This document shows positions 1 to 64,000 of a stretch of DNA of 64,000 nucleotides, piece by piece. Position numbers and translations under genes: made by a program. The stretch lies in NCBI GenBank assembly GCA_018897195.1, contig JAHILH010000001.1, forward strand, positions 476,565 to 540,564. Reading direction: 5' to 3'. The notes beneath the pieces were generated by a model. It worked only from the letters and a program-made list of their open reading frames with translations, did not search any database and was not told the origin of the DNA. Source of the DNA: Patescibacteria group bacterium (GTDB lineage Bacteria > Patescibacteriota > Patescibacteriia > Patescibacteriales > UBA12075). Positions within the stretch are counted from its first letter, which is position 1. Each line of letters starts with the position of its first letter.

Positions 1-1038
1 GCGGGCAATAATGTAGGCAATCGGCGCGGCTAAAAGCAGGTTCAAGATAGTCACGAGAAAAGCGACAGCGAAAGTTATTACCAAACTATTCAAGAAAACA
101 CTATTAAAGAAGGGCTCGAAGTTTAAAAAATTATACAAAGCAATAAATATCGTTGGTAAAAAGATTATCAAAGCAAAAAAGATTAAAGTCACGGTATTAA
201 TCACCGGCTTCAGCCCGATAATTTTCTTTTCAAAGTTCGGATAAACTTTTCGCAAATTCAAACTGTTTTTACCCAAAAATAATTTACCGACAAATAAAAT
301 AATCACCGATGATATAATCAAAATAATACTCGCCCCCGCCGCCTGCGGAATTGAGCCGGCATTTTTTAAACTCACCACCAAAACTGGTGCGGTCATAAAA
401 GTCCCCGCCACCATCATCGTAGCGCCAGTCTCGGAAATACTGCGGGTAAACGACAAAACCGAGCCCACGATAATTCCATCCTTAAACAAAGGCAAAGAGA
501 CAGTGCGAAAAATCGTGAACGGATGAGCGCTCAAGGTCAGAGCTGCTTCTTCCAAGTTCGGGTCAAGCTGTTGAATGGCCGCCGTTATCGAGCGAATCAT
601 ATATGGCAGAGTAAAGACAACATGAAGTAAAATAATCAAAAGTGGACCCTTGGATATCAAACCACCCTCAATCCCAAATAAGCGCGCCAGACCATTGGCA
701 GAGCCCCAATAAAGAAAGACTGAAAAACCCAAGGCCGCTGTTGGCACCACTAAGGATAGATCGATAAGATTGTCCAAAACCTTCGCCCACCAAGATTTAC
801 TACGCGACATCCACCAAGCTAGCGGTAAACCAAAGATGAGATTTACCAAAGTCACAATCAAGCCGATTTCAAACGACAAGGTTACCGCCTTGATAATATC
901 CGGACCAAAGGCGCCGTCGCCAAAAGAAAAATGACCAAGAATAAAGACAGCCGGCAAGAAAATTATTGCTAAAAAAATAACTATCGCCGACCCAAAGCCG
1001 AGATTACCGATTTTGAAAATTGTTTTTTTATTGTTCAT
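1..1038 (-). CDS. ABC transporter permease (binding-protein-dependent type; C-terminal part lies outside the window)
   Basis: Not in the ORF track because it runs off the window. Manual translation from the ATG (plus 1036-1038) gives MNNKKTIFKIGNLGFGSAIVIFLAIIFLPAVF... The protein is multi-TM. It has an EAA-loop-like segment, LEEAALTLSAHPFTIFRTVSLPLFKDG, and a second TM module follows (fused FbpB/ThiP-like layout). Confidence 0.7.
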   Translation of the reverse strand, partial: MNNKKTIFKIGNLGFGSAIVIFLAIIFLPAVFILGHFSFGDGAFGPDIIKAVTLSFEIGLIVTLVNLIFGLPLAWWMSRSKSWWAKVLDNLIDLSLVVPTAALGFSVFLYWGSANGLARLFGIEGGLISKGPLLIILLHVVFTLPYMIRSITAAIQQLDPNLEEAALTLSAHPFTIFRTVSLPLFKDGIIVGSVLSFTRSISETGATMMVAGTFMTAPVLVVSLKNAGSIPQAAGASIILIISSVIILFVGKLFLGKNSLNLRKVYPNFEKKIIGLKPVINTVTLIFFALIIFLPTIFIALYNFLNFEPFFNSVFLNSLVITFAVAFLVTILNLLLAAPIAYIIAR

Positions 1039-1056
1039 AGATATTGTTTTAAATTT

Positions 1057-1093
1057 CCCCCTCACCCCGACCCTCTCCCGCGGGGCGAGGGAG
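1057..1093 (+). repeat. Family-A GC-rich REP-like palindromic repeat, forward copy
   Basis: Sequence ccccctcaccccgaccctctcccgcggggcgagggag. The same unit recurs at 3604, 25219, 36571, 62426 and 63304, and in reverse at 62868. Its core is an imperfect hairpin, CCCTCTCCC-gcg-GGGCGAGGG. Confidence 0.9.
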
Positions 1094-1100
1094 TTTATAT

Positions 1101-1134
1101 TCCCTCTCCTTGCCAGGAGAGGGTTAGGGTGAGG
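1101..1134 (-). repeat. Family-A repeat, subfamily A2, inverted copy
   Basis: Sequence tccctctccttgccaggagagggttagggtgagg. It has a perfect 8-bp hairpin (CCCTCTCC/GGAGAGGG) followed by GGTNRGGGTGAGG. It sits 7 nt from the forward copy, facing it. Confidence 0.8.
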
Positions 1135-1146
1135 TAGTTTTTCTAA

Positions 1147-3300
1147 CTAGGCCCGAATCAATACTCGTGCCAGACGCAATTCATCATAATCATATTTCCC
1201 ATCCAAGTATTCAAATACCGGCTTCAATTTATCATCACCGATTTTCTTGAAGGCTTTTTTCATCGCCTCAAAGCGATCGCTGGGTAATTTTAAATAATTC
1301 AAATCCATTATCTCACCAGCATCAATCATTTTTTCAATATGATTCACAATCGTCGCGGGTTGGACTTTTTGGTTCTTGGCAATCTTGTCAACGGGAATTT
1401 TCTTGGCCAAAAGTTCTTTGGTCTTCAAATAAAAAGTCGGTCGTCTTTCCTTGATTTCAATATCGTCACTGCTTTTTTTCACTTTTTTCTGATCAATCTC
1501 AATTGATTGAATATTATGCGTGCGCGCAAAGATAGCAATTTCTTTCAAAAAGATGTCAGCATATTCTTCGAGCTTCTTGGCACCAACACCAGAGATTTTC
1601 GCAAAGGCTTCTTTGTCAGCGGGAAAATAATAAGCCATTTCACGCAAAGAAGTGTCGCCAAAGATGACGAAGGGCGGCACATTGGCCTTCTCTGCCAACT
1701 CGCGCCGAATACCACGTAATAATTCAAATAAGTCTTCATTGTATTTGAGCTCGCCTTTTTTCTTAGTCGCTTTTTTATCGAGAACATCAACTAATGGTTT
1801 CACTATTTCCAGCACTTCATCGCTTGGCAAAAATTGCCCCGCTTTTTTGGTAATGCTCAGTGTCGGATATTTCCCCTCCGTCTTAATCAAATAACCTAGA
1901 TTGACTAATTGATTAATAATCTGGCCCAACTCCCCTTCGGAAAAATCATCAACAATGCCAAAGACAGACAATTGTTCATGCTTATTCGCTCTAATCTTTT
2001 GACTCTTCTTACCCATGAGCACATCAATAACATAATTCTTACCAAAACGACTTTCCGTTCTGACCACGGCTGATAATATCTTCTTGGCAATCACAGTCGC
2101 ATCAAACATTTCCTTCACCGTCAAACAAACATCGCAAGCGCCACAATTATCCCCTTGCATTTCCTCACCAAAATATTTTAATAAATATTTCTTGCGACAA
2201 GTAGCCAATTCACCATAACTCAAAACCTCGCTTAATTTCTCCTCCGCTCGTTCGCGTAAAATATTGTCCTCAATTTGATTGATAAAAAACTGATGCTTAC
2301 GCGTATCAGCATAGGTATAAAACATGACGCAATCACTTGCCAAACCATCACGACCAGCACGACCGATTTCTTGGTAATAACCTTCGAGGGTTTTTGGATA
2401 AGTGTAATGCACTACCAAGCGCACATCGGGCTTATCAATGCCCATACCAAAAGCAATGGTCGCCACAATAATATCCACCTTGTCTTTGATAAATAATTCC
2501 TGCACCAATTTACGCTCGCTCGCACTCAGACCGGCATGATAGGCACGCGCACTTAATTTATTTAATTTCAAATTACTAGCAATGTCTTCGGTCTCTTTGC
2601 GTGAATGGCAATAAATAATCGCTGACTCTTTGGGATATTTATTTAAGAGGTTAACTAATTTCACAAAAGCCTGTTTTTTCTCAACCACAGAGACGCGCAA
2701 ATTCTCCCGATTAAAACTGGAAACAAAAAGTTGCGCCTTTTGCAGGCTTAGCTGACGCACAATATCCTCACGCACCTTCTCCGTTGCCGTCGCCGTCAAA
2801 GCAATCAAGGGCACGCCAGGAAATAGCTTGCGCAAGGCGCTGAGATTGCGATACTCCGGTCGAAAGTCATGACCCCATTCAGAAATACAATGAGCCTCGT
2901 CAATCGCAATTAAACTAATTTCTAAAGTTTTTAAAAAATCCTGAAAACCTTTCGCCCCAAAACGTTCTGGCGCTACATACAAAATCTTAATATCACCCGC
3001 CTGCGTCCGTTCACAAATCTGATCAATCTGAGCCGGCAATAAAGTCGAATTAATAAACTCGGCATTCACACCGCAAGCCTGCAAAGCATCGACCTGGTCT
3101 TTCATCAAAGCAATCAATGGCGAAACCACCAAAGTGACACCGGGGAACTTCAAAGCTGGCAATTGGTAACACAAAGACTTACCACCACCAGTCGGCATCA
3201 GCACAAAAGCGTCTTTTTTAGCTAAAACATTATTAATAATTTCCGCCTGCAAAGGCCGAAATTCGTCATAGCCGAAATATTTTTTAAGAAGTGTTTGCAT
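1147..3300 (-). CDS. recQ: ATP-dependent DNA helicase RecQ
   Basis: 717 aa. Motifs present: FGYDEFRPLQAEII, Walker A MPTGGGKSLCYQLPA, DEAH box IDEAHCISEWGHDFRPEY, Zn-binding cysteines CGACDVC. HRDC-like and extra C-terminal helical regions follow. Confidence 0.93.
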   Translation of the reverse strand: MQTLLKKYFGYDEFRPLQAEIINNVLAKKDAFVLMPTGGGKSLCYQLPALKFPGVTLVVSPLIALMKDQVDALQACGVNAEFINSTLLPAQIDQICERTQAGDIKILYVAPERFGAKGFQDFLKTLEISLIAIDEAHCISEWGHDFRPEYRNLSALRKLFPGVPLIALTATATEKVREDIVRQLSLQKAQLFVSSFNRENLRVSVVEKKQAFVKLVNLLNKYPKESAIIYCHSRKETEDIASNLKLNKLSARAYHAGLSASERKLVQELFIKDKVDIIVATIAFGMGIDKPDVRLVVHYTYPKTLEGYYQEIGRAGRDGLASDCVMFYTYADTRKHQFFINQIEDNILRERAEEKLSEVLSYGELATCRKKYLLKYFGEEMQGDNCGACDVCLTVKEMFDATVIAKKILSAVVRTESRFGKNYVIDVLMGKKSQKIRANKHEQLSVFGIVDDFSEGELGQIINQLVNLGYLIKTEGKYPTLSITKKAGQFLPSDEVLEIVKPLVDVLDKKATKKKGELKYNEDLFELLRGIRRELAEKANVPPFVIFGDTSLREMAYYFPADKEAFAKISGVGAKKLEEYADIFLKEIAIFARTHNIQSIEIDQKKVKKSSDDIEIKERRPTFYLKTKELLAKKIPVDKIAKNQKVQPATIVNHIEKMIDAGEIMDLNYLKLPSDRFEAMKKAFKKIGDDKLKPVFEYLDGKYDYDELRLARVLIRA

Positions 3301-3345
3301 AGGGTTATTTTAACATTAATTAGTAAAAAGTAAAAGAATATATAT

Positions 3346-3468
3346 TGTCATTCTGGAGCGAAGCGATAGAATCTTCGACTACGTAAAAAACGAGTGTTAA
3401 TATTCGAATTTTAAATCTTAAACATCGGAAGATTCTATCGGTCGTCCCGACTCCCTCCAGAATGACAA
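3346..3468. repeat. Family-B MITE-like element with terminal inverted repeats
   Basis: The ends TTGTCATTCTGGAG...CTCCAGAATGACAA form terminal inverted repeats. The left arm, gtcattctggagcgaagcgatagaatcttcgactacgtaaaaaacg, recurs in inverted orientation with few mismatches at 56800-56845. Confidence 0.75.
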
Positions 3469-3525
3469 TCGATTAAATTTTATAATATCAGATGACTATT
3501 CACCTACACAAAAGACGGGTATTAA

Positions 3526-3560
3526 CTCCCTCTCCTTTGTAGGAGAGGGTCGGGGTGAGG
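3526..3560 (-). repeat. Family-A repeat, subfamily A2, inverted copy
   Basis: Sequence ctccctctcctttgtaggagagggtcggggtgagg. It has a perfect hairpin, CCCTCTCC-tttgta-GGAGAGGG. Confidence 0.85.
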
Positions 3561-3603
3561 TAGAGCGTGCGAAGAATATTATATAGGAAGTATTTTAACA
3601 ATG

Positions 3604-3641
3604 CTCCCTCACCCCGACCCTCTCCCGGCGGGGCGAGGGAG
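3604..3641 (+). repeat. Family-A repeat, forward copy
   Basis: Sequence ctccctcaccccgaccctctcccggcggggcgagggag. It lies 43 nt from the inverted copy at 3526-3560. Confidence 0.9.
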
Positions 3642-3686
3642 AATACGATGACACACTTCCTGCTATATAAATTCAAAGTCATATTT

Positions 3687-4991
3687 TCACCAAGCCTCCC
3701 CCAACATCGGAATCGCCAAGCGTTTTCGGATTGTTTCACCTTTGAACAAAACACTTTTCCGATCCGCCTTCGCTTCGCGTCCGCCTTGGTGCTGGCGGAA
3801 ATTCATTGCCTGCCAGCTGGTCCCGAGAAATAGCGTATGCTTGCCATAACGCGCCGCCATGTCGTCGACGCTGCCGAAAATTTTGAAATATTTATCTGAC
3901 TTAAGCACTTCACCAAAGATATCTAATTGGCTCGGTTTGTGTTCCGCCAAGTCAGTCAGCACTATGCCAGACGCGCGATATAATTGGCGCTGATTGAAGA
4001 CCTCGTCAAAACGATTGGCAATCAAACTAATCACGTCATTGGGCGAGGCCGTTTGGCGATTCATTTTTATTTCCAAACCGGCATATTGAAAGTCCTGGGT
4101 TTTTAAATAAAAAAAGAATTTCTTGGTAGCCAACTTATAACGACGAGCTTTAATAAAAGCATTTTCAACATTCTTGGAAAGTTGCGACAGAATAAATGCT
4201 TTGTCGCTTGATGGTGGCGTAAAAGTTTTGGTCTTGCTAATTGATTGATAAAGAGATTTTTTCGCCGTGTCGACATCGTTGACCACTTCCCCGTTTAATT
4301 CTTTCCAAATCTCTAAATACGGTTTGGATAAACGACTCTTGACCCAGTCAAAATCTTTTTGCGCAAAATCCAAGGCACTGCGTATGCCCAATTTATTTAA
4401 ATACGCCGTTGTTTGCTGACCAATGCCCCAAACTTTATCGACGCTTAATTTTTCTAAAAAATAATGAAGATTGTGACCAGGCATAATTGTCAGGCCTGAT
4501 GGCTTTTTCCACTTGGAACCAATCTTGGCCAAGACCTTGGTCGGTGCCAAACCAATGGAGAAGGTCATGCCCAATTCAGCATCCAAGTCACGTTTGATAC
4601 TATCAGCAATCTTTTCGTAGGACATATTCAAGGGTCGTTGCAGGCCCGTCAAATCAGCAAAGCATTCATCAATGCTATATTCCTCCACATCGGAAGTATA
4701 GCGTCGAACAATCTCATACATCCGCACCGAAAAAAGACTATAAGTCTCATAATCGGACGGCAGGAAAATCGCATCCGGACAGATTTTCTTCATCTCCCAA
4801 AGGCTCATCGCCCGCTTCACGCCCCTCGCCTTGGCCTCATAGGTCAAAGATGACACAATCCCCCTCTCACTGCCGGTAACAACCGGCTTACCCCTCAAGG
4901 CTGGGTTTTTGGCCACTTCACAAGAGGCAAAAAAACAATCACCGTCGATGTGGAGGATGGCTTTGGGGAAATCAAACAATTTTAATGGCAT
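3687..4991 (-). CDS. dinB: Y-family DNA polymerase (DinB/UmuC-like, translesion synthesis)
   Basis: Start moved to the ATG at plus 4989-4991, which follows an AAGGAG Shine-Dalgarno. The N-terminus is MPLKLFDFPKAILHIDGDCFFASCE. Palm motif SIDECFADLTG is present. The gene lies downstream of lexA on the same strand. Confidence 0.85.
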   Translation of the reverse strand: MPLKLFDFPKAILHIDGDCFFASCEVAKNPALRGKPVVTGSERGIVSSLTYEAKARGVKRAMSLWEMKKICPDAIFLPSDYETYSLFSVRMYEIVRRYTSDVEEYSIDECFADLTGLQRPLNMSYEKIADSIKRDLDAELGMTFSIGLAPTKVLAKIGSKWKKPSGLTIMPGHNLHYFLEKLSVDKVWGIGQQTTAYLNKLGIRSALDFAQKDFDWVKSRLSKPYLEIWKELNGEVVNDVDTAKKSLYQSISKTKTFTPPSSDKAFILSQLSKNVENAFIKARRYKLATKKFFFYLKTQDFQYAGLEIKMNRQTASPNDVISLIANRFDEVFNQRQLYRASGIVLTDLAEHKPSQLDIFGEVLKSDKYFKIFGSVDDMAARYGKHTLFLGTSWQAMNFRQHQGGREAKADRKSVLFKGETIRKRLAIPMLGEAW

Positions 4992-5035
4992 ATGTCTCCT
5001 TTTAAAGCAGTATATATAAATATTTATGTTTAATT

Positions 5036-5192
5036 TTCTAATTTTCAATTTTCAATTTTCGAAACAATTTTCAATGACACAATTTATTAATTTTCAAACA
5101 CGATAATCATTCTATTTATTGTTTGAAAATTGTTTCATTGAAAATTTAATCATTGTTTTGAAAATTGAAAATTGAAAATTCGAAAATTAATC
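5036..5192. repeat. Long imperfect palindrome with GAAAATT heptad repeats between lexA and dinB
   Basis: The left arm (aattttcaattttcaattttcgaaacaattttcaatgaca) and right arm (tgtttcattgaaaatt...ttgaaaattgaaaattgaaaattcgaaaatt) are near reverse complements. An inner 10-bp inverted repeat, TTTTCAAACA/TGTTTGAAAA, is at 5091-5100 and 5120-5129. Confidence 0.7.
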
Positions 5193-5751
5193 AATACTTC
5201 CGCACCACCGCCTTGACCACTGCCGAGATCTTTAATTCTTCTTTGGGATAAATCGGTTGAAAATCTTTATTTGCTGGTTCAAGGAAAATCACATTGCCTT
5301 TTTTCCGAAAATATTTAATCGTCCATTCGCCATCAACTTCGGCAATGACAATATCCCCGCTCCGTGGCGTGATATTTCGCTCGACAATCACCATGTCCCC
5401 CTCAACGATCCCCGCATCCTTCATCGAATCGCCGCGCACCTTGAGAATATAGGTCGCCTCACGATTGCCCACCAGATACTCATCGAAAGTAATCGTGTCC
5501 GCCAACTCCTCCTCGGCCGGCGACGGAAAGCCCGCCTCCACATAACCCAAAGTTCTAATCGCGCCATAAAGACTTCCTGGGCTCAAGCGCCCTTTACTAT
5601 CTTTACTCAAAAAACCCTCATCCACTAAGCGATTAACCAACTTAAAAACCGCGTTCTTGGACTTATAACCCAACAACGTCATGATCTCGCTATACACCGG
5701 CATCCGCCTATTTGTCTTATAAAATTTTTCAATTTTGTTTTTCACATCCAT
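5191..5751 (-). CDS. lexA: LexA repressor (wHTH plus S24 peptidase)
   Basis: Start set at the ATG at plus 5749-5751 (MDVKNKIEKFY...). An Ala-Gly cleavage-site context is present (YVEAGFPSPA), along with catalytic Ser (RGDSM) and Lys (IKYFRKKG) contexts. Confidence 0.9.
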   Translation of the reverse strand: MDVKNKIEKFYKTNRRMPVYSEIMTLLGYKSKNAVFKLVNRLVDEGFLSKDSKGRLSPGSLYGAIRTLGYVEAGFPSPAEEELADTITFDEYLVGNREATYILKVRGDSMKDAGIVEGDMVIVERNITPRSGDIVIAEVDGEWTIKYFRKKGNVIFLEPANKDFQPIYPKEELKISAVVKAVVRKY

Positions 5752-5762
5752 GTCTATATAAT

Positions 5763-5782
5763 AGGTGAACAGTCGTTCACCT
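5763..5782. promoter_or_regulatory. SOS (LexA) operator, GAAC-N4-GTTC type
   Basis: Perfect palindrome AGGTGAAC-agtc-GTTCACCT. On the minus strand it lies between TTGACA (plus 5782-5787) and TATTAT (plus 5758-5763), immediately upstream of the lexA ATG. Confidence 0.75.
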
Positions 5783-5921
5783 GTCAAGTGGATAAGTATT
5801 ATTATTATTTGATTGACAAAATCCAAATATCTGCTAATATTTAAAAATCAAAAAAGAAACAGCTCTTTCAAATTATACATATTTAGGCGAACTAGCTTGA
5901 GGAATTAAGCTGGTTCAAATA

Positions 5922-6575
5922 ATGAATCAAAAGGGAGATGTGGAGATGAATACAACCACGGCTTTACCAAAAGAAAAGACAACGGGGGCAAAAGATTTGA
6001 TTGGCAAATTTTTAAGCAGCCTCCCCTTTTTTGGCATGCATAAAGATCGACCCAGGATAAATCTATCATCTGATGGATTGCGAGTGCCGATAAAGGCGGC
6101 AGCGCCGATAAAAAGGACGGCGGCAACTGACCGTGTAATAGCCCCTGGAGTGCCCCTTCTTTCTAAAGGTGCCGAGGGAAATATACAATATTACATCATA
6201 GTTGAAGGGAAAACATTCAACGTTGACCCATGTTGCCATCTTAAAGACATCACCGAGGTTGATGAAAATTGGGAAAAAACAATTGCTATATCAAAAGGTA
6301 TAACTGTCTATAGTGACCAAAGTAAAGCATTGGTTTCATACGCCAGAGCTTTTTACATCAACAACAAACAGATGCCAGCGCTGCAAAGAATCTGCCATGA
6401 AAACGGCCGAGAAATCGAAGGGGAAAACGGCAGAGAAACAATGGACATCCCAAGGAGTGAAATCTACAAACTCTTCACTGAGCAACCGACACGCGTCATG
6501 GCCGCAATAGCCGGCTTACCCCACGATTATCTAAGCGAACCCCTGCAAAAGGCGCCGGGATTTCCAATTTGGTAA
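5922..6575 (+). CDS. hypothetical protein (divergent from lexA)
   Basis: 217-aa ORF with no motif I recognise. An alternative in-frame start at 5946 follows AAGGGAG. A rho-independent terminator lies downstream. Confidence 0.55.
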   Translation: MNQKGDVEMNTTTALPKEKTTGAKDLIGKFLSSLPFFGMHKDRPRINLSSDGLRVPIKAAAPIKRTAATDRVIAPGVPLLSKGAEGNIQYYIIVEGKTFNVDPCCHLKDITEVDENWEKTIAISKGITVYSDQSKALVSYARAFYINNKQMPALQRICHENGREIEGENGRETMDIPRSEIYKLFTEQPTRVMAAIAGLPHDYLSEPLQKAPGFPIW

Positions 6576-6597
6576 AACCAACAATCACCATCACCCA

Positions 6598-6624
6598 GGA
6601 CGCCCCCAAGCGTCCTTTTTTTTA
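6598..6624 (+). terminator. rho-independent terminator
   Basis: Hairpin AGGACGC-ccccaa-GCGTCCT followed by TTTTTTTT. Confidence 0.8.
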
Positions 6625-6696
6625 TCCAAAAAATAACACTTTACAAAATCAAATAAATCTGCCAATATATAACAAACATAAAAAAAGGAGGAATCG

Positions 6697-7311
6697 ATGA
6701 AAAAAATAAAAATGATTGTGTTTGATTTGTACGGCACGCTGATTTTCACAAAAAGGAAAACTAGTCCGTATAAAATGTTCTTGGAAGCAATTTCCGCCCG
6801 CAATCATAAAGAGCTTGTAAACATAATCCTTTGTAGCGATTTTTTCAAAACGCCCGAAGGAGAGATTGAGCTCTTTAATCTTGGCAATTCTGTGGATGTT
6901 GAAAAATTTACAACTGATTTGCGCACCGAATTAGAGTCAACCGAGCCATACCCGGAATCAATCGAGCTGCTCAAAGAATTACGTAGCCTTGGCTATATGA
7001 CTGGCGTGATTTCCAATCTAGCCACACCTTACAAAAAACCATTTTTCCAATTAGGCCTTGATAAGCTCATTGATCACAGTGTCTTTTCCTGCGAAGTTGG
7101 TCACATTAAACCGCACAAGAATATCTACACAGTAATGAGCAAAAACTCCGGCATCGCCCTTGAAGAAATGCTCATGATTGGCGACAGCCTAAGATGTGAC
7201 GTGGCTGGCCCAAAAGCAGTCGGCATAAACGCCATTTTGTTGGACAGAGCCGGTTCATCCAAAGAAACAAACAAAATAAAAACGTTAGACGAAATTCTAA
7301 CCATCCTCTAA
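6697..7311 (+). CDS. HAD-superfamily hydrolase (haloacid dehalogenase-like, DxYGT type)
   Basis: AGGAGG Shine-Dalgarno upstream. Motif I is MIVFDLYGTLI; GVISN and GDSLRCDVAGPKAVGINAILLDR are also present. Confidence 0.85.
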   Translation: MKKIKMIVFDLYGTLIFTKRKTSPYKMFLEAISARNHKELVNIILCSDFFKTPEGEIELFNLGNSVDVEKFTTDLRTELESTEPYPESIELLKELRSLGYMTGVISNLATPYKKPFFQLGLDKLIDHSVFSCEVGHIKPHKNIYTVMSKNSGIALEEMLMIGDSLRCDVAGPKAVGINAILLDRAGSSKETNKIKTLDEILTIL

Positions 7312-7312
7312 C

Positions 7313-7342
7313 CCCCTCAGAATAAAAACTGAGGGGTTTTTT
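7313..7342 (+). terminator. rho-independent terminator
   Basis: Hairpin CCCCTCAG-aataaaaa-CTGAGGGG followed by TTTTTT. Confidence 0.8.
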
Positions 7343-7385
7343 ATACAAAAAAAATAACCACCATTGCTGATGATTATTCTTCGTG

Positions 7386-7467
7386 TGGGCCGGGAAGGAT
7401 TCGAACCTTCGAAGGCGTAGCCAGCAGATTTACAGTCTGCCCTCGTTGACCGCTAGAGTACCGACCC
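7386..7467 (-). tRNA. tRNA-Tyr (GUA)
   Basis: Manual cloverleaf: acceptor GGGTCGG/CCGGCCC, anticodon arm GCAGA-CTGTAAA-TCTGC, long variable arm, T arm GAAGG-TTCGAAT-CCTTC. No CCA is encoded. Confidence 0.9.
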
Positions 7468-7657
7468 AATATCCTTTTAAAACAAAATAATGCCCTATTC
7501 CAGGGCTTATTTTACCTATAATCAAAATAACATATTTAAAATAATAAATCAATACCAGGCATTTTGTCAAAAATATTGTTAAATATCGCTATTTTTGTAA
7601 GAAAAAATCGCCTAATGGCGATTTAATCTCAAAATTATCTTAACAAATTTTAAACCT

Positions 7658-8374
7658 TTAGTTTCCACATGAACAACTGCCATCTGAACAACAATCGTCA
7701 TCTTCGTAATCATAACCATCTTCATCCACCTCGGTAGCCATATCATAGTCGGCATCATCATAATCAGCCTCATCGTCCTCGCCCTCATCAAGCGCCTCGT
7801 CAAATTCAAAAGCGAAATGAGCTAAGTGGTGATCAGGAATATTTTTATAACGTGGAGCTGTAATCATCTTCTTTGCTTCAGCAATCCATTCTTCCTCATA
7901 GCCAATCATATCTTCTAATTGTTGCAAAGCATCTTTCTCTGTCAATAAAAAATCAGGGATATAATTGTATTGCCAAACCTCCTTCTTGTCTTTATGCTTG
8001 GCAATAATTTTATCATGCACTTTTTTCTCCAACATTAATTTATCCAATTTCATTTGAACAGCACCAGCCTCCATCATTAAGTCTTCAAGGTCAATTTTTC
8101 GTCGGCGGATTAATTCACAAAGCATAAACTCTTGATCTTCCTTTTCGCTATTTGGTTGATAATAAATAAATTCGCATTCCTCCAAGGCCATCTCCGCGTA
8201 GGCTCTTTTTTCCTCATCTTGCTCAATTTTTAAATATTGCTCAATTTTAGCAATCGCCTCTTTAGTCCCCGCGTTGGCCAATTTTTGCAATTCACCCGGC
8301 GCTAAGTCCTTAATTACTGTTCCCTTTTTAGCAGCAACTTTCTTATTGTTTACCTTAGTTTTTTTCGTAGCCAT
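7658..8374 (-). CDS. hypothetical acidic protein with Cys-rich C-terminus
   Basis: 238 aa. Lys-rich N-terminus, then a helical body, then a very acidic tail ending DDDCCSDGSCSCGN. Confidence 0.6.
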   Translation of the reverse strand: MATKKTKVNNKKVAAKKGTVIKDLAPGELQKLANAGTKEAIAKIEQYLKIEQDEEKRAYAEMALEECEFIYYQPNSEKEDQEFMLCELIRRRKIDLEDLMMEAGAVQMKLDKLMLEKKVHDKIIAKHKDKKEVWQYNYIPDFLLTEKDALQQLEDMIGYEEEWIAEAKKMITAPRYKNIPDHHLAHFAFEFDEALDEGEDDEADYDDADYDMATEVDEDGYDYEDDDCCSDGSCSCGN

Positions 8375-8400
8375 AAATTTGTATTTAATTAATAAATAAC

Positions 8401-8661
8401 TTACTTTTTTATACTAACATACTTTTTAATCATGTCAATTTTTTCCTCCCGCGATAAATTTTTAATTCTAATTTCTTCTTTTGAGGCCAAGGATCGGTTG
8501 GCAAAATTCTGCGCATAAACAAGTCTTACTGGACGTCGGCCACTCGTATATCTTGCCCCCAAGTCAGAGCTATTATGTTCACCCACTCGCCTTTCCAAAT
8601 CAGTTGTAATGCCCGTATAAAAAGTCTTATCCGCACACTTTAAAATATACACCTGCCACAT
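8401..8661 (-). CDS. GIY-YIG nuclease superfamily protein
   Basis: 86 aa. VYILKCADKTFYTGITTDLERRVGEHN matches the GIY-YIG motif pattern. Confidence 0.85.
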   Translation of the reverse strand: MWQVYILKCADKTFYTGITTDLERRVGEHNSSDLGARYTSGRRPVRLVYAQNFANRSLASKEEIRIKNLSREEKIDMIKKYVSIKK

Positions 8662-8686
8662 GAAATTTACATTAATAACAAAAATT

Positions 8687-9589
8687 TTAAATTGAATACT
8701 TAGTCAAAGATTGATTAACAGAATTTCTTTTTATTGAAAAATAGATGCCAATCATAATAAAGACAATTCCGGCGAATTGATACAAGGAAAAATCTTCTCG
8801 GAAAATGCTAACCAAGAAAAGCAAACTAAATAAAGAAGATGTCATTCCCAGGGAAATGGCTTTTGATATATCCAAACGCCTAAGACCCTCATACCAAATA
8901 ACCTTGCCAATACCTAATGAGATAACACCCACAAAAACAATTAATTTCCAATGACTTAAGATTGGACCAATTCCATTTCCTTGTGGCTCAAACAACAAAG
9001 CCAAAACTAACATAAAAAGGCCCCCTAATAAAAAACGCGTAAACAAAATTATCGACGGTGACACCAAATTTAAAGCCTTTTTCGCATAAAAATTACCGAG
9101 CGGAAATGTTATAGTGCTAACAACAATCAATAAATCACCAACATTTAATCGCGGGGTGCCATTATATAAAATCAACGAAGCCCCAATAAACACTCCACCC
9201 GCACCAAGTAATTTCAACCTGGTTGTTTTTTCACCAATAAAGTGTGTGAAAATTAAAGTGAATATTATTTCCGATAGCTTTAAAAAAGAAGTATTAATGC
9301 CAGACGTTTTACTTGAGCCAATAGACATTAAAAGATACGGAATTACTACAATGCAAAAAGTTACCATCAACATCGAGGCGTAAGCATTTTTATTTTTTAA
9401 TTCATGTAATTCTCCTCGAGTCGCTGCATAAATAAAAGAACCACTAGCCGCCAACAAAGTTGTAATCGCGGCAAACATCACCGGTGGCACAAGTTGCGTT
9501 CCCCTATTCACCAAAATCGGAAACATTCCACCAATCGCCGCACTTACCAAGGCAAAAATCACGCCTGCATTTTCTTCTTTTCTTGTCAT
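8687..9589 (-). CDS. EamA/DMT family transporter
   Basis: 300 aa with about 10 predicted TM helices arranged as two repeated halves, typical of DMT permeases. Confidence 0.8.
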   Translation of the reverse strand: MTRKEENAGVIFALVSAAIGGMFPILVNRGTQLVPPVMFAAITTLLAASGSFIYAATRGELHELKNKNAYASMLMVTFCIVVIPYLLMSIGSSKTSGINTSFLKLSEIIFTLIFTHFIGEKTTRLKLLGAGGVFIGASLILYNGTPRLNVGDLLIVVSTITFPLGNFYAKKALNLVSPSIILFTRFLLGGLFMLVLALLFEPQGNGIGPILSHWKLIVFVGVISLGIGKVIWYEGLRRLDISKAISLGMTSSLFSLLFLVSIFREDFSLYQFAGIVFIMIGIYFSIKRNSVNQSLTKYSI

Positions 9590-9590
9590 A

Positions 9591-9893
9591 TTAAATTACG
9601 CTTAAACTGCCAGTTAAAAAAAGATACGCTAAATATAAAAAAGTACTATTCTGGACAATTAATAACGGAATTCCAACCACAAAATACCACTTCCGAGTTT
9701 TGTGACGAAAAGCAAACATCCCAGCATACACGCCCACACTCCCAAAAACTGTCGCCATAAAAAACAACATCCCTTCAGAAATTCTTTCCGCCCCGCTAAT
9801 TCGCGACTTACTCTTATCCAAAAGCATCAAGAAAAAAGCGATAAAATTTATCGCCAAAAAGATTGATAAAATTACTAACAATTGATTGTTCAT
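9591..9893 (-). CDS. DUF1294 family membrane protein
   Basis: 100 aa. LLDKSKSRISGAERISEGMLFFMATVFGSVGVYAGMFAFRHKTRK matches the DUF1294 pattern. Confidence 0.75.
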   Translation of the reverse strand: MNNQLLVILSIFLAINFIAFFLMLLDKSKSRISGAERISEGMLFFMATVFGSVGVYAGMFAFRHKTRKWYFVVGIPLLIVQNSTFLYLAYLFLTGSLSVI

Positions 9894-9968
9894 AAATACA
9901 TAATATCATATTTGAGCCATATAAACAAAAAAACGGCCGAAGCCGTAATTTTATTATTTTGGAGTTAA

Positions 9969-10295
9969 CTAGGCAAACATCTTGCTTTCCATCTCCACCC
10001 AATCATCAAGACCCTCATCCCATTTATAAGCCATCATCTGCTGACTTCTATCGGTCTTACTATAAGTATAATCTATTTTTGTTTCTGATCCAATTCGATT
10101 GGAGTAAGTTGTTTTTTTATCTAGAATTGCCGGCCTGGAAACATATTCTAATCGCATCTTCCCTAATGGACCCGCAAAAACAATATAATCAACATCAATG
10201 CCGCCCTCTTCGTCAATATGTTCACTCCCCTCATCCTCTACCTCAAAAGTATCCTTAATGTGGCTCGTGGTGTCTTTCCATCGTTCGATATCCAT
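9969..10295 (-). CDS. hypothetical protein
   Basis: 108-aa acidic ORF. A minus-strand terminator follows: hairpin ACGGC-ttcg-GCCGT plus a T-run at plus 9924-9948. Confidence 0.5.
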   Translation of the reverse strand: MDIERWKDTTSHIKDTFEVEDEGSEHIDEEGGIDVDYIVFAGPLGKMRLEYVSRPAILDKKTTYSNRIGSETKIDYTYSKTDRSQQMMAYKWDEGLDDWVEMESKMFA

Positions 10296-10328
10296 ATTAT
10301 TTTATTGAAAGTTATAATAAAATCCTTG

Positions 10329-10401
<73 letters not shown>

Positions 10402-10418
10402 GAATAAGCTGTAATAGC

Positions 10419-11246
10419 TTAAACCTCTAATTCAACAATCTCTTGTTCCAATTCAGCCAATTTTCCATTCTCCGGATCAACTTCTTTTAATTTCTCAAAA
10501 GTAGCGCTGGCTAATTCTTTGTTTTTATTTATTATACAAAGCTCAAATTTTGTGTCAAGGTAACGCGGGTTATTAGGCTCAATATTTAGAGCTTTGTCAA
10601 TATAACTCATGGCCAAATCGTTGTTTTCGGAGATTTTTTCAATTAAGCTTAAATCAAAATATATACCAGCGAGTTGTCTATTATTAGTACTATCAACGCC
10701 GTCCAAGGCATAATCATCAGTATCGCTTTCCAGAAGCTTAATTACATGTTTGTATGTTTGCTTGGCCTCATTATATTGCTTTTTTTCAAAATACAAATCA
10801 CCAAGACCTTGAAAAGCTTTCAGATTTTGGCTATCCATGCCAATAATTTCGATATATTTTTTTTCGGCTAAATCCTCATCATCATTCTTCAAACATTCTT
10901 CAATATCAAGAAACAAACGACTGATAATAGTCTCCTCGCTTTCCAAATTCACTTTCTTGTCTTTTTTATAATTAAGCTTATGCTCAATTAGTCTATCATG
11001 AAGATCAACAAAAAATTCCGAAATATTTGCAATCATGGGCTTAAGAAGACTTAAGGCTTGATTCTGATATTTGGAATAATTTCTTTTTATTCTATTGCTA
11101 ATTATCTGTTGTTTGAATTTTGCTTCTCGCTCTTTTTTGATTGCTTCAACGTCCAAGCTGGCCAAGACAGAGAACTTTCGAATTGCAATAATAATAATTG
11201 CAGTCAGGCCGGCTAAAATCAAAATCAATGGAATTATATCGTACAT
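10419..11246 (-). CDS. TPR-repeat protein with N-terminal membrane anchor
   Basis: 275 aa. N-terminal TM helix (IIPLILILAGLTAIIIIAI). TPR-like repeats are present (AFQGLGDLYFEKKQYNEAKQTYKHVIKL, MSYIDKALNIEPNNPRY). Confidence 0.65.
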   Translation of the reverse strand: MYDIIPLILILAGLTAIIIIAIRKFSVLASLDVEAIKKEREAKFKQQIISNRIKRNYSKYQNQALSLLKPMIANISEFFVDLHDRLIEHKLNYKKDKKVNLESEETIISRLFLDIEECLKNDDEDLAEKKYIEIIGMDSQNLKAFQGLGDLYFEKKQYNEAKQTYKHVIKLLESDTDDYALDGVDSTNNRQLAGIYFDLSLIEKISENNDLAMSYIDKALNIEPNNPRYLDTKFELCIINKNKELASATFEKLKEVDPENGKLAELEQEIVELEV

Positions 11247-11268
11247 AGTTAATTATTTGTTACATTTA

Positions 11269-12126
11269 TTATTTCACTCTTCCAGCACTTCCGAAAATTT
11301 TCATGTGCTTCATAGTCACCTCTTCAATCGCCGCGACACTTGGACTCATTAGCTTGCGTGGATCAGTTTCTTTGACATTTTCTAGGCAAGTTTTTTTCAG
11401 AGCTTCAGCAAAGGCAATTTTAATATCACTACCAATATTAATAATATTAACACCTTCCTTAATGGCTTTCTTAATTTTTTGACTAGGTAGACCAGAACCG
11501 CCATGTAAAACAAAAGTTCTTCTAGTTTGCTTTTTAATACTTTTCAAAAGTGGAACAATAATATCCTCATTATCATAAACACCGTGTGCCGTGCCAACTG
11601 CCGCGGCGATTGTATCCACGCCAGTCTTCTCTACAAATTCAACTACTTCTTCTAATTTTGCAAGTTGAATACCTTCAAGTTGTCCACCAATATCACCATG
11701 GCCGCCCATGATTGCACCAACCTCGCCCTGTACCCAAACGTTTTTCTTATGAGCAATGGTGACAATTTTCTTCGTAATTGCAATATTTTCTTTTAAGGGC
11801 AAATGTGAACCATCCATGTGCACTGAGGAAAAGCCAGCCTTGATACAAGCTAATACAATGTCTGGATTCTTGCCATGGTCAAGATGAAAAGTCAAGGGCA
11901 CCTTGGTTGCACTTGTCTTAGCCACCGTTGTCACCAAGGCCACAAAAGCCTCTAGGCCCATATATTTTATTGCACCTTCTGATACTTGAATAATTGCCGG
12001 CGAACCCGCTCGCACAGCCGCATTAGCCACGCCCAAAATCGATTCTAAGCCGTGAACATTAAAAGCGCCTACGCAATATCCCCCTTTTTCTGCATTTTTT
12101 ACTATTTCTTTGATGTGTACTAACAT
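11269..12126 (-). CDS. fba: class II fructose-bisphosphate aldolase
   Basis: 285 aa. Motifs: GAFNVHGLE, FHLDHGK, VHMDGSHLP, LHGGSGLP. Confidence 0.9.
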   Translation of the reverse strand: MLVHIKEIVKNAEKGGYCVGAFNVHGLESILGVANAAVRAGSPAIIQVSEGAIKYMGLEAFVALVTTVAKTSATKVPLTFHLDHGKNPDIVLACIKAGFSSVHMDGSHLPLKENIAITKKIVTIAHKKNVWVQGEVGAIMGGHGDIGGQLEGIQLAKLEEVVEFVEKTGVDTIAAAVGTAHGVYDNEDIIVPLLKSIKKQTRRTFVLHGGSGLPSQKIKKAIKEGVNIINIGSDIKIAFAEALKKTCLENVKETDPRKLMSPSVAAIEEVTMKHMKIFGSAGRVK

Positions 12127-12132
12127 AAATAT

Positions 12133-12900
12133 TTATTTAATAATCGCTTTCGCTACTTTATAAAACTCTTCGACATCAAGACTGGCGCCACCGACTAGTA
12201 GGCCGTCCAAGTTGTCCAAATCCACAAAACTTTTTACATTTTTGCTATTAATACTGCCACCGTAAATAATTTTAAAGTTATTATTAACTATCTTCATACC
12301 AAACATATCGTTTAGTGTCAAACGGATAATTTTGTGCGCATATTCAGCTTCAGTTGGCTCAATCGCCGTACCAGAGCCAATTGCCCAGATTGGTTCATAA
12401 GCTACTACGATTTGCTGATTACCAACAACATCAATTCCGCTCAAGGCTTGCTGTATTTGATCGAACAAAACGTAATCACGACGATCAGTTTTTCGCTCAT
12501 CCCAGTTTTCACCAATGCAAACAACCGGTGTTAAGTTTTCCATCTGCAAGACCGCCTTGACTTCTTTATGAATCATTTCATAATTAACCATCAAAAATTT
12601 ACGACGCTCTGAGTGACCAATAATAACATATTCGCAACCAGCCTCAACCAATAAACTTGGGGAAATTTCACCAGTATAAGCACCATTCTCCTCCCAAAAA
12701 ACATCTTGACCGCCTAATTTAATATTACTGCCTTGCAAAACATCTCGCACGCCTAATAAAGAAATAAAATTTGGACAAACGGCAATTTGCTCTCCATCCA
12801 TATTTTTAAACTTTGCTTTAATTTTTTTAGCTAAGTCTAATGACTCTGCCAAACTAAGCTTCATCTTCCAATTTGCGATGACGATTTTTTCGTTTTTCAT
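12133..12900 (-). CDS. tpiA: triosephosphate isomerase
   Basis: 255 aa. Motifs: IANWKM, IGHSERR, AYEPIWAIGSG, YGGSI. Confidence 0.93.
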   Translation of the reverse strand: MKNEKIVIANWKMKLSLAESLDLAKKIKAKFKNMDGEQIAVCPNFISLLGVRDVLQGSNIKLGGQDVFWEENGAYTGEISPSLLVEAGCEYVIIGHSERRKFLMVNYEMIHKEVKAVLQMENLTPVVCIGENWDERKTDRRDYVLFDQIQQALSGIDVVGNQQIVVAYEPIWAIGSGTAIEPTEAEYAHKIIRLTLNDMFGMKIVNNNFKIIYGGSINSKNVKSFVDLDNLDGLLVGGASLDVEEFYKVAKAIIK

Positions 12901-12917
12901 ATTTTTTATATTATTAA

Positions 12918-13910
12918 TTAATTATTCCAAGAAAAATTATTAAACGCCCATTTGGCCAAGTTGTGCGCTTGATAAAAGCGTGATGCTTTTTCGCTATCAT
13001 CCAAAATTACCGAGATAATATTTTTATTTTTATCATCAACAAACTTACCTACAAAACAATAACCGGCTGAATTGGTAAAACCAGTCTTGCCGCCAATAAC
13101 TCTAATCCCATCAGTAATTTCATCGTCCAATAAAATATTCGTGCTTTTAGCAATAACCTCACGTCCATTTTTTGTTTTAAAAATATATTTATCCTGCGCC
13201 ACAATCCCAGCAATCACTTCATTGGCAAAAGCCAAGTTAGCCAACTTGGCCACATCAAGTGCTGTCGACAGATTTTGCTCTAAACCAATCGTGTCAATAA
13301 AATTCGTATCAGCCAAACCATTCTCCTTGGCAAAAAGATTCATTTCTATTACAAACTCTTTTACACTTAAGTCACTGGCACTTACCAAGGCCATCGTCGC
13401 CATATTATCCGATGACACCAAGCTCAAATTCAAAAGATCTTTAATCGTCACTAAGTCACCCGTACGCAGGTGCAACAAGCCACCCTCAACTCGATCCTCT
13501 TTTTTTACCTCATAGACGCTATCCAGGCTTAAATTCTTTTTTAAAAAAACTAACGCAGTTGCCAATTTGGTAATACTGGCAATTGCAACTTTTTCTGTCG
13601 AATTTTTATCGTAAATTGTCGAGCCGCTCTTGCAATCAAGAACCACCGCCTTGCCAGTTTTTAAATTATATTCAGAGCTACTAGCATTCTTTGTTGGTGG
13701 TAAATTTTCATCAACAATGCTCGGTAAAAAATTATTTTGTGGCTCGATGTTACTGTCTACCTCTCCATTGGACGCTTCTTCACTCACACCCAAGACAATA
13801 CCGTTCTTATCCAAACTAGCTTCAAGGGAGTGATTGGAGCCGGATTTGCCATAGACAAAAATGCCAAACACAAAAAAAATGATTGTAAATAATGATAAAG
13901 TCTTACGCAT
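12918..13910 (-). CDS. D-alanyl-D-alanine carboxypeptidase (S11 penicillin-binding protein)
   Basis: Start set at the ATG at plus 13908-13910 (MRKTLSLFTIIFFVF, a signal anchor). SxxK is present as ASITK, SxN as SSDN, and KTG as GKTGFT. Confidence 0.85.
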   Translation of the reverse strand: MRKTLSLFTIIFFVFGIFVYGKSGSNHSLEASLDKNGIVLGVSEEASNGEVDSNIEPQNNFLPSIVDENLPPTKNASSSEYNLKTGKAVVLDCKSGSTIYDKNSTEKVAIASITKLATALVFLKKNLSLDSVYEVKKEDRVEGGLLHLRTGDLVTIKDLLNLSLVSSDNMATMALVSASDLSVKEFVIEMNLFAKENGLADTNFIDTIGLEQNLSTALDVAKLANLAFANEVIAGIVAQDKYIFKTKNGREVIAKSTNILLDDEITDGIRVIGGKTGFTNSAGYCFVGKFVDDKNKNIISVILDDSEKASRFYQAHNLAKWAFNNFSWNN

Positions 13911-13996
13911 GGGGATACGTATCAACCGCAAGTTTTAAGCTGCAAGTTGAAAATTTATTTTTATTAAATTTTATTTCTCTTTATAATTTTTTCTTA

Positions 13997-14548
13997 CTAA
14001 TTTTCCTCTTTTTTTTCTCCCAAAATTTCGTCCAAATTCATATCTTTGCTTAATCGTTCATAATCAGGTAATTCAGTAATGTCATTTATGCCCAAATGTC
14101 GTATGAAGTCAAAGGTAACACTATAATAACTCTCGCCATCCTCACTACCCTCCTTTGACTCAATTAAGCCACGCAGTAATAAGTTCTTTAAAATGAGCGA
14201 ACAATTAATACCCCTGATTCGATTCAAATCTGCTCGAGAAATCGGTCCGCGATATGCAATAATGGTCAAGGTCTCAAGACTAGGACGACTCAATTCGCCC
14301 GTGGTTTCATCTTTGATTAATTCGCGAATCAAACCAGCATTGTCTGGTGCTGTTACCATTTGATATTTGGCGTGGTCTTTAACTATCTGCATACCTCGCC
14401 CACTCTCACGATATTCGGCCAGCAGCTCATCGCCAGCTTTTTCTAATTCGCCTACCTCAACCTTGATCAATTCCGCCAGATGACTAATTGCAATCGGCTT
14501 AGCTGAAACAAATAACAGCGATTCAATTTTTGACTTCAATTCATTCAT
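13997..14548 (-). CDS. scpB: segregation and condensation protein B
   Basis: 183 aa. Motifs: IESLLFVSAKPI, RPSLETLTIIAYRGPISRADLNRIRGIN. Confidence 0.9.
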   Translation of the reverse strand: MNELKSKIESLLFVSAKPIAISHLAELIKVEVGELEKAGDELLAEYRESGRGMQIVKDHAKYQMVTAPDNAGLIRELIKDETTGELSRPSLETLTIIAYRGPISRADLNRIRGINCSLILKNLLLRGLIESKEGSEDGESYYSVTFDFIRHLGINDITELPDYERLSKDMNLDEILGEKKEEN

Positions 14549-14558
14549 TGTTTTAATC

Positions 14559-15272
14559 TTAATTCACAACTCTCGAGATTGTAATCTCGCCAAACAAATC
14601 CTCCTGGTCTAAAACCAGCTCGCGTTGTCGCATCAACTCCAAAACTGCCAAAAAACTAACCACAACATCCGCCTTCGAACTACAATTTTCAATTAATTTA
14701 TCAAAACTGGTTTTCACTTTATTCAAAAACATCTTTTGGATGTTGGCAATACGCTCCTCGATACTAACCTTATATTCCAACACCTCTTCAGTTAATTTTT
14801 TCACTGGCTTAATCCTGGCTAGTAACTCCTCGAAAGTATTTTTTAAATCAATCATCTTTAGATCCTTGGGTGGTGAAAAAGAATTAGTGTTATTCAAAAT
14901 CGCTTTTTTATTAAACTCACGTACAAACATAAATCGCTGTGTCGCCAAAATATCCTCAACACTCTTAGCTGCTTCCAAATATTCTTTATAAATCTTCAAT
15001 TGCTTTTCAAACTCTTCCAAGTCTTCTTCTTCCTCCTCGTCCTGTTGCAAGAACGGCAATAAGGCTCGTGACTTAATATACAAAAGTCGCGCGGCTATAA
15101 ACAAAAAATCAGCCACGTCGCCAGGGCTTATTTGGGTTGATTTTTTTACAAACTCAACATACTGATCCGCAATCGCTGCCAAACTGATTTTCGTGATATC
15201 CATCTCCTCTTTTTCTATCAATTTTAGCAATAAATCCAAGGGACCTTCAAATTTTTCCAAGATTATTTTCAT
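14559..15272 (-). CDS. scpA: segregation and condensation protein A
   Basis: 237 aa. FEGPLDLLLKLIEKEEMDITKISLAAIADQY is typical of the ScpA N-terminus. Confidence 0.9.
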   Translation of the reverse strand: MKIILEKFEGPLDLLLKLIEKEEMDITKISLAAIADQYVEFVKKSTQISPGDVADFLFIAARLLYIKSRALLPFLQQDEEEEEDLEEFEKQLKIYKEYLEAAKSVEDILATQRFMFVREFNKKAILNNTNSFSPPKDLKMIDLKNTFEELLARIKPVKKLTEEVLEYKVSIEERIANIQKMFLNKVKTSFDKLIENCSSKADVVVSFLAVLELMRQRELVLDQEDLFGEITISRVVN

Positions 15273-15344
15273 ATATACTTATACACATATTATACATTAA
15301 TATGAATATAAAAACAAATTTCACCATCTTGAATATTCCTTTAT

Positions 15345-15385
15345 AACACAAAAGATTCGACCATCTTATCGACTATCGAATCTTT
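15345..15385 (-). terminator. rho-independent terminator (after the DUF5671-like gene)
   Basis: 10-bp stem AAAGATTCGA/TCGAATCTTT, followed on the minus strand by TTTTGTGTT. Confidence 0.7.
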
Positions 15386-15413
15386 GTACTTTTTGTTTAA
15401 TTTTACAGAAAAC

Positions 15414-16397
15414 CTACCGAATAGCTTCCATTTGCGTTGCCTTCGGATTTTCAAATATTTTCTGCGTAAAGCAATATCGACCAGCATCATGGTCCCAAAT
15501 TACTTGTCCATAATAAGTAATATTCTCATTCGCTTTTTTATTTGAGGCCTTAAAGACGGAACATGTTTCATAATGTGTCGCATCAACAACCTTGTACTCA
15601 AATTTTTCTTTACTAATCGGATTAACAAAATCTTTTTCTTGCAAAGCGTACTCTTTTATCAAGATTGAAAAATCGTTAGGCAGTTTGCCCTTCTCGGTAT
15701 AATAACGATCCAAATAACTATGGACATTATTCAAATTATTAATCACCTGCTCATCCATCTTTCTGTCTCTGGTCTGCGTTGGTGTCTCCACCACAAACAA
15801 AGCACCCACAAAAGAGATAACCACTACGGCCAAGGCGGCCCAGAAATAAATCTTTACCACTTTATCTTTTTTGTCTTTAATTTCCACCCTCTTTATGTCA
15901 TAAAAATAAAAACCAAAAATTGCTCCCGAAATCACCAATGACGTAAGCGCTTTTAACAAAAACTTCAAGGTCAATTCTCCGTTTAAAAAACCGTTCAGGG
16001 TGCCGATTAACCAACCAATCACCACAAATGAAGAAATTAAAATAATAAAATAACCAAGCCATTTTCTAATTGGCGATTCTTTGTCCAATTCACCCGTGAA
16101 TAAATTCTTCATGATTTGCATAGTGATAAAGAAATAAATCGGCGCCGAAATAAAAATCACTGAAATCACCGACTTCATCACATCGTCAGAATACGTCCCA
16201 CTATACTGATTCACTACATCAACAATATACTTGTTGATAATCTGAAAAATCACCGTCCCCGTCGACATCGCCATCGCAATCAAGGCCACCAAGCTCAGGA
16301 TGTAATAAAAGGCAAACTTTGCCGCGTTGTTTGAGTTCATAAAATTGTTTGAGATAATTAACATGGTTATTTGTCTCATCAACAAATAGTTTGCCAA
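15414..16397 (-). CDS. DUF5671-like integral membrane protein with C-terminal extracytoplasmic domain
   Basis: 327 aa with six or so TM helices at the N-terminus. The C-terminal part (LPNDFSIL...FEYKVVDATHYETCSVF) resembles the CPR-typical DUF5671 family. The track start is TTG, so the true start is uncertain. Confidence 0.6.
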   Translation of the reverse strand: MANYLLMRQITMLIISNNFMNSNNAAKFAFYYILSLVALIAMAMSTGTVIFQIINKYIVDVVNQYSGTYSDDVMKSVISVIFISAPIYFFITMQIMKNLFTGELDKESPIRKWLGYFIILISSFVVIGWLIGTLNGFLNGELTLKFLLKALTSLVISGAIFGFYFYDIKRVEIKDKKDKVVKIYFWAALAVVVISFVGALFVVETPTQTRDRKMDEQVINNLNNVHSYLDRYYTEKGKLPNDFSILIKEYALQEKDFVNPISKEKFEYKVVDATHYETCSVFKASNKKANENITYYGQVIWDHDAGRYCFTQKIFENPKATQMEAIR

Positions 16398-16421
16398 TTT
16401 ATCCTTTATTTAATTAACAAT

Positions 16422-17549
16422 TTAAATAATGCCAACTACTTGATTTATTAATTCCGCCCTTGACCGTCTGTATCCACTCAACTTCTTCAAGGCTTGTTTT
16501 TCTTTTTCTGCTATAAACCGTTTAACAACCATTTCTTTTTGCGCTTTATCAGCTTGATCAGTATCAACAACCAATCTTCCCAATTCTTCATCATTAATAT
16601 TGTACCCACCTTTTCTCAAGAAACCTATTACCTCTTTGTAACCATCCCGGTCCTCACTAAATCGATCCATCAATAATGAAATTCTAGTTTTTCCTTTTTC
16701 CAAAAAAGATCTCTTATCGGCAATTTCCAACCAAACATCCTTTAACTCATCAAGTGCTTTTTCATTTTTTATTCTCCCTCGATATTCATCAATTTTTAAC
16801 AACTCCTTAAAAACTTTTAAACCTTCAGAAATATGGGCGGTGCCAATATCCAAATTAGGCACTAAATCATAGTTAGCCAAATTGGCCACATTTTTTTGAT
16901 TCCTAATATCTTCAGACATTGCCTGGATTTTTTTCTGGAAAATTTCTTCTGAATCATGAACCAAAGCCGTAATCTCATCACCGCCATGACGATAACCATC
17001 AAAACCATGACTTTTAATCTTTTCGCTGATATTTTTTAAAAGTTTATCACCAACACTGTGTCCTGCCTCGTTTGCCAATGAAAGATAAGAGACGTCGCTC
17101 ATCATTACTGATAAGTTAATATGCCGACAATCATCATCTAAGGCCTGAATCGCGCTTATTACCTTGTCATTGCTAATCGCTACATCGCTATCAAGACCAA
17201 ATATAACGCGCAAATCCTCGTCCATTTTTTTAAAAAGTTCTTTTCTAATTTTAAATCCAGTTACATCATCAATTAACACATCCTCATATTTTTTTTGCAA
17301 ATCCTTGGCAGACTGCTTATCATTGAAAATTTTCTCCTCAAGCATGTCATTTAAGTCCTCCACCTCTATGGTGTCTCTATATTGTTCGGCAATCCAATTA
17401 TTCTTAACCGCCTCATAATTAGCATCGCTTGTTCGTTCATTATTTTCTTTGTCATAAATTTCAGCCAAGTCTGTCATTGCTTGCTGTTTTCTTTTTTCGA
17501 TATCACTTGTTTTTGCAGGAGAAGATTCTGCGGAAAATTCTTTTGTCAT
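16422..17549 (-). CDS. GGDEF-domain protein (putative nucleotide cyclase; GGDEI variant), no recognisable sensor domain
   Basis: 375 aa. The ordered GGDEF-family landmarks are DDVTGFKIRKELF (DxLTGLxNRR-like), MMSDVSYLSLANEAGHSVGDKLL (DxDxFKxxNDxxGHxxGDxxL-like), YRHGGDEITALV, LDIGTAHI and ADKRSFLEKGKTR. Confidence 0.7.
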   Translation of the reverse strand: MTKEFSAESSPAKTSDIEKRKQQAMTDLAEIYDKENNERTSDANYEAVKNNWIAEQYRDTIEVEDLNDMLEEKIFNDKQSAKDLQKKYEDVLIDDVTGFKIRKELFKKMDEDLRVIFGLDSDVAISNDKVISAIQALDDDCRHINLSVMMSDVSYLSLANEAGHSVGDKLLKNISEKIKSHGFDGYRHGGDEITALVHDSEEIFQKKIQAMSEDIRNQKNVANLANYDLVPNLDIGTAHISEGLKVFKELLKIDEYRGRIKNEKALDELKDVWLEIADKRSFLEKGKTRISLLMDRFSEDRDGYKEVIGFLRKGGYNINDEELGRLVVDTDQADKAQKEMVVKRFIAEKEKQALKKLSGYRRSRAELINQVVGII

Positions 17550-17559
17550 ATATTTTTTT

Positions 17560-17601
17560 TAAAATAAAAATAGGCAATTATCTTAATATGATAACTGCCT
17601 A
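17560..17601 (-). terminator. rho-independent terminator (after the 92-aa ORF)
   Basis: Hairpin TAGGCAGTTATC/GATAATTGCCTA (one mismatch), followed on the minus strand by TTTTTATTTT. Confidence 0.7.
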
Positions 17602-17634
17602 TAGTTTAGCATTTTCTTTCAAAAAAACAATATC

Positions 17635-17913
17635 CTAAGCAATTCTGCCAAACATCGGATCCTTGAATAATTGCTGATATTTCCCATTTTTATTGCGCAT
17701 GAGACCGCTAAGCCAGTTGTGCAGGTCAGACTCATCCATCCTGCCAAAATCAACTTTCAGCTCATCGGCTGTTTTTTGGCTCAGATTGGCAAAATCTTCT
17801 TCAATTTTCCGACCTTTCATGGACGCTTGAATCAAAATATCAAAAATTTTGTCCTCCACATCAGGAAAGCGAGTTCTTAAAAAATCAAACAAATCCTGGC
17901 CAATATGGTTCAT
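17635..17913 (-). CDS. hypothetical small protein
   Basis: Start set at the ATG (MNHIGQDLFDF...), 5 nt after AGGAGG. 92 aa with no recognisable motif. It has its own terminator. Confidence 0.5.
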   Translation of the reverse strand: MNHIGQDLFDFLRTRFPDVEDKIFDILIQASMKGRKIEEDFANLSQKTADELKVDFGRMDESDLHNWLSGLMRNKNGKYQQLFKDPMFGRIA

Positions 17914-18011
17914 ACACACCTCCTATGTTATTTTTATTATAAAGAGCGATAATAATTAAGCGCTTTTATCTTTATCTTTTAAGCAAAGATTGTCAAGGGC
18001 GTGCGTCAAAT

Positions 18012-18054
18012 ATATTAAAAAACGCTACGGGGTTTATTTGGACCCCGTAGCGTT
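18012..18054 (-). terminator. rho-independent terminator (after the 538-aa GGDEF-like gene)
   Basis: 12-bp stem AACGCTACGGGG/CCCCGTAGCGTT, followed on the minus strand by TTTTTTAATATATT. It starts 3 nt after the stop codon. Confidence 0.85.
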
Positions 18055-18057
18055 AAA

Positions 18058-19674
18058 CTACTGACAACTTTTACCTATCTCTGTTTGCACTTTTTCAAAT
18101 ACACCTATTAATGTTTCCTTTGTGACCTGATCTGCTGTCTGTAATTCATCCCAACCCTTGGCGACATGATTGCAGACAACATTTAACAAAAAGTTCAACT
18201 TGTCTATTTCCGCCATGGCCGACGACAAGCGCTTATCCTGATCATCAATCACTTGTCGAAAACCCGTATTCTGGTCTTCAAGTTTTTTATTCAAAACAAG
18301 CTGTGCTTTTTGCTCGTTACTTCTTGACAAGGCTTTGATGTGAAGGAATAAATTTCGACATTTTTTCACATCAATCTTTTTGGCATTTTCCAGATTTCCC
18401 GCCAAACGCATCTGTTCTTTGAAAATGGTTTTATCAGCCGACATATTCCAGTCTGTTTGTTTTAAAAATAAATCAAACAAAGCCTTAAATGTCGCAAACT
18501 CAAGAGAAATTTCATTAGTACGCATAAAATATTCTATCTTCTTTTGAAAAATCTCTTTCTCTCTCCACTCCATCGGCGTCCCAATAATCTCCTGGGCCCG
18601 TCTAAACGCCTCAAACCTGGAAATCGACTGCTCTTTTTGCAATTTATCAGCCAGATATTCCAAACTTCTTTGAAGATTGAAAAAATCGGGGTTCATAACC
18701 AATGAACCACATGAAGCTGATGCAAAAAAATCGTAATCAGAATACTCTCTTGCCACTTTTTCAATAATCGCCGTTTGGTGCTCTGTGACAGCATCAATTA
18801 ACCCAAGCTTTGCCTCGTTAAAATTTTGGGCAAGAAGATCGACTTTAAATCTTTCCGCAAACCCCACAAAGAAATGGTCTATCTTGCTTTTTGCATTGAT
18901 AATTTTTTCAATACAATCCTTAGCTAAATCCATCTCCGAATCAGCAAAAGCGATAATCATCGCCTCCCTATCAGCAAAGTCTGAACAATCCATCAAAAAC
19001 ATCTGATCATGCAACTCGAGTTTTAAAAGCTCATCAATTCTCAAAGCTGCTGCTTCGGACGAATTAGCCGTTGCTGGAAAATAGCTTTCAGACAAATTAA
19101 TTCTTCCGCCTTTTTTTGCAACTCCGACTATCGAAAACTCGTCACCGCTCTTTGCGATTGGAAATATATCAACTTCATCTTCAATCCGTAGATGCGCACA
19201 AGTGCCCCGATAATAGGCATTAATATACGCTTGAACATTTTCGATGGCGATATTAATACATGTCCAGGTCTTACTCAAATAAACATTGCCATTCTGGTGA
19301 TCCCAGGTGTCATTAACAAATTTAACCCCATCGCCATCCACCTCAATCAAAAAAAGATTAAAATTTCCGCTATTAATATGACTTCGAATAGACTGTTTAG
19401 CAAATTCGAAATTACGCGCTGGGGGATATTGTCCTGTTTTGAGAAAATTACGGGGATCAATATAATCCTTTTCATATTTTTGGATTATACTATCCACAAT
19501 ATTCCTCTTTCTTCTTGTTAAAGGACAACATCGAAACAAAGAAGTGCTAACATCATCTTTCACCTTGTCACGAATAGAATCATCCGGCAAAATGGCAACA
19601 CTTAAAGCTTTGTCTAAATACCCGCGAACAGACAAGTGGTAAAGCAATAGTAAATATTTTTTTAGCAGACCCAT
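18058..19674 (-). CDS. degenerate GGDEF-like domain protein (SGDEF) with long C-terminal helical region
   Basis: Start moved to the ATG at plus 19672-19674 (MGLLKKYLL), which follows an AGGAGG Shine-Dalgarno. The track start is TTG. LFLIEVDGDGVKFVNDTWDHQNGNVYL and IAKSGDEFSIVGV align to the GGDEF palm motifs. The C-terminal 300 aa or so are helical and unassigned. Confidence 0.65.
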   Translation of the reverse strand: MGLLKKYLLLLYHLSVRGYLDKALSVAILPDDSIRDKVKDDVSTSLFRCCPLTRRKRNIVDSIIQKYEKDYIDPRNFLKTGQYPPARNFEFAKQSIRSHINSGNFNLFLIEVDGDGVKFVNDTWDHQNGNVYLSKTWTCINIAIENVQAYINAYYRGTCAHLRIEDEVDIFPIAKSGDEFSIVGVAKKGGRINLSESYFPATANSSEAAALRIDELLKLELHDQMFLMDCSDFADREAMIIAFADSEMDLAKDCIEKIINAKSKIDHFFVGFAERFKVDLLAQNFNEAKLGLIDAVTEHQTAIIEKVAREYSDYDFFASASCGSLVMNPDFFNLQRSLEYLADKLQKEQSISRFEAFRRAQEIIGTPMEWREKEIFQKKIEYFMRTNEISLEFATFKALFDLFLKQTDWNMSADKTIFKEQMRLAGNLENAKKIDVKKCRNLFLHIKALSRSNEQKAQLVLNKKLEDQNTGFRQVIDDQDKRLSSAMAEIDKLNFLLNVVCNHVAKGWDELQTADQVTKETLIGVFEKVQTEIGKSCQ

Positions 19675-19757
19675 CTCGTCTCCTCCTATTGATAATAATA
19701 AAAGGAGGGTGTCATTTGTTTCCAAATGCACCCTTCTTAGTGAGCAAGACTCCCTCT

Positions 19758-19850
19758 TCAACTGTTGGCGATAACCAATTTAGCCTGATCAGCTAATTTC
19801 CTTAACTGCTCAGCTTTTTCTCTGATATAAGTTATGACATACTGTGACAT
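19758..19850 (-). CDS. candidate 30-aa micro-ORF upstream of the SGDEF gene
   Basis: GGAGGATTGCC-ATG context. Translation is MSQYVITYIREKAEQLRKLADQAKLVIANS. It is below the track threshold, and the only support is the Shine-Dalgarno and its position. Confidence 0.3.
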   Translation of the reverse strand: MSQYVITYIREKAEQLRKLADQAKLVIANS

Positions 19851-20159
19851 GGCAATCCTCCCGGTTTATTATTTTATTTAGTTTTTTATTGTAGAATCCA
19901 CATATTTACAAACAATCAAAATTGCTTTTAAATACGTGAACTCTACAATCAACATTATAAAAGAACATAACCAATCCATTTACTGTTTATTTCTTTGGTT
20001 TTTATTTTTGTATAAGTATCTTACGTTAAAAAATGTTGGATTACAATAGCCTTTTACGGCTATTTCTGCACATTCCTTACCAAGATTTTACACAGAGTTC
20101 TTCACAATGTTATACCCACTTTATTCAGTTTTCAAGGCACATCTAGTCGATAATTGAGT

Positions 20160-20188
20160 ACTATACCTTGTTTGTTTTATTTTGTCAA
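20160..20188 (-). promoter_or_regulatory. near-consensus sigma70-type promoter inside ORF-free DNA
   Basis: The minus strand reads TTGACA-N17-TATAGT (plus 20183-20188 and 20160-20165). No ORF of 60 aa or more lies downstream for about 300 nt. Confidence 0.5.
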
Positions 20189-20359
20189 TTTAATGAATTT
20201 TTTATTTATATTTAAATTTTTATTTCTAAGTTTATTGTAACACCTCCCAATTAACAACTCCTTAAACAAAGATTAGGGTTGTATTAAATGCTATTTTTAC
20301 ATCACAAACACACTCGTACCTCATCTTCATTATCACCATACCCGCTCCACATTAAACTA

Positions 20360-20392
20360 AAATTAAAAATCGCAGTATTGACTACTGCGATT
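20360..20392 (-). terminator. terminator-like hairpin
   Basis: Hairpin AATCGCAGTA-gtcaa-TACTGCGATT, followed on the minus strand by TTTTAATTTT. Confidence 0.6.
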
Positions 20393-20414
20393 ATTCGTGT
20401 TACTTGCAACACGC

Positions 20415-20462
20415 TTCAGTAAAACAAAATAAAGAAGGAGATAATTAAAATCATTATCTCCT
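20415..20462 (-). terminator. rho-independent terminator (after the 90-aa ORF)
   Basis: Hairpin AAGGAGATAAT-gatttta-ATTATCTCCTT, followed on the minus strand by CTTTATTTTGTTTT. Confidence 0.75.
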
Positions 20463-20487
20463 TATTTCCTGTTTTTTTCAGGAGGCT

Positions 20488-20760
20488 CTAAAAAGCTGGC
20501 TCAGAAAAACTGAGCAGTTTGCGATCAGTAACTCCGAGATGATACTGCACTTTTGTTACCTGGTGTGGATCGCGATTCTGCTTTACTCTATCCAGTTTTC
20601 GCTTCAGGGCGATTTGTTGTTTCACTAGCGCCATAAATCGTCGTTGCGATCCGTTTAAGCCGTTACCTATATCCATGATCAATCCCTCTCCTATTAAATT
20701 TTGTTGCCTCTTTTTATTGCCAAAACCAGATAAATGTCCACGATCATGCATACTACCCAT
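20488..20760 (-). CDS. hypothetical small basic protein
   Basis: 90 aa. GGAGGGG-ATG Shine-Dalgarno context, no recognisable motif, own terminator. Confidence 0.45.
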   Translation of the reverse strand: MGSMHDRGHLSGFGNKKRQQNLIGEGLIMDIGNGLNGSQRRFMALVKQQIALKRKLDRVKQNRDPHQVTKVQYHLGVTDRKLLSFSEPAF

Positions 20761-20854
20761 CCCCTCCTATCTCATCTTTAAAAATTAAAAAAGCCCACAA
20801 AAGCTTAATAATCTTTTTACTTCATTAGCACCTCCTTTTTAGTTTAAAAGAACA

Positions 20855-20885
20855 ATATAAAACCACTCTTACTGGAGTGGTTTTG
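20855..20885 (-). terminator. terminator-like hairpin
   Basis: Hairpin AAACCACTC-cagtaa-GAGTGGTTT, followed on the minus strand by TATATTGTTCTTTT. Confidence 0.6.
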
Positions 20886-20920
20886 CGTCTAATCTTATTT
20901 TATCTCATTAACCACTCTTT

Positions 20921-20992
20921 CTAATCACGAAGAAACAAGCCCAACAATTGGACTTTCTTAATAACTAAGACTGTGAAAAATTTATTTCTCAT
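20921..20992 (-). CDS. candidate 23-aa hydrophobic micro-ORF
   Basis: Translation is MRNKFFTVLVIKKVQLLGLFLRD. It lies between a TTGACA-N16-TAAAAT promoter and the 20855-20885 hairpin. The Shine-Dalgarno is weak (AAGG). Speculative. Confidence 0.25.
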   Translation of the reverse strand: MRNKFFTVLVIKKVQLLGLFLRD

Positions 20993-21004
20993 ATGGTTAC
21001 CTTT

Positions 21005-21032
21005 ATTTTAATCTTATCTTAACTTTTGTCAA
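21005..21032 (-). promoter_or_regulatory. sigma70-type promoter candidate
   Basis: The minus strand reads TTGACA-N16-TAAAAT (plus 21027-21032 and 21005-21010). It lies just downstream of the ndk terminator. Confidence 0.45.
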
Positions 21033-21056
21033 CGCAAAAATATTACCTAAATATAA

Positions 21057-21097
21057 ACAAAAAACTGCTAAAAATTTCTTTTCAGCAGTTTTTTTGA
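21057..21097 (-). terminator. bidirectional rho-independent terminator after ndk
   Basis: Stem AACTGCT/AGCAGTT with an inner AAAA/TTTT extension. A-runs and T-runs flank it on both sides. Confidence 0.7.
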
Positions 21098-21110
21098 AGT
21101 TTATCCACAA

Positions 21111-21713
21111 CTATTCCAAAATACCATCCAAGTTTACGTCATATAATATTTCATCTTGTGAGAATTTATAATCAAAGACTTCGTTGTCATTAAACCAGAT
21201 TTTGGTTTCTCTTTGTGCCTCAGCGACAGCATCTGAACAATGAATTAGATTACGCACAGCACGACCATCAACACCGGCAAGTGCATATGAATCTAAAGTG
21301 TAGTCGCCACGAATAGTGCCGATGTCAGCCGTCAACGGCTCTGTGCCACCAACTAACTTTGTTACCACGCCCACAGCTTGGTTGCCCTCCAAAACCATCG
21401 CCACTACTGGACCAGCAGTCATAAAGGTTGCCAATTGTCTAATAATATCTTTACCGTATTCAAGCGCTTCTTTTTCCACGGGCACACCAGCCGCCTCTCT
21501 GTCCTTAACAATGTTCTCGCCTTTCTTTTGAAACCAAGCGTCATCCTTATTATAATGACTAAAGCATTGCGCCTCAGTCGGCACAAACAATTTCATCGCT
21601 GCAATTTTCAAACCAGCTCTTTCAAATCGCTTGATAATTTCTCCCACTAATGATCGTTGCACGCCATCAGGCTTAATAATTACAAATGTTCTTTCTTTTT
21701 TTGGATGTTGCAT
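21111..21713 (-). CDS. ndk: nucleoside diphosphate kinase (long form)
   Basis: 200 aa. Motifs: ERTFVIIKPDGVQRSLVGEIIKRFERAGLKIAAMKL, TIRGDY, NLIHCSD (catalytic His context). It is longer than the usual Ndk of about 140 aa. Confidence 0.9.
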   Translation of the reverse strand: MQHPKKERTFVIIKPDGVQRSLVGEIIKRFERAGLKIAAMKLFVPTEAQCFSHYNKDDAWFQKKGENIVKDREAAGVPVEKEALEYGKDIIRQLATFMTAGPVVAMVLEGNQAVGVVTKLVGGTEPLTADIGTIRGDYTLDSYALAGVDGRAVRNLIHCSDAVAEAQRETKIWFNDNEVFDYKFSQDEILYDVNLDGILE

Positions 21714-21794
21714 AGATGTGTTTATCTAGTTCTAAAATAATTCAATGAATAATTTAATAGAATAGTTGTTGCTTATTATTATAAATTTAAAACT

Positions 21795-22157
21795 CTACTT
21801 CAAATACTTCTTTACTTCTGCACTAACCTCAGTTGGTGTCAAACTTGCTTTAACTAAATAACCATTAGCGCCCATTTCTTCACCCTTCTTTTTATCTTCC
21901 TCTGTTCCCAAATTGGTTAATAATATGATTGGCGTTTTTAATTTTTTATTTTTTCGAAAATCCTCCAAAACGGAAAATCCATCCAAACCTGGCATAATCA
22001 CATCCAAAAGAATTAAATCCGGCTTTTCTTGCTCCACCATTCCGATCGCCTCGATACCATTGGCCGCCAAAACAACTTCGTAACCATCTTGTGCGAGTTT
22101 AATTTTGTACATACCAGAAATCATTTCATCATCTTCTACTATTAATATTTTTGCCAT
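21795..22157 (-). CDS. single-domain response regulator (receiver)
   Basis: 120 aa. Motifs: KILIVEDDE, DLILLDVIMPGLDG, and a KP-like LVKA. No output domain. Confidence 0.85.
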   Translation of the reverse strand: MAKILIVEDDEMISGMYKIKLAQDGYEVVLAANGIEAIGMVEQEKPDLILLDVIMPGLDGFSVLEDFRKNKKLKTPIILLTNLGTEEDKKKGEEMGANGYLVKASLTPTEVSAEVKKYLK

Positions 22158-22265
22158 ACTTTTGTAAATTCAAATATAATTTTCTTAATAAAATTATTAT
22201 AGCATTATTTATTGATAAATCAAGGGCTACTTTCTTTTTTTTCTATGTCCTGCTAAAATCAGGGC

Positions 22266-24098
22266 ATGGAGAAATTTATTTTACATACCAATTTTAAACC
22301 AACTGGCGACCAGCCTAAGGCAATTAAAGACCTGACCACTGGCTTAAAAAATAAACTCAAAGAACAGACCTTATTAGGTGTCACTGGCAGTGGCAAGACT
22401 TTTACCATGGCCAATATTATTAACAACGTCCAAAGGCCGACTCTGATCATCTCCCACAATAAAACCCTCGCTGCTCAACTCTACGGCGAATTTAAACAAT
22501 TTTTTCCCAACAATGCTGTCCATTATTTTGTATCCTATTACGACTACTACCAACCAGAGGCCTATCTTCCCCAAACAGACACCTACATTGAAAAGGAGGC
22601 GACCATTAACGAAGAAATTGACCGCTTGCGCCACTCAGCCACGCAATCACTACTTAATCGTGATGACGTGATTATCATCGCCTCCGTATCTTGTATTTAC
22701 GGACTTGGCTCAAAGGAAGACTACCAATCACTTTGTGAAAAATTCCAACAAGGACAAAAAATCAAACGCAACGATATCCTGCGTAAATTGATCAAGATTC
22801 AATATGAACGCAATGACCTTACTTTTGCTCGCGGACAATTTCGCGTCAAGGGCGAAACGATTTTTATCCATCTCGCCACTGGTGAAGCGATTGTGCGCAT
22901 TTCCATGGCTGGTGATTGGATTGACGAAATTGCCCTATTTACCATCAAGCCGGATGTTAACAAGATTATTCAGGCTAATGATTTAAAAATACGCGATGGA
23001 AAAATCTTAAACGAAATCTCCATCCTTCCTGCTAAGCATTTCATGACTCCCGAAGAACGCATAAAAAAAGCCGTCAGTAATATTCGCGCTGAATTAGTTA
23101 AGCGATTAAAAATATTATACAAAGAAGAAAAAATAGTGGAAGCACAACGCCTAGAACGGAAAACCAATTATGATTTGGAAATGATTGAAGAGGTTGGCTA
23201 TTGCAATGGTATTGAAAATTATTCCCGCCACCTTACTGACCGTCCAGATGGCTCATCACCGGAAACTTTGATCGATTTTTTTCCCAAAGATTTTTTAATC
23301 ATGGTTGACGAATCCCATGTCACCATTCCTCAGATCCGCGGCATGCACGCAGGTGACCAATCCCGTAAACAAACTCTCATCGACTTTGGTTTTCGTCTCC
23401 CCTCAGCCAAAGATAATCGCCCACTTAATTTTGAAGAATTTAATGCCAAGGTCAATCAGATTATTTATGTTAGTGCTACCCCATCAGAATATGAGATCCA
23501 TCGCTCTGCCCAAATTGCCAAGCAAATCATCCGCCCTACCGGATTGCTCGACCCAGGCGTAGAAGTGCGACCAAATGAAGGCCAGATTGATGACCTGATT
23601 AAAGAGGTTCGAGCCGCGACGGCCAAGGGCCAAAGAACTCTCATCACCACTTTGACCAAAAAAATGTCAGAAGCTCTGACTGAACATTTGGCCGAGCAAG
23701 GTATCAAAGTGCAATATCTGCACAGCGATGTCGAGACTATGGAGCGCGTGGAAATCCTCCGTGATCTGCGCCAAGGTCGCTATGATGTTCTCGTTGGTAT
23801 TAATTTATTACGCGAAGGTCTCGATCTCCCAGAAGTTTCCCTCGTTATTATTATTGACGCCGACATCGGCGGCTTTCTCCGCCACGCCACTGCACTCATG
23901 CAAACCATGGGGCGCGCCGCGCGCCACTCCGAAGGTCGCGTTATTATGTATGCAGACAAAATGACCCCAGCAATGAAATATGCTATCACCGAAACCAAAC
24001 GTCGTCGCAAAATTCAAGAAGCCTATAATTTGAAGAATAATATTACGCCGACGACAACCAAGGCTGGTCTTCACGAGAGTATTACGCAGTATAATTAA
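22266..24098 (+). CDS. uvrB: excinuclease ABC subunit B
   Basis: 610 aa. Motifs: PTGDQPKAI, Walker [15 protein letters not shown] box [17 protein letters not shown]. The protein ends about 25 aa after ITP, so I cannot see a C-terminal UVR domain. Confidence 0.93.
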
Positions 24099-24110
24099 AA
24101 AAGAAGACTA

Positions 24111-24897
24111 TTGTTGGCTCCATAGTCCCCCGCGTGGGCTGTGGAGCCTTAGTGCAATTAAATTATTTTCCGTTTTATTTAATTGTAAATTTAACTTGTG
24201 TTATAACAAAAACCTTTAACTATCTAATTTAATCAAACTATTATCATTTAATACTCGATTCCGCGCCGAAGAATACAACCAATCTTCAGACATACTCACA
24301 AAGCCTCTCTTGACGGGATTATTATGTATATAATTCAATTTTTGATTATAAAATATTTCCGTAGTCATCACTTCTGGATAATTTTCTCTTTGCCATATTT
24401 GATTTTCATAACCCTCTTTTTTCCTAAAACTATTATCTAACAAATTTTTTATATATTTTCTATTATCAGTTTTTAATAATTTCAAAATCTCCCTAGTTGT
24501 GTGTTTTTTAAAATCACTAACTATCTGTGACAATTTAACCCCGTCCATTGCTCGACATATCATATGGATATGGTTTGTCATTATTACATACTCAAACAAC
24601 AATAGTCCTTTATTTTTTTGACAATATTTTAAACTATCAATAATTACATCAAAATATTCTGTCTTTGTAAATATATCTATCCACTCAATTGTAGTGATAG
24701 TTATAAAATGTGTATCGTCTTCATTTTCTATATTAATTCTAAGGGTTGGCATAATATTATTTAATAATTACAATATTGTTGGCTCCATGCAACCGCGTCC
24801 CGGTGGAGCCGAACTGCAATTACTTAAATTACAATGATGAAATATTTAATAATTGCACTAAGGCTCCACAGCCCTAACGGGACTATGGAGCCAACAG
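24111..24897. mobile_element. RAYT (IS200-like Y1 transposase) unit flanked by REP hairpins
   Basis: REP copies sit at 24111-24159 and 24777-24822 (same orientation) and at 24851-24897 (inverted; its reverse complement matches 24111-24159). Each folds as GGCTCCAYAG..CC/GG..CTRTGGAGCC. The unit fills the uvrB/uvrC convergent gap. Confidence 0.8.
24216..24752 (-). CDS. REP-associated tyrosine transposase (IS200-like Y1_Tnp family)
   Basis: 178 aa. HUH motif within MTNHIHMICR. Catalytic Tyr context is LNYIHNNPVKRG. No tnpB-like second gene is present. Confidence 0.85.
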   Translation of the reverse strand: MPTLRINIENEDDTHFITITTIEWIDIFTKTEYFDVIIDSLKYCQKNKGLLLFEYVIMTNHIHMICRAMDGVKLSQIVSDFKKHTTREILKLLKTDNRKYIKNLLDNSFRKKEGYENQIWQRENYPEVMTTEIFYNQKLNYIHNNPVKRGFVSMSEDWLYSSARNRVLNDNSLIKLDS

Positions 24898-24901
24898 CTG
24901 A

Positions 24902-26275
24902 TTATCTTTTTAAAAATCTCTTTGCTCTTATTCCTCGGTGATATTCAATCGCAAACCGATGCGCCTCATCGCGGACACGTTTGATGAGGTGCAAGGCTGG
25001 AGACGCCAAAGGTAATTCTAGTGGTTTTTTTTCACCAGGGAAAAATATTTTGTCTGGTGCATTCGCCCCTCGCAAACCATCACCCTTTGAAATCGCAATC
25101 ACAGGAATATCTAATTTATGTTTTTTCAAAATCCGCACTAATACACCCAACTGCGCTTTGCCACCATCCACGATAAGAAGGTCAGGATTCTCCCAAATGT
25201 CCTTATCTTTAATAATTTTCCCCTCACCCCGACCCTCTCCCGCCGGGGCGAGGGAGCTATCTATTTGATATTCGTGATCAAAATGTTTCATGCGTCTCTC
25301 CAAGACTTCTTCCAACATCCAGACATCGCCCTCCAAATCCAAATCTTTTATTTTAAATTTTCGATATTCATTCTTGTCCGGCTCACCATCTTTGAAAACA
25401 ACCATTGACCCCACTGCCTCTTTGCCTTGTAGATTAGAAATATCATAACCTTCAATTCGATTAGGAACCCGTGACAACCCCAAAGTCTTGGCCAATTCCA
25501 CCACATCGCCGGCATACTTATCCGCTAAGCTCAGAACTTTAGAATGATCCAAAACATTATTAATATTTTTTAGTTCGTATTTCAATTTACCTAATTCATT
25601 TTGAACTTGTTCATCTGTGTTATCGCCTTTTTTTAATTCTTTCTCGAGTTTCGTAATTCGTAATTCGTAATTTTTTATCAAGACAGACCTACCTCCATCC
25701 AAAAATAAAACAATCTGCTTTATAGTCTTGGCATATTCCTGTTTCGAAACCAAGCTCTCACAAACACCTTGGCATTTTCCAAGACGATAATACAAACAAG
25801 CGCGCTTAGGCATATTTTTACATGAACGATATGGCCAAATTTTTCTCAAGGCTTTCAAGGTTTCGCGTACTGCTTCGGTGCTCACAAAAGGCCCAAAATA
25901 TTTTCCCTTCTTATCCAAATTCCGTGTCATAAAAATCCGCGGATATTCATCCTCGGTCGAAACTTCGATATAAATATAACGTTTGTCGTCGCGCATGACC
26001 ACATTATACTCCGGTTGAAATTTCTTGATTAAATTCGCCTCCAGTAACAAAGCCTCAATCTCGCTCTCAACCTCAATCCATTCAATACTCGCCACCTTCT
26101 TTAACATCGAATACTTCGCCGGCGTATGGCTCGTCGCCTCGCGCCAATACGAAAGCACTCGACTGCGCAGGTCAACTGCTTTGCCGATATAAATAATCTT
26201 CCCGCTCGCATCTTTGAACTGATACGAACCGGGAGTTTTGGGAATATCTAGATTTTTAACTTGTTCCAAATTCAT
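24902..26275 (-). CDS. uvrC: excinuclease ABC subunit C (short form)
   Basis: 457 aa. GIY-YIG N-terminus (GSYQFKDASGKIIYIGKAVDLRSRV), Cys cluster, and an endonuclease V-like region (LLIVDGGKAQL, DEAHRFAI). I see no C-terminal HhH domain. It contains a family-A repeat in frame. Confidence 0.9.
   Translation of the reverse strand: MNLEQVKNLDIPKTPGSYQFKDASGKIIYIGKAVDLRSRVLSYWREATSHTPAKYSMLKKVASIEWIEVESEIEALLLEANLIKKFQPEYNVVMRDDKRYIYIEVSTEDEYPRIFMTRNLDKKGKYFGPFVSTEAVRETLKALRKIWPYRSCKNMPKRACLYYRLGKCQGVCESLVSKQEYAKTIKQIVLFLDGGRSVLIKNYELRITKLEKELKKGDNTDEQVQNELGKLKYELKNINNVLDHSKVLSLADKYAGDVVELAKTLGLSRVPNRIEGYDISNLQGKEAVGSMVVFKDGEPDKNEYRKFKIKDLDLEGDVWMLEEVLERRMKHFDHEYQIDSSLAPAGEGRGEGKIIKDKDIWENPDLLIVDGGKAQLGVLVRILKKHKLDIPVIAISKGDGLRGANAPDKIFFPGEKKPLELPLASPALHLIKRVRDEAHRFAIEYHRGIRAKRFLKR
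25219..25256 (+). repeat. Family-A repeat inside the uvrC coding sequence
   Basis: Sequence tcccctcaccccgaccctctcccgccggggcgagggag. On the uvrC strand it reads in frame as SLAPAGEGRGEGK. Confidence 0.9.
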
Positions 26276-26340
26276 AAAATATATAAAAGAACTAAGCCAT
26301 AAAGCTTAGTTCTTTTATTTCAAGGTATCTTCAATTAAGC

Positions 26341-26514
26341 TTAGGCAATAGTAATTGCTTGTACAGGACAAGAAGCAGCCGCATTTTCCGCACAGGCAAC
26401 ATCATCCTGACTAATAACATGTGACTTGCCTTCTTCGTTCATGTCAAAAACACTTGGGCAAAGAGCTACGCAGGCACCGCAACCGATGCAACCATTTTGA
26501 TCTACTGTAATCAT
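26341..26514 (-). CDS. small 4Fe-4S ferredoxin
   Basis: 57 aa, below the track threshold. Manual translation gives MITVDQNGCIGCGACVALCPSVFDMNEEGKSHVISQDDVACAENAAASCPVQAITIA (CxxCxxC...CP plus a distal C...CP). Confidence 0.8.
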   Translation of the reverse strand: MITVDQNGCIGCGACVALCPSVFDMNEEGKSHVISQDDVACAENAAASCPVQAITIA

Positions 26515-26691
26515 AGTTTTATCTGAATAAAAGTAAAGATTTAATAAAAACCTAATTAAAATTTATTCAACTTATATATTTAATAATTAGTAAGCATTAT
26601 ATGGATTATTATATCAGATTTTATCTCCTGTGCAAGTTTTAGTAATTATTCACAATTTTAAGCTGATTTTATGCTATTAACTATTTATAAA

Positions 26692-28896
26692 TTATTTCTT
26701 AACCATGCGTGCTTTTTTCACATATGGCACCTCAAAATAAAACCGACTACCCACTCCTTTCCCGGCACTTTCTGCCCAAATCCTGCCACGATGCGCCTCA
26801 ATCATTTTTTTAGCCACAAAGAGACCCAGTCCGGTCCCATTGGCATTAATTAACGATGACCCAGAACCACGCGAAAATTTCTTAAAAAGATTAGGTAGAT
26901 CATCTGACTTAATACCAACACCAGAGTCGGAAACACAGAATAAGATATTATCTTTTTGTTTTTTTAAACTTACAACAACTTTACCGCTTGATGTATACTT
27001 AATAGAATTATCAATTAAATTCATTATCACCTGCCTCATTTTTGTCTCGTCCAGATTCACTAATGGTAATTTGGCTACAGATTTGATAAACTCAAATTTT
27101 AATTTTTTTTCTTTTGCATTTATGCTCAACTCATCATAAACACTTGCCACCAAGTCTTGTAATTGTTTCTCTTCAAAAGTAAATTGTAAACGTCCAGATT
27201 CAATACGAGAAACATTTAACAGATTTTCAACCAAATCAATTATGCGTTCGTTTGATTTATAAACTTTTTCCAAAGAATCCTTTTCACCTGGAGTTAAAAC
27301 ACCAAAATTACCCTCCAAAATCATGGAAATGTAACCCTTAATAATACTTAACGGGGTGCGCAATTGGTGTGAGGCAATCGAGATAAATTCACTCTTGGCC
27401 TGATCCAACTGCCTCAGTTTTTCATTAGCCTCTATTAATTCCCTCGTCTGCTTTGCCACCTCCCTTTTAAGTTTATCATTAAAGTTTAAAGTCTCTTGAT
27501 ACAAGAGAGCATTTTCTAAGGAAATTGCCACCTGCGCTCCAATCACCTTTAAAACATAAATATCCTCATTGTCATACAAATCTCCGGACTCTTTGGCGGA
27601 TAAAGCAATTATCCCGAGATTACGATCCTTGACAATTAATGGCACCAAAAGCTCTATTCCCATTGCTTGCCAATATTCAATATCTTTTTTATATTTTTCT
27701 AATTCTTTATTTTTTAAGTCATCAACAATAATGGGAAGATTTTTTTGCAAATAACCATCGCATAAAGGTTCAGAAATTTTCATACCCTCATATCGATAAT
27801 TTTTATTACCGGGTAAGCGCAAAAAATTCTCATCGCCATCATTATTATTATACTGCACAAAATACTCCCCCTTCTTCTCATTATAAATCAACACTCCCAA
27901 GGCCTTAACATGAAAGGAATTAATCAAGGCTTGTGAAATGAACCGATACATTTTGTCCACCTCAATAGTTGAGCGCAACTGCTCGCTAATTTGCGAAATC
28001 ACTTCACGTGTATCATAAAGTGAAGAAAAAAAATATTCATTAGCCAGCTTTGAGAACTTTTTACGAATAAAAGGAAAAATAGAAATAGCAATTACTATCA
28101 AAAAAATATGGCTAAAGCTGGAAAATTTACCTAATTGCCTAGGATATAAATATTGCAACAATGCCGCTGGCACAACAATCACTAAAAGAGAAAGAAAATA
28201 AACCGAATATTTTCGCAGTACAACCTTAATGTCCATTAAACGATGAACAACAATGGCATAAGCCGTCAAAATAACATATGATGACGCAAAAATATTCCCA
28301 TAAGGCGGAAAATTTATATTATACCAGAGAAAATAATTAGTCGCTCCGCCCACATATGTTAAAATCATACCAACTACTAAATATTTAATTTGCGCTTTTC
28401 GAACACCTGTTGTTTTCCTCATATTCGTCATTAGCAAATATGAGGAATAAATTGCATAGCCAAAAAAATACACCAAATAATAATGATATATCACCCCCGG
28501 CACTGCCCAAAATTTCATAGAAAATTTTGGCACCATATCACTAATAAACAGTGGTGAAAAAACAAAAAAGGCAAAAAATGTCGCCATTAAATAACCAATA
28601 TAAATAACTTTTTTTATTTTTTCTTTAACGTCTAACCAAGTTGCGACAAAATTTAAATAAAAGACTGAAGTGTAGATAGCACCGATATGGAGTATCTGAA
28701 ACCAAAATAAAGTCATCTCCCTTGTTTTAGCTATCGGCCACATCGCATAAGGAAACGACCAAAGGGCGACGGATACACAAAAGATTACAAAAGAAGTATT
28801 GATTGGATTTTTACTATTTTTACTAAAAACTAAAAAACCAAGAAGAGTGCTGGCCAGCGCATTAAACAGACCACTTAGAGAAAAATATAATTCCAT
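26692..28896 (-). CDS. membrane sensor histidine kinase (multi-TM, GAF-like, HisKA, HATPase_c)
   Basis: 734 aa. About 8 N-terminal TM helices. H-box is FISIASHQLRTPL. N, G1 and G2 boxes are present (NLIDNSIKYT, DSGVGI, GTGLGL). Confidence 0.85.
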   Translation of the reverse strand: MELYFSLSGLFNALASTLLGFLVFSKNSKNPINTSFVIFCVSVALWSFPYAMWPIAKTREMTLFWFQILHIGAIYTSVFYLNFVATWLDVKEKIKKVIYIGYLMATFFAFFVFSPLFISDMVPKFSMKFWAVPGVIYHYYLVYFFGYAIYSSYLLMTNMRKTTGVRKAQIKYLVVGMILTYVGGATNYFLWYNINFPPYGNIFASSYVILTAYAIVVHRLMDIKVVLRKYSVYFLSLLVIVVPAALLQYLYPRQLGKFSSFSHIFLIVIAISIFPFIRKKFSKLANEYFFSSLYDTREVISQISEQLRSTIEVDKMYRFISQALINSFHVKALGVLIYNEKKGEYFVQYNNNDGDENFLRLPGNKNYRYEGMKISEPLCDGYLQKNLPIIVDDLKNKELEKYKKDIEYWQAMGIELLVPLIVKDRNLGIIALSAKESGDLYDNEDIYVLKVIGAQVAISLENALLYQETLNFNDKLKREVAKQTRELIEANEKLRQLDQAKSEFISIASHQLRTPLSIIKGYISMILEGNFGVLTPGEKDSLEKVYKSNERIIDLVENLLNVSRIESGRLQFTFEEKQLQDLVASVYDELSINAKEKKLKFEFIKSVAKLPLVNLDETKMRQVIMNLIDNSIKYTSSGKVVVSLKKQKDNILFCVSDSGVGIKSDDLPNLFKKFSRGSGSSLINANGTGLGLFVAKKMIEAHRGRIWAESAGKGVGSRFYFEVPYVKKARMVKK

Positions 28897-28970
28897 AAAT
28901 AAAAAATCCCTAAATTATTATTACATTTATTGTAACATAATTCAGGGATTTAAACAAAACTTGTTCGAGG

Positions 28971-29939
28971 CTACTGCACACAACCAATGCCAATCTCGTA
29001 ACAACGAGTTGGCTGTTCTTGTACATAACCTTCATACATATAACCAGCACCCTCATAAGCATCTTGAACGATGCCAATAGGAGGATGTTGCAAAATCCAG
29101 CCCGCCACCTCGCGCAGAATGTACGAGCACAGCAGATCCAGATCAAGCATGCGATCCAGCAAACCAGCGCCAATAACACGAGCACCAGGCCTAAAATACG
29201 GCTTGACGAGTTTCAACAGCCCCGTGCGTTCTTGCGTGTTCAGGCCACACAGGACACCGATAATCAAACCGTAATCAACTGTGCCCTTGTAATCACGATG
29301 CAACCTCGCCATACTCTTGGCAACGAACTTAATATTCTTCAATCCGTGTTGTTCGACCAATTTTTGACCATAACTAATCGCCTCCGGGTCAGTGTCGATA
29401 CAGTGGAATTCCACGCGGTCGGCAAAGTCCGGATTGCTCAGGGTGACATCAATGCAATTTCGACCAGGACCAGAGCCCAGATCGAGAACAAGACATTTTT
29501 CTTGTTGCTTTAATATCTCCCTTACATGTTGCACCATCATCTCGTTGACGAGGTTATAACGACTTTTCAAAGAAATCCCACCGGGACCACTCTTGGAAAA
29601 AAACACATCTACGGGATGTGTAACATCCTCGAATTGATACATCTTCTCGAGCATTGTAAAAGTTCCCGGATACTCAGCCAAGGCAGGGATGATGGTGCTA
29701 TTCTGCTTAAAGAAATCAATCACCGCCACGCCTCCGTTGGCAACCAATGGTTTACCAGCCAAAAAGGAACGCACAAGCTCTGTACGAATTTCAGAGGGCA
29801 AGGCATGCAACAAAGTTTTTGCATGCCTTGTTTCGAGATATTTTTTTTTCTCACTTTCCGGCAATTGATACCTCTTCATCAGATTAGCATCAAAAACCGC
29901 CCTACCAGCCATCGCATTTTCACCTCTACTCATCGCCAT
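28971..29939 (-). CDS. class I SAM-dependent methyltransferase
   Basis: 322 aa. Motif I is VLDLGSGPGRNCID; an acidic loop is HCIDTDPEA. The gene is visibly more GC-rich than its neighbours. Confidence 0.75.
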   Translation of the reverse strand: MAMSRGENAMAGRAVFDANLMKRYQLPESEKKKYLETRHAKTLLHALPSEIRTELVRSFLAGKPLVANGGVAVIDFFKQNSTIIPALAEYPGTFTMLEKMYQFEDVTHPVDVFFSKSGPGGISLKSRYNLVNEMMVQHVREILKQQEKCLVLDLGSGPGRNCIDVTLSNPDFADRVEFHCIDTDPEAISYGQKLVEQHGLKNIKFVAKSMARLHRDYKGTVDYGLIIGVLCGLNTQERTGLLKLVKPYFRPGARVIGAGLLDRMLDLDLLCSYILREVAGWILQHPPIGIVQDAYEGAGYMYEGYVQEQPTRCYEIGIGCVQ

Positions 29940-30140
29940 TCTCCTTTTATGGTTATTTTACTTGTATATTTATTTAAAAGACCGAGTACTAAACAGCGTC
30001 AACGTCAACGATATTTATATATTTAAGAAACTATTTTCCTAAATATGCTTTTCAATATAGCACAAAATCAACAAAATGTCAATTTGTGTAATAAAATAAG
30101 CCAATATTAAATAAAATGGATAACAAATAAATAAGTGATT

Positions 30141-30602
30141 TTATTGAGAAATAATTTCCGTTGATGACGAGATTTGATCGATGTTTTTTAGTGTCTCAGG
30201 ACTTGAAGAGGCTGTTTCAAGACTATTAGTAGAGCTTGCCACCACTGGCTTTATTGCTTGAGTAGAAGTCGCCGTTGTCGTGGCTATAATTGTAGTTTCT
30301 TTGCTAGTTGTTGCTTCTATTTTTTCTTCACCAGTCGGTATCACCATTTTTCTATTTAACAAATCCTTATCAATCACAATCCCTGATCTTTCTGTACTTG
30401 TTGAATTATTACCAACACCACTCTCATCTAAATAAGCAGCATCACTGCCAGCTTGAGAATCACTATTTTGCGTATTATTCATTTGTCCCTGATCGCTGCC
30501 ACTACCAACACCCATCCCGCCTATCCCCCACAAACCCAGATAACCAACACCGATTAATAATAAAATTAAAATTAAAATCATAATTGTTTTTTTCATATTC
30601 AA
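30141..30602 (-). CDS. membrane-anchored Ser/Thr-rich low-complexity protein
   Basis: 153 aa. N-terminal TM or signal anchor (TIMILILILLLIGVGYLGLW) followed by S/T/N-rich sequence. Confidence 0.5.
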   Translation of the reverse strand: MNMKKTIMILILILLLIGVGYLGLWGIGGMGVGSGSDQGQMNNTQNSDSQAGSDAAYLDESGVGNNSTSTERSGIVIDKDLLNRKMVIPTGEEKIEATTSKETTIIATTTATSTQAIKPVVASSTNSLETASSSPETLKNIDQISSSTEIISQ

Positions 30603-30655
30603 GATATATCAATAGACACTAACGCAATTTGCCGTAGCAGATTATGCCTTAATAT

Positions 30656-32899
30656 TTATTCCAAAATTTTTACATAGGTTGCGCTAACCCAACCTTCTTG
30701 TGTCTCATCGACTTTTATCTTATACCACTCCCCCTGGTTGTCTATTAATTCATAAACATTTTTCGGGTAAATCTTGGTAAGGATTGCGGCTTTGGTTGAT
30801 GAGGCCACTCGAACATTTAACCATGTCAAACCAGAATCGTCAAGGGAGACAAATTTCTTCTTACTATTGGCAAATAAAGCACTTAAGTCTTTAATAGAGC
30901 TAGCTTCACCAATCCCTTGCTGACTACTACTCGCCTCAGCAGCCCCTTGCTCCACACTTAAATCAACCTTTTGCCGGACCGCCACTTCTTTGTTTATAAT
31001 TTCAGAATCTTTTACAATAACTGCAGTGGTCGTAGCCATGACATTAACCGGCTTTGTCTTTGTCGCAATATTAACCCTGCCAGTTAAATAATATTCCTCA
31101 CCGTCTTTTTCCAAATTCAAAACTTCAACATTTTTAAAGCCAAAGTCTTTGTCATTATTATGTTGCTTTTTCGCTTCAGCGATAAACTTCGCTGTCACAT
31201 CTTTTTCATTATAAATCAACCACTCCATTGTTACTGGAAAAATAATCTTTTTCACTTCTAACACATTTATATAATGCTCCCATAATTTTTCACCAGGCTT
31301 AGTTTGTTTCAAGGCAAATTCCTTACTCTTTACTACTAATTTATCAATAGCTAAATTTTCTTTATAAACATCTTTATAAATCCTAGCCTTAATACTACTA
31401 GCACCGTACCCTGTCTTCCCCGTCGCAACGAGCACCTTAACATTGATAGCTTTTTCATAAGTTTTTTGTTGTTCAATTGCCAATTGTACTTTTTTGGCAC
31501 TCTGACCGCGATACCAAAAAGCCCAGCCAAGCAACGCAGTACCAACAACTAATAATACCAATAATTGCACCAACTGCTTATGCTCTTTTACCCAGGCGAG
31601 CTTATCACTCCCCTCTGACTCTTCCTGCATTTCTTCCATTTCGTCATCCAGGGGCGCTAAACCATATTCATTGGCATTAAAATTTAATGGAAAAACAGGT
31701 GAAATTTTATTCCAGGCAGTGTTATACCTTCTTAAAGCCAGACCCAGGGCCTCGGTAAACTCGATTGACAAACCCTCGGCCAAGATCTGACCATTGCTAA
31801 CTTTAATATCCTTGTTGGCGGTCTTATCTTCTTCTCCTTCGGCATTTTTAACAATAAGCTCATATTTCAAACCAGACAAGTTAGATGAGAGATATTCGAC
31901 AGATCCTTTTAGTTTACTAGAGCCGCCAACCAAAATAACTTCATTAATTACCTTGCCTGTCTTCATATTGTAATACTTAAGTGCGGTTTTTACCTCCTCA
32001 ACAATTTGCAACATGGCGCTTTTTAAAATTATTGGCACATTAACAAATTTTTCCGAAGGTAATATTCCAATCTCACGCTTTAACTGTCCAACCTCCTTGT
32101 GGTCATAGCCACTCTCTGTGCCATCTGCTTTTTTGCCAATACCATCTTGCAGTTTTTTGGAAAAATAATTACCAGCCGCATTAATAGCGCTCGAATACAT
32201 CAGGCCATGTTCGGAAATAATACTAACATTGGTAATACTGGCACCGATGTCAACTATTAAAATCGCATGGTCTAATAAGTTTCCAAATAAACCCTGAAAA
32301 GTTGAAAAAGTTTCCAGGGAAAAATCCTCTACTTTCAACTCCAGGGCTGCAAAAATATTTTTCCATTCTTCCACTACTTCATTTTGAACACCAACCACCA
32401 ACACCCTAATCTTTTCTATCAATTCGACTTTTTTTTCTACTTTGTTTTTAGGATTCTTGTTATTTTCTTCAAAATCATAAAAAACTTCATCAGCCACAGC
32501 CTTAAATCTTTCCAAAATTTTATAGGAAAAAACCAAGTCCTCGCGATTCAAGGGGATGGAAGATAAGGCCTCATCATAAGCAATCTTGTTCAAGTCTTTT
32601 TCTTGGCTGGCATCAACTTCAAAAATATGAGAATACACTTGTCTTTCCGGAATAGCAAATGATATCTCCTTGGGAACAATTCGTCGCGGACTAGCCTCGG
32701 CAAAAACTTTTTTAACATATTCCTTTAGTCTTTCCATGTTCATAATACGTCCATTCGAAACCACGCCCGGATCCATCAAAATCATACCTGAACTTACCAC
32801 TTCAAATTTTTTATCGAAACACCTAACATCAACCACTTTTATACTGTAGTCGGAAATATTTATGCCTACTAAATTTTTATTGGGGCAAACCTTAATCAT
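30656..32899 (-). CDS. pilM: PilM-like actin-fold pilus assembly protein fused to a TM segment and C-terminal SH3b-like domain
   Basis: 747 aa. The N-terminus (VGINISDYSIKVVDV...GVVSNGRIMNMERL) and LIVDIGASITNVSI...VILVGGSSKL fit the PilM/FtsA-like ATPase fold. A TM helix follows (LVQLLVLLVVGTALLGWAFWY). The C-terminal WLNVRVASS...WYKIKV...GWVSATYVKI is SH3b-like. Confidence 0.7.
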   Translation of the reverse strand: MIKVCPNKNLVGINISDYSIKVVDVRCFDKKFEVVSSGMILMDPGVVSNGRIMNMERLKEYVKKVFAEASPRRIVPKEISFAIPERQVYSHIFEVDASQEKDLNKIAYDEALSSIPLNREDLVFSYKILERFKAVADEVFYDFEENNKNPKNKVEKKVELIEKIRVLVVGVQNEVVEEWKNIFAALELKVEDFSLETFSTFQGLFGNLLDHAILIVDIGASITNVSIISEHGLMYSSAINAAGNYFSKKLQDGIGKKADGTESGYDHKEVGQLKREIGILPSEKFVNVPIILKSAMLQIVEEVKTALKYYNMKTGKVINEVILVGGSSKLKGSVEYLSSNLSGLKYELIVKNAEGEEDKTANKDIKVSNGQILAEGLSIEFTEALGLALRRYNTAWNKISPVFPLNFNANEYGLAPLDDEMEEMQEESEGSDKLAWVKEHKQLVQLLVLLVVGTALLGWAFWYRGQSAKKVQLAIEQQKTYEKAINVKVLVATGKTGYGASSIKARIYKDVYKENLAIDKLVVKSKEFALKQTKPGEKLWEHYINVLEVKKIIFPVTMEWLIYNEKDVTAKFIAEAKKQHNNDKDFGFKNVEVLNLEKDGEEYYLTGRVNIATKTKPVNVMATTTAVIVKDSEIINKEVAVRQKVDLSVEQGAAEASSSQQGIGEASSIKDLSALFANSKKKFVSLDDSGLTWLNVRVASSTKAAILTKIYPKNVYELIDNQGEWYKIKVDETQEGWVSATYVKILE

Positions 32900-33287
32900 T
32901 TAAACTCCATTTATTAATAATTATTTTATCATTATTTATTACTACATTGGCGGTAATTTTTTTATGATAATCAGTAATTGTGCCTTCTGCTATAATCAGA
33001 CGCTCATCACCACCGCCCTCCACGGTCATCAAACAAGAGCCGTCACCTTGCATTAAATTTAAATCTATTACCGCGTAATTATGATCAAATTGCAAACGAC
33101 GCAATGATTCTTCAATGCAACCCTCTGTTAAATACTCCACCTCGCTTTTTTTGTCAGAAACAAAGGAAGTGTTCAGGCTGCTCATGCTCAAAAAAGCAGC
33201 ACTACGTGCCATAATCAGCGCAGCCGCTCCAATCACCAAAATTGTAAATATCGCCGCCATACCTTTTTGATTTGATAAATTTTTCAT
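32892..33287 (-). CDS. pilus-associated membrane protein (pseudopilin-like N-terminal helix)
   Basis: Start set at the ATG at plus 33285-33287 (MKNLSNQKGMAAIFTILVIGAAALIMA). It sits within the pseudopilin operon. The prepilin motif is not canonical. Confidence 0.5.
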   Translation of the reverse strand: MKNLSNQKGMAAIFTILVIGAAALIMARSAAFLSMSSLNTSFVSDKKSEVEYLTEGCIEESLRRLQFDHNYAVIDLNLMQGDGSCLMTVEGGGDERLIIAEGTITDYHKKITANVVINNDKIIINKWSLND

Positions 33288-33288
33288 A

Positions 33289-33813
33289 TTAGCGAAGTGT
33301 AATACTTGTCTGATATTGTTTATTATATTCATATGCCCTGCTGTTATGATAGCGATATTCCATATCCAAGTTTATAACAATATTATCTTTTTGCCCGAGC
33401 AAAGCAGTATTCACAAAGGACAAATCTTTTATATTAATCTCGTCACCGCTAATTTGTGTTGCATCAGCTATACCCTCAGCTAAATATAAAATGCCATCAG
33501 TCACCGAAAAAGTCATATTTTCTTCTGGATCCGGCATGTCCAGCACCAAAATATTGGTCGTCGAATCCCCGGTTAATGGCGACAAAACTTGCCGCGATTT
33601 TTTCAAATAGTCCTCCAAAAAATTAATCGTTAGCGCGCCATTCGCTTCCACGTCTTGGATTACCGAAGTCTTTGCGCGCAAATCCGACATTTGCGAACCA
33701 AAACCAACAAATAAACCAACGGAGACACCGATAAAAGCGATATACATTATCGCTTCAACCAGGGTAAAACCTGACAGATTTTCTATATTTTGTTTTAACT
33801 TTCTTTCAAACAT
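33289..33813 (-). CDS. type IV pilin-like protein (prepilin N-terminal methylation motif)
   Basis: 174 aa. The G/FTLVE motif is SGFTLVEAIMYIAFIGV. Confidence 0.8.
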   Translation of the reverse strand: MFERKLKQNIENLSGFTLVEAIMYIAFIGVSVGLFVGFGSQMSDLRAKTSVIQDVEANGALTINFLEDYLKKSRQVLSPLTGDSTTNILVLDMPDPEENMTFSVTDGILYLAEGIADATQISGDEINIKDLSFVNTALLGQKDNIVINLDMEYRYHNSRAYEYNKQYQTSITLR

Positions 33814-34787
33814 TAATTATAATTTATTCTCATTTCTTGCAGAATTGGCGTTGCGACACTATTGCCGCTAAATTCAATGCGATATTTTATCCAACGTTTT
33901 TCGTTACAATCCGTATTTAAAAATTCCCCAGTTGAAGTCGCAAAATAATCACTCTCATCACCATCATCACCATCTGGTCCAGACCAGGTTTGATTCCAAT
34001 CACCAGGAGCATCAGCAACATCAAGGGCGGTCTTAATTAAAACTCTTATTTCGCACTCCGGGCACTCACTTGTTTTCGTACCAGTAGCTGTCCATTCAAT
34101 AATATTAAAATTTCCGCCCACGGGAATTGAAAAGGCCGATGATTCCAAATAAGCACTAATCGCGTAAGTAGACGTTGCTATTTCCTTTAGCGTCACCGAA
34201 CTCGAGCTCGCCTGAACATTACCATCATCATTGGCGTATTTACTTGCATCCACCCAAATATCCTGTCCAAGACCACCAGACCAATCATTCTGCTTCCAAA
34301 AAGACGAATCCCAATTGGTCAAATACGTTACACGCCGAGCTTGTTTTTGATCAAGCCCCATTACTTCCCAATTCACCACCACTTCTACCTTTTTACTATA
34401 TAAATCCAAGATTGCACCCACTGCATTGCTAGCTACTAGCTCGCCGCTGTCATTTCGAAAAATTGGATAAAAATTAATTTGACGACCAAAAATACCGACC
34501 TGTTCACTTGTCCCTTCACCCATTAATTCCCAATGACCACCATCACGACTCAAAGCGCTTTGCTCATAAAGCAAATTATTCCATTTATTATCCTTAATAA
34601 AACGCACAGCCTCAATTCCCTCATTAGCTAAATTATTCGCCTGCGTGATTTCTGATTGTCGTGTCAAAAGACTAAAACCGCCCATTAATAAACTCGCCAA
34701 AGATGTTGTAATCAATGAAAAAATTGCCATCGCTATTACAATTTCCATTAAAGAGCTGCCTTGATTATTTAATCTAAATTTCAACAT
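33813..34787 (-). CDS. type IV pilin-like (minor pilin) protein
   Basis: 324 aa. N-terminal QGSSLMEIVIAMAIFSL (class III signal-like, with Glu at +5). Confidence 0.7.
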   Translation of the reverse strand: MLKFRLNNQGSSLMEIVIAMAIFSLITTSLASLLMGGFSLLTRQSEITQANNLANEGIEAVRFIKDNKWNNLLYEQSALSRDGGHWELMGEGTSEQVGIFGRQINFYPIFRNDSGELVASNAVGAILDLYSKKVEVVVNWEVMGLDQKQARRVTYLTNWDSSFWKQNDWSGGLGQDIWVDASKYANDDGNVQASSSSVTLKEIATSTYAISAYLESSAFSIPVGGNFNIIEWTATGTKTSECPECEIRVLIKTALDVADAPGDWNQTWSGPDGDDGDESDYFATSTGEFLNTDCNEKRWIKYRIEFSGNSVATPILQEMRINYN

Positions 34788-35244
34788 GCGTTTTTATTTC
34801 CAGGGGAATTCCGTATTGATTAATCTCTATGCCTCTTTTTTCACCACCAAAATTAAATTCCACTTGCCCTATTGCATCCGGATCACCAGCACTTTGTGTG
34901 TAATTTATATCATTAGCTGGAATCGTTGTTGAAATGGTTACGCCTGGTTCCAAATTCAAAACTTGGTCATAGACCTCATCACGAATGAAAAACGAAGGAC
35001 CTTGATATAAAACAACTTTATGGTTACCGGGATCAAAATACACGCCGTGATTAGCTCCCCGCAAGCCGGCTCGACTCTGCTCCCGCGCTGAACGCAAAAA
35101 ATCAACCGCCTGGGCCAAACTTTCATCTAATTTTGTTGACGCTTGCAGATTACCGTATAACGGAATTGAAATAACCGAAATCGAAATGGTTAAACCAATA
35201 GTTATTAACAATTCAATTAATGAAAAGCCTTGTTTGTTTTTCAT
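34774..35244 (-). CDS. type IV pilin-like protein (GspH/FimT-like)
   Basis: Start set at the ATG at plus 35242-35244 (MKNKQGFSLIELLITIGL). It carries a prepilin cleavage/methylation motif. Confidence 0.75.
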   Translation of the reverse strand: MKNKQGFSLIELLITIGLTISISVISIPLYGNLQASTKLDESLAQAVDFLRSAREQSRAGLRGANHGVYFDPGNHKVVLYQGPSFFIRDEVYDQVLNLEPGVTISTTIPANDINYTQSAGDPDAIGQVEFNFGGEKRGIEINQYGIPLEIKTHVEI

Positions 35245-35421
35245 AAAAGCAAAAAACACCCTCAAAACAAGCACCCTTCCCCTCCTTTTTTCCTCCTTGC
35301 TTATGAGCATACTTTATGAGAATATTATAACACAAATAGCAACGAAAAACAAAATATTTTCAAAACAAAAAAAATACCATTCATTGTAAATGGGATTTTT
35401 AAAAAATCTATATTAAACAAC

Positions 35422-36165
35422 CTAGTTAAGGTGGTATTTTTCGAAAAATTTTATAACCAAATCAATCTCTACCTGCACCCTTTCTTCAATTTCAAGCTTT
35501 AAAATATTAGCGAAACTATTTTCCAAAATTTTCCGTAATAAAATAACAGCCTCAATTGAAACTAAAATATTATATTTTCGCTCTTCTGGAAGGGCGCTCA
35601 CACAGTGCTCACACTCCAACCCACCCTTCTTGGCATTAAAATATAATTTTTTCGACTGATCAATTTGGCCACAGCCAAGGCATGTATTCAAAATTGGTTG
35701 ATAGCCGAGCAAGGACATTAATTTAAAAATAAAAAATCCATAGTCTTTTTGTGTAGTCGAACATTCATCTTTCTCGACTGCTTTAACGGAATTTAGGCTG
35801 CTCAAAAAATCGACCAATAGAAAAAAAATGTTTTCATCTACCTCGTGCGCTTTCACAACTTCACCCACGCGCCGCAAAACTGCACCCGTGCTCATTATCT
35901 TATTATAATCTTCTTTAAGATTGCGAAAACAATCGCGTGCCAAAGCTGAGCCGACATAATCATAGTTCTTTCCTCTGATTATCATAATTTCCACCAATGA
36001 CATCGGTTCTAGATGCGCCGCCAACTTCGACTTTGCCTTCTTTGTTCCCCGCGCAATCAGCTCCATTAAACCCTTTTCTTGACTATAAACCAAAACACGA
36101 CCATCGGTTTCCCGAAAGTCGTCTCTTTTCAAAATTATACCCTGGATATTGAAGGTTTCGTTCAT
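35422..36165 (-). CDS. recO: DNA repair protein RecO
   Basis: 247 aa. An OB-fold N-terminus (GIILKRDDFRETDGRVLVYS...IARGTKKAKSKL) and a Zn-finger (CLGCG...CEHC). Confidence 0.85.
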   Translation of the reverse strand: MNETFNIQGIILKRDDFRETDGRVLVYSQEKGLMELIARGTKKAKSKLAAHLEPMSLVEIMIIRGKNYDYVGSALARDCFRNLKEDYNKIMSTGAVLRRVGEVVKAHEVDENIFFLLVDFLSSLNSVKAVEKDECSTTQKDYGFFIFKLMSLLGYQPILNTCLGCGQIDQSKKLYFNAKKGGLECEHCVSALPEERKYNILVSIEAVILLRKILENSFANILKLEIEERVQVEIDLVIKFFEKYHLN

Positions 36166-36536
36166 ATCGAATCAAAATAACTTTGCAAAATCTCCATCGC
36201 CGCAATCTCATCGCGCGAAGCTTTTGTTTTTTTGTCACCGATGCGAGCATCACCAGCCTTACTTGATAAGCGTTCGTCAACCTCTTTAATTGGAATATCA
36301 ATTGCCTGTTTCAAACTTTCCAAAAAATCCGCAAATCTTTGCGGGAGCTTGTGCGTCACGTCGGAAATCGAATAAGGCACGCCAATGACCACCACTTCAA
36401 TCTCTTCGCTCTTAATGATTTTCACCAACTCTCGAAAATCATTGGCAACCTTAAAAGGTGAAGCGAGTTTTACTTCGTCTTCACCTATGGCCAAACCAAT
36501 TCTTTTTTCCCCCCAATCAACGCCTAAATATTTCAT
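36162..36536 (-). CDS. ruvX: Holliday junction resolvase-like protein RuvX/YqgF
   Basis: 124 aa. MKYLGVDWGEKRIGLAIGE is typical of YqgF. Confidence 0.85.
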   Translation of the reverse strand: MKYLGVDWGEKRIGLAIGEDEVKLASPFKVANDFRELVKIIKSEEIEVVVIGVPYSISDVTHKLPQRFADFLESLKQAIDIPIKEVDERLSSKAGDARIGDKKTKASRDEIAAMEILQSYFDSI

Positions 36537-36570
36537 AGATTATTTATTTTAATTTTCATTCCTGGTTAGA

Positions 36571-36609
36571 CTGCCCCTCACCCCGACCCTCTCCCGCGGG
36601 GCGAGGGAG
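36571..36609 (+). repeat. Family-A repeat, forward copy (intergenic)
   Basis: Sequence ctgcccctcaccccgaccctctcccgcggggcgagggag. It shares the extended 5' flank agactgcccc with the copy at 63304. Confidence 0.9.
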
Positions 36610-36618
36610 AATTAAAAA

Positions 36619-36867
36619 TTATTTCTTCTTTTTAATTGCATTAATACCGATAATCGTGCCCAAGACAGCCGCCGCCCCGGCGACACCAGCCAATACCTGA
36701 TGCTTGGTTTTTTCATCGGTCTTCGCATATTTGTCTTTGGCCAGTTTCACTAATTTTTCAATTTGTACAATACCTTCGTTAATTTTTTCAGTCACCACGT
36801 CTTTTATCTCATTTTTTTCGCCTACTTTTGGCTTGCAACTTCGACAAGCGGTTTTTTTGACTACCAT
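36619..36867 (-). CDS. hypothetical small protein with C-terminal membrane anchor
   Basis: 82 aa. Helical N-terminus and a C-terminal hydrophobic segment, LAGVAGAAAVLGTIIGINAI. Confidence 0.5.
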   Translation of the reverse strand: MVVKKTACRSCKPKVGEKNEIKDVVTEKINEGIVQIEKLVKLAKDKYAKTDEKTKHQVLAGVAGAAAVLGTIIGINAIKKKK

Positions 36868-36926
36868 ATTTTTAGAGTTAGTTTATAAAGATAATTCTAT
36901 TATATTAATAAAAGATTAAGATAAAA

Positions 36927-37709
36927 TTAAAAAGCTGTAATCACCTCACAACCATCATCGGTCACTGCGACCGTATGTTCAAAATGAGCGCTCACGCTAC
37001 CATCAGTGGTTACGATTGTAAAACCGTCATTGGCATTTCTAACTTGATATTTTCCAATATTAACCATCGGCTCAATCGCGATTGTCATGCCAGATTTCAA
37101 AATAATGTTATCCATACTCTTCTTGGGGATTTCAAAATTTGGTACTTGGGGCGCCTCATGAACGCCGTGTCCAACCCCATGACCAACTAAGTCACGAACC
37201 ACGGAATAACCACGTGCCTCAACATATCTCTGTACGGCTATGCCAATCTCGCGAATTTCCGCTCCCGCTCTTACCTTGCTAATCGCTAACTCCAAAGACT
37301 TCTTTGTTGCCTCCAGTAGATTTAAAATCTTTTTATCAACTACGCCCACTGGTACCGTAATTGCCATATCTGTAAACATCCCATTTTTGGCCGGATACTC
37401 CATACCAATATCAATTCCAATAACATCCCCTTTTTTTAAGATCCTGGCTGGTATTGCTGGACCATGAACAACCTCACTATTTATCGAAGTGCACAATGCA
37501 GTCGGAAAAGGCTTTGCACTACCCACCTTATATCCCTTAAAAGCTGGTCTACCTCCTGCCGCCAAAATCAACCGATTAGCTTCTTTTTCGAGATCTGCAG
37601 TACTCACGCCTGGTTTCACCATGTCGCCTAATTTAGCCAAAATACTAGACAATATATTACCCCCCTCGCGCATAATCGCAATTTCTTCTTTTGTTTTAAT
37701 TGTTATCAT
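36927..37709 (-). CDS. map: type I methionine aminopeptidase
   Basis: 260 aa. Metal ligand contexts are present: VHG, DIGMEY, GHGVGHGVHE, AIEP, HFEHT. Confidence 0.93.
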   Translation of the reverse strand: MITIKTKEEIAIMREGGNILSSILAKLGDMVKPGVSTADLEKEANRLILAAGGRPAFKGYKVGSAKPFPTALCTSINSEVVHGPAIPARILKKGDVIGIDIGMEYPAKNGMFTDMAITVPVGVVDKKILNLLEATKKSLELAISKVRAGAEIREIGIAVQRYVEARGYSVVRDLVGHGVGHGVHEAPQVPNFEIPKKSMDNIILKSGMTIAIEPMVNIGKYQVRNANDGFTIVTTDGSVSAHFEHTVAVTDDGCEVITAF

Positions 37710-37775
37710 ATTTTTAAATATTTAATTTCGATACAGATTTTTTATCATATTTAAGATAAATATGCAAGAAAATTA

Positions 37776-38870
37776 CTAATTCTGCACATTGCCCGTCATC
37801 TTATAGATAGGTGTGATAATAGCAATCGCCAAACCACCAACCATTAAACCAATAAAAATCAAAAGCATCGGCTCAATGGCGGTTGAAAGAGTTTTAGTGG
37901 CATTATTAACCTCAGTTTCATAATAATCAGCCAAATACGTCAATACCTCTTCCAAGCGACCGGAATTTTCACCAATCTTAAGCATGCTCACCAAAAGAGA
38001 CGGAAAAAGATTGCCATGACGACTAAGGTTCTCCGACATTTTGGTTCCTTGCCTAGTCTTCATAGCCAAATCTTCCAAGGCCTTTCGATAATAATAATTA
38101 TCAATCGTATCCTTAGTAATGCGCAAGGCCTCGTCAATATTTAAACCACTTTTTAATAGTGTTCCCAGGGTAGAAGAAAAAATCGTTAAATTTTTATTGC
38201 GGCTAATATTTTTTACAATCGGAATTTGCAAAATTAAATAATCAGACACCGGTTTAAAAAACTTCTGTCTAAATATCCATAATAAAAATATTACCCCCGC
38301 AACAATCATCGGAAAAAGAAGTTTACCTTGTTTTTGGATAATATCAGAAAAAGCGATTAAGACCCGAGTCGACATTGGCAAATCCATACCCAAGCCCTTG
38401 AATAGCGGCGTTATTTTTGGTAAAACGACAAAAGAAATCGCCATAGCTAAAACGAAAGCCAAGGTCAAAACAATCATCGGATATACCATCGCGCCTTTAA
38501 TCTTATCCATCAACTCCTTGTCCTTTTTTAAATGATTAGCCAAGTTATCTAAATTCTCATCCAAGGTTCCCGACGACTCACCCACAAAAACTGTATTTAC
38601 AAAAATAGGTGGAAAAATTTTGGGAAATTTTCCCAGCGAAACTGATAAAGAATTGCCTGCATCAACCGATCGTTTAATCACACCAATAACTTTCTTTAAC
38701 TTTCCTTCAGCCTGTCCGTAGACAATATCCAAAGCCTCTGTAATCGTCAAACCAGACTTCAACATCACGGCCAAATGCTTCGCAAAGGTAATTTTTTGAC
38801 CAAAATTAATACCACCGATACTAATATCCATATCTAGCGCGCTTTTTTTAGGATTGTTTATTTTTTGCAT
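37776..38870 (-). CDS. pilC: type IV pilus / T2SS platform protein (GspF/PilC family)
   Basis: 364 aa. Two GspF-type repeats and three TM segments. ENSGRLEEVL and EPMLLIFIGLMVG are present. Confidence 0.88.
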   Translation of the reverse strand: MQKINNPKKSALDMDISIGGINFGQKITFAKHLAVMLKSGLTITEALDIVYGQAEGKLKKVIGVIKRSVDAGNSLSVSLGKFPKIFPPIFVNTVFVGESSGTLDENLDNLANHLKKDKELMDKIKGAMVYPMIVLTLAFVLAMAISFVVLPKITPLFKGLGMDLPMSTRVLIAFSDIIQKQGKLLFPMIVAGVIFLLWIFRQKFFKPVSDYLILQIPIVKNISRNKNLTIFSSTLGTLLKSGLNIDEALRITKDTIDNYYYRKALEDLAMKTRQGTKMSENLSRHGNLFPSLLVSMLKIGENSGRLEEVLTYLADYYETEVNNATKTLSTAIEPMLLIFIGLMVGGLAIAIITPIYKMTGNVQN

Positions 38871-38902
38871 AAATATCTAATTTTGAATTTCAAATTTTCG
38901 CC

Positions 38903-40594
38903 CTAATCCATGGTGACCCGTACCACTTCCATGATCGTCGTCTCACCATTAAAAATCTTTCTAACCCCATCATGAAGCATGACCGTCATACCCTCTTCTT
39001 TAGCCGCCTTTAAAATCACGTCGCTATTCACGCGATCAATAACCAAGCCACGAATCCTTTCAGTCATTTCCAAAATTTCAAAAACGCCAATACGTCCAGA
39101 AAAACCAGTGTTACCACAAACAGGACAACCCAGACCTTTATAGAAACGCATATTTTTAAAATCTGTCTGTCCTTCTAATTTCAAAATATTTTGAATAGCT
39201 TTACTTTTTTCAATGATTCTCAATTCATCTTCAGATATTTGATAAGAAACGATACACTTGCGGCAAATACGCCGCACCAATCTTTGGGCAATAGCCACAT
39301 TGACTGTCGAGGCGACCAAAAATGGTTCAATGCCCATTTCCAAAAAACGAGGCAAGGTAGTGGCCGCATCATTTGTATGCAAAGTAGACAACACTAAGTG
39401 ACCTGTTAAAGCTGAATTAACGGCAATATTGGCCGTTTCTTCATCACGAATTTCTCCAATCATGATAATGTCTGGATCTTGACGTAAAATTGCCCGCAAA
39501 CCATTAGCAAAGGTTAAATTAGTTTTATTATTTACCTGAATCTGATTAACGCCTTCCACATTATACTCCACCGGATCTTCAATTGAAGAAATATTAATTT
39601 CACGTTTATTTAAGATTTTTAAAATACCATAGACAGTTGTTGTTTTACCGGAACCAGTGGGACCAGTCACCAGAATCATACCGTGCGGATTTTTAATTGT
39701 CTTGTTGATTAATTTCAAATTATCATCAAAAAAACCCAAATCTTCCAAGCCATAGTTGCGATTTTTGGATGACAACAAACGCATCACTACTTTTTCACCA
39801 TTAGCTGTCGGCAAAATCGAAACACGAACATCTAAATCCTCCAAGGCGGTTTTAAAACTAATCTTGCCATCCTGCGCTGCCCGGTGTTCGTCCGTACGCA
39901 TCTTGGCCATGATTTTAATTCTCGACACAATTAATTCTGACAAACTCTTAGGGACATTTAAGACATCGTGCAAAATACCATCGACCCGAAATCGAATCAT
40001 AATCTCATTAATAAAAGGCTCGATATGAATATCAGAGGCTTTGCTTTGGTAGCCATATTCCAAAATTACATCCACGATTTCAACCGTCAATTCATCTTTC
40101 TGAGTAACGGAAATTGATTTATTTTTTAATTTTTGTAGGATTTTTTTGAATTTTTCCTGCGCGCTACCCTTATATTTTCCCAGAGCATATTCCAAGTCAT
40201 GCCTTGTAATATAATATGGAATAATTTTTTTGCCAATCTTTTTCTGGACCAAGTGCATTATCTCAATATCATCCGGATTGGTCATGCCTACCTTGGCAAA
40301 ATTATCATTCTTCTCAAAAACAATTACTCCGCGTGCCCGCGCTACTCTTTCGGGAATTAAATTTAATAATTTTTCATCCAATTTCTCCTCGCGTAAATTA
40401 GCAAAACTAATTTTCAACTCTTCAGCCACAATTTTCCCCAACTGATCTGGTGTCACCAAATTGGTTGACGGCAAATAATCTAAAAGAGAGAGATTTTTTA
40501 AATCCGCCTCTTTTACTACTGTTTCCAGTTTATCCCAGGGAATCAAGTTTGATCCCAACAGTAAAATCTTCAATTGATTATTTGACAACTTCAT
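38903..40594 (-). CDS. pilB: type IV pilus assembly ATPase (GspE/PilB family)
   Basis: 563 aa. Walker A is VTGPTGSGKTTT. Asp and His boxes are present. A tetracysteine motif is present (CRKC...CPVC). Confidence 0.92.
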   Translation of the reverse strand: MKLSNNQLKILLLGSNLIPWDKLETVVKEADLKNLSLLDYLPSTNLVTPDQLGKIVAEELKISFANLREEKLDEKLLNLIPERVARARGVIVFEKNDNFAKVGMTNPDDIEIMHLVQKKIGKKIIPYYITRHDLEYALGKYKGSAQEKFKKILQKLKNKSISVTQKDELTVEIVDVILEYGYQSKASDIHIEPFINEIMIRFRVDGILHDVLNVPKSLSELIVSRIKIMAKMRTDEHRAAQDGKISFKTALEDLDVRVSILPTANGEKVVMRLLSSKNRNYGLEDLGFFDDNLKLINKTIKNPHGMILVTGPTGSGKTTTVYGILKILNKREINISSIEDPVEYNVEGVNQIQVNNKTNLTFANGLRAILRQDPDIIMIGEIRDEETANIAVNSALTGHLVLSTLHTNDAATTLPRFLEMGIEPFLVASTVNVAIAQRLVRRICRKCIVSYQISEDELRIIEKSKAIQNILKLEGQTDFKNMRFYKGLGCPVCGNTGFSGRIGVFEILEMTERIRGLVIDRVNSDVILKAAKEEGMTVMLHDGVRKIFNGETTIMEVVRVTMD

Positions 40595-40611
40595 AAGCCT
40601 CCCTTTTAATT

Positions 40612-40980
40612 TTATTCCTCCATTAACGCCTCCAACACTGTTGCGATAATCTGCTTTTGCGAATAAGAATCTTTTTGCAAATATTTATAAGCCCCCAGCG
40701 CCAGCGCCTCATCAATGTCTTTTTTTTGTGACAAAATTGAGGCCACTAAAACTTTAACATCTTTTAATATTTTGTCTTTTTTAATTTTTGCCAAAAAATC
40801 AAAGCCATTTATACGTGGCGAAACAAGTTCAAGTAAAATTAAATCCGGCTTATTTTCACTAGCCATCTTTAAACCTTCTTCACCATTTGAAGCTAAATCT
40901 ACAGTGATATTCTGTTGATAAAGCTCTGATTGATAAATTGTTTTAGTTGTATTATCTTTTTCAACTACAAGAACTCGCAT
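40612..40980 (-). CDS. single-domain response regulator (receiver)
   Basis: 122 aa. Motifs: MRVLVVEKD, DLILLELVSPRINGF, YKYLQKD. It lies between cheD and pilB. Confidence 0.8.
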   Translation of the reverse strand: MRVLVVEKDNTTKTIYQSELYQQNITVDLASNGEEGLKMASENKPDLILLELVSPRINGFDFLAKIKKDKILKDVKVLVASILSQKKDIDEALALGAYKYLQKDSYSQKQIIATVLEALMEE

Positions 40981-40997
40981 ATTCTAAATTTAAAAAA

Positions 40998-41480
40998 TTA
41001 CATTCTCACCATCACCTCTACCACCCCATTCCCTAAATTAAATTTCGCACTCCGTCCGATGTGACCACCAGTTGATTCTGCCTTAACGGGTACATTTAAT
41101 AATTGTAAAATTTTTTCAGCCGCCTTAACATTTTCATTGCCAATTTTACTGGTATCGAAAACCTTAAACATGCTTGAACCGCCAACAATTTTAGCTTTTA
41201 GATTTTCTTTTTTTGCGCCAGCCCTAATAACATCGTCCACTAATTTAACAATTGCTTCATCAACATATTTACCAATACTATCGCTCTCATCAAATACAAA
41301 AACATCACTTTTTTTAGGAGTAACTCTGGTTGGTAACATAGAATGAACCGCGCCCCCGACCTTATTAAGGCTATCATAAAGACAAACAAAAACACAGGAG
41401 CCTATTCCCGATGTTGTAATAACGGCTCCACTTTTGGCAACAGCCATCTCGCCGGTATTTATATTGATTATCTGGTCCAT
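40998..41480 (-). CDS. cheD: chemoreceptor glutamine deamidase CheD
   Basis: 160 aa. GIGSCVFVCLYD provides the catalytic Cys context. HSMLP and IVGGSSMF are also present. Confidence 0.85.
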   Translation of the reverse strand: MDQIININTGEMAVAKSGAVITTSGIGSCVFVCLYDSLNKVGGAVHSMLPTRVTPKKSDVFVFDESDSIGKYVDEAIVKLVDDVIRAGAKKENLKAKIVGGSSMFKVFDTSKIGNENVKAAEKILQLLNVPVKAESTGGHIGRSAKFNLGNGVVEVMVRM

Positions 41481-41514
41481 GCCCTAAATATTAATTAGTC
41501 GATTATTATTGATC

Positions 41515-42126
41515 TTATTTATACTTATCTTCTATTGCCGCCAAGAGTTTAGCAGTTGCCGCTGGATCAACAATAAATAAAAATTTTGTTCCAACATTTA
41601 ACTCCTTAATATTAAATTTAACTTCAAAAATTAACACTACGCCAGAGACTTTGCCAATTTCAACAGCCACTGAATTCATAATCGAATCTGCTGTGTCGAC
41701 AACCACATCCGCAACGGAATGCAAAAGGCTCATGTTTAAAAACTTAGAAAAGGCCGACAATGAGGCTCCAGCCATAATATTACCAACCTCTTTTACAGCT
41801 GATACCTCTAACTCTTTTTGGCTGCCAGCACAGTCGACATCATCCATTAAAATAGTAGCTATTTTTGACTCATCGCCGTCGGAGAACATAAAAAACATTA
41901 CTCCACTTGCATCGCCATAAATCTTTAAAATAGCCGTTGTTACTTCCTCGTCTTTATTTTCAATAAATTTACTTAAATTTTGAATTTCATCAACATACGC
42001 CCTTGGCACTGATAAATCTACTTTTTTGTGAATCATTTGTGACAAAGCCGTTGAGGCATGGCTGGCACCGATGTTCATAATTTCCTTCAATTGATCGATT
42101 TGGAACTCATCTATTCTTTGTTGCAT
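41515..42126 (-). CDS. cheC: CheC-like CheY-P phosphatase, paralogue 1
   Basis: 203 aa. The first site fits D-x3-E-x2-N-x22-P exactly (DQLKEIMN...DLSVP). The second site is S-x3-E-x2-N and lacks the terminal Pro. Confidence 0.8.
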   Translation of the reverse strand: MQQRIDEFQIDQLKEIMNIGASHASTALSQMIHKKVDLSVPRAYVDEIQNLSKFIENKDEEVTTAILKIYGDASGVMFFMFSDGDESKIATILMDDVDCAGSQKELEVSAVKEVGNIMAGASLSAFSKFLNMSLLHSVADVVVDTADSIMNSVAVEIGKVSGVVLIFEVKFNIKELNVGTKFLFIVDPAATAKLLAAIEDKYK

Positions 42127-42172
42127 ATAATTATCTTGGTTAGCATGTAAAAAAATAATTTTTTACACAATT

Positions 42173-42784
42173 TTAATATTTTAATTTTAAAGCATCTAAC
42201 AATGTCTTTGTTGCCTTCGCATCAATAAAAAACATAAAATTTGTATCTATGTCCTGCTCTCCACTGATACTAAAATCAATTTGAAACATCAATGCCACGC
42301 CCTTCTCACCCACAACCTCGATACCGACCTTTTTAACTACATCAATTAAACTTCCACAAAAAACCTTAGAAAAAGAATGAAGCAAATTTAAATCTAAAAA
42401 TTTGGAAAAGGCGGTCAGTGAAGCGCCAACTAAAACATTACCGAGCTCCTCTACCACCGACGATTCAAGCTCTTTTTTTATTTTCTTATCTTTTATGTAC
42501 TTCAACAATAAATCAATTAATTTTTGCTCATTTTTATGCGAAAACAAAAAATACATCAAGCCATTAATGTCACCAAAGACTTTTATCAAAACCGCTCTTA
42601 CCTGATCATTGGGATTGGTAAAATATTTCTCAATATTATCAATAGTATCAATGTGCGCATATGGAATTGTCAAATCAACTGGCTGTTCAACCATTTGTGA
42701 CAAGGCCGTTGAAGCATGGCTAGCCCCAATATTCATAATTTCTTTCAGTTGATCGATCTGGAATTCACTTATTTCTAATTTCAT
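42173..42784 (-). CDS. cheC: CheC-like CheY-P phosphatase, paralogue 2
   Basis: 203 aa. DQLKEIMNIGASHASTALSQMVEQPVDLTIP fits the motif. The C-terminus FMFFIDAKATKTLLDALKLKY is shared with paralogue 3. Confidence 0.8.
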   Translation of the reverse strand: MKLEISEFQIDQLKEIMNIGASHASTALSQMVEQPVDLTIPYAHIDTIDNIEKYFTNPNDQVRAVLIKVFGDINGLMYFLFSHKNEQKLIDLLLKYIKDKKIKKELESSVVEELGNVLVGASLTAFSKFLDLNLLHSFSKVFCGSLIDVVKKVGIEVVGEKGVALMFQIDFSISGEQDIDTNFMFFIDAKATKTLLDALKLKY

Positions 42785-42830
42785 AAAATTGTCTTTGATT
42801 AATGTGCTATAAATAATTATTCACACAACT

Positions 42831-43442
42831 CTAATATTTTAATTTTAAAGCATCTAATAATGTTTTTGTAGCCTTATCGTCAATAAAAAACATAAAATTA
42901 GTATCCACCTTGTCATCGCCAATCGTAAAATCAATTTGAAACATCAAAACTGTTCCATCCACGCCTACAGCTCCAGCACTGACTCTTTCCACAACCTCCC
43001 TTAGGGTTCCGTCCAACACTTCAGAGGCTGAATGGGGCAAGTTTAAGTTCATAAATTTGGAAAAAGCCGCCAATGACGCCCCTGACAAAATATTACCAAG
43101 CTCTTCAACAACCGTCGCATTTAGCTCATCTTTAATACTTTTGTCTTTTATGCCAAGCAACAATAAATCGGTTAATTTTTTCTTATTTTTATACGAAAAT
43201 AAAAAATACATTGCCCCCTTAATATCACCGGAGACTTTTACCAGAGCCGCACTAATTGTTTCATCACATTGACTATAATATTTATTAACGTTGTTAACTG
43301 TATCCATATGAACAAAGGGTATTGACAATCCCACCGGCTGATTAACCAACCGCGAAAGCGCCGTTGAGGCGTGGCTGGCACCAATATTCATAATCTCCAT
43401 GAGTTGATCAATTTGAATTTCATCCAATTTGGTTTGTAGCAT
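42831..43442 (-). CDS. cheC: CheC-like CheY-P phosphatase, paralogue 3
   Basis: 203 aa. DQLMEIMNIGASHASTALSRLVNQPVGLSIP fits the motif. The 3' end and downstream spacer are near-identical to those of paralogue 2. Confidence 0.8.
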   Translation of the reverse strand: MLQTKLDEIQIDQLMEIMNIGASHASTALSRLVNQPVGLSIPFVHMDTVNNVNKYYSQCDETISAALVKVSGDIKGAMYFLFSYKNKKKLTDLLLLGIKDKSIKDELNATVVEELGNILSGASLAAFSKFMNLNLPHSASEVLDGTLREVVERVSAGAVGVDGTVLMFQIDFTIGDDKVDTNFMFFIDDKATKTLLDALKLKY

Positions 43443-43446
43443 ATTT

Positions 43447-45309
43447 TTATTTCTTAAAATTTGTTAATAATAAATTCACAATATCTAAAATTAAAATTGT
43501 CCGACCATCACCCAGGATTGTTGAACCAGAAAAACCCCTGACATTTCGCAAAATTGGTGACAATGGCTTCACTGTCACTTCCTGCTCACCCACTAACTTG
43601 TCTATCACTAAGCCAATTAATTCATCGCCTTTCTTAACAATCACTACCACCTTGTCAACATTTTTAAGCACTTCATCGTCAGCTTTCTCACTCTTTTCAA
43701 TGACATGATTATTGTCAACAACAATTATATTGCCAAATTTCTCCCGCAAATCAATCAAGGGCACTTTTATGCCATCAACAATGGCAACATTATTGTCAGC
43801 CATTCTTTTTATATTTTCAGCATTAACTAAAACAGATCTATCAATATTGGAAAAAGGGATAGCATAAATCAATTCACCAACCTCCACCAATAAAGAATTA
43901 ATGATTGCCAAAGTCAAAGGCAGTTCTAAAGTGAACCGCGCACCTGGATTTAGATTTTCAACAATAACTCGACCACCAGATGATTCCGCGAATGATTTAA
44001 CTACATTCAAGCCAACACCACGACCGGAAATTTCGGTAACCACATCGTTGGTAGAAAGTTTTGGATGGAATAACAAATTCATAACTTCCTGATTGGTCAT
44101 AAGATCAACCTCCTTGGCGCTAGCAATGCCTCTTTTAACAGCGGCCTGCTTAACTTTTTCTATATCAATTGACTGATCATTATTCTCCACGATTATTAAA
44201 GCATTTTCACGGTCACGTTTTGCTTCCAATCTTACGTAACCTTCTGTTTTAATGCCGTGGTCAATAGCGTTTCTAAGTAGATGTACTAATGGCTCTCCCA
44301 ACTTGTCAACAATTGATCGATCTAATTCTAAATCAGAGCCATGAACAAAAAATTCCACTTTCTTCTCCTGCCTCTTTGATAAGTCCCTAACCATACGTGG
44401 GAAACGAGCAAAAACCTGCTCCACCGGCACCAATCGTGCTTGCATCACTTCATACTGCAGACTTTGAATTAATAAGCCGACGTGGTCCGTAACTTCTTGC
44501 AACTCTTTATTTTTTAAACCCATGCGCTGTAAGGCCATTTTGTCTATTACCAACTCCTCCACCAAATCCATCAAAGCATCTAATCTTTTTATCGGCACTT
44601 TAATATATTCAATTTTTTTAACCGAATCATCAATCTCGTCCCTGCCAGTCCCAGTCTTTGTTTTTATCGTTTTTTGGTTATCAATATCCTTATCTTCGAT
44701 TTTTGGTTCTTCGATTTTTGGTTCTTCGATTTTTGGTTCTTCGATTTTTGGTTCTTCGATTTTTGGTTCTTCGATTTTTGGTTCTTCGATTTTGATCTCA
44801 ACTGACCGTGGCACTTCCAACCCTGCTTTTATTTGATTTTCCGCTTTTGCATCCTCCGCTTTTGCATCCTCCGCCTTTTTTCTATTTGACTTGCCGACCC
44901 CTTCAGTATTAACGCCAGTTGCTTTTTTTAACTCATCAGCCAAACCCTTTAAGACCAATTCCTTGTCAGTCTGCTTAATCGAATCCAAGGATTCCTCTAG
45001 CTTATCAACTGCCTGAAAGGCATAATCAATCATTTCTGGAGTCAGCTCCACGATGTTGTTTCGCGCGCCATCATAAACATCTTCCATGACATGAGCCAAA
45101 TAAGCCATATCAATAAAACTCATCGTTGCTGAAGAGCCTTTAATGGTATGCGAGGCTCGCATCAAGACATCTAAAACATCTTTTACAGAATCATTAGATT
45201 CGCCATTATTAATTGCCTTTTCCAAAACAAGCAAATTTTCATTTAAAATTTGCAGCTGATCCTCACTTTCGGAAACGTATAAATCTTTAAATTTTGAGAT
45301 GTCGGTCAT
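43447..45309 (-). CDS. cheA: chemotaxis histidine kinase CheA
   Basis: 620 aa. Hpt motif is ASHTIKGSSATM. A dimerisation region is present. HATPase motifs are HLLRNAIDHG and GRGVGLNVV. A CheW-like C-terminal domain follows. The linker carries (EEPKI)x6. Confidence 0.92.
   Translation of the reverse strand: MTDISKFKDLYVSESEDQLQILNENLLVLEKAINNGESNDSVKDVLDVLMRASHTIKGSSATMSFIDMAYLAHVMEDVYDGARNNIVELTPEMIDYAFQAVDKLEESLDSIKQTDKELVLKGLADELKKATGVNTEGVGKSNRKKAEDAKAEDAKAENQIKAGLEVPRSVEIKIEEPKIEEPKIEEPKIEEPKIEEPKIEEPKIEDKDIDNQKTIKTKTGTGRDEIDDSVKKIEYIKVPIKRLDALMDLVEELVIDKMALQRMGLKNKELQEVTDHVGLLIQSLQYEVMQARLVPVEQVFARFPRMVRDLSKRQEKKVEFFVHGSDLELDRSIVDKLGEPLVHLLRNAIDHGIKTEGYVRLEAKRDRENALIIVENNDQSIDIEKVKQAAVKRGIASAKEVDLMTNQEVMNLLFHPKLSTNDVVTEISGRGVGLNVVKSFAESSGGRVIVENLNPGARFTLELPLTLAIINSLLVEVGELIYAIPFSNIDRSVLVNAENIKRMADNNVAIVDGIKVPLIDLREKFGNIIVVDNNHVIEKSEKADDEVLKNVDKVVVIVKKGDELIGLVIDKLVGEQEVTVKPLSPILRNVRGFSGSTILGDGRTILILDIVNLLLTNFKK
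44694..44790. repeat. perfect 15-bp tandem repeat (6 units plus a partial) inside cheA
   Basis: cttcgatttttggtt is repeated head to tail and encodes (EEPKI)n on the minus strand. A second 15-bp doublet, ttttgcatcctccgc x2, is at about 44841-44870 and encodes KAEDA x2. Confidence 0.9.
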
Positions 45310-45362
45310 GTTTGAAAATTTTAAACTTATAAAAAAATATTTATTGATAATGTAAAATTAAA

Positions 45363-46403
45363 TTAAAAACATAATTCTTTTATTTTTTTAATTATATCTT
45401 TAACCCCCAAGCTCTCATCAATCACACCCGTATCCCAAGCAGAACGAGGCATTGAATCAACAACTGCCTCTTCTGGTAGTTGTGTAATTGTATAGCCACT
45501 CTCATTTTCAATTTCAACCATACCATCACTACCGTCTCGGCCCATACCAGTCAAAACGATTCCCATGGTTTTTTTTCCATAAAGTTTCGCTACCGATTCC
45601 ATGGTATAATCAATCGAAGGACGAAAACCATTTCGCAACGGTTTGTCATCCAAATGAATAACTACGCGCCCATCAACCATTTTATTCAACAACATGTGCT
45701 TACCACCTCTGGCAATAATACATTTACCAGGCAAAAGTTCTTCTCCCTCTGATGCTTCCACAACACTTAACTCAGACAGGCCATCCAATCGATTGGCTAA
45801 ACTAGCCGTAAAATGCTCAGGCATGTGCTGCACCACTAGAATTGGTGCCTTGATATCCTTCGCCAATGAAGAAATTATTTCTTCTATTACTGGCGGTCCG
45901 CCGGTTGAGGCTCCAATAACCACGACGCTAATCTTGCTATCTTTTTTAATTTTTTCCTTTCTTTCTATTTCTTTATAATCTGTTTTTTTAACCTTAGCCG
46001 CTATTTTAATCTTATTAATCAACTCTCTTTGAATTTTTTTGATATCCAGGGATAGCTCGCCTGATGGTTTGGGAATAAAATCGATGGCTCCATGTTTTAA
46101 ACACTCCAATGTTTCTGTCGCTCCTTCCATGGTATTTCCTGACACCATTAGAATTGCAGGAAAAATATCCATAGCAGCCTTGATCTTTTTAATCGCCTCC
46201 AAACCATTCACTAGGGGCATATTATAATCCATGGTAATGACATCGGGGCGCAGAATTTTTGTCTTCAAAAAAGCATCTTCTCCATCTATGGCCTCGCCAA
46301 CAATATCGATTTCCGGATCATCCTTTAATAGCTCGATTAATATTTTTCTTGTCAAGAAACTATCATCAACTATTAGCAATCTTATTTTTTCATCTTTATT
46401 CAT
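45363..46403 (-). CDS. cheB: chemotaxis response regulator protein-glutamate methylesterase CheB
   Basis: 346 aa. A receiver domain (RLLIVDDS, DVITMDYNMP) plus a methylesterase domain (IGASTGGP, HMPEHFT, TGMGRDG). Confidence 0.92.
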   Translation of the reverse strand: MNKDEKIRLLIVDDSFLTRKILIELLKDDPEIDIVGEAIDGEDAFLKTKILRPDVITMDYNMPLVNGLEAIKKIKAAMDIFPAILMVSGNTMEGATETLECLKHGAIDFIPKPSGELSLDIKKIQRELINKIKIAAKVKKTDYKEIERKEKIKKDSKISVVVIGASTGGPPVIEEIISSLAKDIKAPILVVQHMPEHFTASLANRLDGLSELSVVEASEGEELLPGKCIIARGGKHMLLNKMVDGRVVIHLDDKPLRNGFRPSIDYTMESVAKLYGKKTMGIVLTGMGRDGSDGMVEIENESGYTITQLPEEAVVDSMPRSAWDTGVIDESLGVKDIIKKIKELCF

Positions 46404-46412
46404 AACATAAAA

Positions 46413-46775
46413 TTAAGCCATGACTTGTTCAATCGTTTCTAACATTTTATCCTTATCAAATGGCTTGACAAGGTAGCCCTTGGCACCATAATCAGTCGCT
46501 TTTTTAATGACGTTTTCTTGTCCAATAGCGCTTACCATAATCACATTCACCTCTTTACCAATCTCTTTAACCACGGCAATTCCGTCAATTTCTGGCATGA
46601 TTATATCCAAGAGGATCAAGTCTGGCTTTTCGGCGTGATATTTCTCAAGCGCCTCTCGACCGTTTGAAGCTTCAATAATATTCGTAAATCCAGCCTCTTG
46701 TAAAATTTCTTTTAGCACTTTTTTTATCAAAATACTATTATCAACTATTAACACCTTTATTGCTTTATTCATCAT
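46413..46775 (-). CDS. cheY: chemotaxis response regulator CheY, copy 1
   Basis: Receiver domain. Motifs: KVLIVDNS, DLILLDIIMPEIDG, YLVKPF. The track start is TTG; the ATG at plus 46773-46775 is preferred. Confidence 0.85.
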   Translation of the reverse strand: MMNKAIKVLIVDNSILIKKVLKEILQEAGFTNIIEASNGREALEKYHAEKPDLILLDIIMPEIDGIAVVKEIGKEVNVIMVSAIGQENVIKKATDYGAKGYLVKPFDKDKMLETIEQVMA

Positions 46776-46797
46776 ATAATACAAAATTAATCAAAAA

Positions 46798-47157
46798 TTA
46801 ACCAACTACTTTCTCAATTGTTTCCAATACTTTACTCTTGTCAAATGGCTTAACAATAAACGCCTTCGCGCCATATTCAGTAGCCTCTTTTATGACACTC
46901 TCCTGTCCAACAGCACTAACCATGATAACATTGGCTTCCTTGCCAATCTCCTTAACCACGGCCACGCCGTCGACTTCTGGCATAATCACATCCAAAAGAA
47001 CCAAATCTGGCTTTTCAGCATGATATTTTTCTAATGCTTCTCTACCATTTGAAGCTTCGATAAAATTTGTAAACCCTGCTCCCTGCAAAATATCTTTCAA
47101 TACTTTTCTCATAAAAGCCGAGTCATCTGACATTAAAATTTTAATATCTGTTTTCAT
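46798..47157 (-). CDS. cheY: chemotaxis response regulator CheY, copy 2
   Basis: Start set at the ATG at plus 47155-47157 (MKTDIKILMSDDS). Highly similar to copy 1 (for example SNGREALEKYHAEKPDL is shared). Confidence 0.85.
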   Translation of the reverse strand: MKTDIKILMSDDSAFMRKVLKDILQGAGFTNFIEASNGREALEKYHAEKPDLVLLDVIMPEVDGVAVVKEIGKEANVIMVSAVGQESVIKEATEYGAKAFIVKPFDKSKVLETIEKVVG

Positions 47158-47218
47158 ATTTTTAGTATCTAATAATGACAAATCAATGATCTTGCCATCA
47201 TTATTTAAATTAATAAAA

Positions 47219-47803
47219 TTATTTTTCTGTTATATCCTTGATTGTTTTACCAAGTTGTAACAACTCCTTCTCCTGAAGCATTTTCTGTAAATCTAAGAGA
47301 ATTACTAAGCGGGAACCATTTTTCTTTTCCTGGTCATTCTTTTTTTTCTCCTGATCAATGATCACCACTACTCCTTTGAGATATTCGGCATGAATTTTTG
47401 ACGAAACCAAGGCTGGTGTTGCTTGGATTGATGACACTGGCACGGTAATGATTTCGCTAACTCTATCAACAATTACACCAAAATTATTACCATCCACTTC
47501 GGTAATTATTATATTACCATCAATCCGATCACTATTATCCCGAACCAAATTAAATCTTTTTTCCAAATCAACAACCACACTTATTTTTCCTCTTAAATTC
47601 AAGATACCGCTAATAAAATGAGGCGCATTAGGGATGGGCGTAATGTCTGGAATTGTGATTATTTCTTGCAAATCAGCAATCTCTACCGCATATTCCTCCT
47701 TATCAAGCTCAAAGACAACTAATTGCATTGTTTTCTCAATTTTGTTTTTATCTTGATCTTGTTGCCTGGCAACATTTTTAATTGTATCTTCAACAGTGCT
47801 CAT
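47219..47803 (-). CDS. cheW: chemotaxis coupling protein CheW
   Basis: MQLVVFELDKEEYAVEIADLQEIITIP...ILNLRGKISVVVDLEKRF is typical of CheW. The ATG at plus 47801-47803 is preferred over the GTG track start. Confidence 0.88.
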   Translation of the reverse strand: MSTVEDTIKNVARQQDQDKNKIEKTMQLVVFELDKEEYAVEIADLQEIITIPDITPIPNAPHFISGILNLRGKISVVVDLEKRFNLVRDNSDRIDGNIIITEVDGNNFGVIVDRVSEIITVPVSSIQATPALVSSKIHAEYLKGVVVIIDQEKKKNDQEKKNGSRLVILLDLQKMLQEKELLQLGKTIKDITEK

Positions 47804-47864
47804 ATTTTTCTTCACCACGCCACAGCTTTAGCATTGGCGGGCTTTGTAATTAAATATTTATAGC

Positions 47865-49601
47865 TTATTCTTCATCCCCATCTTCATCTTCCTCACCTTC
47901 TAACTCTTCCTGCTTTACCGCCTTTTTCTTGACTATCTTTTTAACACTAACCTTTTGTTCAATATTGTCACCCACCTCACTGACTGCTCTTATCAAGCTC
48001 ATCAAATCAGTTGAAAGCGCTTGTAATTGCTGTGCGGCGGCGGCCACCTGTTGATTCGCTGAACTTTGCTGTTGCGTTGTGGCTGATAGTTGTTGTGCGC
48101 CGGCTGAATTTTGTTCCGCAATTGAAGTAATTGAATCCATACTCTTAGCAATCTGTTGTGTGCTGGCTGCTTGTTGTTGAATGCCAGCTGACAACTCTTG
48201 AATCTTGGCAGAAACCTGCATTACTGATGCGGAAATATTTTGCAATGAACTAATAGTGCCATTAATAACCACCGAGCTCTCCTCCACTGTCTTGGTTCCC
48301 TCTTCGGCCACCCTGGTCGTTTCGTCAATACTGGAAATCATGTCAGCAACCAAAAGCTTAATCTGATCAGCGGCGCTACTTGAGCCCTCAGCTAATTTTC
48401 TCACTTCATCAGCCACCACCGCAAAACCACGACCCGCTTCGCCCGCACGCGCTGCTTCAATATTGGCATTCAAGGCTAAAAGATTTGTTTGCTTGGCAAT
48501 ACCGGTTATTGTTTCCACAATGTCGCCAATCTTTTTTGATTTTCCAGATACACCCTTAGTCATTGTCGCTGTATTTGAAACAATACTCTTAATAGCATCT
48601 AAACTTGATCTTGATTTTTCACTAGCTTGTCCAGCCTCTTGCGCTAAATCGGAAGACTTTTCTGCCGTCGAAGCTGCCTCTTGGGCCGAAGCGGACATTT
48701 GCTGCACTGAGCTCGCCATAGCAGAAATCGCTTTACCGACATCTCCAGCCTGTCTTGATTGTTCAGTGGCACCAGCTGCCACTTGCTGTGAAATTGACGA
48801 TGTCTGTTGTGCGGCTGCAGAGTTCTGTTGTGCAGTCGCTGCCAAAGCATTAGCCGAGGAAATCATTTGAGAAATTGAGCTATTCAAACGATAATTGACC
48901 GACTTGGTGATAATATAAATAGCCAATCCGCCGATAACTACACCCAGGACTGACAAAGCGTATATCATTAATAATAGGAAATTAAGCCTGCTTGCGGAAT
49001 TATCCATGTCGTCTTGAAATATTTTTTCTACGTTAGCGTTAATAACTTTTATTCCAGCTGTCATTTCCGCATAATGTCTATCAAATAAATCCATTTTCCC
49101 TGCAATCATTGCCTGATCTTTAGCCCGATAAGCCGCTAAAATACCATTCTTGTATTCCTCCTGAGAAGTCATGCTAGCATCCATTGCTTTTAAACTTGCC
49201 AAATCCTCCTTGTTAAAAAAACTAGCATCCGTGGTTGTTAGTTCGCCCAACTGTTCCAGAAAAATTTTTTTATTTTCATTAAACAAGCCTTCGCCCTTCA
49301 TAATAGCATCTTCCATTTTCATATTTCCGGAATAGTCGGTCTCACCATTTTTTATGGCGAATAGATAATCCGCCATTCCTTCCACAAATGAAGCATGCGA
49401 CGAATACATTTTTTCCACAGCTATGTCCATCTTGTTCAAGCTAACCACAATCTCGTTAGAGATAATTGCCTGATTAATATCTGTTTGAATTATCTTCATG
49501 CTAAAAAAGATAATTCCCAAGAAAATCAGAAAAACAACAAAAATGGAAGCAAAGCCCAAAATAATTCTTTTGCCGATTGTTAAATTTTTAAAATCCATCA
49601 T
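47865..49601 (-). CDS. methyl-accepting chemotaxis protein
   Basis: 578 aa. Two TM helices flank a periplasmic-type domain. The signalling hairpin is [38 protein letters not shown]. The tail is acidic. Confidence 0.9.
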
Positions 49602-49737
49602 TTTTTTATATAGAGCAATTGATATTGATACGATTATTAATCATAAGAAAATATCAATTTGCCAAAGTTATTATTTTACAAATTAATTATAACATAATTT
49701 TACAGAAGCGACTAATCTTCTTCTGTGGATAAATATT

Positions 49738-51363
49738 CTACTTCCTAGTTCTATAAACCAAATCTCTTAACAAATCAGATAAACCAGCAACCTGGGAGGA
49801 TATTTTGGAAATACCCTTGTTGGATAAATTAAGCTCTTTAATAATATCTAATAATTTACTAGCATTCATCGAATTTTGCTCAGTAACGCTTGACACAGAG
49901 TCAAAGGCATTGGTTATTTCCTGCACGCTCTCCGTTTGCTTTCGCACACCGATAAATAATTCCGCGGTTCTGGCAACAACTACTTCAATTGATTCTGTTA
50001 TTTGAGCTAATTCAACAATCATATTATCAACATCGTTCATGCCCTTAGTCATTATTTTTTCACCAGTATCAGCCGACTCCACAGTCTCGCTAATACCCAT
50101 TGTTAGATCATCGATCAATTTTCTAATATCCTCCGTGGCTTTATTTGTCTCATCGGCTAATTTTCGCACTTCCTCTGCAACAATCGCGAAACCGCGACCA
50201 GCTTCACCGGCGGCAGCTGCCTCAATTGAAGCGTTAAGAGCTAATAAATTTGTTTGTTCGGAAATATTATCAATGACTCCAACAATATTATAAATACTTT
50301 TTGATTTGTAAGACATTCCTTGTGCAATTTCCAGAGTGTTCATGACAATATTCCTAATATCGCTCAAACTTTTTTGTGAATTACGGCTATTACCCTCAGC
50401 TCGTTTGGCCATTTGCGAGGCCAGTGATACTGAATCATTAGCCTCTTTAATAACACTTGAAATTTGCTCAGCTGACTCTGCCATCTCTCTTACTAATAAT
50501 GATATTTCTCCTGATTTTCTGGATTGCATTATAGCTCCCTCGGCCACTTCGCTAGAAATATTAGACACATTCTCTGATATTTCCTTATTTTTACTAAGAA
50601 AGCTAATAATATTTGAAGCCATTTTCTTTACATCCCTAATTGGTGATACTAATATTGCCCTAATTGTTTTAGAAAAATGTCGCGAAAAAAATATACCCAC
50701 TATGACAATAAAGACAATCATAAAAACATTGAGAAGCATTAGGATTTTCAAAAAATTACCGATAGTTATTGCATTAACGCTATATTTTTCATTTAATTTA
50801 CGACTTAGGCGCGATATATCACCCAATGCCTCATTATAGATATTGTCAAAATTATTCAAATTTTCCTGAATGTCATTATCATGCTCATGGTAAGAGCTTA
50901 GTAACTTATCATTTACTTCTTGCAAGAGGACTGATTTTTCTTTAAGTCGCTGAGCAGACAAGACAACATCGCCATCAATCTTGGGGATATTTTCAATATT
51001 GCTCAAGCTGCCCGAAACATCAGCCATAATCTTCAAAAATAGCTCATTTCCCTTATCATAGTACCCCTCTTCTTGTTTTTTTACTTCCCCGGCAGAAATA
51101 GTAGCCAAACCATTAGAGGACACTAAATAGCCGATCTGGTATAAATGACTAACGTCTTTTATCTGTGCAATTTTCATACCCAACTCCTCAACATAAGAAT
51201 TGGAATAAATAATATTATTAATAGTTGATTCGACATTATCCCTGACCACTGACAAGACAATTAAAAAAATACCCCCCATGAGGGCGGTAAAAACGAAGAT
51301 AATAAAAAATCCAAAACTAATTTTTTGGATAACAGTCTGTTTTTTCCCCTTAATTAATGACAT
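49738..51363 (-). CDS. methyl-accepting chemotaxis protein
   Basis: 541 aa. The signalling hairpin is [39 protein letters not shown]. Confidence 0.9.
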
Positions 51364-51610
51364 AAAATTATTATAACATAAAAATATATAAGAACAAAAT
51401 ATTTGTTTCGTTTAACAAATTTAACAAACATTAAAACGTAAAAAAAGTAAAAGAAAAAATTTCTCTTACCATCCTAAAGATTTAAAAAGTAATACCAGTC
51501 TCCATTACAAAATTTTTAACAAAACATATATAACAATTAAAAGCGCAAATTCTATTGAAAGCACTTTAAAAATCGTTATGCCAATTTTGTCAGTATCTAT
51601 TATCATGTTT

Positions 51611-51991
51611 TTATAATCCAGCTATTTTTTTATTAGCTAATTCAACTACATCGTCTAATTTCCACTCTGTTTTCACCAAAAAGAAAGCATTATTTTCCGC
51701 CGCTTCCATCATGCTCTCGTGGTCGTTTAAATTAGTCAAAATAATTATTGGCACCTTGTTGCCCCAAGTCTGTTCAGCTCTTATTTTCTTCATCACCGTT
51801 ATGCCATCAAATTTTGGCATTAGAATATCCAACATAATCAAGTCCGGTTTTTTATCCACGGCAATTTCGTAAGCCTCTTCTCCGTCGCCAGCTCGCAAAA
51901 CATTAAAACCGGCTTTTTTAAATTTGTTTGATAAAGCATCAAGTATTGCCATCTCATCTTCAGCAATTAATACTGTTTTTTTTTCTGACAT
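51611..51991 (-). CDS. single-domain response regulator (receiver)
   Basis: Start at the ATG at plus 51989-51991 (MSEKKTVLIAEDE). DLIMLDILMPKFDG is present. Confidence 0.8.
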   Translation of the reverse strand: MSEKKTVLIAEDEMAILDALSNKFKKAGFNVLRAGDGEEAYEIAVDKKPDLIMLDILMPKFDGITVMKKIRAEQTWGNKVPIIILTNLNDHESMMEAAENNAFFLVKTEWKLDDVVELANKKIAGL

Positions 51992-52047
51992 AAAATTATA
52001 ACATCTAAATAACACATCAATTAAAATATAATTGTCCTGTGATAAGC

Positions 52048-53172
52048 TTATTCAATATTCTCTAGTTGCTTCGTTCCCGCCCGTTTCTTCATTCCTTTTA
52101 AAGGAATAGTAATAAAAAAAGTTGTTCCTAATCCGCTTTTCATCAGGTTCTTCCAGGCCTTCTTACCACCTTCTTCAATAAAAAACTCCATACTCGGCGA
52201 TTCAAACCAAATCTTACCGCCAGATTTTTCAATTACTGCCTTGGCCACATAAAGACCAAGACCATTACCACCAGCAACCATTTTCTTGGCATCAGCCGCG
52301 CGAAACATTTTAGAAAACATTTTAGATCGAAGTTCGCGAGATACGCCAACACCAGTATCAGAAACTTTAATCAAGATGTTGACATCAGTCTTCTTGATTG
52401 TAAAACGAACTCTGCCTCCGTCTGGAGTATATTTCACCGCATTAGATAAAATATTTTCCAAAACAATCAAAATTAAGCGCGGATCAAGATTTAATAAGGG
52501 CATTTTTTCAAAATTTTTCTCAAAGATAACTTTCTTAAGTTTGATAATGCTTTCGTATTTCTTCACCGCTTCATTGGCTTTCTTAATAATATCTGTCGGT
52601 TCAGGTTCAATCGAGAAAGTTCCCAAGTCAATCCGAGAAACATCCAGTAAGGCATTTACCAAATCAATCATACGTTGATTAGTTTTAAAAATTTCGCCTA
52701 GATATTTTTTTTGTTCCGCATTTATTTCGCCAGCATCGCCACACAAAATATAATCTGAATACCACTTTACAATTGATAATGGCGTTCGCAGCTGATGCGA
52801 AGCCAAGGACACAAAATCAGCTTTAGCCTGCTCTAATTCTCGACTTACAGAAGTATCCATTGCCACTCCAGACTTTAAGCGCTCCATTAAATTATTTAAA
52901 GAATCTGCAATCTGGCTAAGTTCATCCCTTTTTTCGATTTTAATCTGCTTGTTAAGATTACCGGCCGCCATTTCGCCAATTGCCAAGGCAATATCTCTGT
53001 TTTTTGCTAATAAATTCTTGACCGAAAAATAAACAACGCCGAAGGCCAAAAAAGCTAAAAACAAAACAAGAGCCTCTCCAACTTGTTCGTAATCACTCAA
53101 GAAAACAAAAACCGACACCAAGCTTAAAACAAATAACAAAAAAACAAAAACTATCTTTTTTAATATATTCAC
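52048..53172 (-). CDS. sensor histidine kinase (TM, HAMP-like, HisKA, HATPase_c)
   Basis: 374 aa with a GTG start. H-box is FVSLASHQLRTPL. NAVKYT, DTGVGV and GNGLGL are present. Confidence 0.85.
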   Translation of the reverse strand: MNILKKIVFVFLLFVLSLVSVFVFLSDYEQVGEALVLFLAFLAFGVVYFSVKNLLAKNRDIALAIGEMAAGNLNKQIKIEKRDELSQIADSLNNLMERLKSGVAMDTSVSRELEQAKADFVSLASHQLRTPLSIVKWYSDYILCGDAGEINAEQKKYLGEIFKTNQRMIDLVNALLDVSRIDLGTFSIEPEPTDIIKKANEAVKKYESIIKLKKVIFEKNFEKMPLLNLDPRLILIVLENILSNAVKYTPDGGRVRFTIKKTDVNILIKVSDTGVGVSRELRSKMFSKMFRAADAKKMVAGGNGLGLYVAKAVIEKSGGKIWFESPSMEFFIEEGGKKAWKNLMKSGLGTTFFITIPLKGMKKRAGTKQLENIE

Positions 53173-53235
53173 AAAATTTCAATTTATTCTTATGCTGACA
53201 TTATACAGGAAAATGTTTTTTTGGTAAAATATTTT

Positions 53236-54351
53236 TTATAGCAACTCTTTAATCCTCTTCACAAAAACTTCTTTTCCATATTTTTGCGCTTGCTCTTCGC
53301 ATTGAATTCGTCGAGCCAGGCACCATTCCGCGCTCATTTTTTGCACAGCTTCGGACACATTATCCTTGTCTGGATTGGAACGAATCAAAATCCCCGTCTC
53401 ACCATCTTCGATTGTCTCAAGCAATCCCCCTTCAGCCACGCCTAGCACGGGCTTACCAGCCGCATTCGCCTCAAGTTGCGTCATACCCGCATCTTCGTCC
53501 ATGGGAATATAAATCGCGGCGCGGCAAGAACCAACTAGCTCGCGCAATTTTTCATCCGGCACATAGCCCAACATTTCGATATTAGCGCAACCTTCGGCCA
53601 ATTTTTGTACTCGCTCGAAACAGGGTCCGCTCGAGGCCACGATTAATTTTTGTTGTGGCATTTTTTTAAACGCCTCCACAATGACATCAATCCGCTTCGC
53701 CTCATCCACGCGCCCCCAAGACAAAAAATAATCCCCTTGCTTAATCCACTGGAATTTATCAGTCGCAATCGGCGGCCAAACAATCGCGTCAGCCTTGAGA
53801 TCAGCATAACGCAAGAGACGATTGGCGATATTTTGTGAGTTGGCAATATTGACATCAAACTGACGCACGGCATATTCATAAGAACGGCGCCACATCCACA
53901 CAAAAATATCAAACAAAGGTCGCAAAAAAAACGGATACGTCTTTCGACTAAACTCGCGCATATCATAAATCCGTCGCGGCGGTGTGTGCGTATAGACTAT
54001 TTTTCTGGCATCTTTGCGACTATAAAAAGCCACCGCTTCAGTCGCCGGCTGTCCGGACGCAATCAGGGTGTCATAAGACTTCAAGCGCTTACGCGCTAGC
54101 CAAAAAATCAGACGAGTATGAAAAAAGCGAATAATGCGCAAATCGATTATACCACCAGACAACACGATAAAGCGCTTGCCCAAGCGCTCACGATAATCCG
54201 CATAAACGCCGTCAATAGCATAGGCGGTAATAAAGTCCGCGCCCAATTCCTCTGCCATAATCAAAGCCGTCCGCTCGCCACCGCCGGGCCAACTGAGATG
54301 GTCGTGGACAACGGCGATTTTTTTAGTTTTAATATTATTGTCAGTCGTCAT
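53236..54351 (-). CDS. glycosyltransferase (GT-B fold, GT4-like)
   Basis: 371 aa. The EDAGMTQLEANAAGKPVL...ETG region fits the E-x7-E type motif context of GT4 enzymes. Confidence 0.8.
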   Translation of the reverse strand: MTTDNNIKTKKIAVVHDHLSWPGGGERTALIMAEELGADFITAYAIDGVYADYRERLGKRFIVLSGGIIDLRIIRFFHTRLIFWLARKRLKSYDTLIASGQPATEAVAFYSRKDARKIVYTHTPPRRIYDMREFSRKTYPFFLRPLFDIFVWMWRRSYEYAVRQFDVNIANSQNIANRLLRYADLKADAIVWPPIATDKFQWIKQGDYFLSWGRVDEAKRIDVIVEAFKKMPQQKLIVASSGPCFERVQKLAEGCANIEMLGYVPDEKLRELVGSCRAAIYIPMDEDAGMTQLEANAAGKPVLGVAEGGLLETIEDGETGILIRSNPDKDNVSEAVQKMSAEWCLARRIQCEEQAQKYGKEVFVKRIKELL

Positions 54352-54353
54352 AT

Positions 54354-54656
54354 TTAATCTTTAATTCTAGTATTAACTCCATCGATAATCTTATAAACAC
54401 GATTCTTATTTTTTTCAACTTTTTTCAAAAGCTCTTCTTCTAAATCAATATTCAAAATCTCCGCTAGACCGAGTAAATAAATTACCACATCAGCCAATTC
54501 TTCTCCCAAATCAGGAAGCTTCTTATGGTATGCGGTAAACGCCTCGGCCAATTCGCCATGCGTCAATCCAAATTCAAAATTGACATCAGTGACATTAAAT
54601 CCCTTAGTAACTTTATTGGCAAAAACATCTTTTTGTAATTTTTGTAAATCGATCAT
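54354..54656 (-). CDS. MazG-like nucleotide pyrophosphohydrolase
   Basis: Start set at the ATG at plus 54654-54656 (MIDLQKLQ...). GELAEAF...LGEELADVVIYLLGLAEILNIDLEEEL is the MazG-type EExxE/D helix pattern. Confidence 0.75.
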   Translation of the reverse strand: MIDLQKLQKDVFANKVTKGFNVTDVNFEFGLTHGELAEAFTAYHKKLPDLGEELADVVIYLLGLAEILNIDLEEELLKKVEKNKNRVYKIIDGVNTRIKD

Positions 54657-54762
54657 ATTATTATACTTTTTTATCAACTTAAGTCTTTTTCCTTGTTAAT
54701 TTTACGCGCCTGCCTGCCTTGGGCGAGGCCGTGTATTTTTTAAAACAATTAAATAAATCAAA

Positions 54763-55554
54763 TTAGTGAAATCCGTGCGCATGGTCCCCAAGCTCTATTC
54801 CGAAAGTATGCGCCCAGACATCGACATTAATCCATTTATCATTAATTCTAACTTGAACATATTGATGTGGTGAAACATACCAAATCAAGGCCCAACGGGT
54901 TCTCACATCCTCTTTCTTAAAAAAACCACTCCCTACTAATAATGATTTTAGTATATAATTAATATTAGTACAGTGCAAAAAACCATTCTTACGCCATAAA
55001 GCCTCAATATCACTCTCAAGAATATTAAACAATTTAGTAATGGTTTTAATTCGTTCGCCGTGATATTTGGCAATCAAAACGTCATAAGCCTTTCGTAGGC
55101 ATCTTTCTTGACTCTGTGCCTTTTTTAATTCGTTAACAATGTTCTGCATTTCACTTTTTATCAAAATAAATAATTTCAAATCTCTCAAAGTTTTTTCAGT
55201 TAGATTTAATTCATTGATTTTATCAACAGCAACCCAATCAAAATCTGCACCTTCCCCTAAAACAAATTCTGATTTTTCCATTTTATTTAAAACATAAAAT
55301 ACATACCGATGCGTTTGAAATTCTTCATTAAAATAATCACATACCTCGACAACATCTACTGGAGCGACTTTAACCCCAATCTCCTCATTAAGTTCTCTAA
55401 TGAAACAATTAATTGGTGTTTCTAAATCTTCATTCAATCCTCCAAAAAAAGCCCAAGCATTTGGATTAAACTTTGTATTTGCATCTCGCTTATGCAATAA
55501 TACAGAATTAATTTTTGGATTATACAAAAATCCACCTGCCCAAAATGTTTTCAT
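54763..55554 (-). CDS. NUDIX hydrolase fused to an unassigned C-terminal domain
   Basis: 263 aa. The Nudix box is GGLNEDLETPINCFIRELNEEIGV. I do not recognise the C-terminal 130 aa or so. Confidence 0.75.
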   Translation of the reverse strand: MKTFWAGGFLYNPKINSVLLHKRDANTKFNPNAWAFFGGLNEDLETPINCFIRELNEEIGVKVAPVDVVEVCDYFNEEFQTHRYVFYVLNKMEKSEFVLGEGADFDWVAVDKINELNLTEKTLRDLKLFILIKSEMQNIVNELKKAQSQERCLRKAYDVLIAKYHGERIKTITKLFNILESDIEALWRKNGFLHCTNINYILKSLLVGSGFFKKEDVRTRWALIWYVSPHQYVQVRINDKWINVDVWAHTFGIELGDHAHGFH

Positions 55555-55565
55555 AGAATATAACT

Positions 55566-56717
55566 TTATAATTGCAATATTTCCCTAAATTTCTTCCCCA
55601 TCACGCCCAAGGAGTACTTTTCTTCAACTAGACGTCGTGCCCTATTACCCATTGTTCGACTCAAATTTTCATCTTGAACAAAAAGCGCGATTTTCTTTTT
55701 CAAATCTTCAATATCACCTGGTCGCGACAAGAAACCTTGCTCTCCATCAACAAAAACACTACGCACGCCCGGCAAATTAGAAGCAACCACGGGATTGCCA
55801 GACGCCATCGCTTCAATCAAGACGATACCAAAGGCTTCGTGGTTATTTATTGATGACAGAATAAATAAATTAACCGTTTTGTAAATGTTAACTAATTCTT
55901 CATCGCTTAAACGACCGCGAAAAACGACTCGGTCGCCAATATTTAGAGATTTCGCCAACAACTCGTATTCACGGCGCATATCGCCATCGCCAACAATATT
56001 CAAGCGCCAATTACTTATCCCTCGCTCACGCAAACGACCCACGGCGTGCAATAGAATATCGACGCCCTTGAAATAATGAGCACGATCCAAAGCGGCCACA
56101 AAAAGAATATCCAGGACAAAGTTTAATTCGCCATCTTGAGATGGATCAGTTTTTGATGAACATTTTACACATTTAAATTTCTCAATATCAACTCCAAAGG
56201 GAATCTCGACAAATTGCTCCTTGTTCCTTAAATAATAATCTCCAATCGCCCCATGCTCAGCATAGTCTAAACTCGAGACCATAATCTTTTCCGCCTGTCT
56301 AAACAGCATTGTCTTAATCATTCGCGCCGGCAAGCTCAATGCTCGCGCTAAGCCCACCAACTCGCCCGTATCCATGTGATAATAAATAAACAACTTTATT
56401 TTCTTGCCATAAAGTAACTTCGCCAACCAAACCACCTCGGCCGCACCAAAAAAGGGATAGTGCAAGACCACCGCGTCATAACCGCGCAATTTCCAAAGTA
56501 ACTGTGGCAAAAATCCCGCCAAACCCAAGCGCAACCACGGCTTCAGGCGAATGACCTTCACACCACCAATAACCTCTTCCGCCTTATGACCAAAATCAAG
56601 CGTCATAACAGTCGCCTCATCACCGGCCGCAACTAGTTGCTCACCAAAACGAGCGACCGAATTACTCATGCCGCTTTTGTAGGGAGGATAGACACAATTG
56701 ATTTGTAATATTTTCAT
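55566..56717 (-). CDS. glycosyltransferase (GT4-like)
   Basis: 383 aa. MKILQINCVYPPYKSGMS at the N-terminus. EAFGIVLIEAMASGNPVV fits the E-x7-E motif. Confidence 0.82.
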   Translation of the reverse strand: MKILQINCVYPPYKSGMSNSVARFGEQLVAAGDEATVMTLDFGHKAEEVIGGVKVIRLKPWLRLGLAGFLPQLLWKLRGYDAVVLHYPFFGAAEVVWLAKLLYGKKIKLFIYYHMDTGELVGLARALSLPARMIKTMLFRQAEKIMVSSLDYAEHGAIGDYYLRNKEQFVEIPFGVDIEKFKCVKCSSKTDPSQDGELNFVLDILFVAALDRAHYFKGVDILLHAVGRLRERGISNWRLNIVGDGDMRREYELLAKSLNIGDRVVFRGRLSDEELVNIYKTVNLFILSSINNHEAFGIVLIEAMASGNPVVASNLPGVRSVFVDGEQGFLSRPGDIEDLKKKIALFVQDENLSRTMGNRARRLVEEKYSLGVMGKKFREILQL

Positions 56718-56745
56718 ATTTTTTATTTACAGTTATTAATCTATC

Positions 56746-56844
56746 TTGTCATTCTGGAACGAAACGAAGTGTAGTGATAGAATCTTCCACTTTGTACGTT
56801 TTTTACGTAGTCGAAGATCCTATCGCTCCGCTCCAGGATGACAG
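56746..56844. repeat. Family-B MITE-like element, second copy
   Basis: The ends are cttgtcattctggaac...ctccaggatgacag. The right arm is the reverse complement of 3347-3392 with a few mismatches. Confidence 0.75.
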
Positions 56845-56851
56845 AAAAGAT

Positions 56852-57556
56852 TTATTTCTTTCCTAGATAAAACCTTCTCTCGCTCTCGCTGAATTTTTCA
56901 ATCGCATACCGCAACATCGTCCGCGGCATTGTCTGGTAATATTTCTTCAAAAAAACCTCCTCCACCATTTGATCGCGCTTCCCCACCTCTCGCAACATCC
57001 AACCCACCGCTTTTTGAATCAAGTCGTGTTTATCATTAACCAATATTTCCGCTATCTTAAGTATATCATAAAAATCATTATTACGTATAAAAGCAAAAGT
57101 TGACACCACGGCAATCCGTTTTTGCCATAAATCTGTTGATTTTGCCAAGTCATACAAGACGCCACGGTCTTTATCGGCTAAATATTGCCCCACAATATGA
57201 TGGCAGGTTACATCTACCAAATCCCAATTATTTATCCATTTCGTGTTACCCAAATAAGCCTTAAATATTTGCTCTTTTTCATTATCTTTCCCGCGCTTGA
57301 ATTTCTCCACCAAAATCAATAAGGCCACCATCCGCTGTTCATGAATCTGGCTTTGCAAAAAATCCAAAACATCTACTAAGGGTAAATCGCGATATTTTTT
57401 CACGATAATTCTCTGCACCGGCACCTTAATACCGAGAAATATATCTCCCTCGCCATATTCACCCGGACTGGTTTTGAAAAATCGCTGCAACAGTGCAGCC
57501 TGATGAGAACTAGCCAGAGCGTGCAAATCTTTTTTCAAATTTTCAATCTTAGACAT
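56852..57556 (-). CDS. DNA alkylation repair protein (AlkD-like HEAT repeat family)
   Basis: 234 aa. FFKTSPGEYGEGDIFLGIKVPVQR, WINNWDLVD and VGWMLREVGK are typical of the family. Confidence 0.8.
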   Translation of the reverse strand: MSKIENLKKDLHALASSHQAALLQRFFKTSPGEYGEGDIFLGIKVPVQRIIVKKYRDLPLVDVLDFLQSQIHEQRMVALLILVEKFKRGKDNEKEQIFKAYLGNTKWINNWDLVDVTCHHIVGQYLADKDRGVLYDLAKSTDLWQKRIAVVSTFAFIRNNDFYDILKIAEILVNDKHDLIQKAVGWMLREVGKRDQMVEEVFLKKYYQTMPRTMLRYAIEKFSESERRFYLGKK

Positions 57557-58133
57557 TTTTATGATTTAACAAAAACTCCCGCAACTCCAAAAACGCCTGA
57601 CCACGGTGGCTGATTTTGTTTTTCGCTTCATTGCCCATCTCAGCACAAGTTAGCGTGTGTCCATCGGGAATAAAAATTGAGTCATAGGGTAATTTTGGCA
57701 AGGACTCACCTCTTTTCTCAAAAGTCATATTACCATGCATTTGACCTGTGAAAACAAATTCGCGACCGTCTGGTAAAACGAGAGCGGCAGCGGTTTCAAA
57801 CCAAGCTTGACGTTGACTTTCGGGAACGTCTTTTATTTTTTCCAAAGTAAAATCGGCAATATCATTATCACCCGCCCAGCGAGCGGAAAAAATTCCCGGG
57901 GCACCATCAAGCGCCTTGATGCAAGCGCCAGAATCATCAGCAATGGCCATCGCGCCAGTTTTGCTCACAACAAAACGCGCCTTCTTTAATGCATTTTCAG
58001 CAAAAGTGGCGCCGTCCTCGACAACATCTTCAAAAACACCAGCCTCTTCGGCACCGACCACCTCGAAGTCATGGAGGATTTTTTTCATTTCGATTAATTT
58101 GCCCTCATTATGAGTGGCGAAGATTATTTTCAT
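57549..58133 (-). CDS. rdgB: dITP/XTP pyrophosphatase (RdgB/HAM1 family)
   Basis: 194 aa. Motifs: KIIFATHNEGKLIEMKKIL, DDSGACI, FARWAG-like SARWAG, KNKISHRGQAF. Confidence 0.9.
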   Translation of the reverse strand: MKIIFATHNEGKLIEMKKILHDFEVVGAEEAGVFEDVVEDGATFAENALKKARFVVSKTGAMAIADDSGACIKALDGAPGIFSARWAGDNDIADFTLEKIKDVPESQRQAWFETAAALVLPDGREFVFTGQMHGNMTFEKRGESLPKLPYDSIFIPDGHTLTCAEMGNEAKNKISHRGQAFLELREFLLNHKNV

Positions 58134-58392
58134 AGATTTATCATTTACAATTAAAAAATAAAATTAAAATAACCACGGGGGTTTGGGGGTGTGAACTAAA
58201 CGCCAGTCTTAAAATAACAAAACCTTTGCTTGTGATAGTGCATTGAACACCCCCAAAAGTTTTGGTTACTTTTGCTTCCAAAAGTGACACAAGCGAGAGC
58301 GCGTAGATTTTAATAATAAAAATATAAAAAAGTATTTATTGTTATTAAAATTTTATCAAGATTAGTCTCTATAATTATGTATCCAAAATCTG

Positions 58393-58430
58393 TGGCGCCT
58401 GGATCCCCGCCTTCGCGGGGATGACGGTGG
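58393..58430. repeat. Family-C GC-rich hairpin repeat (single copy in this window)
   Basis: Sequence gtggcgcctggatccccgccttcgcggggatgacggtg, with hairpin TCCCCGC-cttc-GCGGGGA. It is a GC-rich island in AT-rich spacer directly after the methyltransferase stop. Confidence 0.6.
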
Positions 58431-58432
58431 AA

Positions 58433-59746
58433 TTAAAACCATCCCCAAATTTTCCGTCTCAGAATTAAAACGCTTTCCATGTGCGGTGTCTGCGGATACA
58501 GATCAAACAAGCGCCATTTTTTTACTTTATATTTCTGCTTTAACAAGCGCATGTCCTTGGCTTGCGTCAAGGGATTGCAAGATATATATATAAACTGTTT
58601 TATTTTTGATTTCAAAATTGCCTTCGTCACCTTAGGATGTAGGCCACTGCGCGGCGGATCCACTACCAAAGTTTTGGCTAAAGAAAAAATACCATTCAAG
58701 TCCTGCTTTTCTGAGGCGCCGGAATGTAAAGTGATGTTTTGCAAATTATTGATAGCAATATTTTCCTGTGCAATCTTCACCGCTTCATCATCTAACTCAA
58801 CACTAATAATATTATTAAATTGTTTGGTCAAAAAGAAACCAATCGTGCCCACGCCAGCATAGAGATCAATCAAGTCTCCACCCTTTTTAATATTATCTTT
58901 AACAAAATTCATCAGCTCACCAAATAAGGGCGGGTTGATTTGAAAAAAATTAGAATGACGAAAACGCAATTTTAAGAAATCAATTTTCTCTTCCAAGTAA
59001 TCACGGCCCTGCTGATGCAAAACCTTGGTTATCACCGTCGCGGGCGATTGCGGGTCTGAGTAAATTATTTGCCAGCCAACCACTTCATTAAGAGCCAAAT
59101 CAAAAATTGCAAAATTCTCATCCTTCACATATAAAACTGCCAAACACTTATCCTCGGCCTGACTATAACGCAACACCAAATTTTTTAAAGACTCAATTCC
59201 AACTTGGCGCTCATTCAAAATCTTAACCACCGCACTTGCCACGCTGTTTATCTTCTCACTCGCCAAAACACATTCATCCAATTCATAACAATCATAGCGA
59301 CGACCACGGACGTGAAAAGCCAGGCTCAGATCATCGGTTTCTTTTTTTACAAAACTAAATTCCATTTTATTGCGATACTGCCATTCAGCCTTGGAGCCAA
59401 CAATCATCACCGCTTCGTCAGGCACTAAACCCATCTCATTACTAAATAATTTCTTAGCCATCTCAGCCTTATACTCTAATTGCTTTGGATAATTAATAAT
59501 TTGCCATGGACTACATGATAAATAATGATTCTCTTTTTCCTTTTGACGATCCGCTGACGAATCCAAAATCTGCAAGACCTGCGCCTTCGCCTTGCCCCGA
59601 CTTACCTTAATTGGTCGCACCAAAACTCGCTCGCCCACCATCGTGCCAAACACAAAAATAGAACGATTTTTATATCGCCCCACTCCCTCGCCCGTATGAT
59701 GCATTCTATCAATAACTACTTCAAATTCTTTATCCAGTTTACTCAT
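58433..59746 (-). CDS. rlmD: 23S rRNA (uracil-5-)-methyltransferase RlmD/RumA family
   Basis: 437 aa. A TRAM-like N-terminus is present. Motifs: FFQINP, DLYAGVGTIG, VVDPPRSG, YISCNP. Confidence 0.85.
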   Translation of the reverse strand: MSKLDKEFEVVIDRMHHTGEGVGRYKNRSIFVFGTMVGERVLVRPIKVSRGKAKAQVLQILDSSADRQKEKENHYLSCSPWQIINYPKQLEYKAEMAKKLFSNEMGLVPDEAVMIVGSKAEWQYRNKMEFSFVKKETDDLSLAFHVRGRRYDCYELDECVLASEKINSVASAVVKILNERQVGIESLKNLVLRYSQAEDKCLAVLYVKDENFAIFDLALNEVVGWQIIYSDPQSPATVITKVLHQQGRDYLEEKIDFLKLRFRHSNFFQINPPLFGELMNFVKDNIKKGGDLIDLYAGVGTIGFFLTKQFNNIISVELDDEAVKIAQENIAINNLQNITLHSGASEKQDLNGIFSLAKTLVVDPPRSGLHPKVTKAILKSKIKQFIYISCNPLTQAKDMRLLKQKYKVKKWRLFDLYPQTPHMESVLILRRKIWGWF

Positions 59747-60174
59747 ATTTTTTCCTTGCTTAATTTACAAACTTTTTCTTTACCAAGTTGACGATAAGCC
59801 ACCTCATCACCATAAGCCAAAAAATCTTCATGATGTTTCGGCTCAATATAGCCATTACCGGATTTGTGTTTGATCCCACACCAATAAACCTCCGTCTCGC
59901 CGGCAACCTTAACTGCATAAGCCAATAAGCCATTGGCATAACCACAATAAAGACAATTTAGCTTTGCTACTGGCCCTAAATAAGGAAGTCGATGTCTGTC
60001 AATTCTAACATACTTCGAACGATCAACCAAAGGAAGACCGTAGAGACGAAAAGCAATATTATGATAAATTTCTAGAAAAAAATCTAAAACCAGCAAAGGG
60101 GCTATCATGGGATAAATAAAAATTATCGATAATAAGTGATTAAATAAGTTTTCGGGGTGTCTTTTGTATTCCAT
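59743..60174 (-). CDS. hypothetical membrane protein
   Basis: 143 aa. One or two N-terminal hydrophobic helices and a Cys/His-containing C-terminal part (CLYCGYANG...WCGIKH). It overlaps the rlmD start by 4 nt, suggesting translational coupling. Confidence 0.5.
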   Translation of the reverse strand: MEYKRHPENLFNHLLSIIFIYPMIAPLLVLDFFLEIYHNIAFRLYGLPLVDRSKYVRIDRHRLPYLGPVAKLNCLYCGYANGLLAYAVKVAGETEVYWCGIKHKSGNGYIEPKHHEDFLAYGDEVAYRQLGKEKVCKLSKEKI

Positions 60175-60275
60175 AAATGTGTAACGCTAAACAGCGACTT
60201 ATAAATAATAATACACTTATAATAGCACTTTTATTAAAAAATTCAAGGCAGAACGTCAAGTTTGGACAATTTTAC

Positions 60276-60312
60276 AAATAAAAAACCCCAAACCTGTAAA
60301 TCAGACTTGGGG
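60276..60312 (-). terminator. rho-independent terminator
   Basis: Hairpin CCCCAA...TTGGGG, followed on the minus strand by TTTTTTATTT. Confidence 0.75.
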
Positions 60313-60320
60313 CGATATTT

Positions 60321-60698
60321 TTAAAGATTTTTCAGGAGAAAAGCCAAGCAATTACTTTTGTTTAATTTATGGATCTCCACAACCACGGTCCACAGCATTG
60401 GCATTCCCAAGAAATCCGGGTCAACCAATTCGTACTTATACATGGCTCTATCTTCCAAGAGCCAGTCCTTAAACTGAACGCCATGGCTCCAGGTCGCTTG
60501 TTGCATTTCACGGCATTCATCTAAAACACAGTTCCAGGCAGCGGCTTGGCTATCAGCGACTCCAATAACGCATTTTGAAAAATTAACCATTTCCTTAACC
60601 ACCAAGAAGCGCTCCTCATTATTACTGATAATCGCGACCATGACAGGCCACAAGTTTTTAAGAAAATCTTGTTGAATTTTCCGTTCCCGTGAGCCCAT
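60321..60698 (-). CDS. hypothetical protein
   Basis: 125 aa. Strong AAGGAGGTG Shine-Dalgarno and own terminator. No recognisable motif. Confidence 0.5.
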   Translation of the reverse strand: MGSRERKIQQDFLKNLWPVMVAIISNNEERFLVVKEMVNFSKCVIGVADSQAAAWNCVLDECREMQQATWSHGVQFKDWLLEDRAMYKYELVDPDFLGMPMLWTVVVEIHKLNKSNCLAFLLKNL

Positions 60699-60816
60699 CT
60701 CGCACCTCCTTTTTTTAATCTATTTGTTTATTTAAAGTAAATATAAAAAAATCTAACACAATTCTATAAAAAAGTCAATCAGCAAAAAAATTCACTCTTT
60801 TTTCATCCCACAACAG

Positions 60817-60898
60817 TGCCGACGGCGAGACTTGAACTCGCACGAATAAATTCACTAGAACCTGAATCTAGCGTGTCTACCAATTTCACCACGTCGGC
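60817..60898 (-). tRNA. tRNA-Leu (CAG)
   Basis: Manual cloverleaf: GCCGACG TG GTG AAATTGGTAGA CAC G CTAGA TTCAGGT TCTAG, long variable arm, GCGAG TTCAAGT CTCGC CGTCGGC A. Confidence 0.9.
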
Positions 60899-60911
60899 TT
60901 TTTTATAATTG

Positions 60912-60985
60912 TCGGGACGACAGGATTTAAACCTGCGTTTTCATGACCCCCAGCCATGCGCCTTAAGCTTCTAGACCACATCCCG
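60912..60985 (-). tRNA. tRNA-Pro (GGG)
   Basis: Manual cloverleaf: acceptor CGGGATG/CGTCCCG (C1-G72), anticodon arm CATGG-CTGGGGG-TCATG, T arm GCAGG-TTTAAAT-CCTGT. Confidence 0.85.
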
Positions 60986-61361
60986 ATAATTAATATTCTA
61001 ACAACCAACCGTTACGGTTTCAAGTCTTTTTGACAACTAAAAAAGCCCCACCAAATGAGACCATACAAGAATTGGCTGAAGTATCTACCGGTTCTGTTGT
61101 GAACAACAGATTCATTCGGGCTCCTGTAATTCAGGTGAAATAAATTCATCCAAACATGCACATGAGCAAGAAATCTTTTGAACCATTTTCCTATTTCCTA
61201 CCTCACGAGGTGCGGAAAACTGCGGAAAGCCAATGTCTACTATTTTGATCCAAATCTTGTTAGCTCTTGGTGAAGCTTTTTCAGAAGACAGATACTCTTT
61301 ATCTATCTTTCTACTTATAGTATAGCATGGGAAACATTAAGAGTAAATTAAACACAGTAAT

Positions 61362-62858
61362 CTAGAATTTCAGATAAGCCCAGGGTAGCTTTTCGAGAGT
61401 TTGGGCAATAAAAATTATATAAGCCAAGGAAATTTTGGCGGGAAAAAATAAGACCAGAGCAAAACTTGGGAAAACAAAACTGGCAATCAGACCAGCAATT
61501 AGCGACGCTAACAAGAACGGCAGCGTCCAGAGAATTAATAAATTTGCCAAGGGGGCGATGAGAGAAAATTGCTTGAAACTGAAAAATAAGATTGGGAAAG
61601 TGAGAATCTGAATTAGCAATGAAATCGAAATAATCTCGAAGAAGATTTTGTAAAATTGCCTATTTAAAAATGGATATTTATCAATTAACTTTGCGTAAAG
61701 TTTAAGAAATTGTGGATGCAAAAAAATAATCGCAAAAACCGCCAAGAACGACAGCTGGAAGCCAGCGTCATAACGTAGCAACATGGGATTGAATAATAGC
61801 ATAACCGCTGCGGCAAAAACTAGAGAAATGTCCATACGATTGAGTCGACCTAAATGTATGCCAAGCAAAACAAGCATACCCATCACCAATGACCGCACCG
61901 CTGCCGCGGTCGCGCCAATCATAATAATATACACCGTCAAGGTTATTGAAATCACATAAAAAAGTTGCTGCCGCCAAAATCCAAGCGCCAAGAAAACGAA
62001 GGCCAAGATGACAATCAGAATCGCGACGTGCGACCCGGAAATCGAGATCACGTGGCTCAAACCCGTGCGTGCAAAACTATTATTCAAATTCTCATCCATC
62101 GCTCCCATATCCCCCAAAATCATCGCCCGCCCAAAACTCGCTTCCGGCTCGCTCATGCCTTGGTTAATTTTGGTGCGCAGGATATTTTTGAATTTATAGA
62201 TATTGGAATAAATTAAATCGACCACGTCCAGCTCCGTATCCAGCTTTTTGATATTTTTGGGATAATAACAAACGCTATAAATATCATAGCGCGCCAGATA
62301 TTTATCATACGCAAAACCTTCAAATTCTTCTGGTGCTTTTAATTTACAGGTCAATGAGACGACATCGCCGTAGGCAAATTCGGGATAGAGATTTGTTGTC
62401 ACTAAAACCTTACCTTCAACCACTTCCCCCTCACCCCGACCCTCTCCCGCGGGGCGAGGGAGTTTAAATTCCTGCTTTGCGATTTGTAGATTATTAAGAG
62501 TTATTTTCTGATTACTCTTTTTTAAACTCGGCTCTTCACTCACCTTGCCAATCAATTGCACTTCTTGATTATTATAATACCAAATCTTATTAGCGTCCGT
62601 TTTTGGAATTGTCAAAGAGAAACGCCAGATGCCAAGCAAAGCAAAAAAGCTAAGTAAAAAAAACATATTTATTAGGATATGTTTCTTATTGGCTGTATTC
62701 CAGACTAAAAAAGTCAGAACTGTGAAAATGATACTGGCAGCAAACCACTGGATGTCATTTTTAAGGAAGCTAATAGGCAAAAAAGATGCGATGGTAATGC
62801 CGGTTATAAAGGCGAGACAGGAATAGAAGAATAGTTTTGATTTGGAAAAAGGAAGCAT
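61362..62858 (-). CDS. comEC: DNA internalisation competence protein ComEC (OB/DUF4131 plus competence domain; no metallo-beta-lactamase domain seen)
   Basis: Start moved to the ATG at plus 62856-62858 (MLPFSKSKLFFYS). The track's N-terminal extension reads through a family-A repeat and overlaps the DUF559 gene. The protein is multi-TM. FARTGLSHVISISGSHVAIL is typical of ComEC. It contains a family-A repeat in frame. Confidence 0.85.
   Translation of the reverse strand: MLPFSKSKLFFYSCLAFITGITIASFLPISFLKNDIQWFAASIIFTVLTFLVWNTANKKHILINMFFLLSFFALLGIWRFSLTIPKTDANKIWYYNNQEVQLIGKVSEEPSLKKSNQKITLNNLQIAKQEFKLPRPAGEGRGEGEVVEGKVLVTTNLYPEFAYGDVVSLTCKLKAPEEFEGFAYDKYLARYDIYSVCYYPKNIKKLDTELDVVDLIYSNIYKFKNILRTKINQGMSEPEASFGRAMILGDMGAMDENLNNSFARTGLSHVISISGSHVAILIVILAFVFLALGFWRQQLFYVISITLTVYIIMIGATAAAVRSLVMGMLVLLGIHLGRLNRMDISLVFAAAVMLLFNPMLLRYDAGFQLSFLAVFAIIFLHPQFLKLYAKLIDKYPFLNRQFYKIFFEIISISLLIQILTFPILFFSFKQFSLIAPLANLLILWTLPFLLASLIAGLIASFVFPSFALVLFFPAKISLAYIIFIAQTLEKLPWAYLKF
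62426..62462 (+). repeat. Family-A repeat inside the comEC coding sequence
   Basis: Sequence ccccctcaccccgaccctctcccgcggggcgagggag. On the comEC strand it reads in frame as LPRPAGEGRGEGE. Confidence 0.9.
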
Positions 62859-62867
62859 GCTAATATA

Positions 62868-62903
62868 TTCCCTCGCCCCGCGGGAGAGGGCCAGGGTGAG
62901 GGG
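62868..62903 (-). repeat. Family-A repeat, inverted copy
   Basis: Sequence ttccctcgccccgcgggagagggccagggtgagggg. It lies 5 nt downstream of the DUF559 stop codon. Confidence 0.85.
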
Positions 62904-62908
62904 TCGGT

Positions 62909-63289
62909 TTATAAATGAAGAATGTTTACCCGCTCTCGACATGTCGCCACAATATCCTCCAATACTAATATTAAATTTTCTTTTACGTCTGAATTGTTAT
63001 ACCTCTTTACTAAAAAACCCTGCTCTTCTAAAAATTTTTGTCGCTTAACGTCATATTGAATTTCCTTGTCAGTGCTATGCGTAGCGCCATCAAGTTCAAC
63101 AACTAACTTAGCCTCAAAACAACAAAAATCAACTATATATTTATCAATACCGAATTGTTTTTTAAATTTAAAATCCCCGAGCTGACTATCTCTGACTCTT
63201 CCCCATAAAATTCGCTCACAAGTTATGGGCTGTTTTCTTAAAACTTTACGGATATTTTTTTGTTGGGGTTGGTTAAATAATTTTGTCAT
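62909..63289 (-). CDS. DUF559 (Vsr-like / restriction endonuclease-fold) domain protein
   Basis: 126 aa. Motifs: ERILWGRVRDSQLGDFKFKKQFGIDKYIVDFCCFEAKLVVELDGATH...DVKRQKFLEEQGFLVKRY. Confidence 0.8.
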   Translation of the reverse strand: MTKLFNQPQQKNIRKVLRKQPITCERILWGRVRDSQLGDFKFKKQFGIDKYIVDFCCFEAKLVVELDGATHSTDKEIQYDVKRQKFLEEQGFLVKRYNNSDVKENLILVLEDIVATCRERVNILHL

Positions 63290-63303
63290 TTTTTTCTAAG
63301 ACT

Positions 63304-63340
63304 GCCCCTCACCCCAACCCTCTCCCGCGGGGCGAGGGAG
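63304..63340 (+). repeat. Family-A repeat, forward copy
   Basis: Sequence gcccctcaccccaaccctctcccgcggggcgagggag. It lies 14 nt upstream of the DUF559 start codon. Confidence 0.9.
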
Positions 63341-63366
63341 TATTATAGCCATCTTCGATTTAATTT

Positions 63367-64000
63367 TTACACTTCCCTAATCCACCGCAAATACTCTTCC
63401 ATAAATCTCTCCAAATCGCCATTCAAAACCCCATCAATATCCTGCGTCTCGCATTGGGTGCGGTGATCCTTGACCATTTTATACGGCTGCATGACGTACG
63501 AGCGAATCTGTTTGCCCCACTCTGCCTTTTGCGCTTCACCCTTGATTTTGCGCTCTTCTTTTTCGCGCTCTTCCTCTTGGAGTTTAAACAATTTTGACTT
63601 CAAAATCTTCAAAGCTGATTCCTTGTTTTGGTGTTGTGATTTTTCGTTTTGGCAGGTCACAACAATACCGGACGCCAAATGCTTGATGCGCACCGCTGAA
63701 TCTGTTGTGTTCACACTCTGCCCGCCTGGCCCTGATGAGCGAAAAACATCAATGCGAATATCACTATCGGCAATCTCAATATCCACCGCCTCGGGCAATT
63801 CCGGAATTACCTCCACAAGCGCAAAAGAAGTGTGACGCATCGCCTCCGAGTCAAAGGGCGAAATCCTAACCAGGCGATGAACACCAGATTCGCTTTTAAA
63901 ATAGCCGTAAGCCCAACGACCATAGATATGATAAGTCGCGCTCTTAATTCCCGCTTCAGCGCCGACAGTGCGATCAATTAGATTCACTTTCCACTTACGC
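63367..64000 (-). CDS. prfB: peptide chain release factor 2 (N-terminal part outside the window)
   Basis: The reading frame stays open to the window edge; the track's M at 63987 is a GTG inside the ORF. Motifs: GIKSATYHIYG, HRLVRISPFDS (SPF), SSGPGGQSVNTTDSAVRIKH (GGQ). Confidence 0.92.
   Translation of the reverse strand, partial: RKWKVNLIDRTVGAEAGIKSATYHIYGRWAYGYFKSESGVHRLVRISPFDSEAMRHTSFALVEVIPELPEAVDIEIADSDIRIDVFRSSGPGGQSVNTTDSAVRIKHLASGIVVTCQNEKSQHQNKESALKILKSKLFKLQEEEREKEERKIKGEAQKAEWGKQIRSYVMQPYKMVKDHRTQCETQDIDGVLNGDLERFMEEYLRWIREV

Follow-up and report, generated by a model that had tools for sequence, protein, structure and literature searches.

In-frame copies of a BoxC/PIT/TMECO-type repeat in uvrC and comEC of a Candidatus Parcubacteria genome, and the association of the repeat with DUF559 genes

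How does the same short GC-rich repeat come to lie in frame within two conserved genes, uvrC and comEC, and what might spread it? These questions are raised by a 64-kb stretch of DNA (the window, 64,000 nucleotides in all) from a genome of Candidatus Parcubacteria, a CPR lineage, as an initial annotation of the letters had guessed. That annotation counted nine copies of the repeat, two of them in frame; blastn-short, a core scan and the translation of the open reading frames gave the same result, with nine copies per 64 kb, four of which are identical 36-mers. The 22-nt left half of the unit has eight matches at three mismatches or fewer in the window versus none in 100 shuffled sequences. The flanks of the copies are plain A/T-rich DNA, and the GC content of the genome is 38%.

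The uvrC gene (24902..26275, minus strand) encodes a 457-aa protein with a GIY-YIG domain and a UvrC RNase H-like endonuclease domain. Its repeat copy is 37 nt long (minus strand, first loop CGGC) and is read as residues 341-352, SLAPAGEGRGEG, in the translated stretch ...HEYQIDSSLAPAGEGRGEGKIIKDKD...; the letters CCCCTCACCCCGACCCTCTCCCGCCGGGGCGAGGGAG occupy positions 25220-25256, so that the copy reported earlier is real and its start, 25219, was one base off. The comEC gene (61362..62858, minus strand) encodes a 498-aa protein with DUF4131 and Competence domains. Its 36-nt copy (62427-62462, minus strand) is read as residues 133-144, LPRPAGEGRGEG, in ...QEFKLPRPAGEGRGEGEVVEGKV..., and falls within DUF4131 (residues 37-201), where the initial annotation had placed it. 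Both copies have the same orientation, as also noted there. The G-rich strand is the sense strand in each, and they share a reading frame over AGEGRGEG; the extra loop base of the uvrC copy (CGGC versus CGC) puts the first four codons in another frame (SLAP versus LPRP). This inserted base is the sole difference between the uvrC copy and the intergenic copies (36/37 identical); the comEC copy is identical to them at 36/36 positions.

The other seven copies are intergenic, in line with the earlier count. They include two inverted pairs. The first, 3' of recQ, consists of 1058-1093 (minus strand) and 1100-1134 (plus strand), with the second loops TCG and TTA, respectively; the latter copy belongs to a second subtype, which has a perfect 9-bp hairpin and the end ...GGTGAGGTAG. 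The second pair, 3526-3560 and 3604-3641 (inverted), bounds a short element described below. A single copy, 36574-36609 (minus strand), lies between the stop codon of an 82-aa ORF (36619) and the start of ruvX (36536). The last two, 62869-62903 (plus strand) and 63305-63340 (minus strand), flank a DUF559 gene; the former is within the longest comEC ORF, yet 5' of the start used by NCBI (P0121, 498 aa). No target-site duplication, insertion-site consensus or clean empty site could be defined for the copies of the window. About 57 kb of DNA from relatives holds one copy versus the nine of the 64-kb window. In this Parcubacteria genome, a recent expansion of the family seems likely.

The repeat had been called REP-like, a label that we do not retain: by its sequence pattern it is a member of the BoxC/PIT/TMECO family, a triplex or G-quadruplex-hairpin motif. 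This family has been known for about 30 years, ranks among the most conserved bacterial non-coding motifs and has no accepted function or spreading mechanism; earlier work on it is attributed to Bergler and Bachellier (1990s) and to Hoyne and Maher (2000). The pattern that defines it is CCCTCNCCC-N3-6-GGGNGAGGG-N3-GGGNGAGGG (Holder et al. 2015, PMC4666352), and a regular-expression search found that seven of the nine copies match it exactly, including those in uvrC and comEC, the other two having 8-nt blocks. The layout is also that of the family: in units of 33-37 nt, a C-rich arm is joined by a G block that is complementary to it and by another that mirrors the first, with four G3 tracts spaced by 2-3 nt. 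DNA folding predicts hairpins of -9.6 to -12.9 kcal/mol, either G block being able to pair with the C arm, and the E. coli sequence forms an intrastrand triplex or a G-quadruplex in vitro, as judged by CD and NMR (PMC4666352, PMC5100583). Other likenesses are the dispersed near-identical copies, a copy number that differs among close relatives, and inverted pairs of two subtypes, as for type A and type B in E. coli. At the gathering threshold, the only Rfam hits in the window were four tRNAs; none of its RNA families matched the repeat.

Three observations depart from what was described. BoxC/PIT/TMECO is strictly intergenic and of unknown function in the literature (PMC4666352), whereas two of the nine copies here are in frame within genes; it was described mainly from Proteobacteria and Cyanobacteria, whereas the present host is a CPR bacterium with 38% GC; and Holder et al. 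found no mobile-element association and no function in E. coli (PMC4666352), whereas we observed viral contigs, plasmids and a tie to DUF559. We found no paper on in-gene copies, CPR copies or a DUF559 link of BoxC/PIT/TMECO, and nothing relevant on encoded peptides or on DUF559 together with palindromic repeats. The view of the initial annotation that the phenomenon was not described is thus partly correct, the element itself being known, albeit from intergenic DNA alone. In Salmonella and Yersinia the motif is reportedly missing or poorly conserved.

Alignment with orthologues indicates that the in-gene segments are insertions, as had been suspected. The closest UvrC orthologues (P0003 and P0004, 83% and 82% identical) have no repeat segment, and the repeat is absent from the uvrC DNA of one orthologue (L002). 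Similarly, the segment is missing from the closest ComEC orthologues, P0122-P0125 (76-87% identical), and one relative (L336) has the DUF559 cassette 5' of comEC and no repeat inside comEC; two other ComEC proteins (P0129 and P0174) carry repeat-derived segments too. Downstream of the inserts the frame is kept and the invariant residues are intact in both UvrC and ComEC, the genes staying open and conserved, which agrees with the earlier comparison to the Rickettsia palindromic elements (RPEs).

The UvrC insert was thought to fall in an inter-domain linker; its actual place is the RNase H-like endonuclease domain (PF08459, residues 263-443), where it forms part of the loop that connects the helix 317-330 to the strand 366-370. 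This loop ranges from 7 to 63 aa across 107 homologues, and Thermotoga UvrC (2NRT) has five residues where the UvrC of the window has 34. An AlphaFold2 model gives coil with a pLDDT below 50 for residues 336-358, and so places the insert in a predicted disordered loop. Repeat-derived peptides occur in 19 of the 107 UvrCs, in four different orientation/frame classes; the repeat was confirmed by DNA at this loop in three loci (L211, L212 and L213), and the same UvrC insert is retained across 13 protein clusters of a Falkowbacteria clade. The repeat adds 12 aa and the loop is only 9 aa longer than that of P0003, indicating that other indels occurred. In addition, L003 has at the same uvrC site the right-hand end GAGGGTCGGGGTGAGGGG common to both, so that the uvrC insertion may be older, and lost in L002, instead of recent.

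The repeat is widespread. Matches to the window unit occur in 5012 of 5426 E. coli genomes and, for the 36-nt unit by blastn, in 125 plasmid records; among the matches listed for a 19-nt core are species genomes of many phyla and also viral contigs. In-gene copies were found in other phyla, in IleS, LigA, HsdR and MetG, and Pfam domains extend across the in-frame copies of HsdR (L070), IleS (L035) and LigA (L104). The motif is thus not limited to intergenic DNA: it recurs in frame in conserved proteins of many phyla, where it adds to protein length variation, and it is present in reduced CPR genomes, viral contigs and plasmids.

What might move it is suggested by the region 5' of comEC. A gene for a 126-aa DUF559 protein (62909..63289, minus strand), a predicted Vsr-like PD-(D/E)xK nuclease, lies there between the two inverted repeat copies, the whole making a 472-bp cassette (62869-63340). 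The left end is the copy 5' of the gene (63305-63340), whose G-rich strand is the DUF559 sense strand; the right end is the inverted copy 3' of the gene (62869-62903), 10 nt 5' of the comEC start. DUF559 itself belongs to the very common domains of unknown function. The window protein matches PF04480 at 2.8e-32 (111 bits versus a cut-off of 20.6) and possesses the residues that are invariant in the family (E25, D54, E65, D67, D80 and R96 in the DUF559 alignment A3); profile matches include the DUF559 structure 3HRL (6.6e-31) and the homing endonuclease I-Bth0305I (3R3P, 9.7e-5). A second cassette, at 3524..3653 (plus strand), has lost the gene: it comprises the left repeat, the 5' leader with a start-codon remnant, AATG and the inverted right repeat. 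Its ends align with those of the L337 cassette (about 90% and 93%), the gene between them being deleted.

The association extends beyond the window. The closest DUF559 homologues occur in the same cassette in three different gene contexts on Parcubacteria-like contigs; DUF559 cassettes with inverted repeat flanks are also present in Acinetobacter, and partly at E. coli ycjD; and in Variovorax the entire repeat-DUF559 cassette is in frame within metG. Among 80 metagenomic DUF559 loci, 15 have repeat cores (22 in all), 20 of the 22 being within 140 nt of the gene, with the G-rich strand 5' and the inverted copy 3' as the usual layout. In the same loci, 133 hairpins with a pyrimidine arm and a purine arm lie within 150 nt of the DUF559 ends versus 20 elsewhere, i.e., a 41-fold higher density beside DUF559 genes, and 69 of the 80 loci have at least one such hairpin. 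Starting from the repeat, the picture first looked negative, since a phmmer search of 120 repeat genome loci with a single-sequence DUF559 query gave three cases only; the signal emerged from the reverse test, from the DUF559 genes, and from a profile search, in which six of the seven DUF559 domains at loci found via the repeat lie at most 150 nt from a copy. About 97% of the repeat loci have no DUF559 gene nearby. The association is tight and directional, and it gives a series from an apparently autonomous cassette through a gene-less derivative to the solo repeat. We dropped as evidence the co-variation between DUF559 sequences and the kind of repeat that flanks them: DUF559 proteins flanked by the window repeat are not a distinct clade, the signal being weak (49% identity within versus 46% outside the group), and the stronger signal for a second flanking-repeat type (69% versus 46%) is confounded by relatedness.

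From these lines of evidence, we consider it probable that a known BoxC/PIT/TMECO repeat behaves here like the RPEs, with DUF559 as its candidate partner nuclease. Judging from the genomic association, the repeat-DUF559-inverted repeat cassette is most likely the source of the repeats and their driver. The Vsr-like nuclease may act on the repeat ends and so mobilise the repeat, and the gene-less cassettes and solo repeats would be non-autonomous derivatives of the cassette, as REPs are to RAYT transposases. It is worth noting that a nuclease of about 120 aa, such as DUF559, falls short of a full transposase, and that it shows no sign of an integrase or strand-transfer function. Two solo copies would have inserted into surface loops of variable length, one belonging to the UvrC endonuclease domain, the other to the OB/DUF4131 region of ComEC. 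We propose that they persist because their length keeps the frame, because five of the six reading frames of the unit are free of stop codons, and because the dodecapeptide, rich in Gly, Glu, Arg and Pro, probably makes a flexible loop that does no harm; for the same reasons the in-gene segment is most likely translated. The in-gene repeat would then be selfish DNA sieved by selection, and not an adaptation.

Known systems offer partial precedents. According to what Ogata et al. reportedly described in 2000, RPEs are short palindromic selfish repeats that lie in frame in conserved protein genes; their translation adds stretches at the surface, which the host protein tolerates. In-frame insertion, conserved genes and tolerated surface positions are likewise seen for the copies in uvrC and comEC; however, RPEs are 100-150 nt long and restricted to Rickettsia, whereas the window repeat is 36-37 nt long and found across bacteria, and RPEs are set apart by their description as Rickettsia-specific families with no known partner gene. 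With REP/RAYT systems, the repeat shares the combination of many short GC-rich hairpin repeats and few small nuclease genes flanked by inverted repeats; RAYTs, however, are HUH/Y1 single-strand DNA transposases, whereas the candidate partner here is a PD-(D/E)xK Vsr-like enzyme. Furthermore, one end of a REP palindrome bears a conserved tetranucleotide, GTAG or CGTC (Di Nocera et al. 2013), whereas the window repeat is a purine/pyrimidine mirror repeat. The gene-less element at 3524-3653 derives by internal deletion from an element that carries a gene between inverted repeats, and MITEs arise in this way; here, however, neither a transposase of any known IS family nor a target-site duplication was found, and solo 36-nt units, which have no terminal inverted repeats, are dispersed too. 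Finally, the profile of DUF559 matches both I-Bth0305I (3R3P) and 3HRL, and its gene, which stands alone and encodes a small nuclease, behaves as a mobile insert, in metG even in frame; it differs from Vsr-fold homing endonucleases in having no intron or intein context, and classical homing does not account for the spread of solo repeats.

Could the repeat spread without a dedicated enzyme? Non-B DNA might stall replication, so that template switching, gene conversion or illegitimate recombination copies the unit, the DUF559 genes merely sitting in, or being recruited to, recombination-prone spots. Holder et al. linked TMECO sites to local sequence variability and proposed fork stalling or slippage (PMC4666352), and the comEC copy and the region 1055-1103 are 98% identical over 49 nt, including 10 nt of common flank on the 5' side and 3 nt on the 3' side, which resembles patch copying more than precise transposition. 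The lack of a visible target-site duplication and the absence of a nearby DUF559 gene for most copies point the same way. Such a process, however, leaves unexplained the fixed layout of DUF559 between inverted copies, the same cassette in three unrelated contexts with its gene-less derivative, and the hairpin enrichment at the gene ends, and we regard it as rather unlikely. We find it less likely still, though conceivable, that the repeat is a selected nucleic-acid signal, e.g., a regulatory switch or pause site made of a G-quadruplex or hairpin. Its striking conservation across phyla would fit, as would the retention of the UvrC insert by the Falkowbacteria clade, the proposal by Kaplan et al. 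(2016) of a regulatory role for the same motif as a G-quadruplex-hairpin-duplex switch (PMC5100583), and the DNA-metabolism genes that adjoin all six repeat loci of the window (recQ, dinB, uvrC, ruvX, comEC and DUF559), a link spotted post hoc. Against a signal, copies come and go between close relatives, insertions into the same UvrC loop have both orientations and several frames, and the tests published for E. coli detected neither promoter, terminator or regulatory activity nor any gene-function enrichment.

REP/RAYT systems are the textbook case of short GC-rich palindromic repeats, and a REP moved by a RAYT is the reading nearest to the earlier REP-like label. A RAYT-like Y1_Tnp ORF (24216..24752) lies 150 nt from uvrC. 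The hairpins on either side of this gene, GGCTCCATAGTCCC...GGGCTGTGGAGCC, are its own: they are unrelated to the repeat and found only there in the window. No copy of the repeat flanks the gene, and the repeat starts with CTCCCTC, ends with GAGGGG and has no GTAG/CGTC tag; moreover, the same repeat occurs in genomes and loci where it flanks DUF559 instead. The RAYT was rejected as the mobiliser on account of its own local REP hairpins, and a REP origin of the repeat is hardly credible. Lastly, since the DNA comes from a metagenome-assembled genome and repeats are notorious for misassembly, a chimeric assembly might be invoked, or ancestral dodecapeptides resembling the repeat by coincidence. 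A separate ENA MEGAHIT contig (L001) encodes an identical 457-aa UvrC, repeat included, and the assembly error envisaged by the initial annotation is not supported. Since, in addition, the in-gene copies are nearly or fully identical to the intergenic ones where shuffles predict none, the frame and the downstream invariant residues are preserved, and the segments are missing from the closest orthologues while repeat DNA occupies the same loop in other lineages, artefact or chance is the least probable reading, to the point of being negligible.

Returning to the DUF559 cassette as the probable driver, we tentatively extend the proposal, with somewhat less than even confidence, to DUF559 proteins in general: these, E. 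coli YcjD among them, might be the dedicated nucleases of the BoxC/TMECO-type triplex/G-quadruplex repeats, and the cassette an autonomous selfish element across bacteria. If so, the cassette would have given rise to the paired and solo repeats as non-autonomous offspring, able to land in frame in essential genes, and bacteria would have a second REP/RAYT-like system, in which an enzyme of the PD-(D/E)xK Vsr fold recognises a non-B DNA fold. As a speculation, the recognition target could be the G-T mismatch produced by pairing of the C arm with the GGGTGAGGG block.

The ycjD gene is E. coli's own example, and there the idea is open to genetics and biochemistry. The end of ycjD coincides with a degenerate copy of the repeat, and a canonical TMECO lies about 170 nt 3'. 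Strains of the groups A and B1 have ycjD and 19-30 TMECO copies; strains of the group B2 have one or two copies, and UTI89 (B2) has no ycjD at the fabI-sapF locus. The genomes of O157:H7 have no ycjD at fabI-sapF either, yet O157:H7 Xuzhou21 has 11 TMECOs. The apparent tracking of TMECO number by ycjD presence is suggestive; it is not clean, owing to O157, and is phylogenetically confounded.

In annotated proteins, the motifs GEGRGEG, SPxPSP and PHPxPL can serve as a flag for a repeat insertion or an over-extended ORF. For uvrC and comEC, the predicted peptides across the repeat-gene junctions include IDSSLAPAGEGR and EFKLPRPAGEGR.

Nine copies of the repeat were found in the window (64 kb, 37.9% GC) with blastn-short and a core scan, starting at 1058, 1100, 3526, 3604, 25220, 36574, 62427, 62869 and 63305. 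Four of them are identical 36-mers, and the left half of the unit gave eight matches at up to three mismatches, as compared to none in 100 dinucleotide-preserving shuffles. In agreement with the initial annotation, two copies lie in frame in uvrC and comEC, with the G-rich strand as the sense strand in both, and the seven others are intergenic, including the copy 62869-62903, which is upstream of NCBI's comEC start (P0121, 498 aa). The host of this 565-kb contig is a Candidatus Parcubacteria.

Both in-gene copies are insertions into variable loops. The uvrC ORF (24902..26275, minus strand, 457 aa) reads ...HEYQIDSSLAPAGEGRGEGKIIKDKD... across the repeat (CCCCTCACCCCGACCCTCTCCCGCCGGGGCGAGGGAG, 25220-25256), where the shift caused by the extra loop base is limited to the first four codons. 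The closest UvrC orthologues (P0003 and P0004, 83 and 82% identical) are devoid of the repeat segment, as is the DNA of the syntenic locus L002, and the locus L003 carries, at the same site, a longer, decayed insert ending in the same GAGGGTCGGGGTGAGGGG. An assembly error, envisaged at the outset, is unlikely since an identical UvrC, repeat included, is found in an independently assembled ENA contig (L001). The insert (residues 341-352) does not fall in an inter-domain linker, as had been presumed, but inside the RNase H-like endonuclease domain (PF08459, residues 263-443), where the spacing between the RRY and PNLL motifs is 34 residues, versus 5 in Thermotoga UvrC (2NRT). In the AlphaFold2 model (mean pLDDT 75), residues 336-358 are coil with pLDDT <50, between the helix 317-330 and the strand 366-370. 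Among 107 Parcubacteria UvrC homologues, this loop ranges from 7 to 63 aa, and 19 of them harbor repeat-derived peptides, which belong to four orientation/frame classes (GEGxGEG, ERVGVR, SPxPSP and PHPxPL); TSPQPSPYKGEGG is kept in 13 UvrC protein clusters of one Falkowbacteria clade. The DNA of the loci L211, L212 and L213 confirms the presence of repeat units here, in either orientation. Together, the insertions in the UvrC loop go back to three or four independent events at the least. In L211 (the uvrC of P0008) two elements stand side by side in the loop, namely a BoxC-type unit in C orientation and another triplex-type motif, a tailed purine/pyrimidine hairpin (TCCCTCCTCC-TTGCCA-AGGAGGAGGA-TAGGAGGAGG).

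Similarly, the comEC ORF reads ...QEFKLPRPAGEGRGEGEVVEGKV... across its repeat, and four ComEC orthologues (P0122-P0125, 76-87% identical) lack residues 133-144, with a clean gap in the DNA alignment. The proposed location in DUF4131 (residues 37-201) was correct. Repeat-derived peptides also occur in the OB loop of P0129 and P0174. In the ComEC alignment (A2), P0140 and P0141 possess a different repeat-like peptide, ...SLRGERSPVITRDKLRNLGESANTTGLLRPFQSLAMTE..., in the same OB loop; it suggests that a second short-repeat family also inserts in frame in CPR genes.

As regards the identity of the repeat, its 19-nt core GGAGAGGGYYRGGGTGAGG was scanned against one genome per species, yielding at least 120 loci and 148 copies; the hosts, among the matches listed, are Proteobacteria, Cyanobacteria, Planctomycetes, Verrucomicrobia, Chloroflexi, Acidobacteria, Bacteroidetes and Actinobacteria. 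Nearly all listed copies follow the layout CCCTCTCC(C), variable loop, (G)GGAGAGGG, YYR, GGGTGAGGG. The published TMECO pattern, CCCTCNCCC-N3-6-GGGNGAGGG-N3-GGGNGAGGG, a motif earlier named BoxC or PIT (Holder et al. 2015, PMC4666352), exactly fits seven of the nine window copies, both in-gene copies included, and fits the other two with 8-nt blocks. The repeat should be termed BoxC/TMECO rather than "REP-like". No Rfam family covers it, and of the 5426 complete E. coli genomes, 5012 contain a match to the window unit (for instance in the lldD-trmL spacer). Holder et al. counted 3610 TMECO copies in 262 proteobacterial genomes and described a stable triplex in vitro, no promoter or terminator activity, no link to mobile elements, and raised local variability (PMC4666352). 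The 23 copies of E. coli K-12, which include five inverted pairs each combining two subtypes, are "always located intergenically" (PMC4666352), and Kaplan et al. 2016 described the motif as a G-quadruplex-hairpin-duplex switch found "only within intergenic regions" (PMC5100583), whereas two of the nine window copies are in frame in genes. This is a known repeat family showing a behaviour that had not been described for it, and the proposed parallel with Rickettsia palindromic elements is supported as regards its way of working. The core is also present in at least 120 viral contigs (L215-L334, IMG/VR), and the 36-nt window unit in 125 PLSDB plasmid records (47 being Azospirillum replicons); such contigs and plasmids may have carried the repeat from one phylum to another.

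Between uvrB and uvrC is a RAYT-like element of some 800 bp (24095-24913). Its Y1_Tnp ORF (24216..24752, minus strand) has three REP-like hairpins around it (24095-24160, 24776-24825 and 24850-24913), unrelated to the BoxC-type repeat. Within the window, these hairpins occur only at this locus. The element is a separate insertion, since no more than 28 nt separate uvrC from uvrB in the relative L002.

The occurrence of in-frame copies is a general feature of the BoxC/TMECO family that has gone undescribed. The canonical unit is 36 nt long, a multiple of three, and is stop-free in five of its six frames, TGA occurring in only one G-strand frame. Outside CPR, 52 of 148 copies, among the matches listed, lie in long stop-free stretches. 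Pfam domains span the insert in type I HsdR (L070), IleS (L035, Devosia) and LigA (L104) and, as judged by eye, in Mfd (L011) and an ABC ATPase (L016). We found no report of in-gene copies of the motif in the literature search. It was noticed post hoc that all six window repeat loci (1058-1134, 3526-3641, 25220, 36574, 62427 and 62869-63340) adjoin DNA-metabolism genes (recQ, dinB-like IMS, uvrC, ruvX, comEC and DUF559), and Mfd, LigA and HsdR are among the genes with internal copies in other phyla; Holder et al. saw no functional enrichment in E. coli (PMC4666352).

Concerning how the repeat moves, no target-site duplication was found in the inspected flanks of the copies. The comEC copy and the copy 1055-1103 have 13 nt of flank in common, which is also compatible with copying by recombination. 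The window DUF559 gene (62909..63289, 126 aa; PF04480, 2.8e-32) is bracketed by inverted repeat copies, with, on its sense strand, the G-rich strand upstream and the C-rich strand downstream. This 472-bp cassette ends 10 nt before comEC, in a spacer occupied instead by a 74-77-aa ORF in the relatives L127 and L130. The closest DUF559 homologues all reside in the same cassette in different gene contexts: upstream of a comEC without internal repeat (L336, 79% identical), between membrane protein and ABC exporter genes (L337 and L338, 70%), or between hydrogenase and ECF transporter genes (L340, 62%). Window 3524-3653 is a gene-less derivative, in that 3524-3597 (repeat, leader and start-codon remnant) matches the 5' end of the L337 cassette at about 90%, and 3600-3653 its 3' end at 93%, the gene of about 350 nt being gone. 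In a Variovorax MAG (L006, JANOCL010000198.1, 2-2161), an entire cassette is in frame in metG, which is one 720-aa stop-free stretch with the Pfam domains tRNA-synt_1g, Anticodon_3, DUF559 (2.9e-30) and tRNA_bind, the cassette lying between Anticodon_3 and tRNA_bind.

Starting from the repeat, seven DUF559 domains occurred in 240 genome and viral loci, among the matches listed, six of them within 150 nt of a copy (for example Acinetobacter portensis, L026, and the full cassette of the viral contig L261). Starting from DUF559, a metagenome scan gave 80 loci (230 kb); 15 of them contain 22 strict cores in total, 20 of these cores being within 140 nt of the gene, mostly with the G-rich strand upstream and an inverted copy downstream. 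Inverted repeats of 16 nt or more flank the gene at 47 of 77 DUF559 loci, all with a pyrimidine-arm/loop/purine-arm organization and with sequences that differ between lineages. There are 133 such hairpins in the 28 kb lying within 150 nt of DUF559 gene ends, versus 20 elsewhere (174 kb), a 41-fold higher density, and 69 of the 80 loci contain one or more. In profile comparison, DUF559 matches 3HRL as well as I-Bth0305I (3R3P), a homing endonuclease of the Vsr fold. The DUF559 proteins that have this repeat at their flanks do not form a clade of their own. The literature search returned no paper linking DUF559 to these repeats. From association only, we infer that DUF559 may mobilise the repeat, and we propose it as the candidate partner nuclease, a new and testable hypothesis.

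In E. coli K-12, the DUF559 gene ycjD has a degenerate repeat copy at its end and a canonical TMECO about 170 nt downstream, a proximity with an expected probability of about 0.002 given 23 copies in 4.6 Mb. A partial duplicate of the ycjD 3' end lies between ycjD and this TMECO (L214, NC_000913.3, 7030-7840). The accessory gene ycjD is present in 3378 of 5426 complete genomes, and TMECO counts track phylogroup (19-30 in A/B1 strains, 1-2 in B2 strains). The B2 strain UTI89 has no ycjD at the fabI-sapF locus; its interval (L335) contains an 8-kb TetR/RND/MFS efflux island instead. The ycjD/TMECO relation is only a trend, since O157 lacks ycjD at this locus yet has 11 TMECOs.

The window contains other repeated elements: three tandem paralogous 203-aa ORFs (41515..42126, 42173..42784 and 42831..43442) in 655-658-nt repeat units within 41515-43442; a 15-nt tandem repeat of at least six units (44657-44793) inside a 620-aa ORF (43447..45309); and an A/T-rich inverted repeat (5027-5193) with AATTTTCAA-type units (74-nt arms, 80% complementary, 19-nt spacer), located between the start of the dinB-like gene and the next ORF.

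Follow-up and report, generated by a model that had tools for sequence, protein, structure and literature searches.

An F1-related chemosensory gene cluster adjoining pilB in a Parcubacteria bacterium, with the type IV pilus as its probable output

The 64-kb stretch of DNA analysed here (the window) belongs to an ultra-small bacterium of the Parcubacteria, and encodes a complete F1-related chemosensory pathway. With somewhat better than even confidence, the pathway acts on the type IV pilus machine and not on a flagellum. The CPR group to which this organism belongs is usually described as lacking chemotaxis. The arrangement, in which the che genes lead into pilB, recurs in distant CPR lineages, so CPR cells carrying such loci probably use chemical cues to direct their pili or to switch them. 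Assignment of the host to the CPR, made in the initial annotation from the DNA alone, was borne out by exact matches between proteins of the window and those encoded on a 565-kb contig of a Candidatus Parcubacteria / Patescibacteria MAG.

Results

Scans with Pfam and NCBIfam recovered all 26 genes of the block in the order first described and on the minus strand, which is the strand of every gene listed below. The gaps between cheD and the lone receiver and between that receiver and pilB were exactly 17 nt each, as had been stated, and the widest gap inside the block was 247 nt. No terminator-like hairpins were found in the intergenic spacers from the histidine kinase gene to pilC, and a strong SD lies within the 17-nt spacer before pilB, which leaves that spacer too small for a promoter and leader. 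The che and pil genes had been described as physically fused in one co-directional block; the all-minus order stands, but as evidence it loses its weight, since the window as a whole is mostly minus-strand, with only three plus-strand genes (5922-6575, 6697-7311 and 22266-24098) and a negative GC skew throughout. As nearly every gene in the 64 kb shares one strand, co-directionality is weak evidence, and the main support for linkage between che and pil genes is comparative. No cheR was present in the che cluster of the window or in any CPR che cluster compared, and no pilT, pilD or major pilin gene was found within the 64 kb, a lack that weakens the case for retraction-based motility.

At the head of the block lies a membrane histidine kinase (52048..53172) with two TM segments and a HAMP-HisKA-HATPase_c architecture by Pfam, a counterpart of which is also present in L087, the nearest relative. 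It is followed by REC0 (51611..52015), a stand-alone receiver in which Pfam and alignment to E. coli CheY place the canonical Asp57, Thr87 and Lys109; L005, L088 and L092 likewise have histidine kinase/receiver pairs ahead of their che genes. Two transmembrane chemoreceptors come next. MCP1 (49738..51363; Pfam MCPsignal) is without HAMP. Its two arms, one running from TM2 to the hairpin tip and the other onward to the C-terminus, are 153 and 154 aa long, or 22 heptads each (44H length). MCP2 (47865..49601; Pfam), of 44H-like length, has an acidic C-terminal tail and 11 sites that fit the Glx-pair consensus, most of them QQ and all at a distance of 80-130 aa from the tip, on one side or the other. 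Among proteins of solved structure its best match is T. maritima TM1143 (2ch7, E=3e-32), to which it aligns with one 7-residue gap. The coupling protein CheW (47219..47818) was identified by Pfam at 114 bits.

The single-domain response regulator CheY1 (46798..47181) has the canonical D12, D13, D57, S87 and K109, and its tandem paralogue CheY2 (46413..46784), 70% identical to it, has the canonical D57 (Pfam and alignment to E. coli CheY in both cases); L087 has a single CheY only. CheB (45363..46403; Pfam, 200 bits) combines a receiver with a methylesterase/deamidase domain that preserves the catalytic motifs GASTGG, QHM and GMGRDG. CheA (43447..45309) has the Pfam architecture P1(Hpt)-linker-P3-P4-P5, with a low-complexity P1-P3 linker in place of the P2 domain, and CheA_Halo as its best NCBIfam model. 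Within cheA, TRF detected a perfect tandem repeat (44693..44793; 15-bp x 6.7) that encodes the (PKIEE)n of this linker, with seven copies in the window CheA versus three in a 97%-identical relative (P0001). In an NJ tree the window CheA fell inside a CPR-specific clade (100/100 bootstrap), its closest non-CPR relatives being CheAs of Archaea and Firmicutes at 30-42% identity.

Three genes for CheC proteins of 203 aa follow. CheC1 (42831..43442; Pfam CheC/CheX, NCBIfam CheC_Thtogales) and CheC2 (42173..42784; Pfam) are predicted CheY-P phosphatases and 64% identical; by comparison of their sequences, CheC2 is the orthologue of the CheC encoded first in L087, and CheC1 is a lineage-specific duplicate. 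CheC3 (41515..42126; Pfam, NCBIfam and alignment), which keeps both D/S-x3-E-x2-N active-site motifs, is the ancestral copy; it shares 91% identity with the other CheC of L087 and 62% with the only one in L001. CheD (40998..41480; Pfam, with CheD_Thtga as best NCBIfam model at 128 bits) is a predicted receptor glutamine deamidase. The best-scoring models, CheC_Thtogales, CheD_Thtga and CheA_Halo, agree with the CheC/CheD type proposed in the initial annotation, and the pathway is F1-like in having CheC and CheD, in the 44H length of its receptors and in a CheA nearest to those of Archaea and Firmicutes. Despite this character, it forms a distinct clade without P2 and without cheR. The accompanying premise, which otherwise reserved CheC and CheD for flagellar pathways, needs amending, as it overlooked the Archaea. 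In these, a pathway of this kind governs the archaellum, which belongs to the type IV filament machines.

The receiver encoded 17 nt upstream of pilB, REC3 (40612..40980; Pfam and alignment), is a single domain of 122 aa lacking the acceptor aspartate: at the positions of E. coli CheY D57, D12 and D13 it has E, E and K, while S87, Y106 and K109 are kept. The glutamate at position 57, encoded by a GAA codon, recurs in L087, L001 and L088 and in 10 of 10 relatives at 63-100% identity. Because the acceptor Asp is thus replaced, REC3 is predicted not to be a substrate of CheA at that site. This lone receiver is the obvious connector between che and pil genes, yet it appears not to be phosphorylatable at the canonical site (D57E), so that the most direct wiring from Che to PilB would be unavailable in the lineage of the window.

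The extension ATPase PilB (38903..40594) comprises an MshEN/GSPII N-domain and T2SSE (Pfam, 419 bits), and scored 523 bits against the NCBIfam GspE model and 512 against PilB, with only 67 against FlaI. It is followed by the platform protein PilC (37776..38870), with two T2SSF repeats by Pfam, and then by map, an 82-aa TM ORF, ruvX and recO (35422..37709; Pfam), which separate pilBC from the pilin genes. The map-ruvX-recO insert is present in L087 and absent from L001 and L088, where pilC directly precedes the pilins; it is lineage-specific and is probably not part of the che-pil system. That housekeeping genes interrupt the pil genes nevertheless counts against the favoured reading. Of the four pilin-like genes reported, two gave N_methyl matches: pilin-like protein 1 (34774..35310; prepilin motif G/FSLIELL), which probably begins in truth at an internal Met, residue 23, and the large, 324-aa pilin-like protein 2 (33813..34787; G/SSLMEIV). 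Pilin-like protein 3 (33289..33813) has no Pfam match but a clear prepilin motif, G/FTLVEAI, in its sequence, and its equivalents in L001 and L088 gave weak N_methyl matches. The fourth, a probable minor pilin (32892..33332), has only a G/MAAIF-type hydrophobic N-terminus without Glu5; a gene at its position is kept in L001 and L088. Next is a fusion of actin-like PilM (30656..32899; Pfam and TM prediction) with one TM helix (aa 441-464) and an extracellular region ending in SH3_3, conserved in L001 (741 aa) and L088 (734 and 642 aa). The last gene encodes an N-terminally anchored Ser/Thr-rich protein (30141..30602; predicted TM segment 1-32) with no Pfam or NCBIfam match and no counterpart at the same position in L001 or L088, and its membership of the che-pil system is uncertain.

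The association of che and pil genes was found to recur, the che block being directly followed by (receiver)-pilB in seven of 11 distinct CPR che loci. Full-length pilB came after the che block in 7/11 CPR loci, as against 0/102 che loci with CheC from outside the CPR (Fisher p = 8.5e-9), although this value overstates the case because the CPR loci lack phylogenetic independence and were picked for long contigs. CheA identity to the window in che-pilB loci ranged from 83% (L087), 61% (L001) and 51% (L088) to 46% in L089 and in L092 (Gracilibacteria) and 45% in L093 (Wolfebacteria), and the outer flanks of the CPR che-pilB loci were mutually unrelated. In the CPR CheA clade, which has 50 tips, pil-linked loci were spread across 47, which suggests that the linkage is old or recurrent. 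No pil genes were found within 10 kb of four of the 11 CPR che clusters (L003, L005, L090 and L091) or in the 3.3 kb of sequence available downstream of L094. A second set in L088, HK-REC(D57)-PilB-PilM, suggests from its gene content that REC-PilB is a recurrent module. Overall, the first interpretation of the DNA survives in its host, its pathway type and the recurrent association, and not in its strand argument or its flagella-only premise.

Discussion

The Che pathway and REC-PilB-PilC could be functionally separate and share only a neighbourhood or transcription unit, with Che serving an 'alternative cellular function', for example via stand-alone receivers. This is considered unlikely. 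The four CPR che clusters with no pil genes nearby do terminate in stand-alone receivers, between one and three per cluster, and an H-NOX (HNOB) gene follows one of these clusters; REC3 is not phosphorylatable; and the REC-PilB module of L088 lies behind an ordinary histidine kinase, so regulation of PilB would be possible without Che. However, the adjacency has been kept at CheA identities of only 45-50% while all outer flanks changed, it is missing from the 102 comparable non-CPR loci, and no alternative output gene (transcription factor, GGDEF, etc.) is found consistently in the clusters. Genome compaction with extreme strand bias, leaving an adjacency without regulatory meaning, is disfavoured as more doubtful still: the genes of the window are nearly all co-directional with short gaps, and the unrelated map, ruvX and recO sit inside the pil genes, but chance adjacency is not expected to persist in seven loci of Parcubacteria, Wolfebacteria and Gracilibacteria with differing surroundings, and the Fisher test against the controls speaks against it.

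Control of a flagellum encoded elsewhere in the genome would match what this type of CheC, CheD and CheA does in Firmicutes and Thermotogae, and yet is highly improbable here. Flagellar families had no match among ORFs of at least 90 aa across the 64 kb, and flagellar genes were also absent from about 16 kb of extra flank beyond it and from all 11 CPR che loci. Patescibacteria have moreover been reported without flagellar assembly genes, and without flagella in cryo-EM (PMC7137472).

The two 44H-length transmembrane receptors, CheW and the P2-less CheA make up the sensing core of the pathway. Under the favoured pilus output, ligand acting on the MCPs would modulate CheA and thereby the phosphorylation of CheY1 and CheY2 (and CheB). 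CheY-P would in turn act on the motor of the pilus, with PilB or the PilB/PilC/PilM base as its most likely target, altering pilus extension and with it, perhaps, the direction of twitching or attachment to a host cell. Signal termination and receptor modification fall to the three CheC proteins, CheD and CheB. As CheR was not found, adaptation may use the CheC-CheD-CheY-P feedback known from B. subtilis, together with deamidation. REC3 may be a partner of PilB, or an adaptor to it, that cannot be phosphorylated and is permanently 'signal-like'. Its ancestor would have been a phosphorylatable output CheY, of the sort that other CPR lineages still have in this place. In cultivated Saccharibacteria, type IV pili drive twitching and host binding (PMC11623550; PMC9894109), and direct action of CheY-like regulators on PilB is described for cyanobacteria and Xanthomonas (PMC11181946, bioRxiv 10.1101/2021.06.11.447907, PMC13507683).

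Among known systems, archaeal chemotaxis is likewise F1-like and CheC/CheD-containing, with several CheC paralogues of about 200 aa. In Halobacterium and Haloferax, CheA, CheW, CheY, CheB, CheR, CheC and CheD, with the CheF adaptor, control the archaellum. The CheY-CheB-CheA core order is common to both, as in Methanolobus cluster L014 (CheY-CheB-CheA-CheC...CheC-CheC-CheD); the window CheA scores highest with a haloarchaeal model and has archaeal CheAs among its nearest non-CPR relatives, and the output, in the window a proposed one, is a type IV filament machine with a PilB-family ATPase. In contrast, the machine of the window is a bacterial-type pilus (by the PilB and FlaI scores, and by PilC, PilM and pilins), profile scans of the window gave no match to the CheF family, CheR is lacking, and CheA has no P2 and its own CPR clade. 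With the F1 flagellar systems of B. subtilis and T. maritima the window shares a CheC with two active sites, a CheD deamidase, CheB and 44H-length receptors most similar to TM1143. Unlike them, it has no flagellar genes, FliY, CheV or CheR, its CheA has the low-complexity linker instead of P2, and its order is CheY-CheB-CheA-CheC-CheD as against the Bacillus-type CheB-CheA-CheW-CheC-CheD of the control loci.

FrzS of Myxococcus xanthus is an aspartate-less (pseudo-)receiver that regulates pili; REC3 resembles it in its receiver fold without phospho-acceptor Asp and its association with type IV pilus genes. FrzS is, however, large, multidomain and not encoded beside pilB, whereas REC3 is a small, single-domain protein whose acceptor position is taken by Glu. 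The Pil-Chp system of P. aeruginosa (Tfp class: PilJ, PilI, ChpA, PilG/PilH, PilK, ChpB) likewise has the type IV pilus as output and single-domain CheY-like regulators on the extension machinery, both of which are proposed for the window. ChpA, however, is a hybrid kinase that has multiple Hpt domains and ends in a receiver, whereas the window CheA has a single Hpt and no receiver, and Pil-Chp has a CheR homologue and no CheC/CheD, against three CheC, one CheD and no CheR here. The 44H length of the window receptors is presumably also not the class reported for PilJ. The cyanobacterial Tax1/Pix system (PixJ-PixL-PixG/PixH, with a PATAN-CheY binding PilB1) differs in phylum and CheA lineage, in its PATAN domain, photoreceptor MCP and hybrid kinase, which the window lacks, and in lacking CheB, CheC and CheD, which the window has. 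Its route, in which a Che-like kinase phosphorylates CheY-like regulators and these act directly on PilB (PMC11181946; bioRxiv 10.1101/2021.06.11.447907), is nevertheless the one proposed for the window, and Tax1/Pix offers the best mechanistic precedent for a receiver-PilB module.

Organization of the chemosensory and pilus genes

The genes listed for this block in the initial annotation, and their order, were reproduced exactly by ORF listing and Pfam/NCBIfam scans, running from 53172 to 30141 on the minus strand. The block opens with a HAMP-HisKA-HATPase kinase, a receiver (REC0), two MCPs, CheW, two CheY proteins, CheB and CheA. Three CheC proteins of 203 aa each, CheD, a lone receiver (REC3), PilB and PilC follow, and the block ends with Map, an 82-aa ORF, RuvX, RecO, four pilin-like genes, a 747-aa fusion protein comprising PilM, one transmembrane helix and an SH3_3 domain, and a membrane-anchored Ser/Thr-rich protein. 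The largest intergenic gap inside the block is 247 nt, and the spacers claimed to separate cheD from the receiver and the receiver from pilB were both found to measure 17 nt. The spacer before pilB carries a strong Shine-Dalgarno sequence (AAGGGAGG) and leaves no room for a promoter and leader. No intergenic terminator-like hairpin was found on the coding strand from the kinase to pilC in a promoter/terminator scan, which is weak negative evidence, as the scan returned 11 terminator-like sites in total against 12.3 expected, i.e. chance level. The block had also been described as co-directional. All of its genes do lie on the minus strand; however, this carries no evidential value because the whole window has just three plus-strand genes and a negative GC skew along its full length.

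The claimed absence of flagellar genes held, as no flagellar-family match was obtained among ORFs of at least 90 aa across the whole 64 kb. Neither flagellar nor archaellar genes were seen in the window or in any of 11 loci from the candidate phyla radiation (CPR, Patescibacteria), with pilus genes adjoining instead. In the 10 kb beyond each window end, genes for NrdD, RF and ABC transporters were all that turned up; flagellar genes, pilT, pilD and cheR were not among them.

The pilus parts found are type IVa-like, namely the PilB ATPase, the PilC platform, PilM and prepilin-type pilins. PilB is a divergent member of its family, scoring 512 bits against an NCBIfam equivalog cut-off of 676. Neither the PilT retraction ATPase nor the PilD prepilin peptidase is encoded in the 64-kb window or its extra flanks. 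For the N-terminus of PilB, an MshEN motif that would bind c-di-GMP was considered and rejected, since by eye the motif is degenerate, without the R, G, G and Q that are normally conserved. A ComEC homologue (61362-62942, minus strand), with DUF4131 and Competence domains and no beta-lactamase domain match, lies 8 kb upstream of the block; it bears on a DNA-uptake reading, and in relatives it is unlinked to the che-pil genes.

The rest of the window is in keeping with a CPR genome, with DUF5671, minimal glycolysis, many DNA-repair genes and ComEC. It also encodes, on the minus strand, a GGDEF-domain protein (16422-17549), a stand-alone receiver (21795-22157), an IS200-like Y1 transposase fragment between uvrB and uvrC (24216-24752) and, just downstream of the pil genes, a 7TM-GAF-HisKA histidine kinase (26692-28896). 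A 217-aa DsrC-like protein on the plus strand (5922-6575) is unexpected for a fermentative CPR genome.

Linkage of che genes to pilB in CPR lineages and controls

CheA relatives number in the thousands, and the best 120 are 39-100% identical to the window CheA, the entry at 100% (P0006) being a partial copy of the window's own protein. The only taxa named among these 120 are Patescibacteria, Parcubacteria, Pacebacteria, Uhrbacteria, Wolfebacteria, Magasanikbacteria and Gracilibacteria, with two entries labelled just 'bacterium'. Genomic context was inspected for ten CheA relatives (loci are given L numbers), and pilB, with or without a preceding receiver, directly follows the che block in six of them. 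The architecture of the window, its map-recO insert included, recurs in L087 (CheA 83% identical to that of the window). In L001 (61%) CheD, a receiver, PilB, PilC, four pilins and PilM/SH3 are contiguous, and L088 (51%) is organized likewise with a second set of histidine kinase, receiver, PilB and PilM upstream. PilB adjoins CheD in L089 (46%), where the pilins lie upstream of the MCP; the order is CheC-REC-PilB-PilC in L093 from Wolfebacteria (45%); and in L092 from Gracilibacteria (46%) CheD is followed by four receiver genes and then by PilB, PilC and a pilin-like gene. At the other four loci (L003, L005, L090 and L091) no pil genes occur within 10 kb of the che cluster, which ends in one to three stand-alone receivers at L003, L090 and L091 and in CheD at L005. 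In L090, an H-NOX (HNOB) haem NO/O2-sensor gene (13170-13697) follows CheD-REC, the place taken by pilB in other loci. The outer flanks are unlike one another in every CPR locus.

As controls, 159 non-CPR che loci among the matches listed in two profile scans were all searched by tblastn, and PilB was compared where 5 kb or more of sequence followed cheA. Counted as full-length at a coverage of 80% or more, PilB was present in 7 of 11 CPR-type loci vs 0 of 102 controls (Fisher p = 8.5e-9, a generous value, the CPR loci being mutually related and picked for long contigs). A genome-contig search with the single CheA matched no relatives, and a genome-contig search with a CheA profile gave no CPR loci among the matches listed, which came from Archaea, Firmicutes and similar groups and served as outgroups and controls. 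A metagenome-contig search with a CPR CheC profile returned almost exclusively non-CPR loci, which were likewise taken as controls, L094 being the sole CPR-type locus.

A neighbor-joining (NJ) tree built from 182 CheAs spreads the pil-linked loci across 47 of the 50 CPR tips. The linkage is therefore old or recurrent and does not go back to one recent rearrangement. With respect to phylogenetic distribution, the claim that the Che pathway is joined to type IV pilus genes thus stood in part: pilB linkage recurs in distant CPR lineages, but four che clusters are without pil genes within 10 kb.

An aspartate-less receiver beside pilB

All receivers were aligned to E. coli CheY, which was used only as a ruler for positions. 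In this alignment CheY1, CheY2 and REC0 at the block head are canonical receivers. In REC3 (40612-40980, minus strand; Response_reg match, 67 bits) the phospho-acceptor Asp is replaced by Glu (codon GAA, within LILLELVSP), and the acidic pocket is lost, with E and K in place of CheY D12 and D13; S87, Y106 and K109 are retained. Glu57 is shared by 13 relatives, namely L087, L001, L088 and 10 of 10 database relatives at 63-100% identity, and the position is Asp in REC3 relatives at 40% identity or less. REC3 is an aspartate-less receiver (pseudo-receiver). Asp57 is kept by the receivers at the equivalent position in Wolfebacteria and Gracilibacteria, which are more distant CPR lineages. A phosphorylatable output receiver beside pilB therefore appears to be the earlier condition, and it seems to have turned into a conserved aspartate-less receiver in the clade of the window.

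Directly upstream of the che-REC(Glu57)-PilB genes on the L088 contig, positions 1-7797 encode a dCache-HAMP-PAS-HisKA kinase, a receiver with Asp57, PilB and a PilM-SH3 fusion. As a sensor kinase of ordinary type (dCache-HAMP-PAS) precedes this receiver-PilB pair, REC-PilB looks like a self-standing module.

Class of the chemosensory pathway

The auxiliary proteins expected of class F1 in the Wuichet & Zhulin scheme were found, in that CheC, CheD, CheA, CheW, CheY and CheB were all matched by Pfam/NCBIfam models. The best NCBIfam models were those of Thermotogales for CheC and CheD and the haloarchaeal CheA_Halo for CheA. Among the matches listed, the closest non-CPR CheAs were archaeal and Firmicute (30-42% identity), and the 50 CPR CheAs formed a separate split with 100/100 bootstrap in the NJ tree. 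Taken at the level of sequence, the pathway is F1-like but neither a canonical F1 system nor a member of the Tfp class. DPANN archaea appear as sister group to the CPR CheAs in the NJ topology, a placement that was not adopted with a bootstrap of just 36/100; the CheAs adjoining the CPR clade there are from L020 and L027, MAG contigs of Nanobdellota and Woesearchaeota. Unlike the CPR loci, L020 has cheR within its cluster.

The arms of MCP1 (49738-51363), which lacks a HAMP domain, are 153 and 154 residues long, equal to 22 heptads each, which would fit the 44H class. Among solved structures, MCP2 (47865-49601) is closest to TM1143 of T. maritima, a 44H receptor, in an alignment that requires one 7-residue gap. 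MCP2 has 11 consensus Glx-pair sites, mostly QQ, arranged symmetrically 80-130 residues from the hairpin tip. The sensor domains of both MCPs gave no Pfam match. Both D/S-x3-E-x2-N sites are kept in CheC, and the CheB catalytic motifs are intact. CheA consists of one Hpt domain followed by dimerisation, HATPase and CheW domains, and has no receiver. No Pfam match to P2 was found between P1 and P3; residues of about 130-234 form a low-complexity linker rich in K and E, with (PKIEE)7 as a repeat inside it and similar variable linkers in relatives, and in all CPR CheAs inspected the P2 position is occupied by such a linker. Two tandem repeats in cheA encode parts of the P1-P3 linker, a perfect 15-bp x 6.7 repeat for (PKIEE)n (44693-44793) and a 15-bp x 2.6 repeat for (EDAKA)n (44840-44878). 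The window CheA has 7 PKIEE copies, vs 3 in a 97%-identical CheA from another sample.

Tandem amplification of cheC and cheY is stepwise, with three CheC and two CheY in the window (41515-43442 and 46413-47181), two and one in the 83%-identical relative L087, and one and one in L001; CheC3 is the ancestral CheC copy. A gene for a protein of about 190 aa without a Pfam family recurs between CheW and CheY in CPR clusters (L005, 7970-8545; L092, 7965-8546; L089, 6988-7572; L091, 8259-8822) and is absent from the window. One copy gave a marginal CheX match (E=0.015).

Apparent absence of cheR

No cheR was found in the window by Pfam/NCBIfam scans of its ORFs. With Pfam-verified archaeal CheR as query, tblastn gave no matches in 12 CPR loci, vs matches in 32 of the 159 control loci. 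The best 120 relatives of a DPANN CheR included no CPR-named protein, which is suggestive only, as most of these entries are nameless. These searches offer a lead that the pathway, as seen in the window and the CPR loci, may operate without CheR. A 322-aa methyltransferase (28971-29939) downstream of the pil genes was considered as a CheR substitute and rejected, as it gave generic class-I methyltransferase matches only; its position is not conserved in relatives. CheB, CheD and the consensus QQ/EQ sites on MCP2 are present although cheR is absent from the window and from every CPR che cluster (L001-L006, L087-L094). The co-occurrence of CheB and CheD without CheR raises the question of how the pathway adapts.

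Proposed mechanism and alternative explanations

The observed portion of the mechanism comprises the parts list, the intact catalytic and phospho-acceptor motifs and the conserved pilB linkage. On balance we favor an overall wiring in which an F1-related chemosensory pathway has the type IV pilus as its output, and hold the individual steps with less confidence. Extracellular ligands would bind the two transmembrane MCPs, and the MCP-CheW-CheA core would set the activity of CheA, which would phosphorylate CheY1, CheY2 and CheB. The three CheC paralogues, together with CheD, would dephosphorylate CheY-P. CheD shuttling between receptors and CheC is an established means of methylation-independent adaptation in Bacillus, and adaptation here may perhaps proceed in the same way as in B. 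subtilis. CheY-P would act on the pilus base, most plausibly on PilB, with REC3 serving the motor as a constitutive partner or adaptor. Direct action of receivers on PilB is described for cyanobacterial Tax1 and PATAN regulators (PMC11181946; bioRxiv 10.1101/2021.06.11.447907) and for Xanthomonas DrdR (PMC13507683). The behavioral output could be directed twitching, control of host attachment or DNA uptake, all three being candidates as pilT is absent from the window. In Saccharibacteria, twitching and host binding by type IV pili have been demonstrated (PMC11623550, PMC9894109).

It was also considered that the Che pathway serves another function and merely adjoins an independent REC-PilB module. 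This explanation, which we regard as unlikely, draws on the four che clusters unlinked to pil genes and on the predicted inability of REC3 to be phosphorylated. Still less probable is that the che-pil adjacency is a meaningless by-product of genome compaction, since it is conserved across lineages. Control of a flagellum encoded elsewhere would have to be reconciled with the lack of flagellar genes at any locus examined and with the Patescibacteria literature (PMC7137472), and is very improbable. A broader version of the favored pilus wiring is tentative: many CPR bacteria might steer type IV pili to hosts or nutrients via a distinct, ancient F1 offshoot (P2-less CheA, no CheR, CheC/CheD adaptation) acting through a dedicated receiver-PilB module, as an independent bacterial counterpart of archaeal Che-archaellum coupling, with the output receiver of the window's clade being a locked Glu57 adaptor on the motor.

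Significance

To our knowledge, all cultivated CPR bacteria are obligate episymbionts, and the means by which such tiny cells find and choose their hosts are an open issue. In surveys, the CPR is described as a group without chemotaxis and motility machinery (PMC7137472, PMC11974145), and the Saccharibacteria pilus papers (PMC11623550, PMC9894109) make no mention of chemotaxis, CheY or response regulators. In public MAGs the genes already carry annotations such as 'chemotaxis protein CheA [Patescibacteria group bacterium]'. No description of a Che-pilus link in CPR was found in the full-text literature, whose coverage mostly excludes subscription journals, so that an earlier description is possible. 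As a lead on how episymbionts might find their hosts, the pathway is moderately surprising and lends itself very well to testing, with the receptors (for ligands to be found), CheY1, CheY2 and the pseudo-receiver beside PilB as candidates. Two of its biochemical features are odd, namely that CheB and CheD apparently occur without CheR and that the receiver proposed to sit on the motor is a Glu57 pseudo-receiver.

Comparison with known systems

Compared with canonical F1 systems, the window differs in that its CheA is without P2, CheR was not found, and flagellum or archaellum genes were not found at the loci. It is established that chemosensory systems of the Tfp class, which includes Pil-Chp and cyanobacterial Tax/Pix, control type IV pili. 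Those systems have a different kinase architecture and are without CheC or CheD; the window CheA, unlike ChpA of Pil-Chp, has neither multiple Hpt domains nor a C-terminal receiver. A likeness to Pil-Chp is that pil genes lie near che genes in a conserved genomic association, with the type IV pilus as the predicted output.

The premise of the initial annotation, which ties CheC and CheD to flagella, overlooks the closest analogue, that of Archaea, where this type of pathway controls the archaellum. The archaellum is a machine for type IV filaments whose ATPase is of the PilB family. No match to the CheF family, the adaptor from CheY-P to the motor, was found among the block proteins or in the Pfam results for the CPR loci. 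The window thus differs from archaeal Che-archaellum systems in being without CheF and CheR, in its P2-less CheA and in its bona fide bacterial set of PilB, PilC, PilM and pilins. A Methanolobus cluster shares the CheY-CheB-CheA core order and multiple CheC copies with it. In that cluster (L014, Methanolobus sp. ZRKC2), a 707-aa protein with PilM/FtsA/MreB-like actin-fold matches and a ThiS-like region is encoded between CheC and CheR (12667-14790). If the proposed wiring is true, Che-to-pilus coupling would exist in a second class independent of Tfp (Pil-Chp/Tax), and it would parallel how Archaea have linked this kind of pathway to a type IV filament.

Follow-up and report, generated by a model that had tools for sequence, protein, structure and literature searches.

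A DUF559 nuclease gene bracketed by BoxC/PIT/TMECO triplex motifs: a candidate gene-repeat partnership across bacterial phyla

Introduction

Repeats of the BoxC kind, also described as PIT and TMECO, have been in the literature since 1992 (Bergler 1992; Hoyne & Maher 2000, 2002; Holder et al. 2015, PMC4666352), and the copy beside ycjD in E. coli was the first BoxC to be described. They were reported from 262 proteobacterial genomes, always in intergenic positions (PMC4666352). An E. coli sequence of this type forms a triplex in vitro as seen by CD and NMR; DNA carrying the triplex motif (TM) makes a stable triplex and blocks polymerase in vitro, and TM loci are unstable (PMC4666352). The 2015 study found no common flanking gene, mobility function or mechanism for the repeat; ycjD is among the neighbours in its Table S2, and a link to DUF559 goes unmentioned (PMC4666352).

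Proteins of the DUF559 family (COG2852), to which YcjD belongs, are very widespread among bacteria. Among their relatives, Vsr enzymes act in repair. A screen for programmed inversions found DUF559 to be 14-fold enriched among genes associated with inverted repeats (PMC9881135). The homing endonuclease I-Bth0305I, another relative by fold, acts as a homodimer on a pseudopalindromic site (PMC3239194).

Here we analyze a 64,000-nucleotide stretch of DNA (GCA_018897195.1, positions 476,565 to 540,564 of the 565-kb contig JAHILH010000001.1), hereafter the window, in which a DUF559 gene had been predicted to be bracketed by inverted copies of a dispersed repeat, family A, and to be the possible cognate factor of that repeat.

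Results

The 18-mer CTCACCCCGACCCTCTCC that represents family A occurs nine times in the window when up to 3 mismatches are allowed, against 0.04 copies expected from shuffles. The family fits the published TMECO pattern, CCCTCNCCC N3-6 GGGNGAGGG N3 GGGNGAGGG, exactly (a window copy reads CCCTCGCCC-CGC-GGGAGAGGG-TCG-GGGTGAGGG in reverse complement), and the G variant (CCCTCGCCCC) is the commonest form in the window, as it is in E. coli. The third block mirrors the purine arm: among 85 non-symmetric arms flanking DUF559 genes, a mirror was the better description in 55 and a direct repeat in 12, with 18 ties (p=1e-7), and a mirror repeat of the purine arm corresponds to G·G:C and T·A:T triads. 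Judged by its sequence, family A is the published BoxC/PIT/TMECO intrastrand-triplex motif, a hairpin with a mirrored G-rich third strand, and is not a new repeat family. What appears to be previously unreported is its pairing with DUF559; we found no paper in the open-access literature linking DUF559/YcjD to BoxC/PIT/TMECO, and reports elsewhere are possible. Published TMECO and the window repeats are alike in being multi-copy and in occurring as singlets and inverted heterotypic doublets. They differ in that TMECO was published from proteobacteria, whereas the window belongs to a Parcubacteria (CPR) genome (38% G+C), and in that published copies are always intergenic, whereas 2 of the 9 window copies lie in frame within uvrC and comEC. 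Two other readings of the repeat were set aside. As a G-quadruplex it is unconvincing, in that many variants have GG runs alone and the features conserved are the complementary C arm and the mirrored third strand; as an RNA structure it would have to contend with the report that purine-motif triplexes do not form in RNA, and it matches no RNA family.

The DUF559 gene (YcjD family, with a Vsr/EDxHD-like fold; 126 aa; Pfam PF04480) lies at 62909-63289 on the minus strand. One TM lies upstream of it at 63304-63341 (minus strand; assigned by sequence, family membership and fit to the TMECO pattern) and another downstream at 62868-62903 (plus strand; assigned by sequence and repeat family), inverted relative to the first. 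The positions originally given for the gene and its two flanking copies all hold on checking the sequence. On the coding strand of the gene, the upstream TM consists of the hairpin CCCTCGCCCC-GCG-GGAGAGGG, the linker TTG and the G-rich third strand GGGGTGAGGGG, and is separated from the DUF559 ATG by 14 nt. At the other end, 5 nt separate the DUF559 stop codon from the C-rich tail of the downstream TM, the hairpin end of which is in turn 5 nt from the probable comEC start (ATG at 62858). An inverted-repeat search and alignment place the whole cassette at 62847-63361; the arms of this extended repeat (62847-62915 and 63293-63361) are 69 nt long and 77% complementary, and the AT-rich sequence of about 10 nt (GCTAWWATAYT) outside each TM is also paired. 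The neighbors are, by domain content, prfB (RF-1, PCRF) and comEC (Competence, DUF4131), and the three genes share a common orientation. In the orthologous locus of a relative (L409) the cassette is found at the same place and in the same orientation. There the downstream TM keeps 34 of 36 positions with synonymous sites saturated, and the flanking TMs are about 94% conserved despite a dS of about 1.9. A promoter/terminator scan of the cassette gave 3 promoter-like sites and 1 terminator-like site, not above the number in shuffles, and no obvious cassette-internal promoter upstream of the DUF559 gene on its own strand. An Rfam search of 62300-63500 (E≤1) returned no match and no intron, there is no invertase gene near the cassette, and no further DUF559 remnants were found within the window.

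The window protein matches the Pfam DUF559 model (PF04480) with E=2.8e-32 and 111.2 bits, the cutoff being 20.6 bits, and matches PDB 3HRL at the sequence level with E=1.9e-13. Foldseek aligned its AlphaFold model (pLDDT 89.7) to 3HRL with a TM-score of 0.91 and an rmsd of 2.1 Å, which predicts a restriction-endonuclease-like fold, and to I-Bth0305I (PDB 3R3P) with a TM-score of 0.81; going by the model, I-Bth0305I is its closest functionally characterized fold match. Its score against the NCBIfam YcjD equivalog PRK09767 was 78.6 bits, below the 218-bit cutoff, and we therefore treat it as a member of the family and not as an orthologue of E. coli YcjD. The protein is single-domain, with no separate DNA-binding or strand-transfer module in its 126 aa. 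D54, E65, D67 and D80 show no variation across 29 homologues, and H71 is retained in at least 90% of them; dN/dS lies between 0.07 and 0.24. From these alignments, the DUF559 protein is under purifying selection and its predicted catalytic residues are kept. PADLOC yielded only a weak DpdF match (E=5e-4), and membership in a recognized defence system was rejected.

Elsewhere in the window, a reverse-then-forward pair and a facing pair of family-A copies are arranged as originally described. The first pair belongs to an ORF-less cassette, or empty bracket (3506-3673), recognized through its match to the cassette arms of a further DUF559 locus, L207; it has a left TM of the perfect hairpin type (3526-3563, reverse) and, after a 40-nt spacer, a right TM of the mismatch type (3604-3641, forward). 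The facing doublet, found by the repeat search, lies downstream of recQ (1057-1137) and is laid out as C-tail-hairpin, 8 nt, hairpin-G-tail; it is heterotypic (mismatch plus perfect type), as are E. coli doublets, in which type A is paired with type B. Single-stranded, each folds as one long hairpin (z = -7.0 for 3506-3673 and z = -5.9 for the doublet) by a tool that models Watson-Crick pairs only and no triplex. The minus strand carries the in-frame copy within uvrC (25221-25257), which encodes SLAPAGEGRGEG and falls in a ~29-residue insertion relative to T. maritima UvrC 2NRT; the in-frame copy within comEC (62428-62463), which encodes LPRPAGEGRGEG and matches the copy at 1055-1103 with 98% identity over 49 nt; and a solo intergenic copy upstream of ruvX (36575-36610). 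The in-frame copies, like the mirrored tail and the identity with BoxC/PIT/TMECO, had been overlooked in the original prediction. TTCC stands beside the two 98%-identical copies and is absent at the others, and no consistent target-site duplication was found across the window copies. The RAYT gene of the window (24216-24752; Y1_Tnp match, E=1.7e-7) is indeed flanked by a hairpin other than family A, with its own, different REPs (GGCTCCAYAG...) at 24095-24913.

Repeat-gene-repeat can be duplicated as one unit: the sole stretch shared by two loci of one Bacteroidales genome (L044 and L057), 565 bp at 91.7% identity, is TM-gene-TM, and its junctions are located in the hairpin loop. The arms of the empty bracket align with the flanks of the L207 cassette over 92 nt (84.8%) and 74 nt (86.5%), the match covering non-TM spacer sequence as well, and the 360-nt ORF is missing. 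The flanking genes of the two are unrelated and the sites non-orthologous. The idea that this bracket is an empty version of the cassette is borne out, in the sense that both arms are related to a DUF559 cassette and the ORF is absent. Motif copies are also gained or lost between close relatives, even in frame within genes; the comEC orthologue in L409 is without the 45-nt in-frame TM segment. Close homologues of the DUF559 gene are located in unrelated contexts. At least 12 Acinetobacter species have the gene as a single copy in a syntenic position, with all syntenic loci in the same orientation, and in both Acinetobacter and E. coli it is stably syntenic and not visibly mobile. No orthologous site empty of the whole cassette was obtained, whether at E. 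coli sapF-fabI, at the Enterobacter locus or in L409.

For a forward test of co-occurrence we sampled 80 DUF559 loci from GTDB genomes of about ten phyla (Acinetobacter, other Gammaproteobacteria, Alphaproteobacteria, Chloroflexota, Bacteroidota, Patescibacteria, Nitrospirota and others) and used an architecture-only detector, which looks for a C-rich hairpin followed by a G-rich tail, in the correct orientation and within 150 nt of the gene. Of the 80 loci, 51 have a TM upstream and 48 have one downstream, with 35 having both; the detector background of 0.10 hits/kb would give about 0.01 for each side of a locus. Bracketing inverted repeats scoring at least 12 were found at 51% of DUF559 loci versus 0.6% of 2528 control positions. 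Near DUF559 (within 200 nt), the window 18-mer (≤3 mismatches) reached 74 times its density in the remainder of these loci, the enrichment being 230-fold in Acinetobacter (24 hits near the gene versus 2 in 221 kb elsewhere) and 31-fold in the rest. The reverse test used 739 kb of metagenome and 1.11 Mb of viral contigs picked solely by exact TMECO match, a pattern search that returned hundreds of copies from such sources; in these 1.85 Mb, 6 of 6 DUF559 genes adjoin a motif. Cross-genome co-occurrence, by which the original prediction proposed to judge the pairing, was strongly positive in both directions (80 loci; 6/6 genes), and about ten phyla share a conserved bracket geometry with differing repeat sequences. 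The recurrence of the same arrangement in so many phyla makes DUF559 the first candidate protein partner of the BoxC/triplex motif.

The association is not universal. On any one side, no motif is detected for about 20-35% of DUF559 genes, and among DUF559 genes on viral contigs the share with a motif is only about 26%. Protein distance did not track repeat type across phyla (mean 0.588 for the same core, 0.595 for different cores; permutation p=0.09). In TM-rich DNA, pairs of TMs occurred as brackets (248), facing pairs (256) and direct pairs (525), with a detector that is too permissive in GC-rich loci; with a stricter pattern, the gene-sized brackets in this DNA were two DUF559 cases alone, a tiny number. 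No gene family other than DUF559 was seen in the bracketed position.

In E. coli, phylogroups A/B1/C, which carry ycjD, have 13-30 TMECO copies, and B2/D/E/F, which lack it, have 1-13 (6-13 in E, D and F; 1-2 in B2), a contrast that is confounded by phylogeny and represents effectively one or two independent events. K-12 has 23 TMECOs, and ST69 and ST182 gained ycjD independently. The gene is missing from 38% of E. coli genomes and syntenic within the phylogroups that carry it; at the sapF-fabI locus of B2/D/E/F, eefRABCD stands in its place. Most E. coli motifs are at orthologous loci (62 loci, 56 strains), which suggests that activity there is low or absent, and the persistence of motifs without ycjD argues against strict dependence on the gene. 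Cross-genome co-occurrence upholds DUF559 as a partner of family A, for which mobilizing, nicking or homing by the nuclease would be candidate roles. An abundance of the repeat in genomes without DUF559, which had been named as evidence against the idea, was found in part: 6-13 motifs remain in the ycjD-less groups E, D and F, fewer than the 13-30 seen with ycjD. Enterobacter asburiae is rich in TMECO (143 copies), and its YcjD homologue is at another locus in the same layout, with the stop codon within the TM loop. The Enterobacter cassette segment has no E. coli match; the locus presumably differs from that of E. coli by the additional genes yggM and ansB.

Discussion

A partnership between DUF559 and the triplex motif is well supported by our data. 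As an explanation we favor, at roughly even confidence, a REPIN-RAYT-like gene-repeat partnership of nuclease and motif that is spread by nuclease-triggered, repair-mediated copying. The mechanism that we infer is as follows. The DUF559 nuclease would recognize the motif, more likely as a folded hairpin/triplex or palindromic doublet than as a fixed sequence, and would nick or cut there; host recombinational repair from another copy would then homogenize motifs and occasionally copy them, and sometimes the DUF559 gene too. Spread would be homing-like and would not involve transposase-catalyzed strand transfer, and the same activity could underlie the published instability of motif-bearing E. 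coli loci. Binding as a homodimer to a pseudopalindromic site, in the manner of I-Bth0305I, would suit an inverted motif pair. More tentatively, and with confidence that falls somewhat short of even, we suggest that the short proteins of the DUF559/YcjD family cleave DNA in a structure-specific way and have the intrastrand-triplex/hairpin motif (BoxC/TMECO) as their natural substrate, nuclease and repeat forming an ancient, cross-phylum and largely vertical pair in which cleavage and repair maintain, homogenize and occasionally multiply the repeats and would cause BoxC instability.

A different reading of the same association is that DUF559 is a host structure-processing or repair nuclease, that its own flanking motifs are operator-like autoregulation sites and that motifs spread otherwise (slippage, recombination or another enzyme). 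We consider this unlikely. It would sit comfortably with the in vitro triplex, the polymerase block and the unstable loci reported for TM DNA (PMC4666352), with a gene that is single-copy, syntenic (for Acinetobacter in at least 12 species, for E. coli inside phylogroups) and under purifying selection, with the repair function of Vsr relatives, and with the near restriction of Acinetobacter motifs to the surroundings of the gene (24 near versus 2 in 221 kb). However, the duplication of repeat-gene-repeat as a unit with sharp borders, the close homologues in unrelated contexts and the ORF-less cassette would be left unexplained, and absence from 38% of E. coli genomes is a poor fit to a housekeeping role. 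The nuclease might instead be passive cargo, with motifs that are mobile or recombinogenic alone or via another factor, or that insert preferentially beside the gene; this we find quite improbable. In its favor, some E. coli lineages have abundant motifs and no gene, TM-rich DNA has motif pairs in all orientations at similar frequency, and no protein-repeat covariation was detected. Against it, cargo would hardly be expected to belong to one family, in one orientation and at equally close spacing, across about ten phyla and a wide variety of repeat sequences, to be the only gene family seen in the bracketed position, or to keep its catalytic residues under purifying selection.

It is also conceivable, at very low probability, that the inverted repeats make the cassette invertible, switching the gene on or off relative to outside transcription, or that they shape the mRNA through 5'/3' pairing and stability. 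The enrichment of DUF559 among predicted programmed-inversion targets (14-fold; PMC9881135), the lack of promoter-like sites in the cassette above shuffled expectation and the co-orientation of the gene with prfB and comEC are in keeping with such a role, but no invertase gene is nearby, the orientation is the same in L409 and in all syntenic Acinetobacter loci, the dispersed copies are left unaccounted for, and the mirrored third strand is a signature of DNA triplexes and not of RNA. Finally, nine copies in 64 kb would make some adjacency unsurprising in one window, and an abundant intergenic repeat could come to lie beside a short gene by chance. The bracket and density enrichment already contradict this, and we regard it as barely credible in the face of 30- to 230-fold enrichment, a fixed orientation at 80 independent loci and a motif next to 6 of 6 reverse-test genes.

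The conserved physical link offers a candidate partner for each of two orphans, the BoxC repeat and DUF559, and brings both within reach of direct tests by standard methods in E. coli K-12. Should the nuclease indeed act on the motif, this would be a second known case of a single-copy nuclease gene living with a population of short structured repeats, and a rare one of a bacterial protein tied to triplex-forming DNA. For annotation, it is worth bearing in mind that such motifs can occur in frame within essential repair and competence genes of reduced CPR genomes.

With regard to known systems, MITEs and Rickettsia palindromic elements provide precedent for ORF-less derivatives that retain the ends of a longer element. 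The cassette has terminal inverted repeats, as an IS or MITE does; it has no transposase, and no target-site duplication was seen consistently across copies. The conserved acidic and histidine residues of the window protein (E65, D67, H71, D80) may correspond to the catalytic residues of EDxHD homing endonucleases. I-Bth0305I, however, has extra N-terminal DNA-binding domains and is associated with a group I intron, whereas the window protein is 126 aa long, free-standing and intergenic, and the presence of usually one DUF559 copy per genome despite many potential sites implies that homing, if any, is inefficient. Vsr belongs to the same superfamily and has the same fold, with a weaker structural match; DUF559 lacks a Dcm-type methylase context and its sequence similarity to Vsr is low. 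In the G variant, the alternative hairpin between C arm and third strand contains a G·T mismatch, the type of substrate on which Vsr acts; a link between the two would be speculative.

REPIN-RAYT systems offer a further parallel. In both cases inverted copies of a dispersed repeat, which occurs as singlets and hairpin doublets, flank a gene that is usually present once per genome, the gene is often vertically inherited and syntenic (for DUF559, in Acinetobacter and E. coli), and the repeats persist for a while without it. The differences are that DUF559 is a PD-(D/E)XK Vsr-like nuclease (PF04480) and not an HUH/Y1 transposase (PF01797), that its repeat has a mirrored third strand with triplex potential in place of a GTAG-tagged hairpin, and that its action on the repeat is putative. 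If our interpretation is correct, DUF559 and its repeat would be a second, mechanistically different counterpart to REPIN-RAYT.

Results

On its G-rich strand, the window's repeat (family A) consists of a C-rich arm, a short loop, a G-rich arm, a 3-nt linker and a second G-rich arm, as in the copy CCCTCGCCC-CGC-GGGAGAGGG-TCG-GGGTGAGGG. Judged by its sequence, it is an exact fit to the intrastrand-triplex pattern published for E. coli as TMECO (Holder et al. 2015, PMC4666352), and we refer to it here as the triplex motif (TM). TMECO, known earlier as BoxC or PIT element, forms a triplex in vitro, is surrounded by raised variability and numbers 23 copies in MG1655 and 3610 over 262 proteobacterial genomes (PMC4666352). 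In the window, the 18-mer core of family A occurs nine times in 64 kb, against 0.04 copies expected. Among the non-symmetric arms that flank DUF559 genes, the tail mirrors the purine arm in 55 cases and repeats it directly in 12 (p=1e-7); mirroring holds inside one cassette whose two sides carry different arms, and also in Bacteroidota variants with an extra linker hairpin. Such mirroring is the signature of a purine-motif DNA triplex and argues for conservation of the fold rather than of any one sequence. At ten of the DUF559 loci that we retrieved from other genomes, the extra short hairpin stands in place of the linker that joins purine arm to third strand (L014, L025, L039, L044, L051, L053, L057, L064, L078 and L080; for example GGAGGGG-T-GCCC-AAC-GGGC-GGGGCGG, with the mirrored third strand retained); most of these loci are from Bacteroidota, one is from Saccharibacteria and one from an unclassified MAG.

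The original prediction, that a DUF559 gene is bracketed by inverted family-A copies, holds in its coordinates. The ORF (62909-63289, minus strand, 126 aa; PF04480, E=2.8e-32) lies between prfB and comEC, all on the same strand, in a Candidatus Parcubacteria (CPR) genome (window G+C 38%); the upstream copy ends 14 nt before the ATG, the inverted downstream copy begins 5 nt past the stop, and the inverted repeat continues to 69-nt arms. We found no further DUF559 remnants in the window, which has one gene and nine motifs. The reverse-then-forward (3526-3641) and facing (1057-1137) pairs were also as described, as was a RAYT (24216-24752) with its own, different hairpins. To these we add two in-frame TM copies, one inside uvrC (25221-25257) and one inside comEC (62428-62463), both encoding ...PAGEGRGEG...; that in uvrC sits in a loop insertion of about 29 residues relative to T. 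maritima UvrC. Six of the nine copies adjoin or fall within genes for DNA repair or DNA uptake (recQ, a dinB-like polymerase, uvrC, ruvX and comEC; copies at 1057-1137, 3526-3641, 25221, 36575 and 62428), which may be coincidence, the window being rich in such genes.

The AlphaFold model of the protein is confident (pLDDT 89.7). Its best match is 3HRL, a DUF559 protein from Neisseria that is uncharacterised (TM-score 0.91); next comes the homing endonuclease I-Bth0305I, through its catalytic domain (0.81), and Vsr is a more distant match. Four residues (D54, E65, D67 and D80) are invariant, H71 almost so, and dN/dS against relatives is 0.07-0.24.

Other features of the window include the RAYT-type gene (Y1_Tnp) between uvrB and uvrC, bracketed at 24095-24913 by nested inverted hairpin repeats (GGCTCCATAG.../GGCTGTGGAGCC), so that the genome has a classical REP-RAYT pair beside the DUF559-TM pair. 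Three tandem paralogous 203-aa ORFs lie at 41515-43442 (period 655-658 nt, 70-88% DNA identity between copies), and a 620-aa ORF (43447-45309) contains about nine units of a 15-nt tandem repeat, TTTTTGGTTCTTCGA (44657-44793). A long AT-rich inverted repeat (5027-5193; 74-nt arms, 80% complementary, 19-nt spacer) lies across the start of the dinB-like ORF, and a 61-nt inverted repeat pair (3332-3392 and 56797-56857; 85% complementary, 53 kb apart) is not a tRNA.

Co-occurrence of gene and motif across genomes was positive in both directions. We sampled 80 DUF559 loci from GTDB species representatives by a peptide pattern independent of the repeat, and nearly all showed by eye the same coding-strand layout: hairpin, G-rich tail, 0-30 nt, ATG ... 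stop, C-rich tail, hairpin. The repeat sequence varies by lineage (CCCTCTCC/GGAGAGGG, CCCCTCC/GGAGGGG, CCTCCCC/GGGGAGG, TCCCCC/GGGGGA and others). An architecture-only detector (background 0.10/kb, about 0.01 expected per side) found a correctly oriented motif upstream at 51/80 loci, downstream at 48/80 and on both sides at 35/80. Bracket inverted-repeat scores of at least 12 occurred at 51% of loci and 0.6% of 2528 control positions, and within 200 nt of DUF559 genes the window 18-mer (up to 3 mismatches) reached 74 times its density in the other 1.17 Mb of these loci. Conversely, scans for the exact TMECO pattern gave 144 motifs in metagenome contigs (120 loci, 739 kb) and 140 in viral contigs (1.11 Mb), and the DUF559 genes found there abutted a motif in 4/4 and 2/2 cases (6/6 together). 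About 3-5% of motifs adjoin a DUF559 gene, as would be expected if each such gene went with roughly a few dozen motifs. Among viral-contig DUF559 genes the bracket is rarer (18/68 upstream, 16/68 downstream), and the link is therefore a property of only some members of the family.

The first description of BoxC came with the envM (=fabI) paper; the neighbor of fabI in K-12 is ycjD, E. coli's DUF559 gene, and the TM-ycjD adjacency is present, uncommented, in Table S2 of PMC4666352. In K-12, ycjD ends inside a degenerate TM, its stop codon falling in the loop; a canonical TM is found about 170 nt downstream, with a duplicated ycjD 3'-end fragment in between. This duplicate of about 55 nt, followed by a decayed motif (L081, NC_000913.3 1351040-1351900; locus 5200-5420), resembles what a second cassette or a conversion event would leave behind. 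ycjD is reported from phylogroups A, B1 and C and, in addition, from ST69 and ST182 (PMC12817139), in agreement with our finding that ycjD-less genomes have eefRABCD in the sapF-fabI interval. The gene is present in 3378 of 5426 complete E. coli genomes. With strains grouped by phylogroup, TMECO counts are 13-30 for A/B1/C, where ycjD is present, and, where it is absent, 10-11 for O157:H7 and O55:H7 (E), 13 for strain 042 (D), 6-7 for F and 1-2 for B2. These per-strain counts come from Table S7 of Holder et al. (PMC4666352), and BLAST-based counts gave the same bimodality. This pattern is compatible with a partnership, though phylogeny is a confounder; it also shows that motifs persist in ycjD-less lineages. 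The top 120 YcjD homologues include no Salmonella proteins and do include TMECO-rich Enterobacter species, which is suggestive only.

Discussion

Several comparisons bear on whether the cassette behaves as a unit. L044 and L057, from one Bacteroidales genome, share only the 565 bp of TM-gene-TM (91.7% identity), with junctions in the hairpin loops. The 72 nt just beyond the left end of the L057 cassette recur in the same genome (L044 7593-7673 vs L057 9815-9895; 95% identity), and that other copy terminates in a half hairpin broken in the loop. The original prediction of an empty bracket at 3526-3641 gains from L207, a full cassette whose protein is 70% identical to the window's: 3506-3673 matches both its arms (84.8% over 92 nt, 86.5% over 74 nt), non-TM spacer included, the 360-nt ORF is missing and the neighbor genes are unrelated, so that this is either a cassette derivative that lacks the ORF or a site that a second cassette lineage has not occupied. 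At the orthologous locus, L409 (protein 79% identical, directly upstream of comEC), comEC is without the 45-nt in-frame TM, and the window's copy is 98% identical over 49 nt to that at 1055-1103, which indicates that the window's lineage acquired it recently. Between window and L409 the flanking TMs keep about 94% conservation though dS is about 1.9, and are therefore constrained, or continually converted, in place. Other close homologues occupy unrelated neighborhoods, and that of Enterobacter asburiae lies at hemW-yggN, not sapF-fabI, with the stop-codon-in-TM-loop layout retained. In contrast, the Acinetobacter gene is syntenic in at least 12 species, flanked by facing TM doublets of about 115 nt, and ycjD is fixed at a single E. 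coli locus; the system therefore seems largely to stay in place and to move now and then, much as RAYTs do.

Chance co-location of motif and gene is excluded. As rivals we weigh that DUF559 is a host structure-processing enzyme with autoregulatory motifs, that it is passive cargo, or that the bracket is invertible or structures the mRNA; this last reading was prompted by a screen in which DUF559 is 14-fold enriched among the predicted targets of inversion (PMC9881135). Best supported is a nuclease-repeat partnership, in which the nuclease would recognise the TM and cleave there and host repair would then do the copying, giving homing-like gene conversion and homogenisation. Such action would account for the bracket, the ORF-less derivative, the unit duplication, the hairpin-loop junctions and motif turnover, as well as for the published instability of TM loci. 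Our data show the anatomy and the associations, whereas recognition and cleavage are inferred. As a speculative detail, the G variant common to E. coli and the window genome allows pairing of its C arm with the third strand through a central G·T mismatch, and mismatches of this class are the substrate of Vsr.

Repeat and protein family were each already known, and their pairing appears to be new: we found no paper linking them in the open-access literature, and the principal TMECO study explicitly reports no such flanking-gene link, having found neither flanking-gene pattern, transposase nor integrase and having called the mechanism unclear (PMC4666352). In kind, the DUF559-TM pair may be likened to REPIN-RAYT, from which it differs by its nuclease fold and its triplex-forming repeat, the functional roles proposed here being putative.
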